This document shows, piece by piece, positions 1-34,445 of a DNA stretch of 34,445 bases. Every line of letters begins with the position of its first letter. Positions within the stretch are counted from its first letter, which is position 1. This DNA is from a virus. Its lineage: Duplodnaviria > Heunggongvirae > Uroviricota > Caudoviricetes. Position numbers and translations under genes: made by a program. The stretch is from the IMG/VR virus record IMGVR_UViG_2617271086_000002, positions 1 through 34,445 of that record; one strand, written 5' to 3'. The notes below the pieces were generated by a model. That model was not told the origin of the DNA. It ran no database searches and worked only from the letters and a program-made list of their open reading frames with translations.

Positions 1-130
1 CGGCACATGCCGTCTGAACAATGTGGAGCCAGAAAAGTGGCTGCGTTACGTCATTGAACATATCCAGGACTGGCCGGCAAACCGGGTACGCGATCTGTTG
101 CCCTGGAAAGTTGATCTGAGCTCTCAGTAA
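1..130 (+). mobile_element. 3' end of an IS66-family insertion sequence: last 42 codons of a TnpC-type transposase (frame 2, stop TAA 128-130). The terminal inverted repeat and element boundary are not resolved.
   Basis: Translation of 2-127 gives GTCRLNNVEPEKWLRYVIEHIQDWPANRVRDLLPWKVDLSSQ, which matches the conserved C-terminal pattern of IS66-family TnpC. The ORF is open to the window edge. Confidence 0.55.
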
Positions 131-328
131 ATATCAATACGGTTCTGACGAGTCGCTTACTGATAGTGAGGCATCTGCCACGATAAGCGCAGAGAAATGA
201 TGCAGTGGTGGGCGGACTGGATTGATGAAAAGGTGGAGTGATCCACCTTAACCACTATCGAAGAGCACAAAGTCTTGCAATCCAGTGCAAAGCTTTGTGT
301 GTATCAGTTTTGTCCTGTGCGCCGGATA

Positions 329-763
329 TCAATTGGCCTGCTCCCCCGGAGGCGTAGGCCAGACGATATCGGGTGCAGTGACGGCTTTAGTCTTCGCTAC
401 TTCGTCAATATAGTCCATCCAGGCATTAAGGCTGGCTGATTCATCATCCGTTAACTTACGCCCCATGAGAAGCTTGGTTTGCCAGATAGTAATCCTTTGC
501 GTAGCTTCATCCAGCAAGAATTGTTTATGCACCTCAGCCTGAGCGATACGTTGCTCCTGCGTAGGCTCTGGTGCCGGGATAATAGTGACAACACCAGCAT
601 CATTGACCGTAAAAGTGCTTCCAGGTGCGCGGCTCATGGCTTTTATATACTCCTCGCTCGATACTTCTATCGCACTATCTGGAATAGACTCATAATTCAG
701 GTCCGGTGGGTAAAATAAGCCATCATGAAACTTATAAACATTTTTCATCTTTATCCCCCTCAA
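329..763 (-). CDS. Tail fibre assembly protein (Tfa-like chaperone)
   Basis: 144 aa ORF immediately downstream of the tail fibre gene, with ATGA start/stop overlap at 760-763. The C-terminal DIVWPTPPG motif resembles lambda Tfa-type proteins. Confidence 0.65.
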   Translation of the reverse strand: MRGIKMKNVYKFHDGLFYPPDLNYESIPDSAIEVSSEEYIKAMSRAPGSTFTVNDAGVVTIIPAPEPTQEQRIAQAEVHKQFLLDEATQRITIWQTKLLMGRKLTDDESASLNAWMDYIDEVAKTKAVTAPDIVWPTPPGEQAN

Positions 764-1656
764 TAACCAATCGCAATCCAGAAGCAGTTTTCATTAGGGC
801 CGCTGGGTGCATAGTTCTGAATTCTAATTTGTTGAGTCCCTTCTGGACCGACATTCATCGATGCATTTGACCCAGGGGCACCGCGTCCCCCGGTAGCCCA
901 GAGTATCGAGTTAGGAAATGCTACAGCCAGATTGTAGGCAGCATTACTGCCAGGGGGAGTTGAATGCACTCCCCACTGAATGACAATGGTTTGCGCACCG
1001 CCTCCGGCACCGATAATGGGGATTTTAATGTAACCAGTTCCGGCTAATAAACCACGGAATGAGGACATGTCCGGAATGCCATTAATTAACCCGGCACCAA
1101 CATCTCGTGTTGCAGCGGTCCCTAACTGGAGCGCATTTCGGAAGGCTGATACATCAGAAATATCAGCTCCATTAGCCGATTTCTGCATAGCTCCGGAGGC
1201 TTTATTTATCGTTTCTCCCAAACCAAGGTATGTGAGAATGTCAGCAATAGTCTTTTTCCCGATAATGTCACGTCCAACAGAAGTCAAATCAGTCAGCGCA
1301 GCTGTATCATTTCCAGTGAAATACGGGAGTTTATTTGCACCGGTTTCCAGCCCAGCTAATGCCGTCAGCGTGGCATCAAGGGCCTGGAAATCCTTCCCAA
1401 AAGCGGTTCCCATTTTGGAGATAAACCCGTTCAGGTCACCATCATCAAGCACGTCCAGCCCACTTTTGTTGGCTGTGTACTGCGCAAGCGCTGCCGCAAT
1501 AAAGCTGGCCTGTCGAATAACCTTATTGACTTGCGCACTGGATGCTTTCCCTGCTGTAAATCCGGATAAAAGCGCAGGCAACGCTTCCCATTCCTCCTGC
1601 GACATAACATTGGCATTTCGATCCGTTGCAAACGCTTTAAAGTCATTTTTCGCCAT
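760..1656 (-). CDS. Tail fibre protein (short side fibre). Start chosen at the ATG overlapping the upstream stop; the ORF track extends to 1674.
   Basis: Gly/Ala/Thr/Asn-rich ORF between a Mu gp48-like tail protein and the tail fibre assembly gene. ATGA coupling at 1654-1658. Confidence 0.65.
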   Translation of the reverse strand: MAKNDFKAFATDRNANVMSQEEWEALPALLSGFTAGKASSAQVNKVIRQASFIAAALAQYTANKSGLDVLDDGDLNGFISKMGTAFGKDFQALDATLTALAGLETGANKLPYFTGNDTAALTDLTSVGRDIIGKKTIADILTYLGLGETINKASGAMQKSANGADISDVSAFRNALQLGTAATRDVGAGLINGIPDMSSFRGLLAGTGYIKIPIIGAGGGAQTIVIQWGVHSTPPGSNAAYNLAVAFPNSILWATGGRGAPGSNASMNVGPEGTQQIRIQNYAPSGPNENCFWIAIGY

Positions 1657-2336
1657 CAGAGTAATACTCCCCATGCCCCTACATCAAAACCACTGATGAA
1701 TTCGTTATCCATATCAAAACCAAAAAATTTTGAGCCTTCCGATGGGGTTTCCACCGAAGGCGTTTCAATGCCACCCGCCCACACCCCGGCGGCTTTTACT
1801 GTGAGATACCCCTGTTTAATTGCCGCAATTAACTCACGCGATACATCTGAAATATCAGTATCAGGAAAGACCCAGACCGATATCGTCATGTCCTGGTTAT
1901 CGACTATCTGCATTCGCAGCCCGGATCCTGCTGTTGCAGCGTCAAGAATTGCTGGAAGCGAATCATTCCGTCCGTCCCAGTTATTAATCGCAATCTTCGC
2001 TTTAAGAATGACATGATAAGTTTCATCGCTGAGATACATGTATCCAGAATCAGGATCATATGGCCCCTGCCATACCCCCTGATCATATCCAAGCCCGTCG
2101 GTATCCCAGCTGAAATAGACACCTGAGATAGGCTGGCTGACAACACGGCTACGTCCGATCCACAATCCCAGAATGTCAAGTTGCACACCAACCGCAGAGT
2201 CAATATCAAATGCAGTAATCAGCCCTCTGGTGGCAGCCGCAACATCAATAAGCGGCCGGGTCATCAGATCAACATGCGCAAGAAATTTAGGTTTGGTGGC
2301 GTGGTAGTTCGTGATTAGTTCGGTGTATTTGCTCAT
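1656..2336 (-). CDS. Baseplate/tail-fibre-associated tail protein (Mu gp48 / DUF2313-like)
   Basis: 226 aa ORF (MSKYTELITNYHATKPKF...) lying between the baseplate J-like gene and the tail fibre gene, coupled to both. Confidence 0.55.
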   Translation of the reverse strand: MSKYTELITNYHATKPKFLAHVDLMTRPLIDVAAATRGLITAFDIDSAVGVQLDILGLWIGRSRVVSQPISGVYFSWDTDGLGYDQGVWQGPYDPDSGYMYLSDETYHVILKAKIAINNWDGRNDSLPAILDAATAGSGLRMQIVDNQDMTISVWVFPDTDISDVSRELIAAIKQGYLTVKAAGVWAGGIETPSVETPSEGSKFFGFDMDNEFISGFDVGAWGVLL

Positions 2337-3532
2337 GACTCCACCGTTATAACGATATTTTCCGGGGTACAGGACGCAGATTCGTTGTATCTGATATCAA
2401 TGTTTGATGACGACAAAGCCCCCGGGGATTTCCCAATCGTCAGTTCCTGAATATCGTAATAGCGTGCATTCCCGCCACTCACCACGCCAAGATTCGCCGG
2501 TGAGTAAATGCGACTTAAAAGGACCGAATCACCAATCATCAGACTATTGATATAGTCGGAAATAGCCTGCTGGATCTGCTGCCCTATCTGTGAGGTATAA
2601 CCCGTAAAAACTTTTAATTTAATCCGGGCATAAACAGGCACATCACTGGAACGCGAGAATTTGATTACATGGGGATTGCCGTATTTATCCGGAACCGTAA
2701 CGGATGTTGTACCGTGAGTGGCTGTACCCTGGCCTTTATTCCCTCTGATAGCCTGAGCAATATCCGTCACATCACCGCCATCCACAATTACAGCAACAGA
2801 GTGTGGCGGTAACCCGTTACCGTCCTCCGAACCAGTATCGTTTTCATAGAGTTTGTGGCGGGTTACACCGGTAACATTAGAAACAGCACCATCCAGTGCT
2901 TCAAATGGGGTTATTGATGGCAACGCAACACTTTGCGACTGACGGATACGTAACTCCGCGTCAGTTTCTGCCGGAGAGCCAACAGTAGCCGCAGCAGGAT
3001 TAGTTACCGAAACCCAGCCACGGGTTGGCGTATTAATTTCAGTGATAGTTCCAGGCAGCGCCGCCACTGCACCACTGACGGAACATTTTGCGGTCGCCAT
3101 CACTGTACCATCCACGCCGACCACCACTGAAGCAGGCAAACGCCATATCACATTATTACTGTCTTTCACGCTGCCATTAATGATGGTTGTTCCGGCAGTT
3201 CCTGTAAGAAGCAAATCAACCGTAGAGTTCGTCGCGCCTTTACGTGAAATACCATTTATTTTCACGTTACTGGTCAGTGCAGCCCCATAGCCGGTTGCCG
3301 GTGAAAAACAGTTGTAGACAGTTATCGCCATATTATTGGCATCATGAATCGCCAGCGCCATCAGAGCCACCATCTGGCCGTCTTTGCTGTCCGGTTCGAG
3401 GTAGGCATCACTGCCATAAATCTGCTGAAAATAGCTAATCAGGGTGCTGAGTATCGTCTGATAATCAGGCGCACTGATCCCCTCTGCGGTTACCTTTGCA
3501 GATAAACCAAGAGAATCAAGGTTCAGAGCCAT
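2333..3532 (-). CDS. Baseplate J-like protein (Mu gp47 / P2 gpJ family)
   Basis: 399 aa ORF in the canonical position after the gp25/W-like gene; size and composition fit baseplate J. Confidence 0.7.
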   Translation of the reverse strand: MALNLDSLGLSAKVTAEGISAPDYQTILSTLISYFQQIYGSDAYLEPDSKDGQMVALMALAIHDANNMAITVYNCFSPATGYGAALTSNVKINGISRKGATNSTVDLLLTGTAGTTIINGSVKDSNNVIWRLPASVVVGVDGTVMATAKCSVSGAVAALPGTITEINTPTRGWVSVTNPAAATVGSPAETDAELRIRQSQSVALPSITPFEALDGAVSNVTGVTRHKLYENDTGSEDGNGLPPHSVAVIVDGGDVTDIAQAIRGNKGQGTATHGTTSVTVPDKYGNPHVIKFSRSSDVPVYARIKLKVFTGYTSQIGQQIQQAISDYINSLMIGDSVLLSRIYSPANLGVVSGGNARYYDIQELTIGKSPGALSSSNIDIRYNESASCTPENIVITVES

Positions 3533-3885
3533 TACGCCTCCGATGTAACAGTCGTTATTCCATAAAGAGTGTCGATTTCAGCGGAAAACATGACACGTCG
3601 GGTCGTGGTATCCACCGTAGTATTGAAAGAGAGGATTGATTTAACGCCCCGCGTTTCGAGGATGCGCTTACGGATCGCCAGGTTGTAGGTTTCCGGCTTC
3701 TGCTTACCGAGTACGGACTGGATCCACGGAGTCCCTTCGGTGGTATCGAGAAACCATTGCCCATACCACAATTCGAATCGCGTTTTTACCGCCTGCGCCA
3801 CGGCCTCCGGTGAGTTAATCAGCCAGGTGTCATCACCGCTGCCAAAGGTATAATCGCCATCGGCGTCTTCACGTCTGTATCGCAT
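3532..3885 (-). CDS. Baseplate wedge protein (gp25 / GPW-like)
   Basis: 117 aa ORF between the spike and J-like genes, translationally coupled on both sides. Confidence 0.5.
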   Translation of the reverse strand: MRYRREDADGDYTFGSGDDTWLINSPEAVAQAVKTRFELWYGQWFLDTTEGTPWIQSVLGKQKPETYNLAIRKRILETRGVKSILSFNTTVDTTTRRVMFSAEIDTLYGITTVTSEA

Positions 3886-4640
3886 CAGTTAGGCGCTCCT
3901 GTGTTACCGCCGCCGGTCTGTACTCCGCCGTGCGTGTGCGTCATCAGGCTCTTACCACCAGCTTTTACATCGTTAGTCACCGTGACAGGGCCAAGCATCG
4001 TCGCGGTGCCGCCGCTTTCGCCCATCCCCTGAGAGAGATTCCCGTTTATTGTCACGTTGCCGTTTAGCGTGATGGTGGGTGATGTGATCGTGGTTCCTCC
4101 TTCTGCTGTCGCCGTCAGCGCGCCGGGGGTTTTAACCGTGATGTTATGGCCTGCGGCAACTTCCACAAACGCAGCGCCATCATCAGTACGCAGTTGCGCG
4201 GCGCTGGTGCTGATTCCGCTGATTTTCTGCGCCTGAGACTGCGGACCGACGATACAGAACGCATCCGATAAATCATGCATTCTGTCATCGACAGGCTCCT
4301 GTACCCCGCCGTTCTGCCACCAGAAATCGATGCAGCGATCGGCAAAAATCACCAGACATTCATCGCCGGCTTTCACCGGGAAAGTTAACGTGCAGCCGCC
4401 GCCGCGCGGAAATATCACCGGCACATCCACCAGCAGGGGTAATGTCGTCGACTGGTTGATTCCATTTGAGTCCGGCTCATAGCCTTTAATCGCAGGTTGA
4501 ACAACCACTGTTACCGTGTCCGGATCAAATGACTGGACGATGCCGGGCATAGAAACACGCAGCGCCGACATGACAGAGCCAGCAAGTCTTACATCGGCCT
4601 GTTCTTTGCTACCAAGTTGAGCGCTTAAAGAAACGGGCAT
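3885..4640 (-). CDS. Baseplate central spike protein (Mu gp45 / P2 gpV-like)
   Basis: 251 aa ORF with a Gly/Thr-rich C-terminus (..HTHGGVQTGGGNTGAPN) typical of spike proteins. GGAG ribosome-binding site upstream of the ATG at 4640. Confidence 0.6.
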   Translation of the reverse strand: MPVSLSAQLGSKEQADVRLAGSVMSALRVSMPGIVQSFDPDTVTVVVQPAIKGYEPDSNGINQSTTLPLLVDVPVIFPRGGGCTLTFPVKAGDECLVIFADRCIDFWWQNGGVQEPVDDRMHDLSDAFCIVGPQSQAQKISGISTSAAQLRTDDGAAFVEVAAGHNITVKTPGALTATAEGGTTITSPTITLNGNVTINGNLSQGMGESGGTATMLGPVTVTNDVKAGGKSLMTHTHGGVQTGGGNTGAPN

Positions 4641-4659
4641 TCATATGTCTCCAGAAAGT

Positions 4660-4683
4660 AAAAAACCCGCCGGGTGGCGGGTT
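4660..4683 (-). terminator. Rho-independent terminator downstream of the DUF4282-like moron gene
   Basis: Minus-strand reading gives CCCGCC-ACCC-GGCGGG followed by a T6 run (plus strand: aaaaaacccgccgggtggcggg). It lies 17 nt after the stop at 4700. Confidence 0.7.
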
Positions 4684-4699
4684 CATTATTGAAGTTTCA

Positions 4700-4939
4700 T
4701 TACTGCTTGTTTGCTTCTAACGCTTCAGCTATTCGGCGAAGATACTCATTGTTTTTAAATGAAACCATGATGCACTCAAAGAATATTCGGCAAAATACAG
4801 CACATAACAAAAGCACTAAAGCGCCAGCAGCCTTCCCATTAACAAACGTTATAATGGCGGCAACAACCAGAAGTAACATTGTGATGCCATACAGAACGTT
4901 GATGATTTTTGGAGTTATTAATTTATCAAATCCGAACAT
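4700..4939 (-). CDS. Small inner-membrane protein (DUF4282-like) encoded by a moron
   Basis: 79 aa ORF (MFGFDKLITPKIINVLYGITMLLLVVAAIITF...) with two hydrophobic helices. It has its own AAGGA ribosome-binding site, a candidate promoter upstream (perfect TATAAT on minus = plus 4976-4981) and its own terminator. Sequence is AT-rich. Confidence 0.6.
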   Translation of the reverse strand: MFGFDKLITPKIINVLYGITMLLLVVAAIITFVNGKAAGALVLLLCAVFCRIFFECIMVSFKNNEYLRRIAEALEANKQ

Positions 4940-4975
4940 GTGACAAATTCCTTATCGTGAAAGTAGAAGTATCAC

Positions 4976-5003
4976 ATTATAATTACGAGTGATTAATCAA
5001 CAA
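4976..5003 (-). promoter_or_regulatory. Candidate sigma70 promoter for the DUF4282-like moron
   Basis: Minus-strand TATAAT (plus 4976-4981) with a TTGTTG -35-like hexamer 16 nt upstream, about 37 nt upstream of the ATG at 4939. Confidence 0.4.
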
Positions 5004-5078
5004 TCTTTTTGCATGGAAAGGAACCGATGATTTTCGGCGCATCCATGCTGTTCTGCAGAAGCTGGACGCCAATGTAAT

Positions 5079-5414
5079 TCACTTCACCTTCCGGCAATCG
5101 TACGTCCAAAATTCCCGAGGCTCGTCCATATTTTTGCGGATAACTTCAACGTTGAGGATCGCTTTTTTGTTTCGTTTGATGTAGTCCATACCTAACCAAC
5201 GTCCAGTATTAGGATCAGGTAACATCCATTGCATCATGACATTATCGAAATCGTCTTTTTGTTTCAAAAAGGTCATTTTTTGTGTTTCTGGCTTTTGACC
5301 ATTGATGTGCATGAGGCCATCATTACCAGCATCAAAGCGGAATGGTCCGCACTGCGTTGCCGCCGAAACGGTTAACGGCAGGGCCAAGAATAAACAAAAA
5401 AATACTTTTTTCAC
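5079..5414 (-). CDS. Secreted/periplasmic protein of unknown function (moron) with a cleavable signal peptide
   Basis: 111 aa ORF beginning MKKVFFCLFLALPLTVSA|ATQ (Sec-type signal peptide, AXA-like cleavage site). GTG start overlaps the hub gene stop (GTGA), with a GGAGA ribosome-binding site 6 nt upstream. AT-rich, unlike the flanking tail genes. Confidence 0.55.
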   Translation of the reverse strand: MKKVFFCLFLALPLTVSAATQCGPFRFDAGNDGLMHINGQKPETQKMTFLKQKDDFDNVMMQWMLPDPNTGRWLGMDYIKRNKKAILNVEVIRKNMDEPREFWTYDCRKVK

Positions 5415-6445
5415 TCTACATCTCCGACTTTGTCCAAAGTGCCTTTTGCCAATAGTTCTTTGCCACCTTTAGCCAGGCAAAGCAGGTCCATATACCACGC
5501 CTGACCTCGGGTGTCGCCAGTATAATCAATGCTGCCCACAATGTAATCACCGTCAGTATTAATGCTGGCAGGCTGTGACATGCCTGGCAGACCGTTAACG
5601 TAGAGATTACCGTCGCTTTCAGACTCATCCAGTCGTGCTGGCGATTTCGCTACCTGGTCATTACTCAAAGAGGCACGGTATACAGATGCCTGATCCAGAC
5701 GAATAAGCCCACCGAGCTTAATATTTGGATTAATCAGACATCTGACATTTACGCCAGCTCCCATCGTCTGCTGTGGCATACCGATAAGCCCGGTGTTAGC
5801 ATTCAACACCGTAGCAACACCAATATATTTATCTTCAGGAACAATATTTACCAGATTATTTTCATACCACCAGTTAGCTTTACACTGCCCTGCGATATGA
5901 TTCATCAACCTTGATGTGTTTTGATAAACAACGCGACCTCTGGGAAATACCGTTTCCGGCATGTCAGGAACTGCACCGGATTCGATGCCATATGGTTCGA
6001 ATGATTTCATACCCAGACTGAAAAGATCGCTGTACTTCCAGCCAGCTGCCACTGTGGTTTTCACACTTGCGTTCAGGTGACCTTCCCAGCTGTCAATACA
6101 CTGCAACATGATCCAACTGTCTGTGGCATTATCTTTACCAGTGACAGTAAAACGGATATCTCCATTGAATATCATACCAACGTTTTCATCAGGATAATTA
6201 CCTGCTGCATCCGGTTGCCCCTTGTATCCGGCAATAACCTGTATACGCGAAAACTCCTTTTGCATAATCCGGTTCTGAGTGGTAGGGGACAGGTTATAAA
6301 CCTTAAAATTTCCAACGAATCCATTAAATATGCTCGCAGGCATTTTCTGAATATTGAAAGTGACTTTAAGCTCAGAAATTTTTATCCCGTCGCCCTTATC
6401 ATCAACAAGCAATAATTCAAAGTGACGCATCCAGTTTTTCGACAT
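5411..6445 (-). CDS. Baseplate hub / tail protein (Mu gp44-like, putative)
   Basis: 344 aa ORF between the tape measure-proximal genes and the spike gene in a Mu-like tail gene order. Confidence 0.5.
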   Translation of the reverse strand: MSKNWMRHFELLLVDDKGDGIKISELKVTFNIQKMPASIFNGFVGNFKVYNLSPTTQNRIMQKEFSRIQVIAGYKGQPDAAGNYPDENVGMIFNGDIRFTVTGKDNATDSWIMLQCIDSWEGHLNASVKTTVAAGWKYSDLFSLGMKSFEPYGIESGAVPDMPETVFPRGRVVYQNTSRLMNHIAGQCKANWWYENNLVNIVPEDKYIGVATVLNANTGLIGMPQQTMGAGVNVRCLINPNIKLGGLIRLDQASVYRASLSNDQVAKSPARLDESESDGNLYVNGLPGMSQPASINTDGDYIVGSIDYTGDTRGQAWYMDLLCLAKGGKELLAKGTLDKVGDVE

Positions 6446-6746
6446 TGTTACTCCGTGAAAACATAGAGGTGTGAGAGCGTTCCAAGATCGAATTGCGTCT
6501 TTCCTGCCCTGCCACGTCGCAGAGTACCACCAGCGAAAACCCGAGATTCATATATCGATACTGCGCCAGCAGGTCAGCCCCCGTAATCATCGGAATGCCT
6601 GAGATAATGGCGGAACCATTGCTGTCAGCAAGATCCAGAACCCAATACTCTCCGCGCCAGATGACAGACAGCTGATAAACCGTACCGTTAATTGTGGTGG
6701 CAAAAGTCTGATTGTCAGCAACCAGTGGGATTTCTACGGCCTCCAT
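6417..6746 (-). CDS. Tail protein, hypothetical
   Basis: 109 aa ORF in the tail operon, co-oriented and tightly packed with its neighbours. Confidence 0.4.
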   Translation of the reverse strand: MEAVEIPLVADNQTFATTINGTVYQLSVIWRGEYWVLDLADSNGSAIISGIPMITGADLLAQYRYMNLGFSLVVLCDVAGQERRNSILERSHTSMFSRSNNVEKLDASL

Positions 6747-6749
6747 GAA

Positions 6750-7400
6750 TCACCTTCCCAGAAATAAATTGCTCAGATACCCATCGACAGTGGTGACACC
6801 TTTTTGCGCTATCTGTGGCAGCGATTTCAGAATGGAATTATTCGGCGGCACCGTTGTTTTGGTGCCTGTATTCTGCACAGCAGACGTTCCGACTCCCTCG
6901 GTCATATTGTTTTTCGAGGCAACCCTGATTGACTGCGTGGAGGTAATAATCACCTCCCTGAGGGTAAGGGTCGCCAGAAGCACATTTTCACTACTCTTAT
7001 CGGTCGTGACCTCCAGCGTTTTTATCAACATATTGTTGTAAATACGCTTGCCGGTTGTCACATCGAAAGGAATACGATTCCGCTGCAGGTTAAGCAGTTC
7101 CTGATACAGTTCTTTCGGGCTCAGACCCAGTAAACTGGTAGCCGTCAGGTTACTGGCAAAATCAAGCAGCGATCCGCCTCCGGAAAAACCGGTTTCCATC
7201 ACAACCTCAGAAGGGCGCCTGAATGCGTGTTCTGATATATAACCAGCGCCCTCACCACTGGCACCAGCATTCGTGGGCTGTTCAACCGGATGTTCCGTAA
7301 TTTCCAGGGCGTCAGTGTGCTTTTCGGTAATAACCACATCAGGAATAATGATTCCTATTGAGCGGGTTCGCTGCTGCAGTAAAACAGATAAAAAGTCCAT
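6750..7400 (-). CDS. Tail/baseplate assembly protein, hypothetical
   Basis: 216 aa ORF immediately downstream of the tape measure gene, with start/stop abutting it at 7400. Confidence 0.4.
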   Translation of the reverse strand: MDFLSVLLQQRTRSIGIIIPDVVITEKHTDALEITEHPVEQPTNAGASGEGAGYISEHAFRRPSEVVMETGFSGGGSLLDFASNLTATSLLGLSPKELYQELLNLQRNRIPFDVTTGKRIYNNMLIKTLEVTTDKSSENVLLATLTLREVIITSTQSIRVASKNNMTEGVGTSAVQNTGTKTTVPPNNSILKSLPQIAQKGVTTVDGYLSNLFLGR

Positions 7401-9406
7401 TACGCAGGTCCTTTCAATTGCTGTACCGCCCTGGCATTTACAGCCCCCTGCTTGTCAGCGATCAGATTAGCCGCCTCCTGAGGGTTGTTAACTCCATGAA
7501 CATTTATAACAGTCTGCTGGTTAAGGCTGCCAGCGGCGGCCTGATACGCCAGCGGGCTGTTCCAGTTTGAATAACCTTCTTTGCGCGCCATCGACTGCAT
7601 CAATGCTCCCATAGTCTGGGGATCTGTAAGATTCAATATTGCATTCGGTGATACTCCCATCCATTTCGCAACATCCTGTGCATACTTTTTCGGATCGTTG
7701 TTATCACCTGCCGGGGCCCAGGTACTGACAATATCCTGAATAGTCTGTAATGCCCGTCCGGTTGTTTTCCCGGTAAAGTAACGCATGAGCTGGTTTTTCA
7801 TCGCCTCCCAGCCCTCAAGAGCTGATTCGAAAAACCGGAACCCTTTACCGCTCACCGGGCGAATGTTCCCTGGGTTATTGTTGCGATCAGCAAGAGTACC
7901 GCCGCCGGGGATGTCGGGCTGGACGTTGGAGCCATGCACTACACCGTTACTCTGTCCCTGCCGGACAACTTTACCGGGTCCCCCGTGCAACCAGTCCATC
8001 CACGCAGGCCATTCACGGACCTCACTGACATCCCTGCGTCCGATATCTGTTTTTATACCAATAGCAGCCAGCGTGTCGCCGATAATTCGCTTCGTATACC
8101 TCAGTGAAGATTTTGCGCTATCGGCAATATTTTCTCTGTCACTAACAATATAGCCCGCGTAAAGCGCCCACAATTTAAGCCATGGTGGGACCGGTAAACC
8201 TGATATTTTTCCGAAAGCCCCCAGAACCTTGGATACCCAGACACCCGCGATGAATGTACCGAGGATTTCCAGTGCATTTTGCCAGCCGCCAACACCATCT
8301 TTTAGTTCCAGAAGGTGATCACGAAGCCAGGTGATCGCATCCTTCGCTTTATCTATTGCCGGTTGCCATTTTTCCCAGTCGATAAGACTGTTACCGCCTT
8401 CTTTCCATGTTTTGTAGTCTTCCCACAAGAGACCGAGAGCAACGATCAGACCGGTAATCAGCCCTATAGGTGACATCCAGAAAGTAGAGTTAAGTATCCG
8501 CATGGCGACAACCAGACCGCCGATAACCTCTATCAGGGTTTTCGTTTCGGCATCCAGTTTCCCCCACCACTCGATGATATCTCCGACACCATCGACTATC
8601 CGAAATGCTACCCGCCCGACTATCTCACCCAGCCAGAGGATCCCCTTTATGACCTTTGTGATGGTGACTTCAATTTTGGGAAAATTTTCAATTATCTTTT
8701 TGCGCAGGTTATCAATCTGCCCCGCCAGTCCGTCCGCAAGATTCGATCCGATTTTGTCCCGCGCCATCCCGGCCATTTCACCGAGCGATTTCAGCGAGGT
8801 CATAAACCGGTTTGACGATAAGGCAGCCTGATCGGCATTAAATCCGATCGCTTTCACCATTTCTGAATACTGAGCGCTGAACTGCCCCACTCCGCGACGC
8901 ATAGCCATCAGGGTATTTTCGTCAATGCCCAGCATCTGCGCATACTGGTTAGCCCGGTAATACGGCATGCTGCTGAGCTTCTGGCCGACGCCCGTAAAGA
9001 TAGCGGCCATGTCGCGCATGTTACCGCTGGCGTCACGGGTCTGTACCCCCAGACGATTCAGAAATCCCTCCGCCCCAGGATTATTACGAATAAACCGGGA
9101 GAGGTTTTCCAGAGAAGATCGCGCAGCGTCCACGCTGCCGCCAACCTGCGAAACCGCATAGCCAATAGACTGAATTCCCTGGACTGTCGCGCCGGTGCGC
9201 TGTGACGCCCAGTAAAGATTATCCAGGCCGGAGGCAATCTTAGCCGTAAAGGCCACCACGGACAGTGCAGCTCCTTCAACGGCCAACCCCATTTTGATGA
9301 CATTTGCAGTTGTACCGGCGAGGACAGAACAGAACTTTTTCGCGCCTGCCTCATCCACACTGAAGCCAAGCGAGACGAGGAAATCTTTAATAGTTTCAGC
9401 GTTCAT
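7400..9406 (-). CDS. Tail tape measure protein. Start set at the ATG at 9404-9406, which has a GGAGAGAGG ribosome-binding site; the ORF track uses an upstream TTG at 9427.
   Basis: 668-675 aa ORF with an Ala/Gly-rich helical N-terminus and hydrophobic central segments, located after the tail chaperone. Confidence 0.8.
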   Translation of the reverse strand: MNAETIKDFLVSLGFSVDEAGAKKFCSVLAGTTANVIKMGLAVEGAALSVVAFTAKIASGLDNLYWASQRTGATVQGIQSIGYAVSQVGGSVDAARSSLENLSRFIRNNPGAEGFLNRLGVQTRDASGNMRDMAAIFTGVGQKLSSMPYYRANQYAQMLGIDENTLMAMRRGVGQFSAQYSEMVKAIGFNADQAALSSNRFMTSLKSLGEMAGMARDKIGSNLADGLAGQIDNLRKKIIENFPKIEVTITKVIKGILWLGEIVGRVAFRIVDGVGDIIEWWGKLDAETKTLIEVIGGLVVAMRILNSTFWMSPIGLITGLIVALGLLWEDYKTWKEGGNSLIDWEKWQPAIDKAKDAITWLRDHLLELKDGVGGWQNALEILGTFIAGVWVSKVLGAFGKISGLPVPPWLKLWALYAGYIVSDRENIADSAKSSLRYTKRIIGDTLAAIGIKTDIGRRDVSEVREWPAWMDWLHGGPGKVVRQGQSNGVVHGSNVQPDIPGGGTLADRNNNPGNIRPVSGKGFRFFESALEGWEAMKNQLMRYFTGKTTGRALQTIQDIVSTWAPAGDNNDPKKYAQDVAKWMGVSPNAILNLTDPQTMGALMQSMARKEGYSNWNSPLAYQAAAGSLNQQTVINVHGVNNPQEAANLIADKQGAVNARAVQQLKGPA

Positions 9407-9635
9407 TATCCTCTCTCCATTTCTCAATGCGCCGCTGGTTATCCGCTTTTACCGCCAGATGGTCATTCAAGAGAGCAATGTCGTACAAATCGACAGAGCC
9501 ATCTTTAAGTGCTGTATAAGGAATTAACCCGGCGTCAACCGGATTGAGAAGGTAAGACAGCCCGTCCGGCAGGCTGTTAAACGTCAGCCCTGTTGCAGGC
9601 TCTGCGCCGTGCTGGTAAGGGGTGTAGGCAAAAAA
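9396..9635 (-). other. Programmed -1 ribosomal frameshift site and GT-type extension of the tail assembly chaperone
   Basis: The mRNA heptamer U_UUU_UUG (plus 9629-9635) is in the zero frame as AAU UUU UUG, 15 codons before the stop. The -1 frame is then open for 77 codons (AYTPYQHGAEPATGLTFNSLPDGLSYLLNPVDAGLIPYTALKDGSVDLYDIALLNDHLAVKADNQRRIEKWREDNER) and stops at 9396-9398, just past the tape measure ATG. Confidence 0.6.
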
Positions 9636-10036
9636 TTTCCCAGCGAATCGGCGACCACCCGCGCCACCAGCTGCAGCATGGTTAGCAGGTCGATATCATC
9701 GAACATCAGCTGACCGCTGTTGAATACCGGCGTCCATCCGTCCATGTGCTTACGTGACACTACGGCCAGGCAAGGATGAATAATCGCACTGGTGTCATCT
9801 TCGGTCAGGGAAGACAGTTCCTCAGCGATACGCGGGAGCATGGTTTCAAACACCGGTTTTAACTGCTCGAATTTCACGGTGTCGATTTTGCCATCAGCAG
9901 GCAAACGGGAGCGAATGCTCCCGAAATCTGACATCATTCCTGCCAGCACAGGCAGAAGTTTGCGGGTCACTTTCAGCTGATCAAAAACGCTGAGTTTTGC
10001 CGCGCGATATTTCACGCCTTTGATTTCGAATTCCAT
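9584..10036 (-). CDS. Tail assembly chaperone (G-like product, zero frame)
   Basis: 150 aa ORF between the tail tube and tape measure genes. It contains the slippery heptamer near its 3' end. Confidence 0.65.
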   Translation of the reverse strand: MEFEIKGVKYRAAKLSVFDQLKVTRKLLPVLAGMMSDFGSIRSRLPADGKIDTVKFEQLKPVFETMLPRIAEELSSLTEDDTSAIIHPCLAVVSRKHMDGWTPVFNSGQLMFDDIDLLTMLQLVARVVADSLGNFLPTPLTSTAQSLQQG

Positions 10037-10039
10037 GTA

Positions 10040-10480
10040 TTAAAACTCCCCGAGAACCTGGTCAATCTTGCCGCAGTCAAACACCCACGGCATCGTATTA
10101 CCGGTTTTAGCGTTGGCATTATCCGGTTGTTTCTGGAACGCAACACTACGTGCCGTGATGATGTCGCCGCTGACCTTGTTTCGGATCACAATAACGTTAT
10201 TCCCCCATGTGGCAGAAGACTGGCTCTGTGCGTTATACGCCAGCGACAATTTTTTATTTGTCGGTGATGTCTTCAGAAGGTTAACGGTAATCGTCCCGCT
10301 TTTATCTGCATGGAGACTGTGCATCACTTCGCCATCAGCACCGATGGTCATGGTGTTTTTAGGGCCGCCCATCGCAACCACAATCCCCTCTTCAGAACTT
10401 GCAGAACCGTACCCGAGGTCAATCGAACCGGTCGGCCCGGTCAGCGTCGCAGTGACATCCATAAAAGAATAGGTAGACAT
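10040..10480 (-). CDS. Tail tube protein
   Basis: 146 aa ORF immediately downstream of the sheath gene. Confidence 0.65.
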   Translation of the reverse strand: MSTYSFMDVTATLTGPTGSIDLGYGSASSEEGIVVAMGGPKNTMTIGADGEVMHSLHADKSGTITVNLLKTSPTNKKLSLAYNAQSQSSATWGNNVIVIRNKVSGDIITARSVAFQKQPDNANAKTGNTMPWVFDCGKIDQVLGEF

Positions 10481-10490
10481 TCACTTCCCC

Positions 10491-11636
10491 TTAGCGAACA
10501 ACGTTAATCTGTACGTCAGCGTAATGAACCGCGCCTGCAAGTTTTATTGCAGCCTGAATCACCGGAGCCTTACGGGCTTCACGTTCTGATTGTGCCTGTT
10601 CATCCAGCGGCTGGGCGTATACGTAATAACCTTTGGGCAGCGTGTCACCTGATGACAACTGGCCAAGGTCGCCCCCGTTCCATACGCCCGGAGCAATCAG
10701 TCCATTCTGAACGGCCTGATCCAGTGATTTTTCAACATTTGATAACAGTCGGGTAATACCGGCTTCAGTCTGGGGAACTTTCGTGGCGCTGGTATAAAGC
10801 AGGTTATAGAGGTTGGTCTGCACATAATTCTGTAACCAGTCCAGGCCGTGGCGTTCATCAAAGAAATCGCCGTTAGCCATCACTCCCTGCTGGAGGATAG
10901 CTGTATCATTCTGGTAGTACACGAACACATTGCAGTTTTTTGCATCAAGTGCCGATGCCTGGCTGACTGTCAGTGTTTCATACCCGACACCCGGCTCCTG
11001 CTTAAACTTGAGCGTAATCGCGGTATTACTGCCATTGAAATTAACCGTGAATGCCCGGCCAAATGCAGATAACGCAGCGTATTTATTACCCGATGAATAC
11101 TGAATAAAACTGCGTGAATATCCGGCGGTTTTCAGTTTTGATGCCAAATCATCGCTGGATGCAGTCTGCAGGCATTTCTCATCGCTTGTCGTAATCGCCA
11201 GAATACGGCTTACAGAAGAGGATTCGATCGCCGCAGCCACTTTCAGCCAGTCTGCATCCGGAATATCTTCATCGTCTGCAATCCCCAGCCCATACCATGA
11301 AGTATAATCGAGCATGGCATTCACAGCCTGCTCCAGCGTCTCAGTCGTGGCCTGTTCGCTGTCTCCCTTCGTTTTCACCCAACGACCAACAAAAACCTCC
11401 TGAGGTTTCGGTGATTGTGAGAAAAACACCTGCGCAGCCTTATATTCTGGTGATTCCACGCCAAAATCTTTTCCAATATCTTCCGCGGCAGAATAACGAC
11501 GAATGCGCTCACTTACCGGAATGATTGTGGACGGGCCGAGAATGAGTAATGCACCAAAATTTCGCCCTGATGCTGCACGCGGCGACATGATCACATCAAC
11601 ATTAACAACGTTTGATACAGGCAAGCCCTGTGCCAT
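10491..11636 (-). CDS. Tail sheath protein (contractile tail)
   Basis: 381 aa ORF upstream of the tube gene; size and position fit a myovirus sheath. Confidence 0.7.
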
Positions 11637-11639
11637 AGC

Positions 11640-12206
11640 TTAATCTCCGAAAAAGATGACTGGTGCTTCCACCAGCGATTTAATACCGTACTCGCGCACA
11701 ACCTTCCGGCGCAGACGCACCGTCATATCGTAGCGGCGGACCCATTGCTGATTAATAAGTTCAGGGAAGGGAGTCAGACCTGTGTAATCGCCAAGAGACA
11801 GCCCCAGCGCATTCAGTGCTGCATTGTTCTGCGGCACAGATATACCGTCACGAAACCGGGACGCATACACCATCCCCGCCGGTCCATAAAACGAAGCCAT
11901 ACACTCAATCGTTTCATGCCGCCAGAGCTGAGAGCCATCATCGGTCTGTCTGGTGAATGCCGGACTGTCATCACCTGACCATCCGATAACCCCAAACGCA
12001 CACCAGTTCGTTTCAACCGGTAGCAGTGGCGGCTGCTCTTTCTGCCAGCGCGGGCGAACCATCCCGGCAGACAGACCGGAAACGTTACGCATCCACTGGC
12101 TTAACAGCCTGTCGAGCGCTTCGTCATAATCCGGATCGCCACTGGTTGGTATTAACCATCCGCGCTCTGTACTGGTGTTATTGCTCAACCGGAGTTCCCC
12201 CATCAA
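11640..12206 (-). CDS. Virion protein (neck / tail completion, putative)
   Basis: 188 aa ORF between the head-tail joining genes and the sheath gene. Confidence 0.4.
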   Translation of the reverse strand: MMGELRLSNNTSTERGWLIPTSGDPDYDEALDRLLSQWMRNVSGLSAGMVRPRWQKEQPPLLPVETNWCAFGVIGWSGDDSPAFTRQTDDGSQLWRHETIECMASFYGPAGMVYASRFRDGISVPQNNAALNALGLSLGDYTGLTPFPELINQQWVRRYDMTVRLRRKVVREYGIKSLVEAPVIFFGD

Positions 12207-12567
12207 ACGGCATCAACTCACAATGCGCCTGAACGAATCCGGCCCCATAAGCTGTATACGGGTCGACGAAGGTCACACGATAATCACGGCCCTGATACGT
12301 CACGATATCGGCATCACGCCCAGTCTGTCCCTGCGTCAGTCGCTCAGTCGTCACAATCAGAATTGCACCGCTGATTACCTGCCCTGCCTGCATACGGCGG
12401 TTTTCCAGAGAGCGATCAACAGTTACGACTCCGGCAAACTGCTTTTTAACTTCACTGTCGCTACCGATCCCGTCCTCATCCACCGTTTGCACACGCCGTG
12501 TTACCCACAAATTGAAGTCGCAAAAATCGGGGTCAAAAAGCACATCTGTTACATCAAGAGTCGGCAT
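12178..12567 (-). CDS. Head-tail joining protein, putative
   Basis: 129 aa ORF in the head-tail connector block. Confidence 0.4.
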   Translation of the reverse strand: MPTLDVTDVLFDPDFCDFNLWVTRRVQTVDEDGIGSDSEVKKQFAGVVTVDRSLENRRMQAGQVISGAILIVTTERLTQGQTGRDADIVTYQGRDYRVTFVDPYTAYGAGFVQAHCELMPFDGGTPVEQ

Positions 12568-13108
12568 CTTTATTCCTCACAACATGGGTAATGGCTCTGC
12601 GATATTGCCCGGTGTCGATTAGCGGTTTCACCAGATCGGTTCCGGGGGACTCGCCAGCAGCGCGTCGGGCAAGCTCCGCTTTCGCCCCTTTACGCCCTCG
12701 ACGCGCGCGGGCTTCAACGGTGCTATCAGCAAGCGGTGTAAAGCCGGTAATAGTCATGTAACGCCTGACGCCATTAGCGGCCAGCGTTCCGGCACGGTTG
12801 AGCGCTCTTTCCGCACCCGCCGCATTACCATCAAGCGCAGCCTGCGCCGCTGCTTTGAGCTGCGGCACTGTCTGTTCTTCTACCGATTTAACGCCGGGGA
12901 CCAGGTGAGGTCGTGGCGGGATGTTTTGCGCCGGTGAGCCGTATTCGTTGAGGTAACCGATCCCGGCATTACCAAACGGAACATCCTCACGCTCGCTGTC
13001 TGCTTCCGGGATACCCACCAGCACTTCTTTTTTACTGATGGATTTGAGCGCATCCAGAATGGCCTGAGCGTTATCCACCCTCGTTGTTACACCGCTTTTG
13101 AAACTCAT
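12554..13108 (-). CDS. Head-tail connector / head completion protein, putative
   Basis: 184 aa ORF in the same block. Confidence 0.4.
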
Positions 13109-13512
13109 AGCTGGCGACCACCTGCACCGAACATCGTGATCAACTGATAAAATTCAGCGCCATATCGGGTGTTATTCCAGAAACCTGCATCAGGATTCAG
13201 CGTCGCGCTGGTGTCATAGCTGACGCTTACCTTGTCAACAGACTTGGAGGATTGAACACCATTGGTTGAACCGCCCGGGCCGCCAACCAGCATTGCCCGA
13301 CTATCTGCCGCCCATAGCGTCATGTAGTGAGCCACGAACAACTCGGCAAAGTACGGAAACAACTTTTTTCCGGTGACGTTTTCGCTCAGCAGTTCATCGG
13401 CCAGATTCAGACGAAACTGGATTTGCGCTTCGGGATATTTGGCAGGGTCAGCAAACTGCGGGAAGTCGCGGCGAAAATCACTTACCGCTGGCAGACTTTG
13501 ATTCTTTGGCAT
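13105..13512 (-). CDS. Head-associated protein (DUF4054-like), putative
   Basis: 135 aa ORF downstream of the major capsid gene. Confidence 0.4.
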
Positions 13513-13699
13513 TTTTTACCTCGTTACGCGCGTCTGTGGCTTTGCCAACGGATACTTCCGCGTGCGCACGAGTGAACCAGTGCGTGGCAACTTCTTCCTC
13601 CACAGCATGACGGCCTTTAACAAACTCGCGCCGTGAACCGTCGGGAAGCGTGAGCACAAACGGGGTATGTACGTGTATTACTGCATTATTTTTTGCCAT
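13478..13699 (-). CDS. Small hypothetical protein
   Basis: 73 aa ORF with an AAGGA ribosome-binding site 8 nt upstream of the ATG at 13697-13699. It overlaps the downstream gene by 35 nt. Confidence 0.4.
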
Positions 13700-13714
13700 C
13701 GGGTCATCCTTAAT

Positions 13715-13732
13715 GGCCCCCGCCAGGGGGCC
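13715..13732 (-). other. Strong GC hairpin immediately 3' of the major capsid gene (no U-tract)
   Basis: GGCCCCC-gcca-GGGGGCC, a perfect 7 bp stem beginning 10 nt after the capsid stop codon. Confidence 0.5.
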
Positions 13733-13741
13733 ATGTGGCTG

Positions 13742-14683
13742 TTAAATGCCATCAACGTACGAAATGGTTTCTTTGTACACTGGCTCAACCGCACCCAGCT
13801 TGCCGTAGTAAGTGACGATCTGATACAGACTGCGATACTGCACCGGCACGCTCTGAAGCGGAACCAGCGGGTAGCGGACGTATTTTTTATCGTTGGTATA
13901 CGCAACCATGCGATCCTTTTTCCCCACACCACGGCCTTTCAGCCATTTAACCGCGCGGATATTCAGCGGAACACCGTTCTGGTGATAGCTGATGGTGTTG
14001 GTCTGAAGGTACGTCAACAGGGACTGGTTACCCGCAGATGAAACGATGATGCTGGACAACAGAGCAAACTGCTCAGGTGGGATCAGCAAATCACTCGGAA
14101 CCACAGAGTAACCGGAAGCGGCCCACGCATCAGACAGCACCTGGTTAATGCTTGCGCGGATTTCGTCCGGTGTTGAGGTTGCCCACGTTTTGGCAGCGTT
14201 GTTGACAGGCACGCCGTCCAGGGTAACAAGGCCTTTCAGGTTTAATGCTGAATCGCCAACATATACCTGTTCATCGTTATCCATCTGCCATTTCAGTTGC
14301 ATCCCGTCATACTTCTGCGTATCGATCGGGCGTCCGACCTGCTGAGCAGCCTGCAATTCTATGACCGTCCAGCCAAGTTCCATCCCCCACAGGTTCAGCG
14401 GGTTACCGGATTTGCCGATATCCACGTTCACGCCAGCAATAGCGGTTGAGTCTTTGCCTACCCAGTTTTTGCCATTCGGATTTGCGCCAGTACCCGCAGC
14501 GGCGAAGCTGGTATTCGTCCAGCTGGAAATGTCATCTGCGATGGAGACATCTTCACGCAGTTGGATATCGCGGGTCCAGGTGTACCCCACTAGTGGCAGG
14601 TTCAGCGTCTGGTCTAGTCGTTCCAGCTCCCCGATGAGAAAGGCACCAGAGCTGTCAACGGTTGCCTGATCAAAAGTAATCAT
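13742..14683 (-). CDS. Major capsid protein
   Basis: 313 aa ORF following the scaffold and decoration-like genes. Confidence 0.7.
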   Translation of the reverse strand: MITFDQATVDSSGAFLIGELERLDQTLNLPLVGYTWTRDIQLREDVSIADDISSWTNTSFAAAGTGANPNGKNWVGKDSTAIAGVNVDIGKSGNPLNLWGMELGWTVIELQAAQQVGRPIDTQKYDGMQLKWQMDNDEQVYVGDSALNLKGLVTLDGVPVNNAAKTWATSTPDEIRASINQVLSDAWAASGYSVVPSDLLIPPEQFALLSSIIVSSAGNQSLLTYLQTNTISYHQNGVPLNIRAVKWLKGRGVGKKDRMVAYTNDKKYVRYPLVPLQSVPVQYRSLYQIVTYYGKLGAVEPVYKETISYVDGI

Positions 14684-14694
14684 TCGTCTGTTCC

Positions 14695-15198
14695 TTAAAT
14701 CTTCCAGGAAATTTCTGCATTGCCGTTAGCATCACCGGCACCTGTGAATTCAGCGTTGGTCAGCACCACGTTTTTGCCACTGACTGACGTGGCCATGAAT
14801 CCACCCAGCGGCACTTTGATGGATCCATCAGTGGAGACGACAACGTATACCGGGTCGCCTTTTTTGATGGTGCTGGCATCAAAATCAGAACCGAGATTAA
14901 CGGTCACGTAGCCACGCTTCATGGCGTCGCCCGGGAAGTTCTTGCCACTCCCCACCTGGCGAACCATGTCCGGCTGCGACGTGGTCGGATAAGGGCGCAC
15001 ATAGATCCCCTTCACCTTGTCTGCGGTATCACCATCTGCCAGCGGTACGAAAAAACCGTCAGCATCGTATTTACCAGCCAGCCCATAGGCAGCAAAGGCG
15101 TTATCGGATTTAAGGACCACCGGTTCGACGGTTAAGTCCTGCGGGCGAGAGATAGCCCCGGCAATGCCAACAGGCATCCGGTACAGATATGCAGTCAT
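14695..15198 (-). CDS. Head structural / decoration-like protein (DUF2190-like)
   Basis: 167 aa ORF immediately upstream of the major capsid gene. Confidence 0.5.
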   Translation of the reverse strand: MTAYLYRMPVGIAGAISRPQDLTVEPVVLKSDNAFAAYGLAGKYDADGFFVPLADGDTADKVKGIYVRPYPTTSQPDMVRQVGSGKNFPGDAMKRGYVTVNLGSDFDASTIKKGDPVYVVVSTDGSIKVPLGGFMATSVSGKNVVLTNAEFTGAGDANGNAEISWKI

Positions 15199-15202
15199 TG
15201 GA

Positions 15203-16423
15203 TTATCCTTTGCGGTTAGACCAGAATTCGGCGTTTTGTTTGTTCAGGGAAGCGATGCTGGTCATGCCCATATTTTGGCGTTGTGCATCGCCCATGGTGG
15301 TACGGGTGTTTCGCCCTTTGGCAATCTCTGACACGGCATTAAACGCCATGTTGACCGATTGTTTCGGTAATTTGCGGATATCCGCATCACCGACTATCTG
15401 GCGAACCAGCGTTTTGTCAGCAGAAGCCAGAACCTCGCGTTTGAACGCGGTCGGTTTCATCTTACGGCTCAGATCGATACCCGGAACGATAACTTCGGCA
15501 CGCCAGGCTGAGTCACCAGTAATCGTGGTTTCCTCTTCATCGTCCTCGCCGTCACCGGTCGGATTATCGTCAGGCTTATTGTCGTTATCGCCCGTCGCAT
15601 TTCCTTCCAGCTTAGCCAGCAGGGCTTTCAGTAATGTTTTGAGGTCATCATCACTGTCGCCGGTTGGACCTCCACCCATCTCTGGTGCTTTGTCCGGTAG
15701 TGGTTGCTGCGGGGACAGGTTGATGTTGAGATTAACGCCCTGCGGCAAATCCCCCTCATCTCCTGTAACCGATGCGGGAGCCGACTCCACCAGTTCGTTC
15801 ATGGTGTCGGCATCTCCTGTCTTGATGGCTGCACGCATGCGGTTCCACCAGTTTTTCTTTTGATTTGCCATTGTGTCTCTGTCTCCAATTGCACAACGAT
15901 TTCCGGCTCTGCCTTTGGGGACAAGAGCCACATGGTTTCCGGTAATATCGACCTGCTCGGCTTTACCTGGTTCGGTCTGCTCGTACTCCGCGTCATAGCC
16001 GCACGACACTTCACGCAGGCCATCTTCGATAAGCTGAATGGCGTTTTCGTCTTTGACGATAAGGTCAGCCAGCATCAAATCAGACTGCTCACCCGTCCCG
16101 CGCCGGACATTCTGGAGGTGCCCGACCGCAAGCTCTTTCCAGTTCTCGGGATTTACCAGCCGCACATTCCCGTTTTCATCTTCAGGATGCAGGATCGTGA
16201 TGCTCATCCCTTCGAATGAGGCGAGCGTGGCCGGATGGAATACCTGCTCAGGAGAACGCGTTACGACTATCTCACCGAGCTTGTCGGGTTTGAGGTTTGG
16301 CAGATCGGCAGCGCCGTAGAGCTGCTTACCCGTTCGACCTATCGGCACGTCTTTGCACAGCAGCGAGCCGTCAGCCAGCTGATAGCGGGTTTCCCCCAGC
16401 CGGGTATTGAAAAAATATTTCAT
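15203..16423 (-). CDS. Head scaffold / maturation protease (DUF2213-like) with an acidic low-complexity linker
   Basis: 406 aa ORF with an internal Asp/Glu/Gly-rich segment (..TGDNDNKPDDNPTGDGEDDEEETT..), located between the head-morphogenesis and capsid genes. Confidence 0.55.
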   Translation of the reverse strand: MKYFFNTRLGETRYQLADGSLLCKDVPIGRTGKQLYGAADLPNLKPDKLGEIVVTRSPEQVFHPATLASFEGMSITILHPEDENGNVRLVNPENWKELAVGHLQNVRRGTGEQSDLMLADLIVKDENAIQLIEDGLREVSCGYDAEYEQTEPGKAEQVDITGNHVALVPKGRAGNRCAIGDRDTMANQKKNWWNRMRAAIKTGDADTMNELVESAPASVTGDEGDLPQGVNLNINLSPQQPLPDKAPEMGGGPTGDSDDDLKTLLKALLAKLEGNATGDNDNKPDDNPTGDGEDDEEETTITGDSAWRAEVIVPGIDLSRKMKPTAFKREVLASADKTLVRQIVGDADIRKLPKQSVNMAFNAVSEIAKGRNTRTTMGDAQRQNMGMTSIASLNKQNAEFWSNRKG

Positions 16424-16437
16424 GGTTTACCTGCGAT

Positions 16438-17211
16438 TCAGGCGAGATAAGAATGAGGGTTGGGAAAAACGATTTCTTTATAACAGCGACAATTCGGGAG
16501 CTCGCCAGCGTGACCGGTCATGCCATCAAGCGTTGGAGGTTTGCCCCATTCGACAAACTTACCTTCCATCTCCCGATGAGAATGCCGGACGTCGCCATCT
16601 TCGGCTGTACGCCAGATATAACCATTCGAGCCGATTGACAGCGCACGCGCCTGATCCAGCGCGCCGGTTGCACGTCCAAGCTCGGTACGGGCGATAAGGT
16701 TCGCTCGTGAGCGTGACACGTCACCGGACGCTGCTATCTCTTTCGCGAATGGTTCAGCGCGGCCACCAGACACAACGGCCTCGATGGCCTTGTTCTGAAT
16801 GTCATACACCCGATCGGCGGCCTCAAGAGGCAGTGACTTGATGTACTTAATTTGCTCGGCGACGATGGATTTCATCACCTGGCCTACCGGGGCGCGGTCG
16901 ACCATGTTGCGCAGCTCTGCGCTGATGTTCCGGCTATGCTGACGCCACTGCTTTTCATTCTGGCGTGCAATGTCGGCGGTAAAGTTCTCAGCAACCTTCG
17001 TCGCCCAGGGGGTGATGATTTCGCTGTAGCGCTCCAGCGCATCCATTATTTCGGTGACACTGTCATTTGAACCATCGTAGCGACCATTTACGATATCCCC
17101 GACCGCCCGCGCTATCTGCCGTAGGCTCGTTCGATATCGGATTTCCGCCTGGCGACTCTGGCGGTTTGTCGCCAAGTTCGCCGATGCCTGGCGGCGCTTC
17201 GTCTTCGGCAT
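16438..17211 (-). CDS. Head morphogenesis protein (Mu gpF / SPP1 gp7 family). The true start may be the ATG near 17046.
   Basis: 257 aa ORF downstream of the portal gene, with a conserved C-terminal region (..HSHREMEGKFVEW..PNCRC). Confidence 0.65.
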   Translation of the reverse strand: MPKTKRRQASANLATNRQSRQAEIRYRTSLRQIARAVGDIVNGRYDGSNDSVTEIMDALERYSEIITPWATKVAENFTADIARQNEKQWRQHSRNISAELRNMVDRAPVGQVMKSIVAEQIKYIKSLPLEAADRVYDIQNKAIEAVVSGGRAEPFAKEIAASGDVSRSRANLIARTELGRATGALDQARALSIGSNGYIWRTAEDGDVRHSHREMEGKFVEWGKPPTLDGMTGHAGELPNCRCYKEIVFPNPHSYLA

Positions 17212-18529
17212 TCTCTATGTCCTCGTCGGTAATGGATGCCCCGATGCCGGTTACGTCAGAATTTTCGCGCAAATCGGTCATAGCGGCTTTCAGTGTCATC
17301 AGACCATCACCCAGCGCCGTACTGATTGCGTTAGTAGTGTTTAACGCCACCGTTGAGCGATCGACATCAGACATTTGCCAGAGCGGGTTAAACTCAAACG
17401 TGAAATCGTCCGGCAGCGGCTTACCGAGTTCCGAGCGGTGCATAATGTCCAGTATCCGGCGCATCGGCATCCGTAAGCGGCGCTCCTGCAATGAACTCAC
17501 CCGGTCATAATAGTTGGCGAGGTCTGCGTCACCAGTTGAGAAGCCTTTCGGGGATTGACCAAACAGGCGTACCAGCGGGATGCCGACGGCACCGCTGATC
17601 TGCTCAGCGAACTGCGAAAGAATGTCATCCAGACCACTGAAGCTGTACTGGTGGGTTTCGAAAGTATCTTCTGAATCCATCAGCGTCATGCCTTCATTGC
17701 TCTGGAACTGGCGGATCAGATCGATGTTCTTCAGCAGCGCTTCGAACGCGGGACCACCCAGCGCAATAAGTTCACGGAGTTTTTTCACTTTGTAGGTACG
17801 CAGATGCGCTTTGTAGACCAGCTGCGCCGCGCCGACAGTGGCGCTGTCGAACGCAGTAAGCCGATCCCAGATTCGCTCTACAACCGACATTCCCCATTCG
17901 TTCTCGGTCATCTTCTGCTGGAATGGCAGCGTGACGCCATCGAAGCGAATCAGGCGGCTGTGATGGATGCGCCAGGCCGGGATGCCCGTTGCAGTGGTCA
18001 CCACGTCGTAAAACTCAGGTTTGCCGAGATCTGGCCCCATCTCTTTAATGCGGCGGGTCAGCACCGGGTTAATCATCCAGCGGTCGAGCGGGAGAATGCC
18101 CTTAAACTTGCCTTCTCCAATGGTTTCGAGCCGCAGCGGGGTCATTGGTGCCTGCCCCTCAATCATGATGAAGCCAACCGCACCGCCATAGAGACGCGAC
18201 CATTTCAGCACGTCATTCAGCGCATCCCAGATTTGCAACTCATCCAGTTGTGATTCGAGAATGCCGCGATCTTTTGCATCAATTTCCGAAGTGATGCGAA
18301 TGCCTTTGCGGGTCATATCATCCGGGATAGCGTCGACCGCTTCGCCGATAATCCAGGACGAACGATAGGACCATTCCACCAGCATGCGGTTACGACTGGT
18401 GAAATTAGCCCGGTAGGTGGATGCTGAGTGCTGGTTAGGTGTCTGCATCCCCACGCGGGCAACAAAGTTCTCATAGCCATCAGCGGTGGCCTGTGCCGTT
18501 CGCCGCGTGGCTTGTTTGTTTCGTGCCAT
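17063..18529 (-). CDS. Portal protein
   Basis: 488 aa ORF immediately downstream of TerL (start/stop abutting at 18529), with an acidic C-terminal tail. Confidence 0.7.
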   Translation of the reverse strand: MARNKQATRRTAQATADGYENFVARVGMQTPNQHSASTYRANFTSRNRMLVEWSYRSSWIIGEAVDAIPDDMTRKGIRITSEIDAKDRGILESQLDELQIWDALNDVLKWSRLYGGAVGFIMIEGQAPMTPLRLETIGEGKFKGILPLDRWMINPVLTRRIKEMGPDLGKPEFYDVVTTATGIPAWRIHHSRLIRFDGVTLPFQQKMTENEWGMSVVERIWDRLTAFDSATVGAAQLVYKAHLRTYKVKKLRELIALGGPAFEALLKNIDLIRQFQSNEGMTLMDSEDTFETHQYSFSGLDDILSQFAEQISGAVGIPLVRLFGQSPKGFSTGDADLANYYDRVSSLQERRLRMPMRRILDIMHRSELGKPLPDDFTFEFNPLWQMSDVDRSTVALNTTNAISTALGDGLMTLKAAMTDLRENSDVTGIGASITDEDIENAEDEAPPGIGELGDKPPESPGGNPISNEPTADSAGGRGYRKWSLRWFK

Positions 18530-20151
18530 CAGGCCTGTCTCCCTAGCAGCTCCCAGATGTTCAGGGCTGAATTCGTTGGCGCGTAGCTGATCATCACCGA
18601 GTCGGCAAGGTTTGGCGACCGGGTTCCATCAGGCTGTTTATCAATAACGATTTTTCCCACACCATTAATGGAATAGGTCGGCTGCGAAAGCTCGATGATG
18701 AGTTTATCTTTGAGTGCCATGCTACTGCTGATTGAGATGATTTCGTCCGGGTTGTAGGCCATGCCCTCAACCACGGCGCGATAGGTGTTCTGGAAAAGCT
18801 TGCGTAGCCACCACCAGCTCTGGGCCTTGGCGTTGGCGAAGAAGTCCTTGTTCAGGCGTGCGGCCTGTCCGTTGTCCCCGCGCACCGCTTCATCGTCCGG
18901 ATCAAATACCGCGCCACTACCTCGAAACGGTGTGGCGAGTATTGACGGTCGGCGCGCAGCGTTACGCAGTTCGTTGATAGCGCGTGCATCGCCGCGAACG
19001 CCAGCGCCCAGCCCGTCCTCGTCAAAGCGAAACTCTTCGAGGTTGTCCTGTTCGCAAAAACCGAAGACCTTCTCGACGGACTGATAAATGTCGCTGCCCA
19101 CACCAGACCATTCCCGCACATTTTCCAGGAGGAAGCCATGACGGGTGGAAAAGGCATTTTTGTCCCTGCCTTCATCAGCGACATCCATCGCGCCAAGTCG
19201 TTTGCCTGTTGGCTGGATACCCAGTTTGATATGCGCATCAACGGCAGCCTGTACCCATTCGGATGGAATCAGGACGCCTTCCGCTGATGCGCTGTAGTTC
19301 AGATCAAGTTCCTGTGCCACCACCACCGGATTATCGATTTTCTCGCATTCCCTGCGATACCACTCTTCATCCTTGCGAGGATCATCCCGCCAGTGGAATG
19401 TGAATACCGGTATCTTCCCGCCGTGACGCTTCTGCGCGAACGGGTTCGCCATGCCGTTAACCGAACTCAGGTCGATACGGCAACGCGTCGTTTGTGACAA
19501 CGCCGCATCAATCAGCAGAGGACGCTGAAGGAATGCAGCCTCATCAACCAGATAAAGCGTGGTACGGTCACCACGACCAATATTATCGCCAGCCTCGCCT
19601 TTGATAACGGCACCAGTTTCAGGAAACTCAACACGCATATATGGCGCGTGCTTCTTCTCGCTCCACGAACCGCGAAACTCTACAGGCAGTGTTTCCACGA
19701 ACTTGCGCGCCTTCCAGAACAATGCTTTCGGGTCACCGGTGCTGTCGACGTATTCCTCTTTACGGGAGCCGAAACCGATAACCATTTCTTTGTTGAAGAG
19801 ACAAAGCGAGCAGGCCAGTCCGATCGCGGTCCAACTGAGCCCCATTTCACGGGATTTTTCGGTAATACCATTCTCCCGATTGCCCCAGCGTTCCATAATC
19901 CAGTGGATCCACTCCTCCTGCTTAGGGAATAGTAAAAACGGAATGGTCACCGGCAGGCCATAATCAATATTACGCGGGTCCGTTGTCATGCCCCAGTCGA
20001 TGATGAACTGAGCCGGATTGGTTCGGTAAAACTGTTTTAGTGCAGGCAATATTTCAGGATTCTGGCGAATGCGCTGTAGGCGTTCCATCCGCCATTCAAA
20101 AACCATCTGGTAATCAGGATGTTTAAAATCGAAGGGGAATGGTAACGGCAT
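18529..20151 (-). CDS. Terminase large subunit (TerL)
   Basis: 540 aa ORF following TerS, with ATPase-like and nuclease-like regions. Confidence 0.85.
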
Positions 20152-20153
20152 AC

Positions 20154-20759
20154 TTAGCCCATCATTTTTCTATACGCCTCTGCAGCCTGCTCCGGCGTTA
20201 AGTTGGTAATTTCTGTTCTGACTGGTCCTCCATCAGCGCCAGTCACTTCATTTTTGACGTTGTCTTTAAACGCCTGAACAGAAACATGACGCCCAAGCAA
20301 CTCAAGGTTTTTAACCTTATCAGGCCATTTGATTTTCTTCAGAAGTGCGGCGCTATCTGCGGATACCATCTCCACGACATCCATTCCTGATAGCGTTGTG
20401 CGCCATACCTTAGGCCAGTCTTTAATCGGCTTCAGTTCGCCATTGGCAAGCAGAATGTCAAGCACGTCCATCTGATCGATTTCAGTCAGCCGTCGCAATA
20501 CATAGGCAGCGTCTATACCTACCTCTTCATTGCGTTCAGCCTTTAGCTCAGCAATGCGATCTGCTATGTCAGGTTTTGACAGGTTCTCGCTACCAGTGGC
20601 GCGAGCAGTTTTCTCGCTGTAACCCGCCCTGATAGCTGCCTGAGTGGCGTTTAAATCTTTTAAATATTCCCTGCAGAACAGTTCCTGCTTAGGTGTGAGC
20701 TGTTTCAAATCACACCTCCGAAACATTGCTCCAATTTCTATGATTAACGATGTCAGCAA
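20154..20759 (-). CDS. Terminase small subunit (TerS). Likely start at an internal ATG near 20726.
   Basis: Roughly 190-201 aa ORF directly upstream of TerL, with an N-terminal HTH-like motif ([25 protein letters not shown]). Confidence 0.7.
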
Positions 20760-21207
20760 TCATGGTAGTGGATACGCCATATCTCTTTGCTAAAGACCTA
20801 AGCCCATTACCTACACTCCCGCGCACATACTCGCGGCGAATGCAGATGACATCGCACTCTTTTAATTTCGCCATTCCGTTCTTTTCACCTGAACGGTCAG
20901 GGTATGAGTTTCTGCCTCGCCTTGACCTGTCACGATTATTGTCAGCGACAGTACCTATAATCAGATGGTCAGGATTCACGCATGATGGATTATCGCATTT
21001 ATGCCTAACAACCAGGTCCTTGATGCTATCTAGCGAAATTCCGTTAGCTTCGCAGTATGCGATTCGATGTGCGTAGTGCGGCTTTCGTGAAATGTGCTTC
21101 TGCCCATACCCTCGCTTATTTATGTAGCCGGTATAAATCACACACTCTCCGACATACACATCATCCGGATGGGAAAACAGCTCTTGTTTGTCTGTGAGCT
21201 TTGCCAT
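20710..21207 (-). CDS. HNH endonuclease (packaging-associated)
   Basis: 165 aa ORF with an H-N-H / Cys-rich motif (HRIAYCEANG...RHKCDNPSCVNPDHLIIGTVADNNRDR), immediately upstream of TerS. Confidence 0.75.
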   Translation of the reverse strand: MAKLTDKQELFSHPDDVYVGECVIYTGYINKRGYGQKHISRKPHYAHRIAYCEANGISLDSIKDLVVRHKCDNPSCVNPDHLIIGTVADNNRDRSRRGRNSYPDRSGEKNGMAKLKECDVICIRREYVRGSVGNGLRSLAKRYGVSTTMIADIVNHRNWSNVSEV

Positions 21208-21228
21208 TGTTGGCTCCGTTTATCCGTT

Positions 21229-21254
21229 AAAAGGGATATCAGTTAAGTTATCCC
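21229..21254 (-). terminator. Terminator-like stem-loop between the Rha-family gene and the HNH gene
   Basis: Minus strand GGGATA-(10 nt loop)-TATCCC followed by TTTT. The stem and U-tract are modest. Confidence 0.35.
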
Positions 21255-21434
21255 GTGTAGGGTATAAGCCATTGTCGAGACCACTCATTGAATGGCCTCT
21301 GCAATAACCGATGTCTTTCCATCAGTCCGCCACCACAAAGAATCTTTTTTGCCATCAGGCAGGAGGTTCATCTTTCAGTGGCTGCCAGTGTTATTTCCCC
21401 ACTTACTGGCTTGGGTTGTTTCGTGGTACTGCTG

Positions 21435-21977
21435 TTAATTAGTGAGTCCGGGGATTACGGTTTGCCCGTGCTGTTCAAGGCGTTCAATTCTCGCCAGTAG
21501 CTGAGGCTTCTTAATTTTTCCCCAGCGATTTAGCAGGCGACCTGACATGCTGGCAACATCCTTCTCTTTCATGTACTCCAGCATTACGGCATTTCGCTCT
21601 TCTTCAAATTGACGATTACCAACCTGAAGCATGGCGTACATCCAGTTGAATGCGTTGATGTAAGCAATTTTGATACGCATTGCTTCTTTTTTGGTGTAGG
21701 ACATAACCAAAAGCATCAACCCATCCTTGCGGAGACGGTAGAATTTTTGCGGCTTACCATTCTGTAACTCATTGTTTTTATAGCAAAGCTCAAAGTTGAG
21801 CTTTGTATCAAACTCAGGAGGGCAAGCTTCTATGGTTCGTTCAATGTCACGAACCACGTTCTTCGGCAGCTTTCCAAATGCTTTTGCCACCATAAAAGAA
21901 TCTGTAACCGGATCGTTGTTTGCTACAAAAATTAGGTCTCTGAAATCTATATCGTTAACAACGGTTGGGTAGTTCAT
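21435..21977 (-). CDS. Rha-family phage regulatory protein. Start at the internal ATG 21975-21977; the longer track ORF is rejected.
   Basis: 180 aa from MNYPTVVNDIDFRDLIFVANNDPVTDSFMVAKAFGKLPKNVVRDIERTIE..., with an AAGG ribosome-binding site upstream of this ATG. Confidence 0.65.
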   Translation of the reverse strand: MNYPTVVNDIDFRDLIFVANNDPVTDSFMVAKAFGKLPKNVVRDIERTIEACPPEFDTKLNFELCYKNNELQNGKPQKFYRLRKDGLMLLVMSYTKKEAMRIKIAYINAFNWMYAMLQVGNRQFEEERNAVMLEYMKEKDVASMSGRLLNRWGKIKKPQLLARIERLEQHGQTVIPGLTN

Positions 21978-22124
21978 TGCGTCTTTACCTTTTAGAAAGA
22001 TGAGCCTGTTCGCACAGAAAAGCCGTCCCCGAGATGGTCGCCACCATATACGGCAATTCTCAGGCTCAGCTTTCTGAAAGACTCGGGGTTTATATGCGCT
22101 GCGATGCGCGTTTACTGAGGACAC

Positions 22125-22148
22125 AAAAAAGCCCCGCAAATGCGAGGC
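22125..22148 (-). terminator. Rho-independent terminator downstream of Rz
   Basis: Minus strand GCCUCGC-AUUU-GCGGGGC (7 bp stem with one G-U pair) followed by a U6-7 run (plus 22125-22130 aaaaaa). Confidence 0.6.
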
Positions 22149-22322
22149 TAAATCCTGGTGTTTGTGATGACTGTCTCTTATCTCAACGCAGCCCCTTACC
22201 GCGCGCCAGATGCTCAATATCAAGCATCAGCAATGAGATGTTTAATCTGGATTCACTCCAGAAGTGATCACCACCCTGTCTACAGAGCCAGATGTGAAGG
22301 ATGATGAGTAAAATTATCGCTA

Positions 22323-22790
22323 TCATCGAAGGCATTGCGTCCTAATGTATTCCTGAAGCGCTCTCAGTGCTGTTTGGTCGCGGATAATTCCGTCCCGGAT
22401 ACCGAGAACGTTTCGTCCAGCAACTGGAGAGAGTTCGACGGTGGCATCATTGCCCATGCCGGAGGCGCCGGAGGTTTCGGCCGAGGATGGCACAGGGGAT
22501 TTTCCTTTGACGAGCACCCTGCCACCATTATCAAGCTTGCGCCGAAGAGCATCATTTTCAGCTTTCGCATCAGCTAACTCCTTCGTGTATTTAGCATCGA
22601 GTGCATCAGCAGTACGCTGACGCTGCTGCATGTCAGTAATGGTGGCAGTCGCCTGCTTCAGCTCACTGACTTTTTTATCGCGCTGCTCTTTGTAGGCGAT
22701 GGCGTTATCACGGTAGTGATTAACAGCCCATGACAGGCAAACGATGATGCAGATAACCAGAGCGGAGATAATCGCGGTTACTCTTCTCAT
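22323..22790 (-). CDS. Rz: Rz i-spanin
   Basis: 155 aa ORF closely similar to lambda Rz ([31 protein letters not shown]...). ATGA overlap with the R stop. Confidence 0.9.
22364..22570 (-). CDS. Rz1: Rz1 o-spanin lipoprotein, embedded in the +1 frame of Rz
   Basis: [21 protein letters not shown]... has a lipobox and a Pro-rich segment, as in lambda Rz1. Confidence 0.8.
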
Positions 22791-23263
22791 ACCTCAATCT
22801 CTCTGACCGTTCCGCCTGCTTCTTTGAATTTTGCAATCAGGCTGTCAACCTTATGCTCGAACTGACCATAACCAGCGCCCGGCAGTGAAGCCCAGATATT
22901 GCTGCAACGGTCGATAGCCTGACGGATATCACCGCGATCAATCATCGACAAAGCGCCACGTTCCTTAATCTGCTGCAATGCCACAGCGTCCTGGCTTTTC
23001 GGAGAGAAATCTTTCAGGCCAAGCTGCTTACGGTAGGCATCCCACCAACGGGAAAGAAGCTGGTAACGTCCGGCTGCTGTTGATTTGAGTTTTGGGTTTA
23101 GCGTGACAAGTTTGCGAGGGTGATCGGAGTAATCAGTGAATAGCTCTCCGCCTACAATGACGTCATAACCATGATTTCTGGTTTTCTGACGTCCGTTATC
23201 TGTTCCCTCTGACCACGCCAGCATATCGAGGAACGCCTTACGTTGATTATTGATTTCCACCAT
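22787..23263 (-). CDS. R: Endolysin (lambda R-type lytic transglycosylase)
   Basis: 158 aa ORF that matches lambda R from memory, apart from a few substitutions ([35 protein letters not shown]...). Confidence 0.95.
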
Positions 23264-23570
23264 CTTCTACTCCGGCTTTTTTAGCAGCGAAGCGTTTGAT
23301 AAGCGAACCAATCGAGTCAGTACCGATGTAGCCGATAAACACGCTCGTTATATAAGCGAGATTGCTACTTAGTCCGGCGAGGTCGAGAAGATCACGAATG
23401 AACCAGGCGATAATGGCGCACATCGTTGCGTCGATTACTGTTTTTGTAAACGCACCGCCATTATATCTGCCGCGAAGGTACGCCATTGCAAACGCAAGGA
23501 TTGCCCCGATGCCTTGTTCCTTTGCCGCGAGAATGGCGGCTAACAGGTCATTTTTTTCTGGCATCTTCAT
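23247..23570 (-). CDS. S: Holin (lambda S-type, dual-start MKM motif)
   Basis: 107 aa ORF that matches lambda S107 from memory, apart from a few substitutions ([43 protein letters not shown]...). Confidence 0.95.
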
Positions 23571-23812
23571 GTCTTACCCCCAATAAGGGGATTTGCTCTA
23601 TTTAATTAGGAATATGGTCGGTTACTGATAGAACAAATCCAGGCTACTGTGTTTAGTAATCAGATTTGTTCGTGACCGATATGCACGGGCAAAACGGCAG
23701 GAGGTTGTTAGGGCAACCTCATGCCACCCGCTTTCACGAAGGTCATGCGTAGAATGCCGCAGCGTAACTATCACTGATGAATTCAGGATAGCCAGTGGCT
23801 ACGGCTCAGTTA

Positions 23813-23888
23813 TGGTGCTGGTTAACGGACTTGAACCGCTACCCATTCGCTTACAAGGCGACTGCTCTACCATTGGAGCTAAACCAGC
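23813..23888 (-). tRNA. tRNA with anticodon UGU (tRNA-Thr), 76 nt including encoded CCA
   Basis: Minus-strand sense sequence GCTGGTTTAGCTCCAATGGTAGAGCAGTCGCCTTGTAAGCGAATGGGTAGCGGTTCAAGTCCGTTAACCAGCACCA. It has a 7 bp acceptor stem, GG in the D-loop, anticodon loop CTTGTAA, T-loop TTCAAGT and a 3' CCA. Confidence 0.7.
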
Positions 23889-23893
23889 ATATT

Positions 23894-23968
23894 TGGCGGG
23901 ACAGCGTGGACTCGAACCACGATAAGAAGGTTAACAGCCTTCCGTAATGACCTTTATACGACTGACCC
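23894..23968 (-). tRNA. tRNA-like gene with anticodon GUU (tRNA-Asn), 75 nt. It has two U-U mismatches and could be a degenerate copy.
   Basis: Minus-strand sense sequence GGGTCAGTCGTATAAAGGTCATTACGGAAGGCTGTTAACCTTCTTATCGTGGTTCGAGTCCACGCTGTCCCGCCA. It has a perfect anticodon stem (GAAGG/CCTTC), loop CTGTTAA, T-arm CGTGG-TTCGAGT-CCACG and CCA; acceptor pair 4-68 and D-stem pair 13-22 are U-U. Confidence 0.5.
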
Positions 23969-24031
23969 AAATAAAAAAAGCCACCGTTGCAACTTAAGAG
24001 TCACTAACGGCAGCTTACCCTCTAATTATGG

Positions 24032-24550
24032 CTAAATGGCTAATTGCATGTCAAGGCTTTTAACGGCAACATGCTTAACTTTCTCAACACGTTTACGCAT
24101 TTTGAAAGCATTTTGCATTGGCTGGTATAAAACAAATAATGACGCTTTCAGGATGTCGTCAATTTCGTTTCTACAGGTTGCCAGTGAAGGTTTTCTCCAT
24201 CCCTCGCCACCACGTCCACACATCTTGCGTGGCTTTGCAGTCGCGTGATAGTAGGATGCAATTGCTCGCTTAGATGAACCATGAGCGTAGTAGCTGAGGA
24301 GGATGCCAAAGGCTTTCTTGTCAATGTACATGACGGAATCGACGACCTGAGAAATCAACATTCCATCATCATCATTGCACATTGGCCTTGTCATAACTCT
24401 TCCCGGCTCTACGCTCTCCATGAACTTCGCTATTACGCTGCTCATGCGCTTTTCCAGACGACCTGAATAAACCCATGCGCCCCACAGTTCAAGCCAGCCA
24501 TTCAGCCACTCGTGCTGCTCTTTGGTGAGGTTTAGTTCTCTTATGCCCAT
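24032..24550 (-). CDS. Q: Late-gene antiterminator Q (Phage_antitermQ-type family)
   Basis: 172 aa ORF in the canonical position between the nin region and the lysis cassette. It carries WGAW and C-N-DDDGMLI motifs recalled for this family. Confidence 0.65.
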   Translation of the reverse strand: MGIRELNLTKEQHEWLNGWLELWGAWVYSGRLEKRMSSVIAKFMESVEPGRVMTRPMCNDDDGMLISQVVDSVMYIDKKAFGILLSYYAHGSSKRAIASYYHATAKPRKMCGRGGEGWRKPSLATCRNEIDDILKASLFVLYQPMQNAFKMRKRVEKVKHVAVKSLDMQLAI

Positions 24551-24735
24551 CGTCTTCCCCTCTTGCCCTGTTTGACCATCAGGACGCCGTTAACTATTAC
24601 GTGACGCTCGCCTTTGCTGTCTCGGTTGTACTTGAGCACTGTTCCTCTTGCGCAGGAAAGCATCCTTGCCACTTCGGTCTGATTGCCTCGTGTCTGGATA
24701 AGAAGCTCTGGTATCGTTTGAATTGTGGCGTTCAT
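24541..24735 (-). CDS. ninH: NinH-like small DNA-binding protein
   Basis: 64 aa ORF similar to lambda NinH (..GNQTEVARMLSCARGTVLKY..). ATGA coupled to rusA. Confidence 0.7.
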   Translation of the reverse strand: MNATIQTIPELLIQTRGNQTEVARMLSCARGTVLKYNRDSKGERHVIVNGVLMVKQGKRGRRWA

Positions 24736-25094
24736 ACGTTCTCCAGTTCGGTGATTTTTATTCCAAGCCGTCCGCCTGGTACTTTCACGCCACGAATTAC
24801 GCGAATGTCATCGAATTGCTCGTCGTCTTCCGCAAATCCGGCGTGGATAAGGGAGTCGAGTAAACCTTTCAGGATGTTGTCGAGGTCGCGGCGGCGGGAG
24901 TCTGGAACGTCTGCGATGACTTTGATGCGGAGTCGTGATTTGGTGAAAATGTCTAACTTAAGTTGGCGGATGATTTGCTGAACGTCTTTTCGGTATTTCT
25001 GGCCTTTATCGCTGATGTAGTATTGGCTTCCCCGTCTTCGCCAGTAGGTATTCACCGACGGCGGGTATGGAAGCACAAACTGATATTCGTTCAT
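24732..25094 (-). CDS. rusA: RusA Holliday-junction resolvase
   Basis: 120 aa ORF with RusA motifs (..LPYPPSVNTYW...DVPDSRRRDLDNILKGLLDSL..). Confidence 0.85.
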   Translation of the reverse strand: MNEYQFVLPYPPSVNTYWRRRGSQYYISDKGQKYRKDVQQIIRQLKLDIFTKSRLRIKVIADVPDSRRRDLDNILKGLLDSLIHAGFAEDDEQFDDIRVIRGVKVPGGRLGIKITELENV

Positions 25095-25381
25095 GACTTA
25101 ATCTTCCCCTCCTTCAGCAGTATCGCCTGCGTCCTGATCACGCCTTCGAGGTGGTAAAGCCTGGCGTCTTTGTTGTCGAGATTATGGGTGCGTCGGTCGA
25201 TTTCATCGTGACACGCGCTACAAGCCCATGCGCCGATCAGGTCGTCAGGCTTCATTCCCGTTCCGCAAATTCCAGCCATCCGGTAATGTGCCAGAACTGT
25301 AGTTTCAGGGTTGCCATTGCATACGCCGTAAATACGTACCTGGCATTCTCTGCCGCGTGCTTCTTTGCGTAGGTTAGCCAT
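25091..25381 (-). CDS. YbcO-like (DUF1364) Cys-rich putative nuclease
   Basis: 96 aa ORF closely resembling the DLP12 YbcO pattern (MANLRKEARGRECQVRIYGVCNGNPETTVLAH...CSACHDEIDRR). Confidence 0.65.
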   Translation of the reverse strand: MANLRKEARGRECQVRIYGVCNGNPETTVLAHYRMAGICGTGMKPDDLIGAWACSACHDEIDRRTHNLDNKDARLYHLEGVIRTQAILLKEGKIKS

Positions 25382-26103
25382 TAAGCAGCCTCCCCGGTTA
25401 CTTTCAGCATTCCGTTATCGAGAAGCTTTCTGGTCAGCCACTGTTGACCACGCCCGGTGATTTTTGTGGTGAACGATATCTGTATCCCGTGATTTGTGTT
25501 GACCGCTGTTTCTTTCACTGTGAAATAGCCGCGATCCATATATTCCTGCATTGGCACATTGCGCCGGGAACCTGAAGCAATAAGGATTTTGTGATCGCGC
25601 ATCCACGCAAACAGTTTGTTTGGACCAATTCCAACAACCTTTGCAAAGTTTCCAATCAAAATTCCGCTGGCCTCGCCAACGCGATCGGCAAACTCAACTT
25701 TAGGTGCGGCAATTGCGAGCTGGTTTTCCAGTTGCATTTTCTGCTCAGCAAGATCAGCAGCAAGGCGCAACGCTTCCGGTAGCGTTTTGGGGATATTAAC
25801 CGCAGCTTCTTCAAGCTCTCGCCAGCGGTCAACAAGGCGGGCGGTGAACTCTGGCGACAACTGGGCAACAACAACAATACTGTCTCGCTTACCTTGTTCG
25901 CCTTCGAAGACGTAATGCTCGTACTGAACATTGAACCCTAAGTTATTGATTCTTCCGGAAACCTCAATTTGAGGAAGCCGGATAACACCATTTTTAGCCA
26001 GCGTTTCGATGGTACGTTTCACATTGTCATGACGCTTACCCACCAACTCAGCGATTTCAATGCTTGTCATTTTGATGGCATTGCCATTTATTAACTCATT
26101 CAT
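25381..26103 (-). CDS. Antirepressor-like protein (Rha-type N-terminal domain plus KilA-C / Ant C-terminal domain)
   Basis: 240 aa ORF. The N-terminus (MTSIEIAELVGKRHDNVKRTIETL) is Rha-like and the C-terminus (..LFAWMRDHKILIASGSRRNVPMQEYMDRGYFTVKE..) is KilAC-like. Its ATG overlaps the ninF stop. Confidence 0.65.
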   Translation of the reverse strand: MNELINGNAIKMTSIEIAELVGKRHDNVKRTIETLAKNGVIRLPQIEVSGRINNLGFNVQYEHYVFEGEQGKRDSIVVVAQLSPEFTARLVDRWRELEEAAVNIPKTLPEALRLAADLAEQKMQLENQLAIAAPKVEFADRVGEASGILIGNFAKVVGIGPNKLFAWMRDHKILIASGSRRNVPMQEYMDRGYFTVKETAVNTNHGIQISFTTKITGRGQQWLTRKLLDNGMLKVTGEAA

Positions 26104-26272
26104 CGTCTTCTTCCTCGTACATTGAGCTATTCGGATCGCTCATCAGTTCTGCGCAGCAATCGGAGCACACGTGAACTTCCAGCACATGCAGCTTCTGACC
26201 GCAGTTAGCGCACGTTAAAGCTCGCTCGACGCTTTCTTTCTGGTATTGAAGGGATTGGGATGGGCTAAGCAT
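26096..26272 (-). CDS. ninF: NinF (58 aa; below the ORF-track cutoff)
   Basis: Manual translation gives [58 protein letters not shown], which fits lambda NinF. It is coupled at both ends. Confidence 0.7.
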   Translation of the reverse strand: MLSPSQSLQYQKESVERALTCANCGQKLHVLEVHVCSDCCAELMSDPNSSMYEEEDDE

Positions 26273-26630
26273 TATTGGCGTCCTGCATCATGAGAAAGAC
26301 AATCATGGCGGCGCGGAGTGGGTTTTCATCTTGAGTCATATGATATGGGGTACTATCACTGCCAACTTTTCTATGCGCTGCCTTCCATAATCCATTTTCT
26401 GGCGCTGGAATAATGCCAATTCTGTTCTCTACGATAATCGGCTCTGCGTCTGATGGGCTTTTATAGTAATCAACCGTTTTTATTGCATAACCAGTTTCGT
26501 CATCCCACTCAACACCAACGATTGATGTTCCCAACTTTGCGATTTCGCAATCTTCGGGAGCAAATCCACAGCAAATTGCCACTCGCTTGTTAATTTCAAA
26601 ATCACTTAACTGTGAATAATCCATTGTCAT
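26265..26630 (-). CDS. Nin-region protein (NinX / DUF2591-like, putative). Start at the ATG overlapping the ninE stop.
   Basis: About 121 aa ([34 protein letters not shown]...). ATGA-type overlap at 26627-26630. Confidence 0.5.
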
Positions 26631-26803
26631 TTCCTCGCACGATGTCTTAGCCACCGGATATCCCACAGGTGAGCCGTGTAATTGAAGGTTTTTACGTCAG
26701 ATTCTTTTGGGATTGGCTTGCGTTTATTTCTGGAGCGTTTCGTTGGAAGGCATTTGCAGTTTTCGCAGATTATGTCGGTGAAACTTCGTCGCTGTCGTCT
26801 CAT
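26627..26803 (-). CDS. ninE: NinE
   Basis: [58 protein letters not shown] resembles lambda NinE. ATGA overlap with ninB. Confidence 0.7.
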
Positions 26804-27210
26804 TCGTACCTCCTGTCGGTAAATCTGACACCCTGACCAATAGCCCATGCTGTTGTGTACTCGATCAGACTTGCCATACGCTTCACGCTCATCTGCGCGC
26901 TGCTTTCGCGAATGTTGACGTATTCGCCTTCAAGGCCGGGTAAAACATCAGCTTCCTGTTTTGTTGCCACTGCATGACCGCTGATCAACAAAACCTTCCA
27001 TTGTTCTGGTTTTAGCCATTTATCGCACCATTGAACCTGACGAGCGATATCCGCCAGCATCGCGTGAAATTTTGCGTTCTGGTCAAGGTTGCGCTTGTAG
27101 TCAGTAATGCGGATGGTGACTGGCTTGTCTTTATCGAGTGGTGTTGCGAGGATGGCATTTATTGCGGCTTGCTGTTGTTGCTTAGTTCGGAGGAAGATTG
27201 TTTGCTTCAT
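26800..27210 (-). CDS. ninB: NinB (Orf-family recombination mediator)
   Basis: 136 aa ORF with a NinB-like pattern (..[22 protein letters not shown]..) at the start of the nin block. Confidence 0.7.
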
Positions 27211-27212
27211 CG

Positions 27213-27551
27213 TTACTCCTTCACTTTGACTCCAGCAGCGCGGATGTTTTCCTCATAAGCATCCATTGCATCACCGAAGCCATTGGAATAATCAACAGTA
27301 AACCCTTTGGCTAATGCTTCTCTGCTGTCGATAAACTTTGGCGCGGTTATTTCAATAGCTGCTCGCGATGCCTGCCATAAAGCCCACCACTCATTTAAGG
27401 AGTGACGAATATCCATGCTTGAAAATGCGAAGTACCTATCACCATTTCTTGCCTCGGTTATCATCTCGAATGGTAATCTCAATTTTTTGGCAACGTATTC
27501 CTCAAACTGCTTTCTTGATTCGCCCATATCAATCCCCGTTAGTCGTTTCAC
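27213..27551 (-). CDS. Hypothetical early protein
   Basis: 112 aa ORF co-oriented between the replication and nin genes. Confidence 0.4.
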   Translation of the reverse strand: MKRLTGIDMGESRKQFEEYVAKKLRLPFEMITEARNGDRYFAFSSMDIRHSLNEWWALWQASRAAIEITAPKFIDSREALAKGFTVDYSNGFGDAMDAYEENIRAAGVKVKE

Positions 27552-27744
27552 TCACGAATCTGACAAAACCAGCCATGTTAATTTGCATGAGTTTTTTCAA
27601 CACTTTGTCTCGCCGGCTACGTTTTGGTTTTGGCCTGTGGTTGAATCTTTCACAAACTGGAAGGCTTGATGATTTCCAGTACCTATTACGCCTTGCTCCA
27701 TCTTCCGCCATATCGGCATGAATAAGGTCTGCGAGTGTGCTCAT
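27529..27744 (-). CDS. Hypothetical small basic protein. Start at the ATG at 27742-27744, which has a GGAGAGG ribosome-binding site.
   Basis: 71 aa ORF with a Lys/Arg-rich centre. Confidence 0.35.
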   Translation of the reverse strand: MSTLADLIHADMAEDGARRNRYWKSSSLPVCERFNHRPKPKRSRRDKVLKKLMQINMAGFVRFVSETTNGD

Positions 27745-27758
27745 ATTCACCTCTCCAG

Positions 27759-27941
27759 TTACATTGGTTTTGTAATGTTGCTAGTCATCTTACGAATAAA
27801 AAAATGCGTACGTAGCTTTGCTTCCCACATGTAAATCTCCTCAAGGCGAGATAAATCTACGAATACCGGACCTTTGTAATCTGGTCTTGATGCCCTTATG
27901 TATGAGCTAATAGTTTGTGCATCTTGCTCGTCAAGATTCAT
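27759..27941 (-). CDS. Hypothetical small protein
   Basis: 60 aa ORF, co-oriented and tightly packed. Confidence 0.3.
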   Translation of the reverse strand: MNLDEQDAQTISSYIRASRPDYKGPVFVDLSRLEEIYMWEAKLRTHFFIRKMTSNITKPM

Positions 27942-28134
27942 GACTTCCCTCTCTAACAGATTTCAGGTTATTCCACTCCGTTACCGCACTGCGATAATTC
28001 GCGGCCGCCACAGCGGCGTGGTTAGCACAGTAGATTTGGCACACGTTCTCCATGTCGAATATTGTCGGTGATTTTCCGCATTTACATTTTTTGGCACGCG
28101 GTGCGTCTGAACACATTCCGTTAACGGTGTCCAT
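27931..28134 (-). CDS. Hypothetical small Cys-rich (zinc-ribbon-like) protein
   Basis: 67 aa ORF with C-x-C ... C-x3-C spacing. Confidence 0.35.
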   Translation of the reverse strand: MDTVNGMCSDAPRAKKCKCGKSPTIFDMENVCQIYCANHAAVAAANYRSAVTEWNNLKSVREGSHES

Positions 28135-28161
28135 CAGGATCCCCCTCGTTCTTAATCCAAT

Positions 28162-28188
28162 AAAAAAGGGCTACTGTGTAAATAGCCC
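28162..28188 (-). terminator. Rho-independent terminator after the helicase gene (position analogous to lambda tR2)
   Basis: Minus strand GGGCTA-(9 nt loop)-TAGCCC followed by a U6 run (plus 28162-28167 aaaaaa). Confidence 0.55.
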
Positions 28189-28215
28189 CTGTTATTAGCT
28201 CAGTGATGTAGATGG

Positions 28216-29592
28216 TCATACGTCAGCCCCTTGTGCATATCGTCTGCCACGCGCAGCAGGTGCATTTGATGCTGTGCAAATCTGTCTGGCTTCATCCTGG
28301 TCACATGCAACAAAGTGTCCGTTGCAGAACCGCTGGTAAACCGTACCAAGCGAGCCAAAACGGTTTTTCGTCACAATGATTTCAGCAAATGGCGCGGCGC
28401 TACTGTTCTCGTCATATACCGCTTCCCGATAGAGCATGATGATTGAGTCTGCGTCCTGTTCAATGCTTCCTGAATCACGCAAATCTGCGTTTGTCGGGCG
28501 TTTGTTTGGTCGCTTCTCAACATCGCGCGAAAGCTGACTCAGGGAGATAACGGGCGTTTTCAGGTCTTTCGCCATCGCCTTCAGGCTTCCGGAGATGTGA
28601 GCAATTGCGAGGTCGTTGCGATCTGCTTTCGGCTTCTCAATCAGGCCAAGATAATCCGCCATGATGAGTGACAGGTTTGGATTTTCCTGTTTGTGCCGTT
28701 CTGCGATTGAGCGAATTTCTTCGACCGATAACCGCGAGGCATCGACTACCCATACATCCAAATCTGCAAGCTGACTCATGCCTTTAGCAACACGTGCCCA
28801 GCCCTCGTCATCCATCGATGCAGGATTTCGCAGTACGCTAACCGACATCCTCCCGGCGTTGGCAATGCTTCGCTCTGCGATCTGCAATGCGCTCATTTCC
28901 ATCGAGAAAATCAACACTCCGCGCCGGACGTCAGAACCAGGAATAACGCGGCTTGCAACGCCTTCGGCAATCTTCAGCGCCAGCTCGGTTTTCCCCATAC
29001 CCGGACGAGCAGCGATAATCACCAAGTCTTCCGAGTTCATCCCTCCGGTGATGACATCAAGTTCTTCGATTCCGGTCTTCAGGGTATCTGACTCTTCTCC
29101 GTTCCTCAGACGCCTGTCAAGCGTGTCAGTGTAGTCAGTGATGATTTCCCCTAACCGTACAGGTTTAACCTCGTCACGGGGCTTTCTGATGGCTGAAAGA
29201 CGCTTTACAAGCTCATCCATCGCCTGACTCGATGCGTCGATGGTTCCGCTCTGAATTGGTTCACGCATTTCATCCATGATTTCCAGCACCAGACGGCGGT
29301 GATAGTTATCCGCGACCATTCCGGCATATCCCTTCAGGTTTGCGGCACTCGGGCAGTTTTTGCTGGTCATCAGGATTGACGTGAAATGCTCCTCTCCGCA
29401 CGCCTCGGCAACCATCAGCGCGTCGATTAGGTTTCTGTTTCTCGCCTGCTTGCGGATAACTTCGAAGGCTTTCCGGTAGAGCGGAATTGAAAACGCTTCC
29501 GGCTCCAGCGTTGCCAGAACGTCGCTGGCGGTTGGTGTTAATCCACCAATCAGCAAGCCACCGATAACGCTCGCTTCGATATCCTGTCTCAT
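28216..29592 (-). CDS. Replicative DNA helicase (DnaB family; P22 gene 12-like)
   Basis: 458 aa ORF with Walker A (ARPGMGKTE) and other DnaB-like motifs. ATGA coupled to the O-like gene. Confidence 0.85.
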
Positions 29593-30410
29593 GCAATCCC
29601 CCTGTCTGCAAACTTCCCTTCCCGTACTCCCGTTAACGAATCTTCCCTCAGCAGGTAATCAAAATCTGCCGTCCAGCCAGTGTCGTTGTCTCCGAAGTAA
29701 AACGGCTTGGCCTGATGCACAAACGCCCTGACATACGCTCTGAAACCGTCCACGTTTGGCGTTTTCAGTTGCGGGATGATTTTCTTCAGGCGGCGTTTTC
29801 GTTTCTCGTTGACCGCAACAGCGTGTGGAAGTCTGTCACCGACTTCGGTGTTGTAGGCGTTCAGGAAGGATTCGTAGTCGATTCGTTCTGCCTTGCGACG
29901 TTCAGGTTTAACCTGCCCATCGCCGCCCCCGTTAGGGGGTAAGGGGGTATTTGTATTTATTGTCTTTTGTATATTGTCTTTTGTGTTTAGCCGACTTGGC
30001 TTATACCCATTAGCCGACTTGGCTAATGTTTTATTAGCTGTTTTAGCTAATGTTAAGCTGTCCTGGCTAATCCACTGCGAAACCACCTTGTTCACTCCGA
30101 TTTTCACGCCATCAGCAATGAGGAATTTACGCTCAATAAGCTGGCGCTTGGCAGCGCAAACATGAGTGTGATGAATACCTGTCATGGCTGCTATCTGCGT
30201 GTTTGTGAGTCGATCCATCGGCTTATTGAATCCGTATGTCTTGCGCATGATAGCGAGCATCACCTTCAACTGCCGGACGGTTAAATCAGCCATCAGCAGA
30301 CTGTCGGTAATCTCGTTAGCAACGCGCATGAAACCATCTTCGGTATCTGCCACGCGATGCTCCACGACCTCCAGTTGAGGCCTGTAATCAGCTAACTTAA
30401 CGACGCCCAT
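29589..30410 (-). CDS. Replication initiator (lambda O / P22 gene 18-like) with internal origin iterons
   Basis: 273 aa ORF with an N-terminal HTH-like region and a low-complexity central linker encoded by the iteron repeats. Confidence 0.75.
29935..30090. repeat. Candidate replication origin: direct repeats (iterons) and an AT-rich stretch inside the O-like gene
   Basis: TAGCCGACTTGGCT occurs twice (29988-30001 and 30011-30024), followed by TTAGCT-type degenerate repeats, and preceded by ttgtcttttgt twice. Confidence 0.6.
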
Positions 30411-30558
30411 GTTTCACTCCTGCTTTGGCTAGTCTGTAAACACCAACAAGGCGCTCTGCGAACGCCCTGTTATTTGCTGCGGCTACCACTAATCCCTCAG
30501 GTGAATCAGGGTGTCGAATCTCTTCTTTTTCCTGGTATTTCTTACGACGTTTTGTCAT
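30397..30558 (-). CDS. Small hypothetical protein between cII-like and O-like genes (53 aa; below the ORF-track cutoff)
   Basis: [53 protein letters not shown], with a strong AGGAG ribosome-binding site 5 nt upstream of the ATG at 30556-30558. Its 3' end overlaps the O start. Confidence 0.4.
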   Translation of the reverse strand: MTKRRKKYQEKEEIRHPDSPEGLVVAAANNRAFAERLVGVYRLAKAGVKHGRR

Positions 30559-30590
30559 AATTACTCCTGTGGATTGATCCAGGAATTCCC

Positions 30591-30887
30591 TCAGAATTGC
30601 ATATCAATTTGCTTAAAATCCTCGGTGGCGGCCGGGGATTTTTTCTTTGTGATTTCATCAAGCGCATACTTAAAAGCCCTGCTAATCGGACTGATGTCTG
30701 ATGCCATTCCGAAAGCACACAAGACCGAAGCAATAAATCTCCAGTCCGTTCTGCTTATCTTCGATTCATGACAGCCAATCATCTTTGCCAGACCGCGCTG
30801 GGTAAGCGTTGACAGGTTGATGAGTAAATCAGTTTCAGCGCGATCAATTTCTCGCTGTGTTGGCTTGCTGTAGCTTGCTTGTGCCAT
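30591..30887 (-). CDS. cII-like transcriptional activator (P22 c1 / lambda cII family)
   Basis: 98 aa ORF downstream of cro. Its C-terminus (..ATEDFKQIDMQF) parallels lambda cII (..ATERSEQIQMEF). Confidence 0.7.
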   Translation of the reverse strand: MAQASYSKPTQREIDRAETDLLINLSTLTQRGLAKMIGCHESKISRTDWRFIASVLCAFGMASDISPISRAFKYALDEITKKKSPAATEDFKQIDMQF

Positions 30888-30954
30888 TTGTTAATTTTCC
30901 TATATTGATATTGAGTTATAGCGGCACACCCAATGGATTTGCCGCTGATGTTTG

Positions 30955-30995
30955 CTCACCCGGTTAGAGGTGAAAGGCCAGAACTGTTAAAGAGC
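30955..30995 (-). promoter_or_regulatory. Candidate nutR (boxA plus boxB-like hairpin) between cro and cII
   Basis: Minus strand GCTCTTTAACAG (boxA-like) followed by a hairpin TTCACC-UCUAACCG-GGUGAG. Confidence 0.45.
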
Positions 30996-31002
30996 AATTT
31001 GC

Positions 31003-31188
31003 TTATGCCGCTTGGCGGTAAGCACTTTCTTGATACTTCAGGGCGCCAGCTGTAACGATTTCCAATCGATAGGCGTCTTTCTCTGGGATAACTTCTTTCC
31101 ACTGAGAGACTGCTGCATCGCTAATGCCTAGTGCTTTAGCAACAGCACGCTGGGTTCCGAAGTGGTCAATAACATCTTTTTTGTACAT
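31003..31188 (-). CDS. cro: Cro repressor (P22-type)
   Basis: 61 aa ORF (MYKKDVIDHFGTQRAVAKALGISDAAVSQWKEVIPEKDAYRLEIVTAGALKYQESAYRQAA) matching P22 Cro from memory. GGAG ribosome-binding site upstream. Confidence 0.85.
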   Translation of the reverse strand: MYKKDVIDHFGTQRAVAKALGISDAAVSQWKEVIPEKDAYRLEIVTAGALKYQESAYRQAA

Positions 31189-31199
31189 AGACTCGCTCC

Positions 31200-31268
31200 G
31201 AAATTAAAGAACACTTAAATTATCCACCAAAGGAATCTTAAGTCAAGTTTATTTAAGATGTCTTAACT
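31200..31268. promoter_or_regulatory. OR operator region with divergent PR/PRM (P22-type 18 bp operators)
   Basis: Near-palindromic 18-mers ATTAAAGAACACTTAAAT (31203-31220) and ATTTAAGATGTCTTAACT (31251-31268), plus a CTTAAG-centred site between them. The second operator abuts the c2 ATG. Confidence 0.65.
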
Positions 31269-31919
31269 ATGAATACACAACTGATGGGTGAGCGTATTCG
31301 CGCTCGCAGAAAAGAACTCAAGATTAGGCAGGCTGCCCTTGGCAAGATGGTTGGCGTGTCTAATGTTGCTATTTCCCAATGGGAGCGATCTGAAACTGAG
31401 CCCAATGGCGAAAACCTATTGGCCTTAGCCAAGGCTTTGCAGTGCTCCCCTGATTACCTGTTGAAAGGAGAGGATAGTCTTTCAAACATTGCCTATCACA
31501 GCAGGCATGATCCAAGAGGTTCGTATCCTCTAATTAGTTGGGTAAGCGCAGGATGTTGGATGGAAGCTGTAGAGCCATATCATAGGCGTGCAATAGATAA
31601 CTGGTACGACACAACGGTAGATTGTTCTGAAGACTCTTTTTGGCTCGACGTTAAAGGCGATTCAATGACTGCCCCGGCAGGACTGAGTATTCCTGAGGGG
31701 ATGATTATTCTCGTCGACCCAGAAGTCGAGCCACGTAATGGAAAGTTGGTAGTCGCCAAACTTGAAGGAGAAAACGAGGCGACATTCAAAAAGTTAGTTA
31801 TTGATGCCGGTAGAAAATTCCTGAAACCACTCAATCCACAATACCCAATGATTGAAATCAATGGGAACTGTAAAATCATTGGCGTTGTCGTTGATGCCAA
31901 GCTAGCAAACCTTCCTTAA
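31269..31919 (+). CDS. c2: C2 repressor (P22 c2 / lambda cI family, LexA-like autocleaving repressor)
   Basis: 216 aa ORF matching P22 C2 from memory, with an N-terminal HTH (QAALGKMVGVSNVAISQWERS) and a C-terminal S24 peptidase-like domain (..GDSM..). Confidence 0.9.
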   Translation: MNTQLMGERIRARRKELKIRQAALGKMVGVSNVAISQWERSETEPNGENLLALAKALQCSPDYLLKGEDSLSNIAYHSRHDPRGSYPLISWVSAGCWMEAVEPYHRRAIDNWYDTTVDCSEDSFWLDVKGDSMTAPAGLSIPEGMIILVDPEVEPRNGKLVVAKLEGENEATFKKLVIDAGRKFLKPLNPQYPMIEINGNCKIIGVVVDAKLANLP

Positions 31920-31940
31920 GGGGCTTTCGCCCCTTTTTTA
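31920..31940 (+). terminator. Rho-independent terminator of the repressor transcript
   Basis: GGGGC-TTTC-GCCCC followed by TTTTTTATTT, immediately after the c2 stop. Confidence 0.7.
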
Positions 31941-31945
31941 TTTCC

Positions 31946-32060
31946 CGTTAAAAATCAAAGACAAACTAAATTCACGCCCATAAAATTAAGTTTTCTTCAA
32001 AAATGAACTTGACCAATAAATTAAGAAGTCTTAAATTTAAGCCATCAGCAGGACGCTGGA
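31946..32060 (+). promoter_or_regulatory. OL/PL region (operator-like sites upstream of the N-like gene)
   Basis: AT-rich region containing the operator-like sequence ATTAAGAAGTCTTAAATT and related half-sites, between the c2 terminator and nutL. Confidence 0.45.
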
Positions 32061-32083
32061 AGCCAAACGGAACAGATTGGCAG

Positions 32084-32123
32084 GCTCTTTAACATCGACG
32101 GACTCTCAACCTAACCGTTGAGA
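32084..32123 (+). promoter_or_regulatory. Candidate nutL (boxA plus boxB-like hairpin)
   Basis: GCTCTTTAACA (boxA-like, 32084-32094) followed by a hairpin TCTCAAC-CTAACC-GTTGAGA (32104-32123). The loop motif CTAACC is shared with the nutR candidate. Confidence 0.5.
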
Positions 32124-32233
32124 CCAGAACTTGAGTGGTTTTGGGGATGGCGCGAATTGCAGCTGCAAGACAGCGATCGAGAAGATAAGCACCTCGACGC
32201 GTCATGCGCCAAAGCCACTTAAAGGAGACCATC

Positions 32234-32506
32234 ATGGTAACCATTGTCTGGAAAGAATCCAAAGGTACGGCAAAAAGCCGCTACAAAGCTCGCAGAGCAG
32301 AACTTATTGCCGAGCGACGCAGTAATGAAGCACTGGCGCGAAAAATTGCGCTAAAGCTCTCTGGTTGCGTCAGGGCAGATAAAGCAGCATCACTCGGAAG
32401 CCTTCGCTGCAAGAAGGTAGATGAATGCAGTGGAAGTATTTGCCTGCCAAACGTAGCCATTTACGCGGCAGGCTACCGGAAATCAAAACAACTGACAGCG
32501 AGGTAA
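32234..32506 (+). CDS. N-like early antiterminator (P22 gp24 family). Start at the ATG at 32234, which has an AAAGGAG ribosome-binding site.
   Basis: 90 aa ORF with an N-terminal Arg-rich motif (GTAKSRYKARRAELIAERR) and a C-terminus LPNVAIYAAGYRKSKQLTAR resembling P22 gp24. Confidence 0.7.
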   Translation: MVTIVWKESKGTAKSRYKARRAELIAERRSNEALARKIALKLSGCVRADKAASLGSLRCKKVDECSGSICLPNVAIYAAGYRKSKQLTAR

Positions 32507-32509
32507 GTG

Positions 32510-32734
32510 ATGAATCAGACATACATTCCATCATGCTTGAGAAATCTGCCAAAGCAGAAAGCAAAGCCCCGCAAGCAAGCCATAAAGGACGCTAAGGCAG
32601 AAGTTATCGATAAGGCCATTAACCTGCTTAGAGAGGAGTTAAGGAGTGAAAAGCTCAACGGAATGCTGATGCCTTATCAGCGCGGATATCTTTCGGCGAT
32701 TAGTAAGCTGGAAGTATTGAAGAGTGAATTATGA
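32510..32734 (+). CDS. Hypothetical Lys-rich small protein (first gene of the accessory cassette)
   Basis: 74 aa ORF with a GAGG ribosome-binding site, starting 4 nt after the N stop. Confidence 0.45.
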   Translation: MNQTYIPSCLRNLPKQKAKPRKQAIKDAKAEVIDKAINLLREELRSEKLNGMLMPYQRGYLSAISKLEVLKSEL

Positions 32735-33423
32735 ACTATCTGGAATTTCCGGATGGTTCATTGTTTTGGCAGCAAACCACTTATTTGAGAGGAATTAATA
32801 TGTCATCAATCCGCTTAACTACGAGAATGAAAGAGGAAATCGCTCGTAACGCTTTAATTAAGCCTGGGGTTTTCACTGAACTTGAAGAAGTAACAAAGTT
32901 AAAGAACCAGCTTGCACTTGACGCCAGAGTTATTGCGTTTGGCGGTAAAAAGAAAACTGAGGAAGTGGATCAGTTATCATCCAAGTTGGTAGCTATAAGT
33001 GAAGAACTTGAAAAGATGGGATGTTCATTTTACTCATACGATGTTAGTTCTACTTCAATTTATCTTACTGTATCTGGCAGAAGGGTTGGATGGCTTTCAT
33101 ATGGGGAAGACGGCAACGGCGAAGATATATTGCTCCCTACTCCGACCAAAGATAAATGCATGTTTGACGCAGAACACGAAATAACAAAAAGGTTTGATGA
33201 AATCTGCGCATTGCAACAAAAACTTGAAGCCAAGAAAAAGGATATCGAATCAAATGTATGGGCTGCTTTGAACTCAGTCACAACAGTTAAGCGACTTATT
33301 GAAGTTTGGCCTGAAAGCAAAGAATTGCTACCAAAAGAAGCAGATAAAGCAAGTACAGCACTTCCTGCTTTACGGGTAGAAGATTTGAATAAGATGATTG
33401 GACTTCCTTCCGAGGCCGCATAG
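32731..33423 (+). CDS. Hypothetical AT-rich accessory protein (230 aa), predicted soluble with helical/coiled-coil character; function unknown
   Basis: Long ORF with ATGA coupling to the upstream gene. An alternative start at 32800 has a GAGAGGA ribosome-binding site. Sequence is visibly more AT-rich than the flanking N and c2 genes. The stop codon lies inside a terminator hairpin. Confidence 0.55.
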   Translation: MNYLEFPDGSLFWQQTTYLRGINMSSIRLTTRMKEEIARNALIKPGVFTELEEVTKLKNQLALDARVIAFGGKKKTEEVDQLSSKLVAISEELEKMGCSFYSYDVSSTSIYLTVSGRRVGWLSYGEDGNGEDILLPTPTKDKCMFDAEHEITKRFDEICALQQKLEAKKKDIESNVWAALNSVTTVKRLIEVWPESKELLPKEADKASTALPALRVEDLNKMIGLPSEAA

Positions 33424-33438
33424 TCGGCCTTTATTTTT
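33413..33438 (+). terminator. Rho-independent terminator overlapping the stop codon of the 230 aa gene
   Basis: AGGCCG-CATAGT-CGGCCT followed by TTATTTTT. Confidence 0.6.
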
Positions 33439-33462
33439 GGCATAAATACACAGAGGTGAATA

Positions 33463-33714
33463 ATGACAGTAGGAAGAATGAAAAGGCCATGGAATGTTGT
33501 TGGCGCTGGATTTAACGATGATGGGGTTTATTTCACGTTTGACGATACAACCATCCATCGAGGTGATGTGAGATTGATGGAGGCAGCTCCTGATTTGCTC
33601 GAAGCTCTGCAAGCGATGCTAAACAAGGCATACAAGCAAAACTGGAATGACCATTATCCTGATGAAGTATCGAAAGCACAGTCAGCGATCAGCAAAGCTC
33701 TTGGAGGTGAGTGA
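33463..33714 (+). CDS. Hypothetical protein (83 aa)
   Basis: ORF in the early-left operon between the 230 aa gene and the cIII-like gene. Confidence 0.4.
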   Translation: MTVGRMKRPWNVVGAGFNDDGVYFTFDDTTIHRGDVRLMEAAPDLLEALQAMLNKAYKQNWNDHYPDEVSKAQSAISKALGGE

Positions 33715-33960
33715 CGCGACATTACGTGATTACTTCGCAGCAAAGGCTAGGCAAGCAATGATTAGCAATCCATCGATTATCGATAATGATTCTGATTGAG
33801 ATGTTAATTATGCAGCAAGCGCTGCATATAAGTTTGCAGACGCAACGCTCAAAGCTCGCGAATAAGCACTGTGTATTCATTCCAACGAGTGAATACACGG
33901 AGCAATGTCGCTCGTAACTAAACAGGAGCCGACTTGTTCTGATTATTGGAAATCTTCTTT

Positions 33961-33986
33961 GCCCTCCAATGTGAGGGCCTTTTTAT
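33961..33986 (+). terminator. Rho-independent terminator upstream of the cIII-like gene
   Basis: GCCCTC-CAATGT-GAGGGC followed by CTTTTTAT. Confidence 0.6.
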
Positions 33987-34050
33987 ATGCATACCAATAA
34001 CGCTTCACTTGAGGCGTTTTCGTTATGCAATCAAATATAAGGAGTTACCC

Positions 34051-34185
34051 ATGATGCACTTTCAGCTCGCGGGTAGCGGCGTCATGTCCGCTTTCTACCC
34101 GCACGAATCTGAATTATCACGCCGAGTTAAACAATTAATCAGAGCAGCAAAGAAACAACTGGAGGCGTTATGCGCAATGAAATAG
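34051..34185 (+). CDS. cIII-like small protein (putative FtsH inhibitor), 44 aa
   Basis: MMHFQLAGSGVMSAFYPHESELSRRVKQLIRAAKKQLEAL parallels lambda CIII (..IAGWPVAGCPSESLLERITRKLRDGWKRLIDIL). AAGGAG ribosome-binding site 6 nt upstream. Confidence 0.5.
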   Translation: MMHFQLAGSGVMSAFYPHESELSRRVKQLIRAAKKQLEALCAMK

Positions 34186-34322
34186 TCATTAATCACCAGA
34201 TGCTTCGTGCTGCACAGAACAAAGCAGTAATAGCCAGATTTATTGGTGATTCCAAAATGTGGCTTGAAGCAAATAAAGCGATGAAATCAGCTATCAACCT
34301 TCCGTGGTATCGCAGGAAATGA
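34170..34322 (+). CDS. Kil-like small protein (putative host division inhibitor), 50 aa
   Basis: MRNEIVINHQMLRAAQNKAVIARFIGDSKMWLEANKAMKSAINLPWYRRK. The IARFIGDSKMW segment resembles the lambda Kil core as recalled. GGAGG ribosome-binding site upstream. Confidence 0.4.
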   Translation: MRNEIVINHQMLRAAQNKAVIARFIGDSKMWLEANKAMKSAINLPWYRRK

Positions 34323-34445
34323 GTTTTACAGATAACTGGTCAGACGAAGAATTCATTCGTCAGATGAAAGAATTAATCGGTAACGAAGGAGATATTCATG
34401 TCACTTGCAACCACAGTGAAGGAGAGCAAGTTACAGAGACGCATG
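34319..34445 (+). CDS. Partial ORF continuing beyond the window (early-left operon gene, unknown)
   Basis: ATG at 34319 overlapping the kil-like stop (ATGA); reads MSFTDNWSDEEFIRQMKELIGNEGDIHVTCNHSEGEQVTETH... with no stop before the window end. Confidence 0.3.
   Translation, partial: MSFTDNWSDEEFIRQMKELIGNEGDIHVTCNHSEGEQVTETH

Follow-up and report, generated by a model that had tools for sequence, protein, structure and literature searches.

A temperate lambdoid prophage with a SEN34-type contractile-tail virion and an apparent homing endonuclease gene in its small-terminase gene

The window, the whole 34,445-nt stretch of DNA analysed (positions 1-34,445), is cut at both ends and does not show the att sites, xis or the remainder of intS. 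Called genes span 92.6% of its length (Table 1) and follow the order c2, cro-cII-O-DnaB-nin-Q-tRNAs-S-R-Rz-Rha-(HNH)-TerS-TerL-portal-head-sheath-tube-tape measure-baseplate-fibre. Based on Pfam matches, every element of the lambdoid gene map is present in the order found in lambda, namely divergent repressor/cro operators, N, cII/cIII, O plus a helicase, nin, Q and a holin-endolysin-spanin set, and nucleotide comparison revealed patches of 93-99% identity common to the window and to lambda, HK97 and P22-like phages. The window very likely represents the greater part of an integrated temperate phage belonging to the lambdoid supercluster, built from two blocks, with a SEN34 (Brunovirus-like) contractile-tail virion and with an HNH protein that is a homing endonuclease located in terS.

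Table 1. Features of the 34,445-nt window, listed from left to right.
Feature	Position	Strand	Basis or remark
IS66-family transposase 3′ end (stop at 128-130) and terminal repeat of the element	1-160	+	Abuts integrase remnant
intS, last 19 codons: DKRREMMQWWADWIDEKVE, then stop	183-241	+	Remaining gene absent from window
Tail fibre assembly protein	329-763	-	Pfam (Caudo_TAP, Gp53-like_C matches across 329-1674)
Tail fibre	760-1674	-	Pfam, as above
Baseplate wedge and spike: DUF2612, Baseplate_J, 117-aa wedge protein, Apex-motif spike	1656-4640	-	Pfam
Moron-like pair within baseplate operon	4663-5414	-	Low GC, 0.43-0.45
Strong terminator hairpin of moron-like pair	4684-4663	-	
DUF4282 membrane protein	4700-4939	-	
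111-aa protein, N-terminal signal-like hydrophobic stretch	5079-5414	-	
Tail: baseplate hub, plug, Dit-like, tape measure, chaperone, tube, sheath, neck terminator	5411-12206	-	Pfam; PGAP names in relatives
Head/connector: adaptors, DUF4054, major capsid, cement, DUF2213, Mu F-like head morphogenesis, portal	12178-18529	-	Pfam
TerL, large terminase	18529-20151	-	96% aa identical to SEN34 TerL
terS, small terminase	20154 to TTG at 20708-20706	-	Pfam Terminase_2
Predicted HNH_3 homing-type endonuclease, 165 aa	20710-21207	-	Pfam; empty vs occupied site comparison
Rha-family regulator, ORF11CD3 domain	21435-21977	-	Pfam
Terminator preceding Rha gene	22149-22130	-	Terminator scan
Lysis cassette	22323-23570	-	Pfam; lambda comparison
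Rz	22323-22790	-	60.6% aa identical to lambda
Rz1 lipoprotein ORF, embedded	22364-22570	-	Translation
R	22787-23263	-	154/158 aa identical to lambda (97.5%)
S	23247-23570	-	104/107 aa identical to lambda (97.2%)
Late control region	23813-24550	-	
tRNA-Thr	23813-23888	-	
tRNA-Asn	23894-23968	-	
PR′-like promoter	24054-24025	-	
Q antiterminator	24032-24550	-	Pfam Phage_antitermQ; neither lambda nor P22 type
nin region: NinH, RusA, YbcO, Roi-like ANT/Rha protein, NinF, NinX, NinE, NinB, four small ORFs	24541-28134	-	Pfam, PHROGs
Replication and cII block	28166-30887	-	Pfam DnaB_C, Phage_rep_O, Phage_CII
Terminator after helicase gene	28190-28166	-	
DnaB-type helicase	28216-29592	-	Pfam DnaB_C
O	29589-30410	-	Pfam Phage_rep_O
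53-aa ORF	Between O and cII	-	
cII	30591-30887	-	Pfam Phage_CII
cro	31003-31188	-	60/61 aa identical to P22 Cro (98.4%); Pfam P22_Cro
OR	31189-31268		76/80 nt identical to P22
c2	31269-31919	+	202/216 aa identical to P22 C2 (93.5%); Pfam HTH_3, Peptidase_S24
c2 terminator	31918-31935		
PL operon	31936-34445	+	Pfam N_peptide, Nmad5, cIII, Lambda_Kil
OL/nutL region	Within PL operon	+	
N	32204-32506	+	Pfam N_peptide
75-aa ORF	Between N and Nmad5 gene	+	
Nmad5-domain protein	32731-33423	+	Pfam
83-aa ORF	After Nmad5 gene	+	
Two terminator hairpins	33961-34018		
cIII	34051-34185	+	Pfam
kil	34170-34322	+	Pfam Lambda_Kil

All 21 proteins encoded from TerL to the baseplate in the virion block (~1423-20150, minus strand) are homologous to SEN34 proteins (47-97% aa identity; 83-97% for the head/connector and 81-91% for the baseplate wedge and spike), and none of the 21 matches SfV, HK97 or lambda. 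The head region has Pfam matches to Major_capside, Phage_cement, DUF2213, Phage_Mu_F and Phage_portal_3, with the Mu F-like protein adjoining the portal, and the tail region to E217_GP41, Pam3_gp18, Dit_like, Phage_TAC_15, KPP10_Orf10, DUF3383 and Phage_tail_terminator_9. The tape measure protein ends in a lytic transglycosylase. The presence of sheath (DUF3383), tube (KPP10_Orf10), Baseplate_J and spike bears out an earlier note, made from the sequence alone, that described a myovirus-type tail. At the DNA level, the block is 97.0% identical to a prophage of E. coli 30EVA2 over 1423-20690 (97% across the wedge and spike genes) and ~95% identical to phage vB_EcoM-611R5. These alignments show the late block, from TerL to the tail fibre, to have been inherited together; terminase, head and contractile tail form a single module of SEN34 type. 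The distal part of the fibre, below 1423, is swapped relative to the closest relatives, with similarity to 30EVA2, 611R5 and PC6 starting only at 1423.

The whole architecture had already been described for the Salmonella phage SEN34, a myovirus whose genome is lambda-like (PMC5261728); the same report cites the placement of SEN34 (Brunovirus SEN34) in the lambda-supercluster cluster 'temperate 26' of Casjens and Grose. SEN34 and the window have in common a lambdoid early region joined to a myovirus virion, and their late genes follow one order between TerL and the fibre. They differ in TerS type and in the immunity, replication, nin, Q and lysis alleles, and SEN34 has an O-acetyltransferase, an intact integrase and no HNH gene at terS. 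The SEN34-type contractile-tail module of Brunovirus is thus present in equal order, whereas genus-level identity is not reached: the late region alone aligns, at 75-85% nt identity, the early half being unrelated, and SEN34 covers 55% of positions 1-25000 of a window that is itself incomplete. By ICTV convention, a genus corresponds to about 70% nt identity over the full genome length. The same architecture, with intS adjoining the tail fibre genes, is common to many E. coli genomes, as tRNA-Arg/intS prophages of equal layout in closed chromosomes. Among these argW prophages (30EVA2, PC6, PSS-04 and others) and 611R5, the late block is 95-97% nt identical to the window. Each has a different early allele set, the early region of 611R5 being wholly non-lambdoid, and they differ from the window in fibre tip, hub, plug and tape measure segments. 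A contractile-tail virion paired with a control region of P22/lambda-like kind therefore characterises an established lineage, to which SEN34 and the argW prophages of E. coli belong, and is no unexpected hybrid.

The immunity core had been called identical to that of P22. It is closely related, but neither C2 nor Cro is identical to its P22 counterpart, OR also differs (Table 1), and the c2-cro DNA is 83.3% identical. Both proteins are 100% identical to those of Kapi1. Only one position differs from P22 within C2 residues 1-53, which include the HTH, so that repressor/Cro recognition and operators match those of P22 immC at the sequence level, and similarity to the P22 OL region reaches 32098. 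C2 and Cro would, given their homologues and these sites, act at P22-type operators. The RNA-binding motif (ARM) of N, residues 18-39, equals that in PDB 1nyb_A, although N is only 41% identical to P22 gp24, and N would presumably act at nut sites. The lysogeny decision would be governed by cII and cIII; cII is 21% aa identical to P22 c1/cII. No mnt-arc-ant (immI) region of P22 is present within the window. At its right end, 33859-34445 is 99% identical to HK97.

The replication genes are of HK97 type (97.9% nt identity over 27937-30917), and O and the DnaB-type helicase are predicted to perform replication. The adjacent nin region, previously taken as lambda-type, is instead HK97/Kapi1-type: 24548-26238 is 98% nt identical to Kapi1 and 94% to HK97, 27351-27953 is 97% identical to Stx phages, and only ninE/ninF fragments match lambda, with NinB 36% aa identical to lambda NinB. 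Of the small ORFs within nin, one has a DUF7301 match and three fall in PHROGs without an assigned function. Q is 15% identical to lambda Q and would carry transcription from PR′ across both tRNA genes and on into S-R-Rz/Rz1 and the virion operon. In the lysis cassette, the earlier observation that S and R match lambda apart from a few substitutions is confirmed (Table 1); the S-R-Rz DNA is 95.0% identical to lambda.

The early and lysis block (21200-34445) is, as alignment shows, pieced together from alleles in circulation among phages of E. coli and Salmonella, whichever of the three tail morphologies these have. The phages with which these alleles are shared include Kapi1, CUS-3, HK97, mEp235, P22, lambda and Stx phages, with patch identities (nt) of 97-98% for Kapi1, 94-99% for HK97, 95% for lambda S-R and 83% for P22 c2-cro. 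Kapi1 (vB_EcoP_Kapi1) is a P22-like podovirus integrated at argW (PMC8787464). The patches common to Kapi1 and the window extend across cII, immunity, N, DnaB, nin, tRNAs and S-R-Rz, whereas Q (16% aa identity), the N-terminal part of O and a cII-proximal segment differ, the virion module is entirely different, and Kapi1 carries an immI-type Arc/antirepressor region without a counterpart in the window.

The mosaicism reported earlier is thus real, but draws on fewer separate sources than had been proposed, as terminase, head and tail are one SEN34-type module. As the earlier note anticipated, no single described phage matches all modules end to end: the best phage record covers 62% of a 25-kb query, and no complete E. 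coli genome reaches 80% coverage of the right 25 kb (9446-34445). The positions of the breakpoints do not conform to the proposal that module junctions coincide with terminators or hairpins. Fifteen of 26 are located within 30 nt of a gene end (5.1 expected; 0 of 20,000 random sets reached 15) and only 5 of 26 within 30 nt of a predicted terminator (3.2 expected; P=0.21). Such a mosaic would arise when lambdoid phages that share a cell, as residents or through co-infection, recombine, for the most part where one gene ends and the next begins, and in itself matters little because module shuffling at gene boundaries is textbook lambdoid behaviour.

With an early half 97-98% identical to a podovirus and a late half that matches myoviruses, the window could be suspected of being an assembly chimera in which a P22-like podovirus prophage was joined artificially to an unrelated myovirus prophage. 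This is extremely improbable, as the joint from Q through S-R-Rz-Rha-terS to TerL is contiguous in the closed chromosomes of 30EVA2 (182-24561, in one place), PC6, PSS-04 and BY63 and also in IMG/VR contigs, and SEN34 itself pairs lambdoid early genes with a myovirus virion. The left end raises a different question, whether this is a decaying, locked-in prophage rather than a functional phage. The 42 aa translated from 1-160 match Pfam DDE_Tnp_IS66_C (E=3e-15), similarity to related prophages begins only at 181/182, and the sequence at 183-241, down to which intS is reduced beside this IS66-family end, aligns with the 3′ end of intS in 30EVA2, a gene annotated as intS in many genomes. An IS66-family element has truncated intS, by removing or splitting it, and the prophage therefore may not excise on its own. 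The gtrABC cargo expected beside intS, and present in 30EVA2 and other relatives, is also missing. We nevertheless regard decay as rather doubtful. The virion, lysis, replication and regulatory ORFs are all full length relative to their SEN34, 611R5, HK97 and lambda counterparts, the high gene coverage noted above is retained, the other part of intS may lie past the IS, outside the window, and the prophage of strain R18 likewise lacks gtr beside an annotated intS.

The HNH ORF does adjoin terS, as the earlier note observed, and the spot directly upstream of terS is the classic one for a packaging co-factor like HK97 gp74, which the terminase requires in order to cleave at cos. That the HNH protein has this role, as the note proposed, is very unlikely. 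It belongs to a different, homing-type family (HNH_3, E=1.5e-9; zf-His_Me_endon, E=5e-7; PHROG HNH endonuclease families also match), and a BLASTP comparison with HK97 gp74 gave no alignment. TerL bears no significant resemblance to its HK97 counterpart (gp2); its nearest relatives of solved structure are chain 8dkr_B and the chains of the Sf6 'Gene 2 protein'. The HNH gene is absent from SEN34 and vB_EcoM-611R5, both deposited as phage genomes, SEN34 giving plaques and particles, and is likewise absent from 30EVA2 and from S51, which has a near-identical terS allele. It is an insertion within terS, not a separate conserved gene. Packaging is probably headful; TerS is not of SEN34 type, and the packaging sequences of SEN34 were not identified by its authors (PMC5261728). 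An HNH gene beside terS is, then, not automatically a packaging factor.

Comparison of empty and occupied sites locates the insertion with single-nucleotide precision. It lies in frame after terS codon 11: the original start of terS makes up codons 1-11 of the HNH gene (21207-21175), which itself lacks a start codon. A new ribosome-binding site and a divergent version of terS codons 1-16 are contributed jointly by the 3′ end of the HNH gene and 20661-20708. Alignment with alleles lacking the homing endonuclease gene (HEG) places the terS start at the TTG 6 nt past GGAGG, whereas PGAP selects an ATG at 20726. Over codons 1-16, the HNH-linked terS is 60% nt identical to the HEG-less allele and, further on, 99-100%; in S51 the flanks are 99-100% identical and the insert is absent, and other genomes likewise match only the flanks. 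Of 5426 E. coli genomes, only 14 have the HNH gene together with terS; among the relatives, PC6 shows this arrangement (99.7%). Two allele backgrounds contain the insert, which follows terS codon 10 or 11. The same replacement tract at the terS 5′ end recurs in each of the 10 IMG/VR relatives with at least 76% aa identity, and these represent two or more backgrounds of the terS allele. The closest phage homologues of the HNH protein (40-47% aa identity) are scattered beside polymerase and internal-virion genes of T7-like phages.

From these sequence relationships, the HNH gene looks like a selfish homing endonuclease gene in the small-terminase gene. It resembles the free-standing HNH homing endonucleases of phages (HNH_3/zf-His_Me_endon) in the family of its catalytic motif, in its sporadic occurrence among genomes that are otherwise nearly identical, in its insertion within an essential, conserved gene and in its linkage to a divergent copy of the flanking target. 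Unlike them, it continues in frame from codons 1-11 of the host gene, and terS is restarted by the element's own GGAGG-TTG. The HNH gene would borrow the terS start codon, and the replacement 5′ end would restart terS from GGAGG-TTG. That 5′ end, ~40% different over codons 1-16, probably makes the allele cleavage-resistant; alternatively, the divergence could reflect nothing more than co-conversion of donor sequence, without selection for an immune allele. Somewhat short of an even chance, in our estimate, is the fuller proposal that HNH-terS is an active homing cassette of temperate phages, with a captured terS start, a terS restart from its own RBS and a cleavage-immune 5′ end, that would cut the conserved 5′ part of terS in competing HEG-less SEN34-like prophages and act as a gene drive across at least two terS lineages. 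Because empty and occupied versions of the site occur naturally as a clean pair, the insertion could serve to study the spread of homing endonucleases among prophages.

The earlier note also expected novel cargo at the module junctions. The junction ORFs tested all fall in existing PHROGs, and none has a match in PADLOC. The two ORFs of the moron-like pair correspond to phrog_3443 and phrog_12129, both without an assigned function; relative to the window, this slot differs in the argW prophages and carries other ORFs in SEN34, 611R5 and PC6.

ORF listing and translation, together with Pfam scans, give a continuous prophage map in which called genes take up 92.6% of the window, and Rfam at the gathering threshold adds nothing to the two tRNAs. 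Every ORF could be assigned to a family or has close relatives. Compared with their counterparts, the ORFs for virion, lysis, replication and regulation are of full length, and the sole visible lesion is in the integrase gene, intS, of which only the last 19 codons (183-241) are left beside the end of an IS66-family element (1-160; Pfam DDE_Tnp_IS66_C), the 22 bases between them (161-182) matching neither. The prophage may have lost the ability to excise. It is a new combination of alleles inside a known, common kind, lambdoid with a SEN34-type myovirus virion, a homing-type endonuclease gene in terS and an IS-disrupted integrase, and the HNH-terS cassette is the only item of some independent value.

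Features of the prophage map, with coordinates in the window
Feature	Position	Strand	Basis or order
cro	31003-31188	minus	Pfam
cII	30591-30887	minus	Pfam
O	29589-30410	minus	Pfam
DnaB-type helicase	28216-29592	minus	Pfam
nin region: NinB, NinE, NinX, NinF, Roi-like ANT protein, YbcO, RusA, NinH	24541-28134	minus	
Q	24032-24550	minus	
tRNA-Asn, tRNA-Thr	23813-23968	minus	
S, R, Rz/Rz1	22323-23570	minus	
Rha-family gene	21435-21977	minus	
HNH ORF	20710-21207	minus	
TerS, TerL, portal, Mu F-like protein, DUF2213, cement protein, major capsid, connectors		minus	in this order after HNH
Sheath (DUF3383), tube, chaperone, tape measure, Dit-like protein, plug, hub		minus	after head/connector genes
Two-gene moron-like pair	4663-5414	minus	after hub
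Spike, Baseplate_J, DUF2612, tail fibre		minus	last in order
Fibre assembly protein	329-763	minus	last in order
c2	31269-31919	plus	
N	32204-32506	plus	
Three accessory ORFs, including Nmad5-domain protein, then cIII, kil		plus	

The earlier note listed HNH-dependent terminase packaging among the modules, and it is here that its reading breaks down. No similarity to HK97 gp74 is detectable in the HNH protein, nor any significant similarity to HK97 TerL in TerL, and on these two comparisons HK97-type packaging is rejected. Among solved structures, TerL is closest to chain 8dkr_B and to the 'Gene 2 protein' chains of Sf6; Sf6 is a headful packager. In Pfam, the HNH protein (165 aa) matches HNH_3 as well as zf-His_Me_endon (zinc-binding loop region of homing endonucleases), and a PDB sequence search with it returned no match. 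The phage homologues that match it best (40-47% aa) occur at scattered places in T7-like phages and others, beside polymerase genes or internal-virion genes. The gene is absent from SEN34, phage vB_EcoM-611R5 (611R5) and E. coli 30EVA2 and S51, and HNH plus terS occurs in only 14 of 5426 complete E. coli genomes, with genomes such as S51 matching only the flanks on both sides of the insertion.

Comparison of the empty site in S51 (L007:1562-1609) with window 20661-21207 (minus) reveals the structure of the insertion. In S51, terS begins ATG GCA AAG CTC ACA GAC AAA CAA GAG CTG TTT GCC CGT GAG TAC CTG AAA GAT..., and in the window codons 1-11 of terS continue in frame into the HNH body. This body supplies no methionine upstream of residue 112 and uses the terS start codon. 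The HNH gene ends ...GGAGGTGTGA and, one base on, terS codons 1-16 appear a second time, beginning with TTG (TTG AAA CAG CTC ACA CCT AAG CAG GAA CTG TTC TGC AGG GAA TAT TTA), so that terS restarts from the cassette's own GGAGG-TTG. These replacement codons are 60% identical in nucleotide sequence to those of S51 and encode nearly the same peptide; beyond them, identity to S51 returns to 99-100%.

An IMG/VR scan with the HNH protein identified 10 relatives (L021-L030) at ≥76% aa identity, the next relative being at ≤49%. The replacement terS tract follows HNH in all ten, in at least two terS allele backgrounds; in four the HNH has diverged (71-84% nt) and the terS downstream of it is largely unrelated, and two contigs have captured the N-terminus MALTDKQEMF, that of the 30EVA2-type terS allele. 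A search for the exact replacement tract in one-genome-per-species contigs found none; in IMG/VR, a scan for the tract was informative. The simplest reading, in which we infer both cleavage and homing, is that of a homing endonuclease cassette with a non-cleavable replacement: a mobile element would target the conserved 5′-end of terS and carry its own uncleavable version of that end, and terS codons 17-34, which are kept in all alleles, could act as the right homology arm. One further contig, L015 (IMGVR_UViG_2703719347_000006), was found by the tract alone and retains only ~60 nt of the HNH 3′-end; this remnant and the replacement terS start lie directly after Rz (~2550-2780), and the contig looks like a deletion derivative without the HNH body and Rha region.

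The late region is one module rather than several. A myovirus-type tail, as had been proposed, is confirmed by Pfam domains, and SEN34 has a homologue of each of the 21 proteins in the range TerL to DUF2612 (47-97% aa), with no match for any of the 21 in SfV, HK97 or lambda. With 22 virion proteins searched by tblastn against SfV and no match returned, an SfV/Mu-like origin of the tail is rejected. SEN34 is described as a Salmonella phage that combines lambda-like genes with Myoviridae morphology, and its authors make it the prototype of a lambda cluster of its own (PMC5261728). At the DNA level, 1423-20690 is 97.0% identical to the 30EVA2 prophage and 8174-20342 is 95.3% identical to 611R5, which has the same virion block but a wholly different early region; no paper that names the myovirus records of the 611R5 series came up in a literature search. 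TerS (20154-20708; Pfam Terminase_2; compared with L005:1-630) has no detectable SEN34 homologue, yet TerL is 96% identical to that of SEN34 (aa); TerS is 67% identical to its 611R5 counterpart, and the small terminase appears to have been exchanged independently of the remaining virion block. In the tail fibre gene (760-1674), the N-terminal part (above 1423) is common to the relatives, and the distal part, with a 99.3% match in E. coli R18, is swapped together with the assembly gene.

The immunity core, described in the earlier note as identical to that of P22, is close to it but not identical. Cro matches P22 at 60 of 61 residues, C2 at 202 of 216 (93.5%) and OR at 76 of 80 nt, with c2-cro DNA 83.3% identical, whereas C2 and Cro are both 100% identical in aa sequence to those of the P22-like podovirus Kapi1 (DNA, 98.4% over 30595-32425). 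Similarity to P22 stops at 32098, just past a boxA-like sequence; N is 41% identical to P22 gp24, and cII is 21% identical to P22 c1. Residues 18-39 of N are identical to the 22-residue N peptide of PDB 1nyb, the phage phi21 N-boxB complex; a literature search with this arginine-rich motif peptide string gave no match. Given this identity and the end of P22 similarity at 32098, the immunity region is a hybrid of P22-type c2, cro and operators with a different N/nut system. The PL operon also contains a nucleotide modification associated domain 5 (Nmad5) protein (32731-33423, plus strand) that is present in Kapi1.

Of the lambda-type nin region and lysis cassette reported previously, only the lysis part stands. 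S and R are identical to lambda at 104 of 107 and 154 of 158 residues, respectively, with 95% DNA identity over 22543-23811, and Rz is only 60.6% identical. Lambda matches in the nin region are limited to fragments of ~140-170 nt around ninE/ninF, and NinB has 36% aa identity to lambda NinB. The segment encoding RusA, YbcO and Roi (24548-26238) is of the HK97/Kapi1 type (94% nt to HK97, 98% to Kapi1), the replication genes are of the HK97 type (97.9% nt over 27937-30917), and the small nin ORFs are found again in Stx phages (97% nt). Q belongs to Pfam PF06530 and is only 15-16% identical to Q of lambda, P22 and Kapi1. As in Kapi1, tRNA-Asn(GTT) and tRNA-Thr(TGT) lie between a PR′-like promoter and the holin gene (23813-24054, minus); this promoter (24054-24025) is near consensus, TTGACA-18-CATAAT.

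The mosaicism noted earlier was partly confirmed as an observation and its interpretation partly supported. Related prophages in closed E. coli chromosomes are located at tRNA-Arg, the locus of the K-12 CPS-53/KplE1 remnant; in them intS adjoins the tail fibre genes, the early genes are lambdoid, and torI is found at the far end. Window 1-25000 is covered to ≥80% by 11 complete genomes and 9446-34445 by none, and the best phage record covers 62% of a 25-kb query. Going by this coverage, the exact allele combination is absent from the collections searched, although the architecture is common.

Module junctions had also been described as coinciding with terminators or hairpins. Among 26 breakpoints listed in 20000-34445 from similarity breaks relative to eight references, 5 are ≤30 nt from a predicted terminator versus 3.2 expected (P=0.21, permutation test), and the general association does not exceed chance; 15 are ≤30 nt from a gene end versus 5.1 expected, a number reached by 0 of 20,000 random sets. 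Single real coincidences involve the terminator that follows the lysis genes (22130-22149), another past the helicase gene (28166-28190) and hairpins upstream of cIII (33961-34018), and some breakpoints are intragenic, as at 1423 in the tail fibre. The suggestion of novel cargo at junctions did not hold, every accessory ORF tested falling into an existing PHROG of unknown function, and PADLOC found no defence matches among 10 accessory proteins. The gtrABC O-antigen glucosylation operon, which in 30EVA2 (L002:11061-14004) separates intS from the tail fibre assembly gene, is absent here (242-328), and R18 shares this gtr-less joint (99.3% identity). What looks most clearly moron-like is the pair within the baseplate operon, low in GC and ending in a strong hairpin terminator; its products belong to phrog_3443, with a signal-like N-terminus, and phrog_12129, a DUF4282 membrane protein. 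Other ORFs occupy this slot in SEN34, 611R5 and E. coli PC6.

Follow-up and report, generated by a model that had tools for sequence, protein, structure and literature searches.

Two small open reading frames separate the baseplate hub gene from the spike gene of the prophage studied here, which raises the question of whether they belong to the tail module or were added to it as cargo. The initial annotation had regarded both as morons within the baseplate operon, i.e., a 111-aa protein with a Sec signal peptide coupled to the hub gene, and a 79-aa membrane protein with transcription signals of its own. We use the term moron in the sense of Juhala and Hendrix, as summarised in PMC3594210. Both open reading frames are present in the window (the whole stretch of DNA analyzed, 34,445 nt), and the same starts are called by PGAP in a 99%-identical E. 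coli prophage; a prophage of this identity is carried by E. coli 30EVA2. According to our main reading, to which we assign a probability of about 0.7, the hub–spike interval holds two contents, namely a conserved core gene encoding the 111-aa protein, predicted to be exported, and a bounded, exchangeable cargo slot, which in the window holds a DUF4282 gene. The genes concerned are as follows:

5411–6445, minus strand: baseplate hub gene (PF22759, E 1.8e-7; PHROG 196 'baseplate hub', E 2.8e-80; GC 0.446), the stop codon of which overlaps the GTG start of the 111-aa gene
5079–5414, minus strand: gene for a 111-aa protein, predicted to be an exported beta-barrel, conserved partner of the hub gene (PHROG 3443, E 7e-48; AF2 model, pLDDT 88, eight strands)
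4700–4939, minus strand: gene for a 79-aa DUF4282 protein, predicted helical hairpin of the inner membrane, cargo (moron) by PF14110, PHROG 12129 (E 8e-48), AF2, and GC
3885–4640, minus strand: membrane-puncturing spike gene, downstream flank of the slot (PF18352, E 3.9e-44, plus GpV Apex)
24032–24550, minus strand: Q-type antiterminator gene (PF06530, E 1.1e-25)

The window represents a lambdoid, Q-antiterminated E. coli prophage with a SEN34-type contractile tail, and encodes a lambda-type holin, an endolysin, and Rz. The tail module had been called Mu-like, which turned out to be a loose label: it is a SEN34/Brunovirus-type simple baseplate in a lambdoid prophage, with a Dit-like protein, a plug of the Pam3 gp18 type, and an E217 gp41-like hub. 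Members of the module lineage include SEN34/Brunovirus, Klebsiella phage Mulock, vB_EcoM phages, and many Enterobacterales prophages, and the module is carried by approximately 7% of complete E. coli genomes, with 369 E. coli genomes containing it. Rfam detected no RNA family in the hub–spike region; its sole finds in the window were two tRNAs located elsewhere.

The cargo slot extends from the stop codon of the 111-aa-family gene to a conserved intrinsic terminator located 16 nt before the spike gene. Its content in the window comprises the following two features:

4687–4992, no strand assigned: exchangeable cassette of approximately 306 bp, in place of which sibling prophages carry other cargo (delimited by junction sequences and by the BLAST breakpoints with L002 and L003; GC 0.359)
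4993–5067, minus strand: relic of a type-B (STY1065-like) 111-aa-gene allele, of which the last approximately 25 codons plus the stop remain (L004 and SEN34 match it at the DNA level)

Homology between the window and prophage L002 stops at 4686/4687 and restarts at 4990, and the intervening cargo of L002 encodes a 190-aa protein and a YafO toxin. In L003, the 113-aa homologue ends in a stop codon that is directly followed by an Arc/Arc/Ant module. The other relatives likewise carry unrelated cargo, i.e., a 241-aa protein and a HEPN-like 142-aa protein (L018), a zinc-ribbon open reading frame on the reverse strand (L017), a 184-aa protein with multiple transmembrane segments and a 56-aa protein (L026), or a 170-aa protein (L027), and unrelated proteins also occupy the slot in SEN34, Mulock, Klebsiella phages, and a Pantoea prophage. 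Related tail modules lacking the insert thus do exist, a check that had been proposed along with the moron claim, and the cargo proteins of the relatives belong to different PHROGs. The cassette itself was found in 86 of 5426 E. coli genomes, with an identity of ≥99% in 84 of the 86. When the window was compared with L004, the DUF4282 protein was 100% identical, whereas the adjacent 111-aa protein and the hub showed only 32% and 48% identity, respectively; by this comparison, the cassette is exchanged without the hub side moving along. The relic reads ...LLQNSMDAPKIIGSFPCKKIVD*, the same as the 3' end of the L004 gene, and these 75 nt of the other 111-aa-gene allele are best read as a recombination scar that marks the junction. 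Homologous recombination in the conserved flanks would swap the slot content between prophages.

Base composition was compared with 25 late genes as a reference (mean GC 0.515, sd 0.034). The 79-aa open reading frame, described beforehand as AT-rich, has a GC content of 0.375 (z −4.0) and falls into the lowest 0.6% of 240-nt windows. DUF4282 homologues also occur outside the slot: a Klebsiella siphophage and phage GF-2 each have one behind the tape measure gene, and Pantoea has one behind the lysis genes. In all three contexts, the DUF4282 gene is followed by a terminator. As a compositional outlier that is replaced at the same position in siblings, is found in other phage contexts, and has an intrinsic terminator behind it, the 79-aa unit is a moron by the comparative definition, and this part of the initial annotation stands. 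An Erwinia prophage shows the same order of hub, 111-aa, DUF4282, and spike genes, with a DUF4282 protein 65% identical to that of the window and neighbours at 38–79%, so that the cassette can be an old resident of the slot and not a recent add-on.

Hotspots with variable anti-phage cargo have been described for P2-like prophages (PMC9122126). Like those, the slot has a fixed position with conserved core flanks, between which unrelated cargo alternates in similar prophages. Unlike those, it is bordered by a conserved intrinsic terminator and lies inside a baseplate operon, in a phage lineage that combines a lambdoid genome with a contractile tail of the SEN34 type. The DUF4282 cassette and its hotspot are therewith a well-documented example of a known pattern and not a new one; what they provide is a cargo hotspot defined to the base pair, inside the baseplate operon of a common enterobacterial prophage family. 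As the slot holds toxin, HEPN-like, antirepressor, and membrane-protein cargo, it can be mined for new exclusion or defence genes, like the hotspots of P2 and P4. PADLOC, applied to the cargo proteins of the relatives, returned a single marginal match (HEPN_IX, E 0.009).

The second part of the moron claim concerned transcription, for which the following signals were considered:

4998–5003, minus strand: best candidate −35 element, TTGTTG, weak (3/6 matches, 16-nt spacer), within the 111-aa-gene relic
4976–4981, minus strand: candidate −10 hexamer TATAAT, 37 nt upstream of the ATG of the 79-aa gene
4949–4953, minus strand: ribosome-binding site AAGGA, 9 nt before the same ATG
4657–4684, minus strand: intrinsic terminator hairpin (stem 4663–4684) and T-run, 16 nt before the spike start, downstream border of the slot

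The TATAAT hexamer on which a promoter had been proposed is present, and the 34 kb contain only one other exact copy on that strand. It was not among the calls of the promoter scanner, and promoter-like sites in the region occur at chance level (5 found vs. 5.1 expected). We also considered a conserved promoter travelling with the DUF4282 gene and rejected it, as the aligned upstream regions from five contexts revealed no common sequence. In phage GF-2, the DUF4282 gene adjoins the tape measure gene without a spacer. Given the weak −35 element, the chance-level sites, the lack of a common upstream sequence, and this abutment, expression of DUF4282 may come simply from the late operon. The ribosome-binding site attributed to the 79-aa gene was found as described, and the stretch from it to the ATG, GTCACATG, is common to the window and the Erwinia copy.

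An intrinsic terminator had been assigned to the 79-aa gene as its own. The hairpin and T-run are real (nine pairs followed by the T-run; dG −16.7 kcal/mol, z −3.0), but they are a conserved feature of the backbone and not of the cassette: 13 of 14 hub–spike loci (12 comparison loci plus L001, the latter counted via its 99% identity to the window) have the hairpin ahead of the spike gene, with compensatory changes in the stem and with every cargo type, L017 being the locus without it. In a lysogen, transcripts from the candidate promoter would end at this hairpin, in which case no tail genes would be made; during lytic growth, Q-modified RNA polymerase would read through it.

The 79-aa protein had been described as DUF4282-like with two membrane helices, and both descriptions were borne out. 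It matches PF14110 with an E-value of 1.2e-10 and 42.2 bits against a gathering cut-off of 27, residues 2–71 aligning to profile positions 2–85/86, i.e., the full domain. The AF2 model (pLDDT 85.6) comprises helices 9–33 and 37–78, in agreement with hydropathy. From this model, we infer a hairpin in the inner membrane with both termini in the cytoplasm. The conserved residues of the family, i.e., the N-terminal LITPKI, R51 and E55 in helix 2, and the C-terminal FKNNEYLRRI, would face the cytoplasm in the predicted topology, while the predicted periplasmic loop is short and variable; conservation is thus concentrated on the cytoplasmic side. The family is broad: 660 cluster representatives match it at E ≤ 0.001, and most of these are small proteins. 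Our literature search found no paper mentioning DUF4282. Both proteins of the interval match their families at full length (7e-48 for PHROG 3443, 8e-48 for PHROG 12129, and 1.2e-10 for DUF4282), and since none of these families carries a functional annotation, membership explains nothing about mechanism.

A known system of similar design is gp15 of HK97, a small moron product of the inner membrane, encoded in the tail operon, by which superinfecting phage are excluded at the step of DNA entry (PMC3594210). Produced from the prophage, gp15 blocks DNA entry and leaves the receptor untouched, and its specificity maps to the tail (PMC3594210). Like HK97 gene 15, the DUF4282 gene encodes a small inner-membrane protein on an AT-rich add-on within a lambdoid tail operon, in late-gene orientation and with transcription signals on either side, the promoter being a candidate here. 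Unlike gp15, the protein of the window belongs to DUF4282 with two membrane helices and has no YebO match; apart from DUF4282, a Pfam scan at E ≤ 0.1 listed nothing but a weak match to YbhQ, an inner-membrane protein of E. coli (E 8e-4), and hence gave no homology to YebO/gp15. The positions differ as well, the gene of the window lying between hub and spike, and HK97 gene 15 between the chaperone and tape measure genes. By analogy, our best guess, which we hold tentatively, is that the DUF4282 protein may act in superinfection exclusion at the inner-membrane DNA-entry step, like HK97 gp15. PADLOC-DB 2.0 gave no match at E ≤ 1 for the 79-aa protein or the 111-aa protein, and the conserved motifs on the cytoplasmic side would suit a role outside phage entry just as well. 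A family without published function thereby gains a testable hypothesis.

Among the alternatives, the one that survives best takes the cassette as lysogen-expressed cargo promoting host fitness in a way unrelated to exclusion, e.g., as a modulator of envelope stress or transport. The breadth of the DUF4282 family, the YbhQ similarity, and the lack of a match to the defence models would all fit such a role. However, all nine DUF4282 copies for which the context was read lie in phage or prophage-derived DNA, and seven of the nine adjoin tape measure or tail-tip genes of three tail types, which recalls target-linked exclusion genes such as that for HK97 gp15. We therefore regard a host-fitness role as possible but unlikely.

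Alternatively, the DUF4282 protein might not be lysogen cargo at all, but an inner-membrane factor of the lytic cycle expressed from the late operon, e.g., a holin-like or lysis-timing protein. Class II holins cross the membrane with two helices, keep both termini cytoplasmic, have a charged C-terminus, and are encoded in the lysis cassette and needed for lysis. In general terms, their topology resembles the one predicted for the DUF4282 protein, which has a charged C-terminus as well, and all DUF4282 copies seen are oriented with the late genes. The copy adjoining the GF-2 tape measure gene, the Pantoea gene just behind holin, lysozyme, and Rz, and the weakness of the candidate promoter point in the same direction. 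Against this, the phage already possesses a lambda-type holin, an endolysin, and Rz, and its DUF4282 gene lies outside the lysis cassette. In siblings, among them the induced phage vB_EcoM-606R2, the position is taken by unrelated cargo, so that the lytic cycle can do without the gene, and the strongly conserved cytoplasmic motifs together with a membrane-embedded Arg/Glu pair are atypical of holins. A lytic role thus appears quite unlikely.

The claim that the 111-aa gene is likewise a moron was contradicted by the comparison. In 13 of 14 loci from five genera (Escherichia, Salmonella, Klebsiella, Erwinia, and Pantoea), the gene directly behind the hub gene encodes a PHROG 3443 homologue; the spacing in the relatives ranges from a 4-nt overlap to a gap of 7 nt. 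In the window, the GTG start and the hub stop codon share nucleotides within GTGA; the overlap had been noted initially. Because the gene overlaps or abuts the hub stop codon, there is no room for a promoter, and no hairpin was found directly behind it in the window; the gene therefore has neither promoter nor terminator of its own, and is transcribed and translated together with the late operon. Its GC content (0.426, z −2.6) is close to that of the adjacent hub gene (0.446). In total, 134 homologues were found, in Enterobacterales, and 20 phage records match by tblastn. The comparative evidence identifies the 111-aa gene as a core gene of the tail-module lineage and not as cargo, which turns one supposed moron into an uncharacterised, widely conserved protein that is predicted to be exported. 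Its independent acquisition alongside the DUF4282 gene, i.e., the view of both open reading frames as accessory genes gained by the baseplate operon, could still draw on the fact that both genes lie below the module mean in GC, that neither product has a tail-protein domain, and that both are envelope-directed. In addition, L019, the sole exception among the 14 loci, lacks the 111-aa gene and encodes a 241-aa lipoprotein of the outer-membrane type in its place, so that the 111-aa protein is not indispensable. However, its constant position, its divergence together with the hub, its hub-like composition, and its tight linkage without own signals render two independent morons very unlikely.

The signal peptide was located as follows:

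5361–5414, minus strand: part coding for the Sec signal peptide, residues 1–18, with predicted cleavage VSA/A (three-part pattern; low N-terminal pLDDT)

Its presence had been proposed from the sequence, and the comparison strengthens the proposal: the three parts (MKK, VFFCLFLALPL, and TVSA with AxA-type cleavage before the following A) are kept in 42 of 42 aligned homologues, while the sequence varies freely. Matches to the lipobox pattern are incidental (2 of 42 homologues). C22 and C107 are invariant in the aligned homologues, and the AlphaFold model shows an eight-stranded beta-barrel (pLDDT 88). The mature product of approximately 93 aa is probably a barrel closed by a C22–C107 disulfide. 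We give almost no weight to the idea that the protein is a virion or tail-assembly component whose hydrophobic N-terminus is no functional export signal, although its gene keeps its place among the baseplate genes and is closely packed against that of the hub. The canonical signal peptide keeps its form in all 42 aligned homologues, and the two cysteines and the compact predicted barrel would suit a periplasmic location. In L019, the position is taken by a lipoprotein of the outer-membrane type, and no similarity between the 111-aa protein and known tail proteins was detected.

Since virions are assembled in the cytoplasm and a Sec-exported protein cannot become part of them, the 111-aa protein probably acts in the envelope. 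An exported protein packed against a baseplate hub gene is unusual. Database and literature searches on the family yielded the following: NCBIfam has no matching model, PGAP calls one allele 'STY1065/STY2022 family', a literature search under these locus tags gave nothing relevant, and the SEN34 paper contains no proteomics and no discussion of the baseplate. A PDB profile search returned only chance matches to nanobodies, Foldseek against BFVD and PDB gave no structural relative at E ≤ 0.001, and comparison with MliC/PliC, Ivy, and T4 Spackle revealed neither a sequence match nor a specific fold match. As a possible counterpart, E217 gp42 was considered because it is encoded between the hub gp41 and the tip gp43, but it was rejected as it shows no signal peptide and no similarity; gp42 is absent from the text of the E217 virion structure paper.

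T4 Spackle carries a cleaved periplasmic signal, has a mature form of 75 aa with a disulfide, and inhibits the tail lysozyme (PMC7677548). Like Spackle (which acts with Imm), T5 Llp, and Cor, the 111-aa protein is small, phage-encoded, predicted to be exported, and apparently envelope-acting. Unlike Spackle, an alpha-helical bundle made early, it is a predicted beta-barrel expressed with the late genes, and its target is hypothetical. By this analogy, we infer that it may be an adsorption- or entry-directed factor, functionally comparable to Spackle, Llp, and Cor. The two proteins of the interval might even be combined into a two-layer entry barrier against phages with the same tail, a functional analogue of Spackle plus Imm. 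In such a barrier, binding by the barrel in the periplasm would be directed at the lytic-transglycosylase end of the incoming tape measure protein, or at the hub/spike tip, and the DUF4282 hairpin would prevent a channel from forming at the inner membrane. We consider this combination speculative and improbable; a weaker version of it would treat the hub-to-spike slot of SEN34-type tails as an unmined reservoir of new anti-phage genes. Regarding the supposed enzymatic end of the tape measure protein, no PF01464-type lytic transglycosylase domain was detected in the window's own tape measure protein, encoded at 7400–9427; the tape measure protein of the lineage is annotated as a lytic transglycosylase, with PF01464 matching the Erwinia homologue and PGAP giving this name to the E. 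coli homologues.

The tail genes of the window are all encoded on the minus strand, and two small genes, for proteins of 79 and 111 aa, separate the hub gene from the spike gene.

Tail genes and lambdoid marker genes of the window, with the basis of assignment
10491-11636, minus: sheath (position in block)
10040-10480, minus: tube (position in block)
9584-10036, minus: chaperone (position in block)
7400-9427, minus: tape measure protein (homologues annotated 'lytic transglycosylase')
6750-7400, minus: Dit-like protein (PF21821)
6417-6746, minus: plug (PF22479, Pam3 gp18)
5411-6445, minus: hub (PF22759, E217 gp41; PHROG 196 'baseplate hub', E 2.8e-80)
5079-5414, minus: 111-aa ORF (PHROG 3443)
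4700-4939, minus: 79-aa ORF (DUF4282, PHROG 12129)
3885-4640, minus: spike (PF18352 and GpV apex)
3532-3885, minus: sheath initiator (PGAP name in relatives)
2333-3532, minus: baseplate J (PGAP name in relatives)
1656-2336, minus: wedge (DUF2612/'baseplate wedge 1', PGAP; PF11041 on the Erwinia homologue)
760-1674, minus: fibre (position in block)
329-763, minus: fibre assembly (position in block)
31269-31919: cI-like repressor
24032-24550: Q antiterminator (PF06530, E 1.1e-25)
22323-23570: lambda-type holin, endolysin and Rz

The remaining sequence belongs to a lambdoid prophage, which also carries replication genes, nin-region genes, and terminase and head genes; its nearest relative is an E. 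coli prophage with 99% identity across 3.4 kb. The tail module, initially called Mu-like, is better named SEN34/Brunovirus-type and was present in 369 of 5426 complete E. coli genomes.

The initial annotation had interpreted both small genes as morons, with the 79-aa gene insulated by a candidate promoter and a terminator of its own. All sequence details behind this proposal (the GTG/GTGA overlap, TATAAT, AAGGA, and the hairpin) were found in the window, and the two-moron reading proved half right: it holds for the 79-aa unit and fails for the 111-aa gene. The 79-aa protein matches DUF4282 (E 1.2e-10), and the GC content of its gene (0.375; z = −4.0 against 25 late genes) falls in the lowest 0.6% of windows. 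The segment at 4687-4992, hereafter the cassette, has a GC content of 0.359 and sharp borders in BLAST comparisons with sibling prophages. In L002, one of these siblings, identity to the window extends up to 4686, breaks, and returns at 4990.

Sibling prophages hold unrelated cargo in the same slot, i.e., the interval from the stop of the 111-aa gene to the hairpin preceding the spike gene. L002 encodes a YafO-family toxin there together with a 190-aa protein, and L003 has a P22-type antirepressor gene accompanied by two genes of the Arc family. The slot contains a 241-aa protein and a HEPN-like 142-aa protein in L018, a multi-TM 184-aa protein and a 56-aa protein in L026, and a 170-aa protein bearing the motif RNxxxH in L027. 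SEN34, Mulock, and a Klebsiella phage carry further unrelated proteins, a Pantoea prophage carries a 105-aa signal-peptide protein, and the slot of L017 (E. coli NRZ96606; 3739-4164) is filled by an unannotated reverse-strand small zinc-ribbon ORF (CxxC...CxxC motifs) together with a bidirectional terminator. These cargo proteins fall in different PHROGs. As a moron within the tail operon of a lambdoid phage, the DUF4282 unit is a new case of a familiar type, and the slot adds another instance to the prophage cargo hotspots already described. The cassette itself was found in 86 of the 5426 genomes (at least 99% identity in 84). An Erwinia rhapontici prophage shows the identical gene order (hub, 111-aa gene, DUF4282 gene, spike), with 65% identity for DUF4282 and 38-79% for the neighbouring proteins; given this shared order and divergence, the cassette can be an old resident of the slot.

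The hairpin, proposed as terminator of the 79-aa unit, is real (9 bp, GC-rich, with a T-run, at 4657-4684) but belongs to the slot and not to the cassette. Of the 14 loci carrying the hub-spike module, 13 have it 15-20 nt ahead of the spike start codon, whatever the cargo type and in relatives from five genera (L001, taken together with the 99% identical window; L002-L004, L006-L008, L018, L019, L021, L023, L026, and L027); in L017, this usual hairpin was not found. Its stem shows compensatory changes (CCCGCC/GGCGGG, CCCAGC/GCTGGG, GCCCAC/GTGGGT, and CCTGCC/GGCGGG). By established lambdoid biology, a terminator conserved partway through a late operon makes sense in a phage that relies on Q antitermination. 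Q-modified polymerase would pass the hairpin, and transcripts begun within the cargo in a lysogen would end there. Because the terminator is conserved inside the late operon, we infer that expression of the genes from spike to fibre depends on Q antitermination.

Regarding the candidate promoter, the TATAAT at 4976-4981 lies 37 nt upstream of the 79-aa ATG, which is served by an AAGGA ribosome-binding site; across 34 kb, the coding strand has just one other TATAAT. The best −35 element matches at 3/6 positions, and a promoter scanner neither called the site nor revealed an enrichment of such sites. Upstream regions of DUF4282 genes are unrelated across five contexts; by eye, plausible hexamers precede the Klebsiella (TTGATA-18-TATAAC) and Pantoea (TTGAAA-17-TAAGAT) copies.

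Comparison with L004, a relative with another (STY1065-like) allele of the 111-aa gene, points to independent movement of the cassette. Identity is 100% for DUF4282 and 82-99% for the proteins on the spike side, and only 32-61% for the Dit-like, plug, hub, and 111-aa proteins. Downstream of the window's own 111-aa allele, the 'intergenic' spacer at 4993-5067 contains, with identical sequence, an intact 3' end (~25 codons and the stop) of the L004/STY1065-type allele. This fragment is a recombination scar, the hub side of the module having been swapped. In Klebsiella siphophage prophages and phage Kp4864-1 (L009-L012 and L028), a DUF4282 homologue (58-60% identical; 5001-5243 or 3995-4243) lies immediately 3' of the tape measure gene, with distal genes of a siphovirus-type tail on its other side and a 3' hairpin very like that of the window. 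Edwardsiella phage GF-2 (L005) carries a homologue after the tape measure gene, adjoining an Arc/Arc/Ant island, and Pantoea prophages carry one 3' of the lysis cassette. A hairpin with T-run follows every homologue in these contexts. The Arc/Arc/antirepressor (P22 immI-like) module is itself tail-operon cargo in two unrelated phages (L003, 2299-3850; GF-2, 4920-6316).

AlphaFold predicts a helical hairpin for the 79-aa protein (helices 9-33 and 37-78; pLDDT 85.6), in agreement with the proposed two-helix protein. Conserved residues cluster in three places: LITPKI at the N-terminus, the helix 2 residues R51 and E55, and FKNNEYLRRI at the C-terminus. The membrane-spanning cores are variable, as is the loop of 3 residues. 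The positive-inside rule suggests that both termini are cytoplasmic. Cytoplasmic ends and this conservation pattern would argue against a periplasmic receptor block and favour a site of action in the inner membrane or on its cytoplasmic side. In three tail types the gene recurs beside tail-tip or tape measure genes, a placement expected of a target-linked exclusion gene, and the HK97 gp15 moron is the closest functional precedent. We give inner-membrane superinfection exclusion, suggested by analogy, a probability of roughly one in three. A fitness role unrelated to phage appears unlikely, and a lytic-cycle role more improbable still.

The 111-aa gene is no moron, as PHROG 3443 homologues lie 3' of the hub gene in 13 of the 14 related loci (Escherichia, Salmonella, Klebsiella, Erwinia, and Pantoea), overlapping it or starting within 7 nt; in the window, the GTG start overlaps the hub stop (GTGA). 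Its GC content (0.426) is near that of the hub gene (0.446). The gene occurs in 20 phage records, with 134 homologues in Enterobacterales, and neither Pfam nor NCBIfam has a model for the family. The proposed signal peptide is supported by a basic N-terminus, hydrophobic core, and AxA-type site in 42 of 42 aligned homologues; the signal sequence varies freely, the site directly precedes a conserved mature start (...QCGPF), and C22 and C107 are invariant. The only exception after the hub is L019 (E. coli OkiPb01690; 4804-5529), where neither a PHROG 3443 gene nor further cargo was found. It encodes a lipoprotein of 241 aa (LTSC lipobox with Ser at +2; PGAP name 'HMG-box domain-containing protein'), so that a predicted envelope-targeted protein again occupies this position. 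Because Sec-exported proteins cannot enter virions assembled in the cytoplasm, we read the 111-aa protein as a probable envelope factor that is produced alongside the late proteins but is not structural. An adsorption- or entry-directed role is our best, still tentative, guess, with Spackle, Llp, and Cor as candidate comparisons; the protein is possibly linked to the lytic-transglycosylase domain with which tape measure homologues are annotated. The analysis thus yields exact borders for the slot and a testable hypothesis for each of two families that lack a known function.

Several further features were observed. Genes for tRNA-Thr (TGT) and tRNA-Asn (GTT) lie at 23813-23968, between the Q antiterminator and holin genes. 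In the early-left region, adjoining the repressor, 32731-33423 encodes a 230-aa protein with a strong match to Nmad5 (nucleotide modification associated domain 5; E 8e-71). Another classic site for accessory genes, flanked by the lysis cassette and the HNH/terminase genes, is occupied by a regulator of the Rha family that has an ORF11CD3 domain (21435-22223). Finally, RefSeq naming of a 117-aa baseplate protein (L019 3633-3986 versus L002/L004; WP_001270632/4 family) is inconsistent: depending on the record, it is called 'contractile injection system sheath initiator', 'thioredoxin domain-containing protein', or 'hypothetical protein'.

What the first reader, a model, noticed from the sequence alone, without database searches (positions are those of the whole stretch)
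9396..9635. Canonical -1 programmed frameshift (U_UUU_UUG) giving a GT-like fusion in the tail assembly chaperone
Fifteen codons before the chaperone stop the mRNA contains the slippery heptamer U UUU UUG in the correct X_XXY_YYZ register. The -1 frame is then open for 77 codons and terminates a few nucleotides after the tape measure start. An open frame of that length is unlikely by chance, and the position between tube and tape measure matches the conserved G/GT arrangement of tailed phages.
Basis: partly seen in the sequence, partly recalled or inferred. Interest (0 to 1): 0.5.

Follow-up and report, generated by a model that had tools for sequence, protein, structure and literature searches.

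The report
Tail chaperone -1 frameshift, P2-like
An E. coli prophage with a contractile tail makes a long form of its tail assembly chaperone by slipping back one base at a run of U's, the same well-known trick as phage P2 and lambda; it is real but ordinary, and genome databases mostly mis-annotate it.

Summary
The heptamer U_UUU_UUG lies at 9635..9629 in the correct register of a 150-aa tail assembly chaperone gene (10036..9584, Pfam Phage_TAC_15). This gene sits between the tube gene and the tape measure gene. After a -1 slip the frame stays open for 77 codons and stops at 9398..9396, 11 nt inside the tape measure gene.

The -1 part is real coding sequence: it matches Pfam DUF6889 at E=1e-20. 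In 69 of 69 evaluable related loci (chaperone identity 48-100%) it lies in the -1 frame. U6 is invariant in 109 of 109 distinct sequences, with no synonymous change. In 73 of 109 the -1 ORF has no start codon upstream of the conserved domain. Purifying selection switches from frame 0 to frame -1 exactly at the heptamer.

No conserved downstream RNA structure was found, as reported for phage P2 E/E+E', which uses the same heptamer. The heptamer is part of a longer tract, G_GGA_AAU_UUU_UUG, that holds three overlapping in-register heptamers. Each one is weak alone in published E. coli reporter data.

A homologous locus in Klebsiella phage Mulock is already annotated as a frameshift product. RefSeq instead calls a stand-alone "DUF6889 family protein" with a CTG start. 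Verdict: a genuine new member of a known kind, of low novelty.

The parts
10491..11636 (-). Tail sheath gene (381 aa)
   Evidence: Pfam DUF3383 E=6e-101 and phrog_205 'tail sheath' E=1.5e-135
10040..10480 (-). Tail tube gene (146 aa)
   Evidence: Pfam PF11681 (KPP10_Orf10, shown as Phage_Tube_PhiTE) E=9e-61; PGAP name DUF3277
9584..10036 (-). Tail assembly chaperone, short (zero-frame) product, 150 aa, the 'G/E-like' form
   Evidence: Pfam Phage_TAC_15 E=9.6e-32 and phrog_1688 'tail assembly chaperone' E=4e-65; ORF listed
9629..9641 (-). Slippery tract G_GGA_AAU_UUU_UUG: three overlapping in-register heptamers. The core U_UUU_UUG is at 9635..9629
   Evidence: Register shown. U6 is invariant in 109/109 distinct sequences, AAU in 105/109, GGA in 104/109. 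The full 13-mer is present in 93/109
9396..9629 (-). -1 frame extension ('T/E'-like' part): 77 codons plus the TGA stop at 9398..9396
   Evidence: No ATG/GTG/TTG ORF of at least 40 aa covers it. phrog_4364 E=1.8e-23. Amino-acid identity over the first 8 post-slip codons is 0.71 in the -1 frame and 0.37 in frame 0
9405..9521 (-). DUF6889 domain (residues 37-75 of the -1 part, residues 173-211 of the fusion)
   Evidence: Pfam PF21829 E=1.2e-20 on the -1 part alone and 8.8e-20 on the 213-aa fusion
9396..10036 (-). Predicted 213-aa fusion (long form): residues 1-136 from frame 0 and 137-213 from frame -1
   Evidence: The same protein is encoded in a single frame by a T7 variant of the tract in one assembly (P0001/L152)
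7400..9406 (-). Tape measure gene (668 aa from ATG 9406). Its start is overlapped by 11 nt by the end of the -1 ORF
   Evidence: phrog_2276 'tail length tape measure protein' E=2e-248; C-terminal residues 488-667 also match phrog_873 (endolysin); ATG position

Best explanation
[quoted passage not shown] Most ribosomes read frame 0 to the stop at 9586..9584 and produce the 150-aa chaperone. A minority slip back one nucleotide on the U-rich tract GGG-AAA-UUU-UUU-G (9641..9629). The P- and A-site tRNAs on UUU and UUG, or on AAU and UUU, re-pair in the -1 frame. These ribosomes then read 77 further codons and produce a 213-aa long form whose C-terminus is the DUF6889 domain. By analogy with lambda gpG/gpGT and P2 gpE/gpE+E', the shared N-terminal chaperone domain would coat the tape measure protein, and the rare C-terminal domain would recruit the tube protein. 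The frameshift rate would fix the short-to-long ratio.

Shown here: the geometry, the family matches, conservation of the signal, and the frame-specific selection.
Inferred: that the ribosome (not RNA polymerase) slips, the efficiency, the exact slip codon, and the protein functions.
For: Geometry and register.
The upstream ORF is a tail assembly chaperone (PF21822 E=1e-31) and the -1 translation is a curated family (PF21829 E=1e-20).
Gene order sheath-tube-chaperone-tape measure.
In 87 close loci and in 69 of 69 evaluable loci analysed in detail (chaperone identity 48-100%, many Enterobacterales genera), DUF6889 is in the -1 frame and extends 59-64 codons past the chaperone stop. The one exception is a rearranged remnant.
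In 109 distinct sequences the codons are NNU 109/109, UUU 109/109 (never UUC) and UUG 103 / UUU 5 / UUC 1 (Leu never CUN or UUA), while neighbouring codons vary synonymously. When Asn is replaced by Gly, Asp or Ser, the wobble U is kept.
73 of 109 have no ATG/GTG/TTG in the -1 ORF before the domain. PGAP had to use a CTG start.
The most variable codon position moves from position 3 of frame 0 upstream to position 3 of frame -1 downstream of the heptamer. The peptide A-R-T-P-R/Y-Q-R-D is conserved from the first post-slip codon.
P2 uses GGU UUU UUG with the same architecture, and its E+E' stop overlaps the tape measure start by 8 nt. PMC3091744 states that the P2 shift occurs at TTTTTTG without a hairpin.
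The homologous Mulock locus is annotated as a frameshift product.
Against: There is no experimental evidence for the fusion protein in this phage group.
U_UUU_UUG, A_AAU_UUU and G_GGA_AAU each gave only 0.07-0.12% frameshifting without a stimulator in an E. coli reporter, against a background of about 0.055% (PMC4066793 Table S3).
No conserved downstream structure was found (alifold -0.18 kcal/mol with no covariation; the window's own fold has z=-0.32). By eye there is no Shine-Dalgarno-like element at the 6-17 nt spacing used in that paper.
How a useful efficiency is reached is therefore unexplained.
Sequence analysis cannot separate ribosomal from transcriptional slippage.
Confidence: 0.87

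Rival explanations
1. Transcriptional slippage. RNA polymerase adds one extra U when copying the T6 run, so a fraction of mRNAs carry U7 and encode the fusion in a single frame. The ribosome does not slip.
For: The invariant element is a homopolymer (T6, and T7 in 5 of 109 sequences). The heptamers are weak ribosomal shift sites in isolation and no stimulator is detectable. A T7 DNA variant gives exactly the fusion. A 2022 paper on T4-like chaperone genes, cited but not held in the library, argues for a non-frameshifting route in another phage group.
Against: From general knowledge, productive slippage by E. coli RNA polymerase usually needs runs of about 8-9 or more A/T. The examples I recall for Shigella spa13 and Thermus dnaX use such long runs; the review passages describe both as transcriptional slippage but give no run length.
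The register of the run relative to frame 0 is strictly conserved, and the flanking in-register A_AA and G_GG triplets are conserved in 105 and 93 of 109 sequences. These matter for tRNA re-pairing but not for polymerase slippage.
The experimentally studied P2 site with the same heptamer is described as a translational frameshift.
Confidence: 0.07
2. Independent small gene. The DUF6889 ORF is translated on its own from an internal (possibly non-canonical) start, as RefSeq and several phage records annotate it, and no fusion is made.
For: PGAP and several GenBank records call a separate CDS of 43-78 aa. Some relatives do have an ATG about 27 codons after the heptamer.
Against: 73 of 109 distinct sequences have no ATG/GTG/TTG anywhere upstream of the domain in that ORF, and only 6 of 109 have any candidate start preceded by a Shine-Dalgarno-like motif. 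The PGAP start in this lineage is CTG. Annotated N-termini are arbitrary, ranging from 43 to 78 aa. The -1 frame is under stronger amino-acid constraint than frame 0 from the first codon after the heptamer, upstream of every proposed start. The frame relation and the U6 run would have no reason to be invariant.
Confidence: 0.04
3. Chance open frame. The -1 ORF is a non-coding accident of composition next to a fortuitous heptamer.
For: A -1 run of at least 77 codons occurs at 3.6% of positions in this window's long ORFs, so length alone is weak evidence.
Against: Pfam and PHROG matches at E=1e-20 and 2e-23. Conservation across at least 60 species with a coding-type substitution pattern in the -1 frame.
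Confidence: 0.01

Closest known systems
Phage P2 gpE / gpE+E' (-1 frameshift at TTTTTTG in the FETUD tail operon)
   Same: Contractile-tail phage. The chaperone gene lies between the tube gene (FII) and the tape measure gene (T). The heptamer is identical, U_UUU_UUG in the same register near the 3' end (GGU UUU UUG in P2, AAU UUU UUG here, and GGU UUU UUG in some relatives). The short conserved C-terminal domain (about 37-40 aa) sits at the very end of the long form. The long-form stop overlaps the tape measure start (8 nt in P2, 11 nt here). No downstream hairpin.
   Different: No detectable sequence homology. P2 is Phage_TAC_7 plus Phage_P2_GpE; this locus is Phage_TAC_15 plus DUF6889 (BLASTP E=15; hhalign probability 0.4%). 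The proteins here are larger (150/213 aa against 91/142 aa). The slippery tract here extends upstream to G_GGA_AAU_UUU_UUG, whereas P2 has only the single heptamer. The P2 shift is reported as experimentally established; this one is not.
Phage lambda gpG / gpGT (-1 frameshift at G_GGA_AAG)
   Same: Two chaperone forms from one start. [quoted passage not shown] The ratio of short to long form is set by slip efficiency. The first of the three heptamers here (G_GGA_AAU) differs from lambda's only in the last base.
   Different: Lambda has a non-contractile tail. There was no Pfam hit to a lambda-type family. In the E. coli reporter, G_GGA_AAU is far weaker than G_GGA_AAG (1.05% against 43% with the IS3 pseudoknot).
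Klebsiella phage Mulock CPT_Mulock_014/015 (GenBank MN098327)
   Same: True homologue: about 70% nucleotide identity over the locus, about 60% amino-acid identity in the chaperone and 64% in the -1 part, the same GGA AAU UUU UUG, and the same gene order. It is already annotated as 'tape measure chaperone' plus 'tape measure chaperone frameshift product'.
   Different: Different host and species. That annotation is a prediction in a database record, and I found no paper analysing it.
Pakpunavirus/Vandenendeviridae chaperone frameshift (Pseudomonas phage Adele paper, PMC12846349)
   Same: Myoviruses related to KPP10, whose structural protein ORF10 names the tube family (PF11681) found here. That paper makes the same argument: the downstream 'hypothetical protein' is really the C-terminal part of the long chaperone form, reached by a -1 shift at a conserved poly-T motif.
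   Different: A different conserved motif is reported (GTTTTT). I did not test whether the proteins are homologous.

Membership tests
Tailed-phage chaperone -1 programmed frameshift (lambda G/GT, P2 E/E+E' type) | The gene pair lies between the major tail/tube gene and the tape measure gene | tested here: met
   Order is sheath 11636-10491, tube 10480-10040, chaperone 10036-9584, tape measure 9406-7400, all on the minus strand
Tailed-phage chaperone -1 programmed frameshift (lambda G/GT, P2 E/E+E' type) | The upstream ORF is a tail assembly chaperone | tested here: met
   PF21822 Phage_TAC_15 E=9.6e-32 and phrog_1688 E=4e-65. The AlphaFold model was too poor (pLDDT 42) to confirm the fold
Tailed-phage chaperone -1 programmed frameshift (lambda G/GT, P2 E/E+E' type) | The second ORF overlaps the 3' end of the first, lies in the -1 frame, and has no conserved start of its own | tested here: met
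   It is in the -1 frame in 69/69 evaluable loci. 73/109 distinct sequences have no ATG/GTG/TTG before the domain
Tailed-phage chaperone -1 programmed frameshift (lambda G/GT, P2 E/E+E' type) | An X_XXY_YYZ heptamer in register inside the overlap, conserved at the nucleotide level among diverged relatives | tested here: met
   U_UUU_UUG at 9635..9629. U6 is present in 109/109 with no synonymous change, while flanking codons vary
Tailed-phage chaperone -1 programmed frameshift (lambda G/GT, P2 E/E+E' type) | Coding constraint moves to the -1 frame at the shift site | tested here: met
   Amino-acid identity 0.71 in the -1 frame against 0.37 in frame 0 over the first 8 post-slip codons; the codon-position entropy pattern flips at the heptamer
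Tailed-phage chaperone -1 programmed frameshift (lambda G/GT, P2 E/E+E' type) | The fusion protein is actually made at a low fixed ratio and is needed for tail assembly | not testable with these tools
   Needs mass spectrometry, a reporter assay and genetics
P2 gpE/E+E' protein families (Pfam Phage_TAC_7 + Phage_P2_GpE) | Sequence membership in these Pfam families | tested here: not met
   P2 E+E' hits PF10109 and PF06528. The proteins here hit only PF21822 and PF21829, even at E up to 10 for the -1 part of relatives. BLASTP E=15; hhalign probability 0.4%
Pfam DUF6889 (PF21829) | Match above the gathering score | tested here: met
   73.4 bits against a cut-off of 23.9, E=1.2e-20, covering residues 37-75 of the -1 part
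Stimulator-dependent -1 frameshift cassettes (dnaX, IS3/IS911 type) | A conserved downstream hairpin or pseudoknot, or an upstream Shine-Dalgarno-like element | tested here: not met
   The consensus fold of 42 diverse sequences is -0.18 kcal/mol with 0 covarying pairs. The window's own fold has z=-0.32. No Shine-Dalgarno-like motif 6-17 nt upstream by inspection
Transcriptional slippage sites | A long homopolymer (about 8-9 or more A/T in enterobacteria, from general knowledge) | tested here: not met
   The run is T6 in 104/109 and T7 in 5/109 distinct sequences. The threshold itself was not verified here

The most novel reading that the evidence does not exclude
The conserved 13-nt tract G_GGA_AAU_UUU_UUG may not be three redundant weak heptamers. 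It could be one extended signal in which tRNAs in all three ribosomal sites (or four successive codons) can re-pair in the -1 frame. That would give a useful frameshift rate with no RNA structure at all, well above what any component heptamer gives in reporters. Alternatively, the recoding may in fact be transcriptional.
Probability: 0.15. Interest if true: 0.35.

Novelty: new member of a known kind. Interest (0 to 1): 0.15.

Why it matters
The main value is for annotation. In this widespread group of enterobacterial prophages and phages (338 of 5,426 complete E. coli genomes hold the locus), the long chaperone form is missing from nearly all records. Its C-terminal part appears instead as a spurious small gene. 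These entries carry a CTG or arbitrary start and are named 'DUF6889 family protein' or, wrongly, 'NTP pyrophosphohydrolase'.

The analysis gives DUF6889 a likely role: the frameshift-dependent C-terminal domain of a Phage_TAC_15 chaperone, analogous to lambda T and P2 E'. It adds little to the biology of frameshifting. The one point of wider interest is that a site with no detectable stimulator, built from heptamers that are weak in E. coli reporters, is very strongly conserved.

Tried and rejected
1. Downstream stimulatory RNA. RNAalifold on 42 diverse sequences and a single-sequence fold found nothing conserved or unusually stable.
2. Structure route. AlphaFold2 on the in-frame fusion P0001 with a 48-row alignment gave pLDDT 42 and pTM 0.26. 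This is too poor to use, so no fold search was run. A sequence search of the PDB found nothing at E up to 10.
3. Remote homology of the -1 part to P2 E'. hhalign probability was 0.4%, with only a shared 'WRE'. Rejected.
4. Phage-encoded tRNA-Asn(GUU) as a possible modulator of slippage on the AAU codon. The tRNA-Thr/Asn pair belongs to a common lambdoid late-region module found in phages with unrelated tails (phage 21, Sf6, BTP1, SfI). None of the listed best matches comes from a phage that shares this tail module. Rejected as coincidence.
5. P0001 as a natural in-frame fusion. It is a T7 variant in a single short-read assembly contig. I cannot tell a homopolymer error from a real mutation, so it is not used as evidence of function.
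6. Primary papers not held in the library: Christie 2002 on P2 and Vladimirov 2022 on T4-like chaperones. Searches for 'DUF6889' and 'Klebsiella phage Mulock' found no papers.
Full report
**What is there**

All genes in this part of the window run on the minus strand. The order is:
- sheath, 11636..10491 (Pfam DUF3383, phrog_205 'tail sheath')
- tube, 10480..10040 (PF11681)
- a 150-aa ORF, 10036..9584
- tape measure gene, from ATG 9406 to 7400 (phrog_2276)

The 150-aa protein is a tail assembly chaperone (Pfam Phage_TAC_15 E=9.6e-32; phrog_1688 E=4e-65).

Reading the minus strand, the zero frame near its 3' end is CUG GGA AAU UUU UUG CCU. TTTTTTG occupies 9635..9629, and its first U is the third base of AAU, which is the X_XXY_YYZ register. 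UUG is followed by 14 sense codons and then the stop. After a -1 slip the frame is open for exactly 77 codons (9629..9399) and stops at TGA 9398..9396, 11 nt past the first base of the tape measure ATG at 9406. The predicted long form is 213 aa.

**Is it more than chance?**

ORF length alone is weak evidence. In this window's long ORFs, 3.6% of -1-frame positions start a run of at least 77 open codons. However, of the 27 in-register XXXYYYZ heptamers in minus-strand ORFs of at least 100 aa, only the cluster at 9641-9629 is followed by a long -1 ORF (77-79 codons; the next best is 39). More importantly, the -1 translation matches a curated family, Pfam DUF6889 (E=1.2e-20, 73 bits against a cut-off of 24), and phrog_4364 (E=1.8e-23). 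It is real coding sequence.

**Comparative evidence**

I collected three sets of related loci:
- 87 loci from annotated phage and E. coli records and from viral contigs
- 63 loci from one genome per species, covering Escherichia, Salmonella, Klebsiella, Enterobacter, Citrobacter, Pantoea, Erwinia, Photorhabdus, Serratia, Rahnella, Arsenophonus, Sodalis and others, with chaperone identity from 96% down to 48%
- one further locus fetched by exact protein look-up

In the 87 close loci and in all 69 evaluable loci analysed in detail, the DUF6889 ORF lies in the -1 frame relative to the chaperone and extends 59-64 codons past its stop. The one exception, L134, is a rearranged remnant in which the ORF is broken inside the domain and no tape measure match was found.

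Across 109 distinct sequences:
- The codon before the Phe codon always ends in U (AAU 105, GGU 2, GAU 1, AGU 1).
- Phe is always UUU, never UUC.
- The next codon is UUG 103, UUU 5 or UUC 1. Leu is never CUN or UUA.
- Neighbouring codons vary freely (GAU 84 / GAC 23; the preceding Ser/Asn position uses seven different codons).
- U6 is kept even when the amino acids around it change.
- 73 of 109 have no ATG, GTG or TTG anywhere in the -1 ORF upstream of the conserved domain, and only 6 of 109 have any candidate start preceded by a Shine-Dalgarno-like motif.

The substitution pattern switches frame exactly at the heptamer. Upstream, nucleotide entropy is highest at codon position 3 of frame 0 (1.05, against 0.27 and 0.35 at the other positions). 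In the 24 nt downstream, it is highest at position 3 of the -1 frame (1.39, against 0.79 and 0.58). Mean pairwise amino-acid identity over the first eight post-slip codons is 0.71 in the -1 frame (consensus A-R-T-P-R/Y-Q-R-D) and 0.37 in frame 0. This is the signature expected if ribosomes enter the -1 frame at the tract, and it argues against downstream initiation.

**Anatomy of the signal**

The heptamer is the 3' end of a longer conserved tract, G_GGA_AAU_UUU_UUG (9641..9629). The full 13-mer is present in 93 of 109 distinct sequences. It holds three overlapping in-register heptamers: G_GGA_AAU, A_AAU_UUU and U_UUU_UUG. GGA is used for Gly in 104 of 109 sequences and AAU in 105 of 109, which is what keeping A_AAU_UUU requires. 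Only U6 is invariant. Four lineages have GGC GGU, GGU GAU or GGC AGU before UUU UUG, which leaves a single heptamer as in P2. Five have U7 and one has UUUUUUC.

A slip on A_AAU_UUU, or a P-site-only slip, would put Phe at residue 136. Tandem slippage on U_UUU_UUG would put Leu there. Everything downstream is identical either way. The Atkins review discusses the same ambiguity for U_UUU_UUA.

No conserved RNA structure follows the tract. RNAalifold on 42 sequences, each less than 90% identical to the others, gives -0.18 kcal/mol with two invariant pairs and no covariation. The window's own 100 nt fold no better than shuffles (z=-0.32).

**How it most likely works**

The best explanation is a -1 ribosomal frameshift that yields a minor long form alongside the major short form. 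Functions follow by analogy with lambda gpG/gpGT (summarised in PMC5009743) and P2 gpE/gpE+E'.

One caveat needs stating. In the systematic E. coli reporter study of Sharma et al. (PMC4066793, Table S3; background), the values were:

| Heptamer | No stimulator | IS911 stimulators | IS3 pseudoknot |
|---|---|---|---|
| U_UUU_UUG | 0.118% | 0.247% | 0.765% |
| A_AAU_UUU | 0.070% | 0.355% | 11.4% |
| G_GGA_AAU | 0.069% | 0.112% | 1.05% |
| No-motif background | about 0.055% | – | – |

Each component is therefore weak without a stimulator, and none is detectable here. Natural context clearly matters, though. Lambda's G_GGA_AAG gave only 0.28% without a stimulator in the same assay, yet lambda maintains roughly a 30:1 ratio of gpG to gpGT. 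How the needed efficiency is reached here is not explained by my data. The extended tract is one candidate.

**Rivals**

- Transcriptional slippage on T6 cannot be excluded from sequence alone. It is disfavoured because the run is short, because its register and the flanking in-register triplets are conserved (these matter for tRNA re-pairing, not for the polymerase), and because the identical P2 site is described as translational.
- Independent translation of a small DUF6889 protein is what RefSeq annotates. It is contradicted by the lack of start codons, by the CTG start PGAP had to use, by the arbitrary N-termini of database entries (43-78 aa), and by the constraint on the -1 frame upstream of every proposed start.
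- A chance ORF is excluded.

**Comparison with what is known**

P2 is the closest in mechanism and architecture. In P2 the sequence is GUC GGU UUU UUG, in register, near the 3' end of E. The 142-aa E+E' ends 8 nt inside the tape measure gene T. Pfam sees Phage_TAC_7 plus a 37-residue C-terminal Phage_P2_GpE domain. PMC3091744 states that the P2 shift occurs at TTTTTTG and that no hairpin follows it.

The proteins here are not detectably homologous to P2's (BLASTP E=15; hhalign probability 0.4%). This locus works like P2 E/E+E' but belongs to different families (Phage_TAC_15 plus DUF6889).

A true homologue, Klebsiella phage Mulock (about 70% nucleotide identity, the same GGA AAU UUU UUG), is already annotated in GenBank with a joined 'tape measure chaperone frameshift product'. 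I found no paper on it or on DUF6889. A 2025 paper makes the same kind of argument for Pakpunavirus chaperones with a conserved GTTTTT motif.

**Annotation state**

All 15 listed E. coli RefSeq hits, out of 338 genomes with the locus, carry a separate 'DUF6889 family protein' CDS. In the best hit it starts at CTG. Among the 25 matching phage records, the names listed under the match point to a frameshift product only in Mulock. The seven records I opened either leave the region empty (SEN34, YP3, EKP1), call it 'hypothetical protein' (yong1), or call it 'NTP pyrophosphohydrolase' (ST11-VIM1phi8.3). In the 5.8-billion-protein collection, DUF6889 appears in only 28 clusters. All but one are fragments of 43-78 aa, and the exception is a 108-aa entry that also carries a second Pfam domain. 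Separately, one 213-aa in-frame fusion exists (P0001). It comes from a T7 variant in a single assembly.

**Verdict**

This is a genuine, strongly conserved chaperone frameshift of the P2/lambda kind in a phage group where it is mostly unannotated. It is a new member of a known kind, and interest is low (0.15). Its practical value is in correcting annotation and assigning a role to DUF6889.

Noticed in passing
window 9396-9560 (-); L001 2441-2605: RefSeq/PGAP annotates the -1 extension as a stand-alone 54-aa 'DUF6889 family protein' that starts at a CTG codon. Elsewhere the same fragment carries the unsupported name 'NTP pyrophosphohydrolase', which has spread through NCBI records.
   Followed up: yes
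L152 1896-1912 (Logan SRR23924998 contig): One assembly has GGGAAATTTTTTTG (T7 instead of T6). This puts the chaperone and DUF6889 in a single 213-aa ORF (P0001, junction GNFFAYT). It could be a homopolymer sequencing error or a real +1 mutation; only one contig carries it.
   Followed up: partly
window 23813-23968 (-): The prophage carries tRNA-Thr(UGU) and tRNA-Asn(GUU). The pair is 98-100% identical to the tRNA pair in the late region of many lambdoid and P22-like phages (phage 21, Sf6, BTP1, SfI) that have different tails. This shows the prophage is a mosaic, and the pair is unrelated to the AAU codon in the slippery tract.
   Followed up: yes
window 7400-9406 (-), residues 488-667 of the tape measure protein: The C-terminal third of the tape measure protein matches endolysin and transglycosylase PHROGs (phrog_873, phrog_7182). 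PGAP names the whole gene 'lytic transglycosylase', so the tape measure appears to carry a cell-wall-degrading domain.
   Followed up: no
L134 (Izhakiella australiensis NZ_MRUL01000024) about 1857-2633: Here the -1 ORF runs 256 codons. The DUF6889 domain is cut after '…DGSVDLAD' and fused to unrelated sequence, and tblastn with the first 300 residues of the tape measure protein finds no match in the locus. It looks like a rearranged or decayed prophage remnant that still keeps the U7 tract.
   Followed up: partly
window 9629-9641 (-) and homologous positions in 109 distinct sequences: Gly is encoded by GGA in 104 of 109 sequences, and the full 13-mer GGGAAATTTTTTG is present in 93 of 109. Selection therefore appears to act on more than the single heptamer. 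Whether the upstream heptamers contribute to slippage is unknown.
   Followed up: partly
window 9587-9628 (-), zero-frame tail of the short chaperone: The 11-16 residues of the short form after the slip site are Pro/Thr/Ser/Glu/Gln-rich and poorly conserved (for example PTPLTSTAQSLQQG, KELPDNEKVAPSPQA). This part of frame 0 seems to be mostly a passenger of the -1 frame.
   Followed up: partly

Follow-up and report, generated by a model that had tools for sequence, protein, structure and literature searches.

A conserved leader with a predicted pseudoknot precedes rha in an exchangeable cassette between phage lysis and packaging genes

The window, i.e. the whole stretch of 34,445 nucleotides that was analyzed (IMG/VR record IMGVR_UViG_2617271086_000002), contains upstream of its rha gene a region, 21978-22125, which sequence comparison identifies as a conserved structured leader with strong covariation and without an Rfam family. 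We consider it rather likely that this region represents a previously undescribed family of cis-acting pseudoknotted leader RNAs which mark and control exchangeable accessory cassettes in the late operons of lambdoid/P22-like enterobacterial phages. At least 146 sequenced phages and a large number of prophages, Stx phages included, carry the leader in front of unrelated accessory genes, as seen in a survey of leader and cargo that was sampled with a cargo-based bias. Both founding rha genes, those of P22 and phi80, are preceded by it. The rha gene of the window is itself a routine finding: an annotated Rha-family gene located where the first mapping of rha in P22 and phi80 had placed it. All features are listed in Table 1.

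Table 1. Features of the rha region and neighboring genes (window coordinates)
Feature	Position	Strand	Basis
TerL	18529-20151		gene order
TerS	20154-20759		gene order
HNH homing-type endonuclease, optional insert at 5' end of terS	20710-21207	-	Pfam HNH_3, PADLOC homing endonuclease model
Conserved 68-bp 5' UTR of downstream gene, holds weak hairpin 21229-21254	21219-21286	-	
Homologue of P22G small RNA, overlaps last 19 rha codons and ~140 nt downstream	21292-21493	-	sequence from PMC13397905
rha, 180-aa protein with N-terminal Rha domain and predicted C-terminal ORF11CD3 helical hairpin	21435-21977	-	domain profiles, homologues, AF2 model
Conserved structured leader (predicted), 5' part of cassette; P0, P1a-c, P2a-b, P3 and H-type pseudoknot	21978-22125	-	covariance model R1, covariation
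AAGG, likely Shine-Dalgarno sequence of rha, 10 nt before ATG	21988-21991	-	minimum-free-energy fold
P1c enclosing P2a, P2b, P3	22002-22067	-	pair counts in covariance-model alignment
P1c strands	22067-22061 with 22008-22002	-	
P2a	22060-22057 with 22019-22016	-	
P2b	22054-22050 with 22026-22022	-	
P3	22045-22041 with 22037-22033	-	
P0 hairpin GCGC-AUCGCA-GCGC	22096-22109	-	covariation of loop with distal segment
Intrinsic terminator after lysis genes, backbone	22122-22149	-	terminator scan, folding, relatives
Conserved 50-aa ORF overlapping Rz end, backbone	22183-22335	-	PHROG 11822, 3.9e-38
Rz i-spanin, last lysis-cassette gene, backbone	22323-22790	-	Pfam Phage_lysis 3.6e-28
Ant-like nin-region protein, distant Rha domain and ANT/KilAC	25381-26103	-	Pfam

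Structure of the leader

Covariance model R1 recognized the leader with 146.9 bits (E 1.7e-33) and found no other copy in the window. In the predicted pseudoknot the P0 loop UCGCA (22104-22100) would pair with UGCGA at 22014-22010. The junction nucleotides CUGUG, UGAGRA, and GGG are highly conserved, and the element is always located at a fixed distance from a start codon. In the minimum-free-energy fold the candidate Shine-Dalgarno sequence AAGG pairs with CUUU (22080-22077) within the basal helix P1a; in P22-type leaders, AAGG is found just 3' of the basal helix and not inside it, hence pairing of the Shine-Dalgarno sequence is not uniform. Rfam 15 returned no match for the leader, only two tRNAs in the window reaching the gathering score, and a search of 21100-22450 gave nothing better than E 0.6.

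Covariation was analyzed with several alignments. At least 12 different P0 loop cores were identified by alignment-free comparison, each of them with a complementary counterpart in the distal segment, some 90 nt further downstream. Both the MAFFT and the covariance-model alignment place the 3' strand of the pseudoknot one or two columns out of register; the pseudoknot was therefore tested alignment-free and on anchored 7+7-nt segments; in the anchored alignment 80.7% of the cells pair as compared to 63.5% after shuffling (0/500), and all six pairs show changes on both sides. An unfitted MAFFT alignment of 38 sequences below 93% identity contained 81.1% paired cells as compared to 74.5% in shuffled controls (0/500), with 113 versus 38 cells changed on both sides, and slid controls reached 34-53%. 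Similar values were obtained with the covariance-model alignment of 104 distinct sequences (80.5% versus 74.9% paired; 272 versus 105 both-side changes). In these tests the shuffle control ignores phylogeny, and the leader sequences derive from a handful of lineages, so that independent compensatory events are fewer than the cell counts suggest. In helices P2a and P2b, 97.6% and 98.1% of the cells were paired, and single positions showed three pair types, whereas P3 and P1b were weak (59-74% paired in the covariance-model alignment). RNAalifold had recovered the structure only in part from a first alignment of 16 sequences; the missing parts were added by inspection, and the complete model was then examined with independent, larger alignments. 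The good helices contain 135 G-U as compared to 30 A-C combinations, an excess which points to folding of the sense strand. Covariation of the P0 loop with the distal segment some 90 nt away implies that P0 is part of the transcript, so that transcription would have to start upstream of 22109.

Cassette borders and exchange of cargo

The order of genes was as the reading made from the sequence alone had described it, with rha located between Rz and the HNH, terS, and terL genes. The 50-aa ORF next to Rz is annotated as hypothetical protein in Sf101, epsilon34, and E. coli prophages. The HNH gene is missing from relative L013 and from H140-H146, and its first 11 codons are the same as the TerS N-terminus of relatives.

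The cassette comprises 690 bp (21436-22125), namely the leader of about 150 nt and the ORF, and by sequence comparison it occupies a slot already known to be hypervariable, which lies between the terminator on the Rz side and the packaging genes. Among relatives with the same HNH/TerS/TerL module, L009 carries the Rha allele of the window, L010 and L011 carry a different Rha allele of 172 aa, L013 carries KilA-N and a small ORF, and L012 has no annotated gene in this slot; an unrelated small ORF is also found among the occupants in close relatives. P22-like phages contain Rha, KilA-N, GIY-YIG, Gp49, or nothing between the same flanks. Hence, rha is an optional insert in a variable slot, as had been proposed, and the comparison of relatives indicates that it is not a conserved part of the packaging operon in all of them. 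The sequence-only reading, which had called this a common moron slot, overlooked that the original rha genes of P22 and phi80 have their canonical place here.

Leader and cargo are exchanged separately. The same Rha allele was found behind four leader types, and one leader type precedes Rha, KilA-N, and GIY-YIG genes alike; the leader accompanies these three kinds of cargo and is missing from slots without them. Genes associated with the leader code for Rha, KilA-N, P22_AR_N, and GIY-YIG proteins, many of which share the ORF11CD3 module. Recombination joints of the cassette fall where the terminator T-run ends, at the ATG, and at the stop codon, the first two coinciding exactly with the two ends of the leader.

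These breakpoints, together with the free reassortment of leader and cargo types, would also be expected if the leader were a linker at the DNA level that permits cassette swaps by homologous recombination and has no function as RNA. We regard this as very improbable, as a linker needs identity and not complementarity: more than 10 different loops of 5-8 nt each have their reverse complement about 90 nt away, several helices stay paired through changes on both sides, and the bias of G-U over A-C is strand-specific. The recombination and RNA roles of the leader are not mutually exclusive.

Transcription signals around the cassette

The terminator postulated downstream of Rz proved to be real. 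Its stem (22149-22130) has 8 bp with six G-C pairs and is followed by TTTTTTGTG in the terminator scan; 22122-22149 folds at -14.1 kcal/mol, and the corresponding feature is annotated as terminator in epsilon34 and phi80. As relatives without the insert also carry this terminator, with homology ending at 22126, the sequences assign it to the backbone and not to the insert.

The second proposed border, a terminator-like hairpin before the HNH gene (21229-21254), has a stem of 6-7 bp with three G-C pairs, a 10-nt loop, and a folding energy of -8.1 kcal/mol, followed by just four U. The terminator scan made no call at this position, the hairpin is missing in some relatives, and the surrounding 68-bp stretch is common even to lambda-like prophages which lack the whole slot (L004). 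The terminator reading of this weak hairpin within the conserved 5' UTR of the following gene was therefore rejected.

A simple sigma-70 consensus scan of 21978-22124 detected no promoter; such a scan is blind to promoters upstream of P0 that are weak or depend on an activator or an alternative sigma factor. The aligned leaders, inspected by eye, revealed no -10 or -35 element conserved across leader types, and a sigma-70 promoter in this interval was rejected on both grounds. No site matching the IHF consensus WATCAANNNNTTR was found in or near the leader; one site with a single mismatch is located inside the rha ORF, and the total number of sites in the window is below chance. The sequence lends no support to direct IHF control here.

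A classical moron in the lambdoid sense of HK97 and HK022 comes with a promoter and a terminator of its own and is expressed in the prophage state. The rha cassette resembles lambdoid morons in being an extra, dispensable gene of somewhat different composition between two conserved late-operon genes, and it is present in some and absent from other collinear relatives; it differs in that no promoter was found and its sole good terminator lies upstream and belongs to the backbone. An autonomous moron would require a promoter within 21978-22124 and terminators on both sides, and the repressed prophage would then produce Rha, with the host or incoming phages as its target. The gene is indeed an indel relative to close relatives, it lies directly 3' of a strong terminator, and G+C in the 5' two-thirds of the ORF is 0.40-0.43 as compared to 0.47-0.52 in the flanks. 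However, neither a promoter-like site nor a -10/-35 element conserved across leader types was detected, formation of the pseudoknot requires that P0 at the 5' edge is transcribed, the upstream terminator lies outside the insert, and the downstream hairpin is weak, belongs to the 5' UTR of essential packaging genes, and is not present in all relatives. The cassette is probably not an autonomous moron, a reading to which we give a small probability, and the description as an insulated unit could not be upheld.

Identity of the rha product

The 180-aa protein matched the Pfam profiles Phage_pRha (PF09669; 77.1 bits, cut-off 29.9, residues 25-113) and ORF11CD3 (PF10549; 91.2 bits, cut-off 25, residues 125-176) as well as TIGR02681 (84.8 bits, cut-off 45.95) and PHROG 518 (2.6e-81). 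It is 98-99% identical to database proteins annotated as "Rha family transcriptional regulator", a name carried by 294 homologues; identity amounts to 99.4% with the CUS-3 protein, 56% with P22 Rha (E 1e-66), and 35% with phi80 Rha (E 2e-25). With both Phage_pRha and TIGR02681 above their cut-offs, its earlier assignment to the Rha family was confirmed, and sequence similarity identifies the gene as an ordinary rha, an accessory gene that has long been known from phages. Gene and gene position are both already known. In RefSeq the P22 rha gene is labelled "anti-repressor", as are PHROG relatives.

Rha thus appears to be a two-domain "Bro-network" protein with the N-terminal Rha domain as the presumed winged-helix DNA binder. 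An AF2 model (pLDDT 76) showed the ORF11CD3 module as a helical hairpin; as fold searches with this model yielded no significant structural relative, DNA binding by Rha rests on the family annotation.

A second Rha paralogue had been proposed in the nin region. The protein encoded there does contain a Phage_pRha domain (35.1 bits) together with ANT/KilAC, but BLASTP detected no similarity to the 180-aa Rha (E 0.26); the relation is therefore reduced to a distant domain shared at the profile level.

The co-occurrence of both domains in the nin-region protein, the anti-repressor labels, and the observation that rha of phi80 and P22 stops phage growth in IHF-deficient hosts, as stated in secondary citations and the phi80 record, would agree with Rha being an antirepressor or cross-talk regulator of lysis-lysogeny, or an anti-phage interference or defence factor, and not a late accessory DNA-binding protein. 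We consider this unlikely, although less so than the other alternatives: a Pfam profile search found no ANT/KilAC domain (PF03374) in the 180-aa protein, none of the PADLOC 2.0 defence profiles matched it, and its position after the lysis genes implies very late synthesis, when the lysis-lysogeny decision has passed.

Comparison with known systems

P22 rha (orf201) occupies the same slot, between Rz/Rz1 and orf80 (DUF2560) plus gene 3; the order in P22 is Rz, rha, orf25, orf80, and gene 3. The two Rha proteins share the two-domain architecture with about 95% identity over the last 60 residues, the P22 leader is homologous (124.9 bits with the covariance model), and the 3' flank is homologous at 92%. 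In contrast, the N-terminal Rha domains are only about 40% identical, suggesting that the Rha of the window is a different allele or has a different specificity. The P22 leader also belongs to another type, in which the loop CCGCA pairs with UGCGG. Some 650 bp of additional sequence precede orf80 in P22, and the next gene there encodes DUF2560, whereas HNH-terS follows in the window.

Phage phi80 shows the same order of Rz, terminator, leader, and rha; its leader scores 151 bits with the covariance model and its Rha domain matches at 107 bits. Its Rha protein, with only 35% identity, has no ORF11CD3 match, and phi80, being a cos phage, contains additional genes and another copy of the leader before cos. 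The same flanks, terminator, and leader up to the ATG were found for HK620 hkbK (KilA-N) and epsilon34 gp68 (GIY-YIG/T5orf172), which carry N-terminal KilA-N or T5orf172 instead of Rha. The hkbK product has a C-terminal ORF11CD3 domain like the Rha of the window, and hkbL, a second small gene, comes after hkbK.

Two small RNAs detected during P22 infection, P22F in the leader and P22G in the 3' region (PMC13397905), belong to the homologous region of P22. That work presented both simply as read pile-ups and described neither their structure nor their conservation nor a connection with the exchange of cassettes (PMC13397905). P22F is located in the 3' two-thirds of the leader of P22, the homologue of the leader in the window. 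The window (21493-21292) is 94.6% identical to P22G over all 204 nt, and the 227-nt spacer downstream of rha folds with z = -3.84.

In Gifsy-1 IsrK-orf45-anrP, an adjoining upstream structured leader/sRNA controls translation of an antirepressor-like gene from an mRNA that is inactive until remodelled (PMC4825925). IsrK differs in that it adjoins a Q-like gene and is not located 3' of lysis genes, and it comes with a promoter of its own and with a terminator within its leader; it shows no sequence or model similarity to the leader of the window, the likeness being by analogy only.

The leader might accordingly be the precursor of a trans-acting small RNA like P22F, or a switch sensing a ligand or protein, with control of rha translation not being its main task. 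This would agree with an 89-nt RNA whose 3' end lies 6 nt upstream of the rha ATG in P22 and which was detected by small-RNA sequencing and RT-PCR (PMC13397905), with the conserved junction nucleotides, and with the precedent of IsrK as a leader sRNA activating translation of a downstream antirepressor-like gene (PMC4825925). The fixed distance to the start codon rather fits a role in cis, similarity to IsrK or other Rfam families is lacking, and P22F does not contain P0 and hence no pseudoknot; a small RNA or switch as the main function therefore appears doubtful, slightly less so than an autonomous moron.

Expression of the cassette and role of Rha

As a joint explanation we favor a cassette of leader plus ORF that is transcribed by Q-dependent read-through, with the leader gating translation or RNA stability; this we hold to be probable. 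As the cassette would have no promoter of its own, its transcript would come only from Q-modified RNA polymerase that starts at pR' and reads through the terminator 22122-22149. The leader would then fold into its pseudoknotted form with the basal helix pairing the AAGG candidate, and this fold may set the amount of a potentially harmful protein that is made, or the stability of the RNA. We infer the Q-dependent read-through from the architecture and from P22 literature cited second-hand.

P22 rha has been described as a gene of the late operon that is detrimental in the absence of IHF (PMC4936722), and the phi80 record annotates rha with "DNA synthesis inhibition in IHF- hosts". Growth inhibition in IHF-deficient hosts is the only phenotype of Rha that has been tested, namely in P22 and phi80.

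The picture of a moron with promoter and terminator is thus replaced by that of a leader-plus-ORF cassette behind a backbone terminator, the expression of which is therefore probably tied to Q antitermination. The joints at the T-run end, the ATG, and the stop codon are useful for annotation and engineering of prophages. With a pseudoknot rewritten more than 10 times with full compensation, the leader offers a concrete mutable target for late gene control in the "Bro network". If the proposed family is real, the leader could be the missing regulatory handle on the 40-year-old puzzle of Rha and IHF, and it could double as a homology patch for cassette swapping.

The rha gene and its relatives

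The 180-aa protein encoded between Rz and the packaging genes matches Pfam Phage_pRha (77.1 bits, residues 25-113), TIGR02681 and PHROG 518, confirming its assignment to the Rha family in the sequence-only reading. It also matches ORF11CD3 (91.2 bits, residues 125-176), is 99.4% identical to the CUS-3 protein, and nearly all of its 294 database relatives are named 'Rha family transcriptional regulator'. The second Rha-type domain noted earlier in the nin-region protein was also found (Phage_pRha, 35.1 bits, together with ANT/KilAC), but BLASTP similarity of that protein to the 180-aa protein was not (E 0.26). The AF2 model (pLDDT 76) has two parts, a small domain with the order beta-beta-alpha-alpha-beta-beta-alpha and, after it, a long helical hairpin. 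A search of solved structures gave no significant relative, and a defence-system profile search gave no match. Judged by its family, the protein may bind DNA and oligomerize.

Sequence identity over 21199-22358 is 97-98% with many E. coli prophages and with the P22-like phages Sf101, CUS-3 and vB_EcoP-720R6. In P22, rha is placed between Rz/Rz1 and orf80/gene 3; in phi80, it is placed between Rz and cos and annotated 'DNA synthesis inhibition in IHF- hosts'. According to a secondary source, P22 rha (orf201) is a late-operon gene which harms lytic growth when IHF is missing (PMC4936722). A search with the IHF consensus found no site near the leader. P22 Rha is 56% identical to the window protein, with the last ~60 residues (ORF11CD3) almost identical and the Rha domain ~40% identical; identity to phi80 Rha is 35%. 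G+C content is 0.40-0.43 across the Rha-domain-coding part of rha (21600-21999) and 0.47-0.52 in its C-terminal part and the flanks, a step which fits domain-level mosaicism inside the gene. The window gene is an allele of P22/phi80 rha in its canonical slot; both gene and position, as first written, were already known.

Protein alignments begin only at Met24 of the annotated ORF in P22 and at Met13 in phi80, and the leader stops at the same residues, which argues that both annotated starts lie too far upstream; judging from these alignments, Met24 and Met13 are probably the real ones. In both prototype genes (39575-40180 in the P22 locus, 2507-3061 in that of phi80), the annotated start falls inside the leader.

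Features of the rha region and pairing segments of the leader
Feature	Position	Pairs with	Strand
nin-region protein	25381-26103		-
Q	24032-24550		-
tRNA-Asn, tRNA-Thr	23813-23968		-
Holin	23247-23570		-
Endolysin	22787-23263		-
Rz	22323-22790		-
50-aa ORF	22183-22335		-
Terminator after Rz	22125-22148
Insert	21436-22125
P0	22109-22106	22099-22096	-
Pseudoknot	22104-22100 (P0 loop)	22014-22010 (junction between P2a and P1c)	-
P1a	22080-22077	21992-21989	-
P1b	22074-22070	21999-21995	-
P1c	22067-22061	22008-22002	-
P2a	22060-22057	22019-22016	-
P2b	22054-22050	22026-22022	-
P3	22045-22041	22037-22033	-
180-aa ORF (rha)	21435-21977		-
P22G homologue	21493-21292		-
Spacer	21208-21434
Nested insertion point	~21309		-
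Hairpin before HNH	21229-21254
HNH endonuclease	20710-21207		-
TerS	20154-20759		-
TerL	18529-20151		-
Portal	17063-18529		-

The variable slot and its borders

Borders of the slot were mapped by pairwise blastn of the window against relatives. The insert begins with the base that follows the terminator T-run and ends with the stop codon, and the 227-nt spacer ahead of HNH is conserved backbone. The last 68 bp of the spacer form the 5' UTR of the gene that comes next, be it DUF2560, HNH or terS, and P22-like homology ends a few bases from the start codon at 21207.

Slot contents of relatives and sequence shared with the window
Relative	Slot content	Shared with window
HK620	KilA-N gene hkbK + hkbL	21973-22500, 21199-21444
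epsilon34	GIY-YIG/T5orf172 gene	21973-22358, 21199-21457
L006 (E. coli prophage)	unrelated 95-aa ORF	22126-22358, 21199-21435
L004 (lambda-like prophage)	no cargo	22126-22500, 68 bp at 21219-21286
L007 (related locus)	Rha + Gp49 gene, the latter inserted at about 21309

The slot also varies among relatives with the window's own HNH/TerS/TerL/portal module: L009 carries the same Rha, L010 and L011 a different, 172-aa allele, L012 no annotated gene, and L013 KilA-N, with HNH absent. Hence, rha is no constant member of the packaging operon, and its description as an insert holds. In some relatives, a Gp49/Sf6 gene 66-family gene (PF13876) lies between rha and the next gene (L007, 1610-1990), marking a second, nested insertion point which is empty in the window.

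The claim that this insert is an insulated unit could not be upheld. The terminator after Rz is real (8 pairs, 6 of them G-C, then a T-run; -14.1 kcal/mol), but belongs to the backbone directly upstream of the insert. The hairpin before HNH is weak (6-7 pairs, -8.1 kcal/mol, then four U) and was not called by the terminator scan; a consensus scan of 21978-22124 revealed no sigma-70-like site. With no promoter of its own found and no downstream terminator, rha was rejected as a classical moron.

All genes of this region lie on the - strand. The 50-aa ORF shares 13 nt with the end of Rz, stops ahead of the terminator and is kept in many P22-like and lambdoid prophages; it has a hydrophobic N-terminus and belongs to PHROG 11822, of unknown function. 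Q and the holin gene are separated by genes for tRNA-Thr(TGT) and tRNA-Asn(GTT), an arrangement common to some relatives (L011, L013); others have tRNA-Thr alone or no tRNA. The HNH ORF, missing from several close relatives (L013, H140-H146), starts with MAKLTDKQELF, the TerS N-terminus of the HNH-less relatives L015 and L046, and window TerS bears a diverged repeat of it; the 5' end of terS thus seems to have received HNH as a homing-type insertion, with a short duplication.

A conserved leader ahead of different cargo genes

The ~150 nt between terminator and ATG are conserved ahead of four types of cargo: Rha, KilA-N or, in Stx-type phages, P22_AR_N, each with ORF11CD3, and T5orf172/GIY-YIG. 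Among the cargo proteins compared, the C-terminal module is constant and the N-terminal domain (Rha, KilA-N or P22_AR_N) variable, which suggests that these proteins share a partner and differ in DNA specificity. A covariance model detected a single leader copy in the window (146.9 bits), scored the leader at 151 bits in phi80 and 125 bits in P22, and gave no hit in slots lacking such cargo (L004, L006, L012). Leader-based blastn returned 146 phage records, among them 77 Stx phages as well as phages of Salmonella, Klebsiella, Enterobacter, Hafnia and Citrobacter; genes behind these leaders are labelled Rha, KilA-N, GIY-YIG or DNA-binding. No Rfam family matches the leader. Leader and cargo types are freely reassorted; therefore, the leader probably doubles as a homology patch in cassette exchange.

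Some phages carry two copies (L064, L068, L072, L073, L083; e.g. L068 992-1156). The Stx-type second copy lies between endolysin and Rz, ahead of a 188-aa P22_AR_N+ORF11CD3 gene, and that of phi80 (3993-4133) ahead of an N15 gp59-like ORF. A shortened leader without P3 occurs in some KilA-N phages (L118-L124, L161, L168), about 1-1.4 kb past the KilA-N gene and ahead of small or truncated ORFs.

A 2026 survey of P22 small RNAs reported two uncharacterised RNAs in the rha region (PMC13397905). P22F (89 nt), with its 3' end 6 nt ahead of the rha ATG, matches all but the 5' third of the P22 leader. The window homologue of P22G (204 nt) is 94.6% identical; it takes in the final 19 codons of rha plus about 140 nt beyond them. 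The spacer also folds more stably than shuffled sequences do (z = -3.84), and it varies too little for a covariation test.

Covariation of the leader

Helices were modelled by inspection of aligned leaders. With four cargo proteins as queries, so that sampling runs through cargo, 320 related viral loci were fetched; a profile search yielded 362 leader copies, 109 of them distinct. In an unfitted alignment made with MAFFT from 38 leaders (<93% identity), 81.1% of cells were paired as compared to 74.5% after shuffling, and both sides had changed in 113 cells against 38 expected (each 0/500); slid controls gave 34-53%. The covariance-model alignment of 104 distinct leaders gave 80.5% versus 74.9%, with 272 both-side changes versus 105 and slid controls of 33-53%. 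These leaders belong to few lineages, and the shuffle control ignores phylogeny. Pairing reached 96-98% in P0, P2a and P2b, where single positions show two or three kinds of pair; it was intermediate in P1c and weak in P1b and P3. In the good helices, G-U (135) exceeded A-C (30), indicating that the sense strand folds.

The pseudoknot was left out of the covariance model and thus provides an independent check. All 25 distinct loop/junction combinations form at least five contiguous Watson-Crick pairs, built from at least a dozen cores (UCGCA, UCUCAC, CCGCA, UCACAC, UUCCGC, UUCUCC, UGCCC, CCGAAUG, CCGCAAUG and others). Random re-pairing of ten core representatives reached the observed complementarity in none of 20,000 trials. 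In anchored 7+7-nt segments, 80.7% of cells were paired versus 63.5% after shuffling (0/500; slid controls 31-50%), with both-side changes at all six pairs. The 5' hairpin must therefore lie on the same strand as its distal partner.

Proposed expression of the cassette

Since P0 must be transcribed and no promoter was seen, the cassette is apparently read from upstream. Q-modified polymerase would pass the terminator after Rz and read into the cassette, which would make Rha a late protein. Model and minimum-free-energy fold agree in pairing the AAGG, 10 nt ahead of the ATG, within the basal helix; the leader would thus probably limit or time rha translation, or act by stabilising a processed mRNA. 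Simple sequestration is not a general rule, since the AAGG of P22-type leaders falls immediately outside this helix. The leader's nearest functional analogy is IsrK-orf45-anrP of Gifsy-1 (PMC4825925), which differs in location, sequence and architecture. Specialist interest lies solely in the leader, not in Rha itself: a covarying, pseudoknotted leader tied to exchangeable late-operon cassettes appears to be undescribed.

What the first reader, a model, noticed from the sequence alone, without database searches (positions are those of the whole stretch)
23813..23968. Two tandem tRNA genes (Thr-UGU and Asn-GUU-like) in the late leader between Q and the S-R-Rz lysis cassette
The minus strand encodes two cloverleaf-compatible tRNAs with encoded CCA ends, 5 nt apart, directly downstream of Q and upstream of S. 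They would therefore be transcribed from the Q-dependent late promoter. This is where some lambdoid phages carry tRNA genes together with toxin cargo, but no toxin ORF is present here. The upstream copy has U-U mismatches in the acceptor and D stems and may be decaying or unusual.
Basis: seen in the sequence. Interest (0 to 1): 0.6.

Follow-up and report, generated by a model that had tools for sequence, protein, structure and literature searches.

The report
Known phage tRNA-Asn/tRNA-Thr late-leader cassette
The two predicted tRNA genes are real, but they are the long-annotated tRNA-Asn/tRNA-Thr pair of phage 21, Sf6 and many other lambdoid prophages, and the identical phage 21 tRNA-Thr was reported in 2025 to replace a host tRNA destroyed by the P2 Old anti-phage nuclease.

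Summary
Observation confirmed. ARAGORN and Rfam both call tRNA-Asn(GUU) at 23894-23968 and tRNA-Thr(UGU) at 23813-23888 on the minus strand (55 and 61 bits; threshold 29). They are 5 nt apart and both encode CCA. They lie directly after the late terminator tR' downstream of Q, and upstream of S-R-Rz/Rz1.

It is not new. Both mature sequences are identical to those of phage 21, and the pair is 99-100% identical to Sf6, BTP1, Kapi1, HK446 and Bas106. It is annotated in those records and in 369 of 5,426 complete E. coli genomes.

They are conserved while neighbouring pairs covary, so they are not decay.

Most likely mechanism: Q-dependent read-through of tR' produces the tRNAs late in infection. 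The tRNA-Thr is a nuclease-resistant substitute for host tRNA-ThrU. Published work shows the phage 21 tRNA protects cells against P2 Old, and the window copy has the same features (unpaired G27·A43, U28-A42).

The Asn tRNA lacks the P2 Old and PARIS AriB recognition motifs, but nobody has tested it. Codon supplementation (ACA and AAU about 2-fold enriched in late genes) remains a weaker, compatible rival.

Interest is low.

The parts
24032..24550 (-). Q late-gene antiterminator (phage 21 / Sf6 gp59 type)
   Evidence: 172-aa ORF; phrog_943 'anti-termination protein Q-like', E 2.6e-93; homologous gene annotated in Sf6 and phage 21.
24025..24054 (-). Late promoter PR' (TTGACA, 18 nt, CATAAT), overlapping the 3' end of Q
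   Evidence: Promoter scan, 11 of 12 matches. The same sequence is annotated as PR' in Sf6. Activity is inferred, not measured.
24029..24044 (-). Putative Q-binding element: direct repeat ATTAGCCA / TTTAGCCA between -35 and -10
   Evidence: Read from the sequence. It occupies the same position as the annotated phage 21 QBE (ATTGAGCA / AATGAGCA). The assignment is by analogy only.
23969..24016 (-). tR' intrinsic terminator: 39-nt hairpin and T-run, ending one base before tRNA-Asn
   Evidence: RNA fold -20.2 kcal/mol, z -5.42, 0 of 200 shuffles as stable. Identical to the terminator annotated in phage 21 (PMID 1704887 in the record) and in Sf6.
23894..23968 (-). tRNA-Asn(GUU), CCA encoded, discriminator G73; conserved U4·U69 and U13·U22 mismatches
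   Evidence: ARAGORN; Rfam 55.3 bits; identical to phage 21 and Sf6; compensatory changes at 6-67, 7-66 and 28-42 in relatives.
23889..23893 (-). 5-nt spacer AATAT between the two tRNAs
   Evidence: Sequence. Among relatives AATAT occurs 52 times and AACAT 50 times. It is the most variable stretch of the cassette (pi 0.11).
23813..23888 (-). tRNA-Thr(UGU), CCA encoded, discriminator A73; unpaired G27·A43, U28-A42, G39
   Evidence: ARAGORN; Rfam 61.5 bits; identical to the phage 21 tRNA-Thr; four pairs with compensatory changes and G27·A43 unpaired in 17 of 17 variants.
23756..23805 (-). Conserved 50-nt hairpin in the late leader just downstream of tRNA-Thr. It belongs to the lambda-type leader, not to the tRNA cassette
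   Evidence: Fold -28.2 kcal/mol, z -4.67. Conserved in phage 21, Sf6 and lambda. Role unknown.
23247..23570 (-). Holin/antiholin S (dual start MKM), first translated gene of the late operon
   Evidence: ORF; phrog_126, E 5.3e-40.
22323..23263 (-). Endolysin R (22787-23263), Rz spanin (22323-22790) and embedded Rz1 (22364-22570)
   Evidence: ORFs; phrog_90 and phrog_13.

Best explanation
These are two functional phage tRNA genes: the phage 21 / Sf6-type cassette tRNA-Asn(GUU), 5 nt, tRNA-Thr(UGU). The cassette sits as a cleanly bounded unit between the T-run of the late terminator tR' and the lambda-type late leader. Proposed mechanism, step by step. (1) Inferred from anatomy and the annotated homologues: PR' fires, and without Q the transcript stops at tR', one base before tRNA-Asn. 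With Q, RNA polymerase reads through, so the tRNAs are the first products of the late transcript, ahead of S-R-Rz and the virion genes. (2) Inferred: RNase P and 3' trimming release mature tRNAs; no CCA addition is needed. (3) Reported for the identical phage 21 sequence, not tested here: the tRNA-Thr decodes ACA and resists the P2 Old Toprim nuclease, which kills by cutting the anticodon stem of host tRNA-ThrU, the only ACA reader. It therefore replaces the destroyed host tRNA. (4) Inferred: because 29 of 31 late genes contain ACA, this keeps late translation going in cells that carry P2-like prophages. (5) Hypothesis: the tRNA-Asn does the same for a secondary target of Toprim tRNA nucleases (PARIS AriB, P2 Old). 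A general boost of ACA and AAU decoding is a compatible side benefit.
For: Real tRNAs: with structure-preserving covariation. Purifying selection: pi is 0.006 (Asn) and 0.011 (Thr) against 0.029-0.037 in the adjacent leader, across 56 distinct loci with homologous flanks. Identity: both mature sequences are identical to phage 21 OL657228, with only one spacer base differing. Expression logic: PR', the tR' hairpin abutting tRNA-Asn, and PR', QBE, start site and terminator annotated in phage 21 and Sf6. Function of Thr: PMC12445682 reports that the phage 21 tRNA-Thr(UGU) protects cells from P2-OLD, resists cleavage in vitro, and has a shorter anticodon stem plus C28U/G42A. The window gene shows exactly G27·A43 unpaired and U28-A42, against A27-U43 and C28-G42 in E. 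coli thrU. PARIS: AriB cleaves Lys(UUU), Thr(UGU) and Asn(GUU) at U36AAUC|A41, and U39A abolishes cleavage (PMC12409363). The window Thr reads UAAGC|G and the Asn reads UAACC|U, and T5's Thr likewise has G39. The window Asn also lacks the paired CNG motif (AAG/CUU against CGG/CCG in asnT). Independence from any one virion module: the cassette occurs with P22-like podoviruses, with phage 21 and with this contractile-tail module. It follows both 21-type and lambda-type tR' and precedes at least three lysis modules.
Against: No expression, processing or charging data exist for this locus. No one has shown that phage 21 or any cassette-bearing phage escapes P2 interference or PARIS during infection; the published rescue used plasmid-expressed tRNA and left small colonies. 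The tRNAs are made late, whereas Old is triggered early by RecBCD inhibition. The early genes here are ACA-rich (35% of Thr codons) and would not be rescued. There is no tRNA-Lys(UUU), which is required to bypass PARIS. The Klebsiella relative of the Asn gene has C28-G42, which restores a CNG-like pair. A non-U at position 39 is not rare among tRNAs, so motif absence alone is weak evidence. ACA and AAU really are about 2-fold enriched in the late genes, so plain codon supplementation is not excluded.
Confidence: 0.6

Rival explanations
1. Pure codon supplementation. The tRNAs only raise the supply of ACA and AAU/AAC decoders during massive late protein synthesis, and have nothing to do with host nucleases.
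For: In the late genes ACA is 11.0 per 1000 codons against 4.5 in 37 E. coli K-12 CDS (OR 2.45, p 1e-7), and AAU is 26.9 against 13.5 (OR 2.0). thrU is the only ACA-reading tRNA in E. coli (PMC12445682). The phage L authors suggest this role for the Asn tRNA (PMC8022706). Alternative partners at this site (Gly-UCC, Arg-UCU) also read A-ending rare codons.
Against: The major capsid gene uses ACA once in 21 Thr codons. AAC is not enriched, and E. coli has several tRNA-Asn genes (own knowledge). The same cassette is attached to unrelated virion modules, so it is not co-adapted to one gene set. This view does not explain the conserved G27·A43 and U28-A42 features, which are the ones reported to confer nuclease resistance.
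Confidence: 0.25
2. RNA-processing punctuation. The tRNAs mainly serve as RNase P/RNase E entry sites that cut the terminator-containing 5' leader off the late mRNA and set its stability.
For: tRNA-Asn starts one base after the tR' T-run, and a stable conserved hairpin follows tRNA-Thr, so processing would give a defined 5' end to the lysis mRNA.
Against: Lambda has an unrelated segment of about 167 nt at the same place and needs no tRNAs. Anticodons, discriminator bases and identity-type positions are conserved, which processing alone would not require. The identical Thr needs its UGU anticodon class to rescue cells (PMC12445682).
Confidence: 0.05
3. Neutral passenger or decaying relic. The genes hitch-hike with the Q/tR' module, and at least the Asn copy is losing function.
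For: There are two non-canonical pairs in Asn. In the phage L/ST64T lineage the second gene has diverged so far that ARAGORN no longer calls it. Six of 120 loci show Asn alone, though these may be cut by contig ends.
Against: Diversity is 3-5 times lower than in the adjacent non-coding leader. Compensatory changes occur in both genes while the mismatches stay fixed, even in the Klebsiella relative. The cassette has moved between lambda-type and 21-type leaders as an intact unit. Rfam scores are well above threshold.
Confidence: 0.05

Closest known systems
[quoted passage not shown]
   Same: Both mature sequences are identical to phage 21, and the pair is 99.4-100% identical to the others. Order, 5-nt spacing and position between tR' and the holin gene are the same.
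   Different: One spacer base differs (AATAT against AACAT). The Q-binding repeat is the Sf6 type, not the phage 21 type. The lysis genes are lambda S/R-like rather than the S21 pinholin and SAR endolysin. The virion module here is a SEN34-like contractile tail.
Nuclease-resistant 'rescue' tRNA-Thr(UGU) against P2 Old (tRNA-Thr21 and tRNA-Thr6; Govande et al., NAR 2025, PMC12445682)
   Same: The sequence is the same as tRNA-Thr21, with a UGU anticodon, a shortened anticodon stem and C28U/G42A.
   Different: Nothing differs at the sequence level. Here the gene is seen in its native late-operon context, which that paper did not examine.
T5 tRNA-Lys/Thr/Asn variants that neutralise PARIS AriB (PMC11464382, PMC12409363)
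   Same: The Thr(UGU) and Asn(GUU) species match. Both lack U39 of the UAAUC|A site, and the Thr anticodon arm 5' half and G39 match T5 Thr.
   Different: Overall identity to the T5 tRNAs is only 61-64%. There is no tRNA-Lys(UUU). The host phage is temperate and expression is late and Q-dependent. AriB resistance is untested.
Stx-phage late-leader tRNA cluster (ileZ-argN-argO upstream of stxAB; own knowledge)
   Same: tRNA genes lie between Q/PR' and the lysis genes of a lambdoid phage.
   Different: The tRNA species differ and no toxin or other cargo ORF follows.
Host E. coli thrU and asnT
   Same: Same anticodons, discriminator bases, G1-C72/C2-G71 in Thr and T-loop.
   Different: Only 70% (Thr) and 62% (Asn) identical. 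The anticodon stems are rewritten at positions 27-31 and 39-43.

Membership tests
tRNA (Rfam RF00005) | Covariance-model score above the curated gathering threshold, full length | tested here: met
   61.5 and 55.3 bits against 29, model positions 1-71 of 71.
tRNA (Rfam RF00005) | Cloverleaf with a 7-nt anticodon loop, U33, purine 37, and conserved U8, G18, G53-T54-T55-C56 and A58 | tested here: met
   ARAGORN structures; invariant columns shared with the host tRNAs; the minimum-free-energy fold is a cloverleaf.
tRNA (Rfam RF00005) | Base pairs maintained by compensatory change among relatives | tested here: met
   Thr: pairs 3-70, 5-68, 6-67 and 49-65, with 0 of 500 shuffles reaching the observed value. 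Asn: pairs 6-67, 7-66 and 28-42. Few independent events; all three Asn changes come from one Klebsiella sequence.
tRNA (Rfam RF00005) | Mature, aminoacylated transcript | not testable with these tools
   The literature reports that the identical phage 21 tRNA-Thr is active in cells when plasmid-expressed (PMC12445682). There are no data for the Asn gene.
Phage 21 / Sf6-type late-leader tRNA cassette | Sequence identity of both genes to the phage 21 and Sf6 genes | tested here: met
   Mature sequences identical, and 155-156 of 156 nt over the pair.
Phage 21 / Sf6-type late-leader tRNA cassette | Position directly after tR' downstream of Q and upstream of the holin gene; order Asn, 5 nt, Thr | tested here: met
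   104 of 120 IMG/VR loci have the same order, with 5-nt spacers in all but one.
P2 Old-resistant rescue tRNA-Thr | UGU anticodon | tested here: met
P2 Old-resistant rescue tRNA-Thr | Shortened anticodon stem together with an altered paired CNG motif (C28U/G42A) | tested here: met
   G27·A43 is unpaired, and U28-A42 replaces C28-G42 of thrU. This holds in 17 of 17 variants. The criteria come from PMC12445682.
P2 Old-resistant rescue tRNA-Thr | Resists Old cleavage and restores viability or phage growth | not testable with these tools
   Reported for the identical phage 21 sequence. Never tested during infection by a cassette-bearing phage.
PARIS (AriB)-neutralising tRNA set (T5 type) | Thr(UGU) and Asn(GUU) variants changed at or around the U36AAUC|A41 site | tested here: met
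   Thr reads UAAGC|G and Asn reads UAACC|U, judged against the determinants.
PARIS (AriB)-neutralising tRNA set (T5 type) | Resistant tRNA-Lys(UUU), required for bypass | tested here: not met
   Only two tRNAs are present in the window. The requirement comes from PMC12409363. The pair is therefore not filed as a member of this set.
Stx-phage-type tRNA-plus-toxin late-leader cargo | Cargo (toxin) ORF between the tRNAs and the lysis genes | tested here: not met
   The only ORF there is a 50-aa GTG ORF at 23622-23774, and it lies in sequence about 95% identical to lambda's non-coding leader.

The most novel reading that the evidence does not exclude
The pair may be a two-component, late-timed cassette against Toprim tRNA nucleases. 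Under this reading the untested tRNA-Asn(GUU), as well as the tRNA-Thr, is a nuclease-resistant replacement aimed at the Thr(UGU)/Asn(GUU) targets shared by PARIS AriB and P2 Old. Both systems are carried by P2/P4 elements that compete with lambdoid phages in the same hosts. The strictly conserved odd pairs (U4·U69 and U13·U22 in Asn, G27·A43 in Thr) would then be escape features. The cassette would be a mobile unit that hops between lambda-type and 21-type late leaders and can be extended with Phe, Arg or Gly tRNAs as defences change.
Probability: 0.35. Interest if true: 0.45.

Novelty: already known. Interest (0 to 1): 0.15.

Why it matters
For annotation, this is a routine feature that standard pipelines already call, and no new biology is needed to explain it. 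Its wider relevance is modest but real. The same 161-nt cassette sits in about 7% of complete E. coli genomes and in many Salmonella, Shigella and Klebsiella prophages. It links a classic phage conflict (P2 exclusion of lambdoid phages) to a simple countermeasure. If the Asn member also proves nuclease-resistant, the cassette would be a compact natural example of a temperate phage timing replacement tRNAs to its late operon. Its presence could then help predict which prophages escape Old or PARIS defences.

Tried and rejected
(1) Other structured RNAs in the leader. A permissive Rfam search (E up to 1) of 23400-24200 returned only the two tRNAs.

(2) Toxin or other cargo. No credible ORF lies between tRNA-Thr and S.

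(3) Integration-site mimic or attP remnant. Rejected: these are full-length genes only 62-70% identical to host asnT and thrU, and they sit in the late leader rather than next to int.

(4) An independent promoter for the tRNAs. None was found between PR' and the genes, and tRNA-Asn abuts the terminator.

(5) Supplementary tables of PMC12445682, to check the tRNA-Thr21 sequence directly. They are not held. Identity was established against the phage 21 genome record instead.

(6) Literature searches for native expression of the BTP1 tRNAs, and for any paper linking lambdoid late-leader tRNAs to PARIS. Nothing relevant was found.

(7) The BASEL paper on Bas106, which carries an identical pair. 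Its text gives no statement on Old sensitivity for that phage.

(8) Diversity comparison on all loci. It was inflated by mosaic, non-homologous flanks, so it was redone on loci with homologous flanks.

Not attempted: co-occurrence of the cassette with old or PARIS across genomes, because the search tool returns counts but not full genome lists.

Full report
OBSERVATION. ARAGORN finds exactly two tRNA genes in the window. tRNA-Thr(tgt) is at 23813-23888 and tRNA-Asn(gtt) at 23894-23968, both on the minus strand. Rfam's tRNA model matches both full-length at 61.5 and 55.3 bits against a threshold of 29, with E about 1e-11 and 1e-9. Each folds on its own into a cloverleaf. The sequence shows a 5-nt spacer (AATAT) and encoded CCA ends after discriminators G73 (Asn) and A73 (Thr). 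Thr has an unpaired G27·A43.

ANATOMY. Reading the minus strand, the order is as follows.
- Q at 24550-24032 (phrog_943, E 2.6e-93).
- PR' (TTGACA, 18 nt, CATAAT) at 24054-24025, overlapping the end of Q.
- A direct repeat ATTAGCCA/TTTAGCCA within the PR' spacer and running 2 nt into the -10 (24044-24029), where phage 21 has its Q-binding element.
- A 39-nt hairpin plus T-run at 24016-23969 (-20.2 kcal/mol, z -5.4), identical to the annotated tR' of phage 21 and Sf6.
- tRNA-Asn, starting at the very next base, then the spacer and tRNA-Thr.
- A conserved 50-nt hairpin at 23805-23756 (-28.2 kcal/mol, z -4.7).
- About 185 nt of leader, then S (23570), R, Rz and Rz1.

Aligned with lambda, everything from two bases after the CCA of tRNA-Thr to the S start codon is about 95% identical to lambda's late leader. 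The 156-nt pair (161 nt counting the five bases on to the homology breakpoint) replaces about 167 nt of unrelated lambda sequence lying between the tR' T-run and AACTGAGCC. The pair is thus a cleanly bounded cassette. A permissive Rfam search finds no other known RNA in the leader, and there is no cargo ORF.

WHAT IT IS. The 156-nt pair is 100% identical to phages Bas106, HK446, HF4s, Kapi1 and mEp506. It is 99.4% identical to phage 21, Sf6, SfI and BTP1. Against phage 21 the only difference is one spacer base, so both mature tRNAs are identical. The Sf6 record annotates 'tRNA-Thr ... similar to phage 21' and 'tRNA-Asn', together with PR', qut and tR'. The phage 21 record does the same. The genome papers on phage L and epsilon34 mention the Sf6 Asn/Thr pair at this position. 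In RefSeq, 369 of 5,426 complete E. coli genomes carry the pair, and it is annotated as tRNA-Thr | tRNA-Asn in the listed records. Of these, 104 have Asn+Thr, 7 were called Asn+Gly(UCC), 6 have Asn alone, 1 has Asn+Thr+Gly, and 2 gave no tRNA call. The window's alleles are the commonest ones: 89 of 118 for Asn and 68 of 105 for Thr.

ARE THEY FUNCTIONAL OR DECAYING? Among 56 distinct loci whose flanks are homologous to the window, nucleotide diversity is 0.006 (Asn) and 0.011 (Thr). The adjacent non-coding leader shows 0.029-0.037, and the spacer 0.11. Adding the Klebsiella and Flyfo phage relatives gives the following.
- Thr shows compensatory double changes at four pairs (3-70, 5-68, 6-67, 49-65), and 0 of 500 shuffles reach this value. 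G27·A43 stays unpaired in all 17 variants.
- Asn shows compensatory changes at 6-67, 7-66 and 28-42. U4·U69 is kept in 14 of 16 variants and U13·U22 in 16 of 16.
The odd pairs are therefore conserved features, not erosion. One caveat applies: the independent events are few, and all three Asn changes come from a single Klebsiella sequence. Known identity elements are present: anticodon GUU plus G73 for AsnRS, and G1-C72, C2-G71, G35 and U36 for ThrRS. Those element lists come from my own knowledge; the bases themselves are seen.

HOW IT MOST LIKELY WORKS. Expression is inferred. The only strong promoter upstream is PR', and the terminator abuts tRNA-Asn, so the tRNAs should be made when Q allows read-through. 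They would be the first products of the late transcript.

Function of the Thr member comes from the literature. Govande et al. [quoted passage not shown] They also report that phage tRNA-Thr(UGU) genes rescue cells by resisting cleavage and replacing it. This explicitly includes the phage 21 tRNA ('tRNA-Thr21'). Resistance needs both a shortened anticodon stem and an altered CNG, and tRNA-Thr21 has C28U/G42A and a shorter stem. The window gene is that sequence. It has G27·A43 unpaired and U28-A42, where thrU has A27-U43 and C28-G42.

A second system points the same way. [quoted passage not shown] U39A abolishes cleavage, and T5's Lys, Thr and Asn variants together neutralise PARIS (PMC12409363). 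The window tRNAs read UAAGC|G (Thr) and UAACC|U (Asn). T5's Thr shares the G39 and the 5' half of the arm. The window Asn also lacks the CNG pair (AAG/CUU against CGG/CCG in asnT).

Because 29 of 31 late genes contain at least one ACA, loss of tRNA-ThrU would block virion production. The anti-nuclease role is thus experimentally supported for the Thr sequence. It is only a motif-based hypothesis for the Asn.

RIVAL: CODON SUPPLEMENTATION. Compared with 37 E. coli K-12 CDS, the late genes over-use ACA (11.0 against 4.5 per 1000 codons; OR 2.45) and AAU (26.9 against 13.5; OR 2.0). AAC is not enriched. The major capsid gene has one ACA among 21 Thr codons. The cassette also travels independently of virion modules:
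- It is found in P22-like podoviruses, in phage 21 and in this phage, whose early and lysis region is HK97/CUS-3/Kapi1-like and whose virion genes are SEN34-like with a tail sheath.
- It follows 21-type tR' in 95 loci and lambda-type tR' in about 18.
- It occurs with at least three Q 3' ends and at least three downstream lysis modules.
Supplementation is compatible with the data but explains less. I give it 0.25.

WEAK POINTS OF THE PREFERRED MODEL. There are no expression data for this locus. No infection experiment shows that a cassette-bearing phage escapes Old or PARIS. The tRNAs are made late, while Old is triggered early, and the early genes are ACA-rich (35% of Thr codons). No tRNA-Lys is present, which PARIS bypass requires. 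The Klebsiella Asn relative carries C28-G42, which restores a CNG-like pair.

COMPARISON AND NOVELTY. The locus is a member of the phage 21/Sf6 late-leader tRNA cassette; every defining feature tested was met. It works like the T5 anti-PARIS tRNA set but is not a member of it, because it lacks Lys and shares only 61-64% identity. It resembles the Stx-phage tRNA cluster only in position, having different tRNAs and no toxin. Literature searches found no paper connecting lambdoid late-leader tRNA-Asn/Thr with PARIS, so that link and the role of the Asn gene remain open. The feature itself is already known.

VERDICT. The finding is already known. Interest is 0.15. The most novel reading not excluded is a two-component, late-timed, mobile cassette against Toprim tRNA nucleases (probability about 0.35; interest 0.45 if true).

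Noticed in passing
L106 (IMGVR_UViG contig) 676-909; L032 and L011, same layout: A three-gene variant of the cassette: Asn, then a chimeric Thr, then Gly(UCC). The first 25 nt of the Thr are phage-type. In L106 the rest is identical to E. coli thrU; in L032 and L011 it is thrU-like with C28·U42 and A27·C43 mismatches. The Gly is nearly identical to host glyT. This suggests recombination between the phage Thr gene and a thrU...glyT-like tRNA operon. ARAGORN misses the middle gene in 7 loci, so they were first counted as 'Asn+Gly'.
   Followed up: partly
L126 (Salmonella phage L, MW013502) 401-472: The 'tRNA-Leu(TAA)' annotated in phage L/ST64T is a diverged derivative of the Thr gene. It has the same acceptor and T arms, a rewritten D and anticodon region, and is 72 nt long. 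ARAGORN does not call it. The Asn gene beside it is 100% identical to the window's.
   Followed up: partly
L129 (Klebsiella phage ST16-OXA48phi5.2) 619-938; L130 (Flyfo siphovirus Tbat2_3) 701-938: Expanded versions of the same cassette downstream of Q: Asn(GUU)-Phe(GAA)-Thr(UGU)-Arg(UCU) in the Klebsiella phage, and Asn-Phe-Thr in the bat-faeces phage. The Thr anticodon arm, including G27·A43, is unchanged.
   Followed up: partly
about 18 of 118 IMG/VR loci: The same tRNA pair also sits directly after a lambda-type tR' (the 6S RNA terminator) with a lambda-type Q and PR'. The cassette is therefore exchanged between leaders of different Q specificity, always at the terminator T-run.
   Followed up: partly
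window 23756-23805 (-): A very stable 50-nt hairpin (-28.2 kcal/mol, z -4.7) in the late leader, conserved in lambda, phage 21 and Sf6. In phage 21 it is followed by a T-run. Its function is unknown.
   Followed up: partly
window 1-20726 versus 21000-34445: The genome is mosaic. The immunity, replication, nin, Q and lysis regions are HK97/CUS-3/Kapi1-like at 95-98%. They are joined to a SEN34 / vB_EcoM-611R5-like virion module with a tail sheath (10491-11636), a baseplate and tail fibres. This is a lambdoid regulatory chassis on a contractile-tail phage.
   Followed up: partly
window 20710-21207 (-) and 21435-22223 (-): [quoted passage not shown] A Rha-like regulator (Phage_pRha plus ORF11CD3 domains) lies between the lysis cassette and the packaging genes.
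   Followed up: partly
window 32731-33423 (+): In the pL operon, two genes downstream of N, a 230-aa protein matches Pfam Nmad5 ('nucleotide modification associated domain 5', E 8e-71). Its function in this phage is unknown.
   Followed up: no
window 24032-33714 (early genes): The early genes are much richer than the late genes in host-rare codons. AGA is 14.6 per 1000 codons, AGG is 9.5 per 1000, and ACA makes up 35% of Thr codons. No phage tRNA serves AGA or AGG, and the Thr tRNA is made only late.
   Followed up: partly
E. coli RefSeq complete genomes: Six of 393 copies of the tRNA pair lie on plasmid records, possibly phage-plasmids or misassigned prophages. Some genomes carry up to three copies.
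   Followed up: no
window 27368-27721 (+): A 117-aa ORF on the opposite strand inside the nin region has no PHROG or Pfam match. It could be a moron or could be spurious.
   Followed up: partly

Follow-up and report, generated by a model that had tools for sequence, protein, structure and literature searches.

The window, that is, the whole stretch of 34,445 nt that was analysed, covers the part of a prophage from the tail genes to the early-left operon. Its nin region contains a block of three genes on the minus strand: ninF (26096..26272), which encodes a zinc-ribbon-like NinF protein of 58 aa (Pfam NinF, 51.6 bits); roi (25381..26103; 240 aa), an ortholog of the roi genes of HK620, H-19B and HK022; and ybcO/DUF1364 (25091..25381; 96 aa; Pfam YbcO, 150 bits). 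As noted in the preliminary description, the ATG of roi lies inside the 3' end of ninF, and the 8-nt overlap ATGAATGA (26096..26103, minus strand) contains both the roi start and the ninF stop. The roi start is preceded by a Shine-Dalgarno-like GAGGAA (26111..26116), so that the whole ninF-roi junction spans 26096..26116 on the minus strand. The roi stop and the ybcO start overlap in TAATG. Of the 78 related viral loci, 77 have the ninF-roi junction, which is unchanged in 69 and differs by a single base in 8. All 78 have the TAATG junction, and in 69 the next gene is ybcO. These junctions show a predicted translational coupling of roi to ninF upstream and to ybcO downstream.

The 240-aa ORF has 98.8% amino acid identity to Roi of HK620 and 88.4% identity, over 240 aa, to Roi of HK022. 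The gene order ninF-roi-ybcO-rusA-ninH-Q, in the nin region between P and Q, is common to the window, HK620 and HK022. The Roi proteins of HK022, HK620, H-19B and many Stx phages all resemble that of the window (88-99% identity, 240-241 aa, Rha and KilAC domains). DNA of roi was found in 1044 of the 5426 complete E. coli genomes. By these similarities the ORF is the already described lambdoid phage gene roi, a common early DNA-binding regulator and an accessory gene of the nin region.

The preliminary description had treated this ORF as a gene similar to P22 ant that lacks the control by Mnt and Arc. P22 Ant inactivates the C2 repressor and is itself held in check by Mnt and Arc. However, P22 Ant has other domains, P22_AR_N (149.7 bits) and P22_AR_C (106.6 bits), neither of which occurs in Roi of the window. 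The BLASTP alignment of the two proteins (25 bits over 37 aa) reveals no meaningful similarity. Thus, of the two proposed affinities, the one to KilAC profiles was retained (113.5 bits) and the one to P22 Ant was not. The observation is an already known and ordinary one: the gene is roi and is unrelated to P22 ant.

Domain matches show Roi as two modules, a Rha-type N-terminal domain and a KilAC C-terminal domain, both predicted by Pfam with scores above the cutoffs, in agreement with the earlier assignment of a 240-aa protein with Rha and KilAC parts. The Rha-type domain, a predicted winged helix-turn-helix, covers aa 12-99 (25807..26070, minus strand; Phage_pRha, PF09669, 35.1 bits at a cutoff of 29.9). 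This match is marginal, and that of HK022 Roi (25.2 bits) is below the 29.9 cutoff. Roi of the window is 37% identical to P22 Rha over 43 aa (BLASTP, E 1e-6). The Rha domain contains a winged helix-turn-helix (PMC8951638). The secondary structure predicted for the N-terminal domain is a strand, two helices and then further strands, in a low-confidence AlphaFold model (pLDDT 43.6) that was built from an alignment of 18 sequences, all of them at least 84% identical, and is too poor to confirm the folds. A sequence search of the PDB with Roi produced no match. In the allele alignment, aa 22-63 form a hypervariable cassette (25915..26040, minus strand), which contains the putative recognition helix KRHDNVKRTIETL and the wing and is flanked on both sides by nearly invariant sequence.

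The KilAC (ANT) domain covers aa 126-228 (25420..25728, minus strand; PF03374, cutoff 25.3 bits). Among the alleles with this KilAC type, its identity is 95-100% in nearly all cases, with one outlier at 82.5%, and it may be considered a putative effector module. P1 KilA and AriS of Listeria have the same domain, and Vibrio phage ICP1 encodes it as well. Matches to the Roi KilAC query included 19 records with the host line Listeria monocytogenes, Staphylococcus phage proteins (approximately 39-40%) and a protein of Enterococcus phage phiEf11 (42%). An internal start of the Ant2 kind, at Met123, was considered and rejected: the Shine-Dalgarno-like sequence upstream of it is weak, and the methionine is not conserved across alleles.

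A perfect 13-bp palindrome CCTCAA-A-TTGAGG (CCTGCATTGCAG) was found within roi at 25962..25974 (roi nt 130-142, codons 44-48), and it is a candidate Roi operator. An extended imperfect palindrome surrounds it at 25954..25982. The 13-mer lies directly upstream, with 10 nt between, of a perfect IHF core AATCAATAACTTA (25939..25951, minus strand; roi nt 153-165), which was identified as a sequence match to WATCAANNNNTTR. The whole 34 kb contains two perfect matches to WATCAANNNNTTR, one of them this core. The core belongs to a conserved 27-nt block GTTTCCGGAAGAATCAATAACTTAGGG (25936..25962, minus strand). Both the palindrome and the IHF core are located within the coding sequence of the N-terminal domain.

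The palindrome occurs at the same codons in different alleles, as CCTCAA.TTGAGG, CCTGCA.TGCAGG (the HK022 type), and CCGCCA.TGGCG or CCCCCA.TGGTGG. The embedded palindrome of the window, CCTCAA.TTGAGG, corresponds to CCTGCA.TGCAG in HK022, whose Roi is 74% identical to that of the window in the N-terminal domain and 100% identical in the C-terminal domain. Across alleles, 85% of cells are paired, compared with 66% in shuffles (none of 500 was as high) and 26-37% in slid controls. Four of the six pairs have changes on both sides, and the compensatory changes include one at a synonymous third position of a proline codon. The background frequency of 13-mers with at least five of six pairs is 0.5%. 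Weak palindromes, with three or four of six pairs, were observed in alleles L012, L121, L174 and L010. The allele of the window has Gly50, which makes TTCCGGAA a perfect palindrome; most alleles have Glu50.

All alleles that retain the I-N-x-L-G motif have the IHF core, and in most of these alleles the block around it is nearly invariant. The window and HK022 are alike in having the core within roi; in HK022 and L010 it is kept, but the flank differs. The conservation of the core partly reflects coding, since it overlaps the conserved amino acid motif I-N-N-L-G. At the DNA level, roi and P22 rha are significantly similar only over the IHF block, where 25 of 27 nt match. As the recognition helix and the palindrome are 30-60 nt apart, their association could be plain physical linkage.

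The covariation would also be accounted for if the palindrome formed a hairpin in the mRNA and were not a DNA operator. Such a hairpin is possible for roi of the window and for P22 rha (fold z about -2.3 in both), but is unsupported for HK022 (z -0.2). Another perfect 13-mer palindrome, at roi nt 17, is eroded in other alleles; it was treated as a chance occurrence. One more palindrome was seen at roi nt 579.

HK022 Roi, in work by Clerget and Boccard in 1996, is said to bind a site within roi that is closely linked to an IHF site, with IHF stabilising the binding. The palindrome and the IHF core of the window, judged as sequence elements, fit this report of Roi binding its own gene beside an IHF site. 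We infer that the palindrome may be the footprinted Roi site.

The immunity region of the window contains a c2 repressor gene (31269..31919, plus strand; 216 aa; Pfam HTH_3 and Peptidase_S24), whose product is 94% identical to P22 C2 over all 216 aa; the P22-type c2 immunity that had been proposed was thus recovered. On the other strand, a cro gene of the P22_Cro family is located at 31003..31188. Between the two, a consensus scan identified a pR-like promoter TTGACT-16-GATAAT (31219..31246, minus strand), and its position matches that of pR in the P22 annotation. This promoter is presumed to be the source of roi transcription. The N gene is at 32204..32506, and a terminator-like site was found at 28190..28166. 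Thus roi appears to belong to a pR/N-dependent nin operon and would be transcribed after N antitermination. This context, together with the conserved ninF-roi junction, agrees with the earlier suggestion that roi is co-expressed with the delayed-early genes of the nin region.

Being controlled by pR and N, roi would be kept silent in the lysogen by C2 itself. Hence no control of the Mnt/Arc type is needed, and its absence is expected and not anomalous. Indeed, tblastn revealed no homologues of P22 Mnt, Arc or Ant in the window (the best hit, with E 0.084, was inside unrelated genes), and Pfam scans of the small ORFs beside roi detected no ribbon-helix-helix or other repressor, as the preliminary description had reported for Mnt and Arc. 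Since the window is a part of a prophage, the absence of immI genes holds for the window only. The consensus scan detected no promoter-like site at roi, either internal or antisense, and no sar-like RNA was found at roi by Rfam. The window lacks a perfect LexA box, and no LexA box was detected near roi; the logic of a LexA-controlled antirepressor of the Gifsy style was rejected.

Taken together, these data are best explained by roi being a pR/N-driven gene with a self-operator and an IHF site, acting in autoregulation or in modulation of the nin operon, and we consider this probable. The N-terminal domain of Roi, probably a winged helix-turn-helix, would bind the 13-bp palindrome at codons 44-48 as a dimer. 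The adjacent IHF site would bend the DNA and stabilise the complex of Roi with the palindrome, consistent with what is reported of HK022 Roi. The complex would most likely autoregulate roi or modulate transcription of the nin operon towards Q. Such a role would explain the harm that Roi does to lytic growth when IHF is missing; the published phenotype of Roi is that of an inhibitor of lytic growth. The protein and its operator would be transferred jointly and would diverge in concert, whatever the immunity type. Roi of at least 98% identity accompanies at least ten different classes of S24-type repressors.

A more general possibility, which we put forward tentatively, is that Roi and a part of the Rha family have the operator inside the coding sequence of their own DNA-binding domain, fused to an IHF site. 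The recognition helix, the wing and the palindrome would then form a self-linked specificity cassette, which diversifies like an immunity region but whose movement does not depend on cI/C2. In that case, a second, mostly overlooked layer of regulatory specificity would exist in lambdoid prophages between early and late expression, and the target of the invariant KilAC effector might be in the host, for example RecA, and not the repressor. The cassette does not extend to the whole set of rha genes: P22 rha has it, but phi80 rha and the second rha-type gene of the window do not.

The KilAC half of Roi could, on the other hand, be a true antirepressor that binds and inactivates C2 or the repressors of co-resident prophages. 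Being made from pR after the first derepression, it would provide positive feedback on induction, or trans-induction. The PHROGs and RefSeq family label is "anti-repressor Ant", and aa 61-234 of Roi align over 189 aa, with 55% identity, to the C-terminal part of the P1-type Ant1 of the P1-like phage SJ46, which is encoded beside kilA and repL (64.6% with the KilAC query alone). The target of P1 Ant, however, is the P1 C1 repressor, which is unrelated to repressors of the cI/C2 type. For P1 Ant itself, the antirepressor function is established (Riedel et al. 1993, as cited in PMC9043618). A nin-region antirepressor without Mnt and Arc has a precedent in Ant of Phi24B, which is encoded just upstream of roi and speeds the activation of the late promoter on induction (PMC3064807). 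Nevertheless, we consider this function unlikely for Roi. It does not resemble P22 Ant, and no other antirepressor is known to act on C2; it coexists in nearly the same form with the many repressor classes mentioned above; and according to its published phenotype it inhibits lytic growth and does not promote it. The KilAC domain is also present in P1 KilA and in the strictly lytic Vibrio phage ICP1. The "anti-repressor" labels were assigned because of the KilAC domain and do not derive from experiment. The antirepressor likeness is confined to the KilAC half and to the P1-type Ant1. By analogy with AriS, Roi could be a dual regulator, with the N-terminal domain acting on phage genes and the KilAC domain damping the host SOS response (RecA activity), thereby tuning induction and the cross-talk among co-resident prophages. 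The KilAC domain of Listeria AriS alone blocks SOS gene induction and lysis, and AriS-like proteins combine an AntA/AntB, Bro-N or pRha N-terminal domain with a conserved KilAC C-terminal domain, which is the architecture of Roi (PMC9043618). The Roi KilAC query reaches proteins from Listeria, Staphylococcus and Enterococcus phages, and SOS damping would agree with the inhibition of lytic growth. However, the SOS inhibition by AriS was observed in Listeria only and on overexpression only, whereas AriS at the native level promoted the lytic pathway (PMC9043618). By the time pR is open, the repressor is already cleaved, and this timing favours an effect on other prophages or on host physiology over one on self-induction. 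We regard such a dual role of Roi as improbable.

Least of all do we favour the possibility that Roi is a replication or exclusion factor, which binds origin-like palindromes and disturbs DNA synthesis of its own or of a competitor phage unless IHF is present. The phi80 rha gene is annotated as "DNA synthesis inhibition in IHF- hosts", although it has no palindrome and no IHF block. Distant homologues of the N-terminal domain are encoded directly after cro, ahead of primase or helicase genes, and genes with the Rha domain adjoin cI in the "Eru" Stx phages. The Roi palindrome is one base off CCTCAAATTGGGG, which is present in three related loci and which we take there to be a lambda ori iteron. 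A copy of the palindrome with one mismatch is located at the 5' end of the O gene of the window (30368..30380) and is perfect in three related loci. This copy, by our estimate, is within the chance expectation, and it encodes a similar peptide, PQLEV. The ori iterons of the window (TTAGCC-N4-GGCTAA type, 29989..30071) bear no relation to the palindrome of roi; thus competition of Roi for the iterons of its own phage was rejected. Finally, some natural Stx phages have roi interrupted by IS629, so the gene is dispensable. The two alternatives raised in the preliminary description, that the gene is regulated differently or encodes a replication or exclusion factor, are both compatible with the evidence.

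Independently of the exact mechanism, the identification of roi has a corrective value. RefSeq and PHROGs name a gene of approximately one fifth of complete E. coli genomes "anti-repressor Ant" purely from the name of a domain. The only experimental work on Roi describes a DNA-binding protein hindering lytic growth, and if induction of Stx and lambdoid prophages is modelled from annotation alone, Roi is given the wrong sign. The role of Roi is thinly studied, and the cassette of the palindrome and the IHF site is a concrete handle for binding and mutational work.

Several known systems are similar to the one described here. P22 Ant, like Roi, is an accessory phage regulator labelled "antirepressor", and the window also has the C2 immunity of P22. 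Unlike roi, P22 ant belongs to the late region, where it is found between gene 16 and that of the tailspike; it has a promoter of its own, the repressors Mnt and Arc, and sar RNA. The P1-type Ant1/Ant2 and KilA have the KilAC C-terminal domain in common with Roi. Their N-terminal parts are different: Ant1 has no Pfam domain, and KilA has KilA-N. In contrast to roi, P1 ant is in an immI operon, which the c4 antisense RNA controls. C1, the repressor that P1 Ant targets, has no counterpart in the window.

The Rha proteins of P22 and phi80 have an N-terminal domain of the Rha family, as Roi does, but their C-terminal domain is ORF11CD3 and not KilAC, and their genes are located after the lysis genes, unlike roi. 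The window, too, has a gene of this kind, at 21435..21977. P22 rha has the 27-nt IHF block at the same place as roi, preceded by a palindrome. According to 1995 work by Henthorn and Friedman, Rha reportedly inhibits growth in IHF-deficient hosts, a phenotype of the Roi type.

Ant of Phi24B and of other Stx phages is a nin-region gene product without Mnt and Arc, encoded beside roi and expressed during induction (Fogg et al. 2011, PMC3064807). However, its C-terminal domain is of the P22 Ant type (the last 104 residues have 82% identity with P22 Ant), and the window has no such gene. The AriS family (Azulay et al. 2022, PMC9043618) resembles Roi in having a variable N-terminal module, which is pRha in some members, and a conserved KilAC domain. 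AriS is encoded by Firmicute phages, and its similarity to Roi is on the domain level only. It was annotated as an antirepressor and then shown to act otherwise, and this precedent may provide an alternative function for the KilAC half of Roi.

The ORF described preliminarily as antirepressor-like (25381..26103, minus strand; 240 aa) begins within the 3' end of ninF (26096..26272, minus strand; 58 aa, Pfam NinF). Its ATG is embedded in the sequence ATGAATGA and is preceded by the Shine-Dalgarno-like sequence GAGGAA. Its stop codon overlaps the start of ybcO (DUF1364) as TAATG, and the operon ninB, ninE, ninX, ninF, roi, ybcO, rusA, ninH, Q is equally tight throughout. The C-terminal half matches Pfam ANT/KilAC (113.5 bits, aa 126-228), and the N-terminal part matches Phage_pRha (35.1 bits, aa 12-99), barely over the curated cutoff of 29.9. 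The coupling of a Rha/KilAC gene to ninF was thus correctly described for this window, which covers a part of the prophage only.

A search of proteins from annotated phage genomes identified the ORF as roi. The product is 98.8% identical to Roi of HK620, 93.8% to Roi of H-19B, 88.4% to Roi of HK022, and at least 98% to the roi products of many Stx-converting phages. The order ninF-roi-(ybcO)-rusA-ninH-Q and the 8-nt overlap with ninF are common to HK620 and HK022. Of 78 related viral contigs, 77 have ninF ahead of roi (identical junction in 69, a one-base variant in 8), all 78 have TAATG after it, and 69 have ybcO downstream. Of 5426 complete E. coli genomes, 1044 contain roi DNA, and a single genome can carry as many as four copies. 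The gene has been described before, is very common and occupies its usual place here. In some O157 Stx2a phages it is disrupted by IS629 (PMC4587872).

The phage is a mosaic of a P22-type immunity region, a lambdoid nin region and late genes like those of other phages. The repressor (31269..31919) shares 94% identity with P22 C2 from end to end, confirming the P22-type immunity noted initially, and is accompanied by a P22_Cro-family cro, a CII-family gene and an N gene. The late genes (1..21000) resemble those of E. coli phage vB_EcoM-611R5 and Salmonella phage SEN34 rather than those of P22. The small terminase subunit gene (20154..20759) is immediately preceded, with an overlap, by an HNH endonuclease gene (20710..21207, minus strand). 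Genes of tRNA-Thr(TGT) (23813..23888) and tRNA-Asn(GTT) (23894..23968), both on the minus strand, lie between a pR'-like promoter (24054..24025) and the holin gene, a placement that we take to resemble Stx-type phages. The early-left operon encodes, downstream of N, a 230-aa protein (32731..33423, plus strand) with a full-length Nmad5 match ("nucleotide modification associated domain 5", 238.8 bits).

The reported lack of Mnt and Arc was borne out: tblastn of P22 Mnt, Arc and Ant against the window gave a best E of 0.084, and Pfam scans found no ribbon-helix-helix protein among the small neighbouring ORFs. This is not a puzzle. In P22, ant is transcribed from a promoter of its own that C2 does not control, hence the need for Mnt and Arc. 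The promoter scan found no promoter-like site belonging to roi, and no LexA box was found at the gene. Upstream are a pR-like promoter (31246..31219) and, after the helicase gene, a terminator-like site (28190..28166); the operon is served by the N antiterminator. By standard lambdoid regulation, roi would be silent while C2 occupies pR and would be expressed only as a delayed-early product.

The gene contains a perfect IHF core, WATCAANNNNTTR (25939..25951, codons 51-55), one of only two perfect matches in the 34-kb window. Ten bases upstream of it is a perfect 13-bp palindrome CCTCAA-A-TTGAGG (25962..25974, codons 44-48), enclosed in a longer imperfect one (25954..25982). Divergent alleles have a palindrome of other sequence at exactly the same codons: CCTGCA.TGCAGG (HK022 type), CCGCCA.TGGCG, CCCCCA.TGGTGG and, in a 37%-identical homologue from the alphaproteobacterium Zavarzinia, CTCAA.TTGAG. 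The general form is CCnnCA-N-TGnnGG, with the inner positions varying on both sides, and in one compensating change a synonymous third position of a proline codon pairs with the second position of codon 47. Over 17 distinct alleles, 85% of cells are paired, compared to 66% after shuffling (none of 500 shuffles attained the observed value) and 26-37% in slid registers; four of six pairs have changes on both sides. Across the window, five or six of six pairs are found in just 0.5% of 13-mers.

The 27 nt following the palindrome (GTTTYCGAAARAATCAATAACTTAGG) are nearly invariant in most alleles; in HK022 and the related locus L010 the IHF core is kept and the flank differs. At the DNA level, roi and P22 rha match significantly in this block alone (25 of 27 nt), and their proteins are just 37% identical over 43 residues. 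Codon 50 (25954..25957) is GGA (Gly) here and GAA (Glu) in most alleles. The change, found in four other loci only, converts TTCCGAAA into the perfect palindrome TTCCGGAA, completing the outer TCCGG/CCGGA arms. Around the palindrome, aa 22-63 are hypervariable, between invariant flanks; from the sequence and modelled secondary structure we read this stretch as a probable recognition helix and wing. Particular helix types go with particular palindrome types, but given their physical linkage the association does not count as independent evidence. Recombination also joins the N domain of Roi to other C domains, and KilAC halves, where present, are 95-100% identical in nearly all alleles.

Roi was described by Clerget and Boccard (J Bacteriol 1996; PMID 8763934), who are said to have mapped to roi the mutants growing on IHF-deficient hosts, to have placed a Roi binding site within the gene, closely linked to an IHF site and stabilised by IHF, and to have likened the C-terminal half to P1 Ant1 and KilA. 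In the most economical reading, the palindrome is a candidate Roi operator, the conserved block is a candidate for the IHF site reported in 1996, the N domain would bind DNA, and the KilAC half would be the effector. The preferred consequence would be IHF-assisted autoregulation or modulated transcription towards Q; without IHF, Roi would be unchecked and harmful to lytic growth. A hairpin in the mRNA is a weaker explanation of the palindrome. The effector might act by antirepression, SOS dampening or interference with replication, all compatible with the operator model.

Repressors encoded by divergently oriented S24-type genes upstream of roi, in loci with Roi at least 98% identical to that of the window, form ten classes at 80% identity. 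These include the P22 C2, HK620 and HK022 types and, judging from sequence, presumably 434-like and lambda-like ones. Therefore Roi is not co-inherited with any immunity type. A broad-range antirepressor would be compatible with this diversity, but fits less well than a module whose target travels with Roi.

Several related sites were observed. Codons 12-16 of the O gene (PQLEV, 30368..30380) contain a one-mismatch copy of the roi palindrome, CCTCCAGTTGAGG, which in three related loci is a perfect CCTCAA-C-TTGAGG; it could be a second Roi target, although by our estimate it is within chance expectation. The roi palindrome CCTCAAATTGAGG differs by one base from CCTCAAATTGGGG, which we take to be a lambda-type ori iteron and which occurs about 3 kb upstream of roi in three loci also carrying this roi allele. 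In the window, the O gene contains the presumptive origin of replication (29989..30071), made up of four TTAGCC-N4-GGCTAA iterons and, after them, an A/T-rich stretch. A second Rha-family gene (21435..21977, minus strand; listed as 21435..22223 from an upstream TTG), situated between the lysis and the terminase genes, has the Rha + ORF11CD3 architecture of P22 Rha and lacks the palindrome/IHF block of roi and P22 rha. Distant homologues of the Roi N domain in three related loci, L009 (8001..8708), L008 and L012, have the same palindrome/IHF layout and another C domain of 130 aa with no Pfam match. Their niche differs from that of roi: in L009 the gene directly follows cro, adjoins a cI-like repressor and precedes a primase/helicase gene, and in L008 and L012 a cI-like repressor alone was seen nearby, 340-780 bp upstream.

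The initial likening to P22 Ant did not hold. P22 Ant consists of P22_AR_N and P22_AR_C and has no real similarity to the window Roi; judged by sequence, the comparison fails on the defining feature. The apparent anomaly arose because roi was compared with the wrong antirepressor. What remains of value is the mislabelling of roi and a testable operator/IHF cassette. An Ant gene of the P22 type does exist in the nin region of Stx phage Phi24B, directly upstream of roi and without Mnt/Arc, where it accelerates late-promoter activation upon induction (PMC3064807); tblastn with P22 Ant found no such gene in the window. The "antirepressor" label derives from KilAC, and here the resemblance is genuine: the Ant1 homologue of the P1-like phage SJ46, whose gene adjoins kilA and repL, shares 55% identity in its C-terminal part with aa 61-234 of Roi (64.6% for KilAC alone). 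However, KilAC is not diagnostic for antirepression. It is also found in KilA and in Vibrio phage ICP1, which is strictly lytic. In AriS of Listeria, KilAC is sufficient to suppress the SOS response, whereas phage genes are regulated by the variable N domain; some AriS-like proteins combine pRha and KilAC, exactly the architecture of Roi (PMC9043618).

Follow-up and report, generated by a model that had tools for sequence, protein, structure and literature searches.

The early regulatory region of the window, that is, of the whole 34,445-nt stretch of viral DNA analysed here (IMG/VR record IMGVR_UViG_2617271086_000002), is almost certainly a module for the antitermination of early transcription, from a lambdoid phage or prophage with the N/nut specificity of phage 21. 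By its sequence, it is the classical phi21 N/nut system, which is already known: the antitermination determinants of lambda, phi21 and P22 were compared by Franklin (1985, J Mol Biol 181:75, as entered in the reference list of PMC9074901), and in structure 1NYB the CUAACC hexaloop is the boxB loop of phi21 to which the N peptide binds (PMC12550061). The first-pass annotation of this DNA had proposed paired nutL and nutR sites serving an N-like protein, and both are there, with the same sequence as the nut sites annotated in phage 21; the new N-boxB specificity that it implied has to be given up, as the system was described in 1985 and its peptide-RNA structure has been solved (1NYB). Nothing that was observed contradicts a phi21-type antitermination module. 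The labels imm21-type immunity and phi21-type nutL, nutR and N can be given to the region with confidence. Beyond annotation the significance is small; the nut sites could be picked out from the raw letters alone, and the region adds a further example of a gene N with a mosaic junction.

Annotated in the phage 21 record OL657228.1 are boxA-R, nutR, tR1, OR1-3, OL1-3, the pL start, boxA-L, nutL and the antiterminator gene. In stretches of 71 nt at nutL and 66 nt at nutR, which include the boxA, spacer and boxB of each site, the window agrees with phage 21 base for base. On the plus strand, nutL spans 32084-32123 from boxA (32084-32093, GCUCUUUAAC) to boxB (32104-32123, UCUCAAC[CUAACC]GUUGAGA, with the bracketed loop at 32111-32116), and these elements are the same as the annotated boxA-L and nutL stem_loop of phage 21. 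On the minus strand, nutR spans 30955-30995, with boxA at 30986-30995 (again GCUCUUUAAC) and boxB at 30955-30974 (UUCACCU[CUAACC]GGGUGAG, loop 30962-30967), the same as the annotated boxA-R and nutR stem_loop. Both boxA elements are exact matches, and GCTCTTTAAC occurs exactly only twice in the 34.4-kb window, once in each nut site. The boxA of the phi21 class (GCUCUUUA) thus stands 5' of each boxB at a short spacer of 10 nt in nutL and 11 nt in nutR, and a CUAACC-hexaloop boxB is present on both early transcripts. Their placement is also that of the phi21 class, nutL lying between pL and N and nutR between cro and tR1/cII, both in transcript sense, as read from the ORF map, the Pfam assignments, the promoter scan and annotation transfer from phage 21. 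All that had been claimed of these elements, a boxA-like sequence and then a CUAACC-loop hairpin on each early transcript, was therefore found in its place. In RNA fold prediction both hairpins form, at -7.3 kcal/mol each as 20-mers: boxB-L has a stem of 7 bp and a 6-nt loop, and boxB-R has six predicted pairs, a possible terminal U.G and a 6-nt loop. It is also correct that the stems (7 and 6-7 bp) are longer than those of lambda and P22 boxB, which have 5 bp and a pentaloop (sequences taken from NC_001416 for lambda and AB426868 for P22 nutL).

The gene layout is as in lambda, with the order pL-nutL-N and pR-cro-nutR-cII-O-helicase. The c2/cI repressor gene (31269-31919, plus strand) encodes a LexA-like protein of 216 aa with HTH_3 and Peptidase_S24 domains, 94% identical to P22 C2. 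On the minus strand, cro (31003-31188) belongs to the P22_Cro family (Pfam PF14549, 96.9 bits), with nutR coming next on the pR transcript, and cII (30591-30887; Pfam Phage_CII, 114.5 bits) is the first gene past nutR and the tR1 region, the position of tR1 (~30905-30908, minus strand) being transferred from the phage 21 annotation. The same strand carries the O-like initiator gene (29589-30410, PHROG 345) with internal iterons, a small ORF between cII and that gene, and a 458-aa ORF (28216-29592) whose translation, and not a family search, suggested a DnaB-type helicase. Promoter pR (minus strand; -35 at 31246-31241, -10 at 31224-31219) is given, together with OR3-OR1, by the consensus scan and the phage 21 annotation, and the plus-strand promoter pL (TTGACC-17-TAAATT, 32009-32037), which comes from the consensus scan, overlaps OL1 and has its start at ~32044 in the window according to the phage 21 annotation (offset 29047). 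Rightward of the repressor there is a terminator-like hairpin at 31918-31935, and a terminator-like hairpin with a T run, recognised by the consensus scan only, follows the Nmad5 gene in the pL operon (33412-33431, plus strand); it is a candidate terminator that would be read through by N-modified polymerase.

P22-like operators had been noted before, and they were recovered: when at most one mismatch is allowed, the 18-bp ANTNAAGNNNNCTTNANT is found at five sites only, clustered at OR and OL and flanking the repressor gene. These five correspond, at the constant offset of 29047, to five of the six annotated phage 21 OR and OL sites. OR3-OR1 (31203-31220, 31226-31243 and 31251-31268) are given by pattern matches and by the phage 21 annotation, while all three of OL3-OL1 (31955-31972, 31984-32001 and 32019-32036) are annotated in phage 21 and two are matched by pattern. 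With a c2-type repressor, a P22_Cro-type cro and ANTNAAGNNNNCTTNANT operators in two triplets, the immunity region is of the imm21/P22 immC type with six operators. Megablast of positions 30500-32800 against phage genomes returned HK629, mEp235, phiv205-1, DE3, phage 21 and lambda imm21 at 98-99.5% identity, and P22 at 83.5% in cro-c2 only. Kapi1 is another of the viable sequenced phages in which the same module is present at 98-99%, together with HK629, mEp235, phage 21 and DE3.

The biochemical steps and the activity of this element are modelled on the lambda/phi21 paradigm; PMC4807359 and PMC3526286 summarise what boxA (with NusB/NusE), boxB (with N) and NusA/NusG do in general. It is proposed that pL (rightward) and pR (leftward) would be repressed by the P22/21-type c2 repressor at the six operators, and that upon derepression each transcript would carry a nut site composed of boxA, the 10-11 nt spacer and the CUAACC boxB. 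N would be made from the pL transcript and would bind boxB through its arginine-rich motif (ARM, residues ~8-29), its central part would recruit NusA, boxA would recruit NusB/NusE, and the C-terminal segment, here of the P22 gp24 type, would engage RNA polymerase. N and the Nus factors together would turn the polymerase termination-resistant, and the modified enzyme would pass tR1 and the terminators beyond it to transcribe cII-O-P in one direction and the recombination and accessory genes in the other.

The N antiterminator gene (32234-32506, plus strand) is an ORF of 90 aa with AAGGAG upstream. Its ARM, residues 8-29 (ESKGTAKSRYKARRAELIAERR), is identical at 22 of 22 positions to chain A of PDB 1NYB, and the arginine-rich motif of the phi21 N class (GTAKSRYKARRAELIAERR) is present in it. 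Against Pfam PF25694 (N_peptide) the protein scores 63.0 bits over residues 4-90, above the cut-off of 27.9, and it matches PHROG 271, 'anti-termination protein N-like'; in NCBIfam there is no model matching it. In residues 1-61 the protein does not differ from phage 21 N, and the likeness of the window DNA to phage 21 ends at ~32425. Residues 62-90 (VDECSGSICLPNVAIYAAGYRKSKQLTAR) align with the C-terminus of P22 gp24 (GGSVLLPGVALYAAGHRKSKQITAR) and not with that of phage 21 N, and the C-terminal ...YYSKP...GRQKIK...PLI of a full-length phage 21 N orthologue is absent. The window N is a chimera of a phi21-ARM N-terminus and a P22-gp24-like C-terminus. Such a chimera is not new, for it has already been seen in VT1-Sakai and HK629, and the N of phage 1H12 is the reciprocal arrangement, a P22 ARM with the window-type C-terminus. 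The C-termini of N are likewise swapped between the otherwise near-identical N proteins of P22 and phage L (PMC8022706), and an RNA- and NusA-binding N-terminus exchanged independently of a polymerase-binding C-terminus is a pattern already described for P22-like phages (PMC8022706). Since the C-terminus differs from that of phage 21, contacts with host factors or polymerase could differ in detail from those studied for phi21 or lambda, and the host-factor requirements of the chimeric N might differ from both parents.

The claim that the N-like protein has an ARM/boxB specificity of its own kind agrees with the identity of its ARM to the 1NYB peptide and with the relatives, among which ARM type and boxB type co-segregate. 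Eighty related IMG/VR viral loci were recovered with the window N, and nutR was sought within a 1.5-kb flank. A phi21-type ARM is present in 62 of the 80, and every one of these 62 has a CUAACC nutL boxB, unchanged in 61 and with a closing-pair change in the remaining one; within the flank, the nutR boxB is unchanged in 47 loci and present as single-base variants in 3. The other 18 loci, which have the ARM DDNARNRRRARRQAQ and share only residues 34-90, showed no CUAACC-type hairpin. The alignment of nut regions and ARMs across lambdoid phages that had been suggested points in the same direction: the phi21-type ARMs of phage 21, mEp235, VT1-Sakai, HK629 and PA28 pair with the CUAACC boxB UCUCAACCUAACCGUUGAGA, the P22-type ARMs of P22 and 1H12 pair with GCGCUGACAAAGCGC, and in Yersinia phage 29.18 a divergent ARM is accompanied by another hairpin. 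In Erwinia phage 59 the ARM is near-phi21 (GTAKSRYKARRAAKVAERR), and manual reading of its pL leader gave the hairpin UCCGCU[CUAAUC]GGCGGG, in which the stem is unrelated and the loop nearly the same; a kept loop on a changed stem would be expected under selection on loop recognition. Lack of conservation in close relatives, which had been named in advance as an argument against the nut sites, was not what was observed, as the hairpins are kept in dozens of loci. The module is also widespread in host chromosomes. A 1581-nt query from nutR to the end of N has matches in 1512 of 5426 complete E. coli genomes, with query coverage of at least 80% in 446 of the 5426 and identities up to 99.5% over the whole length. 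In some of these genomes RefSeq uses the label 'transcriptional antitermination N peptide'. A scan of genome contigs with N residues 1-61 gave 600 pattern matches, none of which was confirmed by tblastn.

It could be argued that the two hairpins arose as inverted repeats by chance or are intrinsic terminators of the ordinary kind, with boxA-like decamers beside them by coincidence. Short hairpins are common, the fold z-scores of the two nut hairpins are modest (-0.3 to -0.9 in 66-nt contexts and -1.8 to -2.5 as 29-mers), and GCTCTTTAAC with one mismatch allowed is found 4 times, which is not above chance. The fold energies alone are indeed unremarkable when compared with shuffles, and the support for the nut sites comes from arrangement and conservation, not from thermodynamics. 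Against chance stands the composite pattern GCTCTTTAAC-N8-30-CTAACC, matched twice in the window and not once in 100 dinucleotide-preserving shuffles, and against terminators the finding that neither hairpin has a T run behind it or appears in the terminator scan. The sites are moreover kept in dozens of loci despite differing flanking immunity genes, as in VT1-Sakai. Because both are identical to the annotated phi21 nut sites, this explanation is effectively refuted and retains next to no probability. A search of Rfam at gathering thresholds returned two tRNAs only and no match to a nut or boxB family. Slightly more room, though still very little, is left for a defective prophage in which the module survives as an inactive remnant, with nut sites kept by descent and their function lost. 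Similar DNA is found in many E. coli chromosomes and some of these prophages are surely defective, but N has an intact ORF and a good ribosome-binding site, no base of the nut sites is substituted in comparison with phage 21, the ORFs of repressor, cro, cII, O and helicase have their full length, and elsewhere the window has matches to complete phage genomes with ~95% identity.

It is just as improbable that nutL is a structural switch in which UCGACGG of the spacer and CCGUUGA of the boxB 3' arm form a helix that competes with the boxB hairpin and regulates the loading of N. The alternative helix is the minimum free energy (MFE) structure in the 29-nt and 66-nt folds of nutL (-7.6 vs -6.9 kcal/mol), but the boxB hairpin is the form predicted in the full 206-nt leader. 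In 20 of the 62 loci GACGAAC replaces GACGGAC, which removes one pair of the alternative helix, and a similar spacer (AACWTYGAYGR) is found in the nutL of P22, 1H12 and Yersinia next to unrelated boxB arms, so that it is conserved as sequence and not as a pairing partner. The switch was rejected on this natural variation.

Further along the pL transcript, between nutL and the ribosome-binding site of N, there is a long hairpin (32132-32221, plus strand). In its 206-nt leader context the MFE is -73.7 kcal/mol (z -4.48), none of 200 shuffles being as stable, and the outer stem is kept in the leaders of P22, 1H12, PA28, VT1-Sakai and Yersinia. In lambda, the N leader and RNase III couple nutL-bound N to the control of N translation. 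It may tentatively be suggested, although it is rather doubtful, that the hairpin is a conserved element with the same coupling; if true, this would extend such regulation of N translation beyond lambda.

Among other known systems, the H-19B N of Neely and Friedman and of Sen's group was considered as a counterpart of the window N and rejected, since, with 127 residues and RSRRRER as its ARM (PMC3526286), it is unlike the window protein. Lambda represents the same mechanism class, and its nut sites have the same positions relative to pL/N and cro/cII, whereas its boxB has a stem of 5 bp and a pentaloop (GAAGA or GAAAA), its boxA is CGCUCUUA, and its ARM and its repressor and operators are unrelated to those of the window. 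P22 has the same genome architecture and operator type as the window, the same boxA (GCUCUUUA) and a similar nutL spacer. The C-terminal segments of gp24 and of the window N are alike (LPNVAIYAAGYRKSKQLTAR vs LPGVALYAAGHRKSKQITAR), but overall N identity is 39% and the ARM of gp24 (GNAKTRRHERRRKLAIER) differs, as the first-pass annotation had stated, and the P22 boxB (GCGCUGACAAAGCGC, 5 bp with a pentaloop) is unlike that of the window. Neither the P22-type ARM nor the GACAA-pentaloop boxB that mark the P22 gp24/nut class is found in the window, whose likeness to that class is confined to the C-terminal ~25 residues of N and to boxA with its spacer.

In phage 21 the cro-c2-operator immunity region is 98.2% identical to that of the window. 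The two differ in the C-terminus of N, which in phage 21 (AEEVERKQNRIYYSKPRSEMGVTCVGRQKIKLGSKPLI) is lambda-like and unrelated to residues 62-90 of the window N, in the replication genes, which are a P22 gp18-like O with a DnaB-type helicase in the window and lambda-like O and P in phage 21, and in the genes downstream of N. The Stx1 prophage VT1-Sakai, from E. coli O157:H7 Sakai, is unrelated to the window in its cI/cro immunity region and differs from it in boxA-R and spacer (CGCTCTTTCATCATGG), yet its N is 98.9% identical to the window N over all 90 residues, its nutL is the same bar one spacer base, and its nutR boxB is the same. The N of HK629 is also nearly the same, its nutR loop being CUAACA instead of CUAACC, and VT1-Sakai and HK629 share with the window the phi21-ARM and P22-like C-terminus in one N protein.

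The half of the window that carries the structural and lysis genes (1479-23245) shares about 95% identity with Escherichia phages vB_EcoM-611R5 and 606R2 and 82% identity with Salmonella phage SEN34. As it codes for baseplate and tape-measure proteins, it is a virion module of the myovirus type, and the element therefore joins a lambdoid early region with phage 21-type immunity (imm21) to a tail module which is not that of lambda. Two neighbouring phage-borne tRNA genes, tRNA-Thr (TGT) and tRNA-Asn (GTT), are located at 23813-23968 on the minus strand.

Within the O-like replication initiator gene (30410-29589, minus strand) a sequence of about 16 nt, AGCCGACTTGGCTAAT or a variant of it, is directly repeated four times at 29986-30071, with a spacing of 20-24 nt. 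They are probably the iterons of the replication origin, comparable to lambda ori, which is placed within O. A strong terminator-like hairpin of 12 pairs followed by a T run (30615-30642, plus strand) lies opposite the 3' end of cII on the antisense strand, and in the record of phage HK629 an oop-RNA-like feature is annotated at the matching site.

Between the nutL boxB and the Shine-Dalgarno sequence of the antiterminator gene N lies a long and very stable hairpin (32132-32221, plus strand), with a minimum free energy of -73.7 kcal/mol and a z-score of -4.48 in a 206-nt context, where none of 200 shuffled sequences was equally stable. Its outer stem (GGTTTTGG / CCAAAGCC) is common to the leaders of P22, 1H12, PA28, VT1-Sakai and Yersinia 29.18, in contrast to the interior, which differs in length among them, and compensatory changes occur at 9 of 33 pairs. 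The structure resembles the RNase III hairpin found in the leader of lambda N.

Directly 3' of N the pL operon comprises two genes (32507-33423, plus strand), the first encoding a 75-aa product of PHROG 5305, whose function is unknown. The 230-aa product of the second matches Nmad5 (PF18757, "nucleotide modification associated domain 5") over the full length of the domain, with 238.8 bits, and is assigned to PHROG 1965, also of unknown function. Next comes a terminator-like hairpin (33412-33431, plus strand). In phage mEp235 a Nun-like gene occupies the equivalent place after N.

In Erwinia phage vB_EhrS_59 (approximately 2060-2200 of its own sequence) P22-type operator sequences were noticed at pL, together with an N-like protein whose arginine-rich motif (ARM) is close to that of phage 21 and a boxB-like hairpin, read manually, with a CUAAUC hexaloop and a stem unlike that of phage 21. 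This phage suggests that the phage 21 specificity class reaches beyond phages of E. coli. A further, phi80-like N gene is annotated downstream in the same record.

Gene N of the window is itself a mosaic with an internal junction (codons 62-90, 32425-32506, plus strand): residues 1-61 are identical to those of phage 21 N and the last 29 residues resemble P22 gp24. The same chimera is present in VT1-Sakai and HK629, while phage 1H12 carries the reciprocal one, in which a P22 ARM is joined to a C-terminus of the window type.
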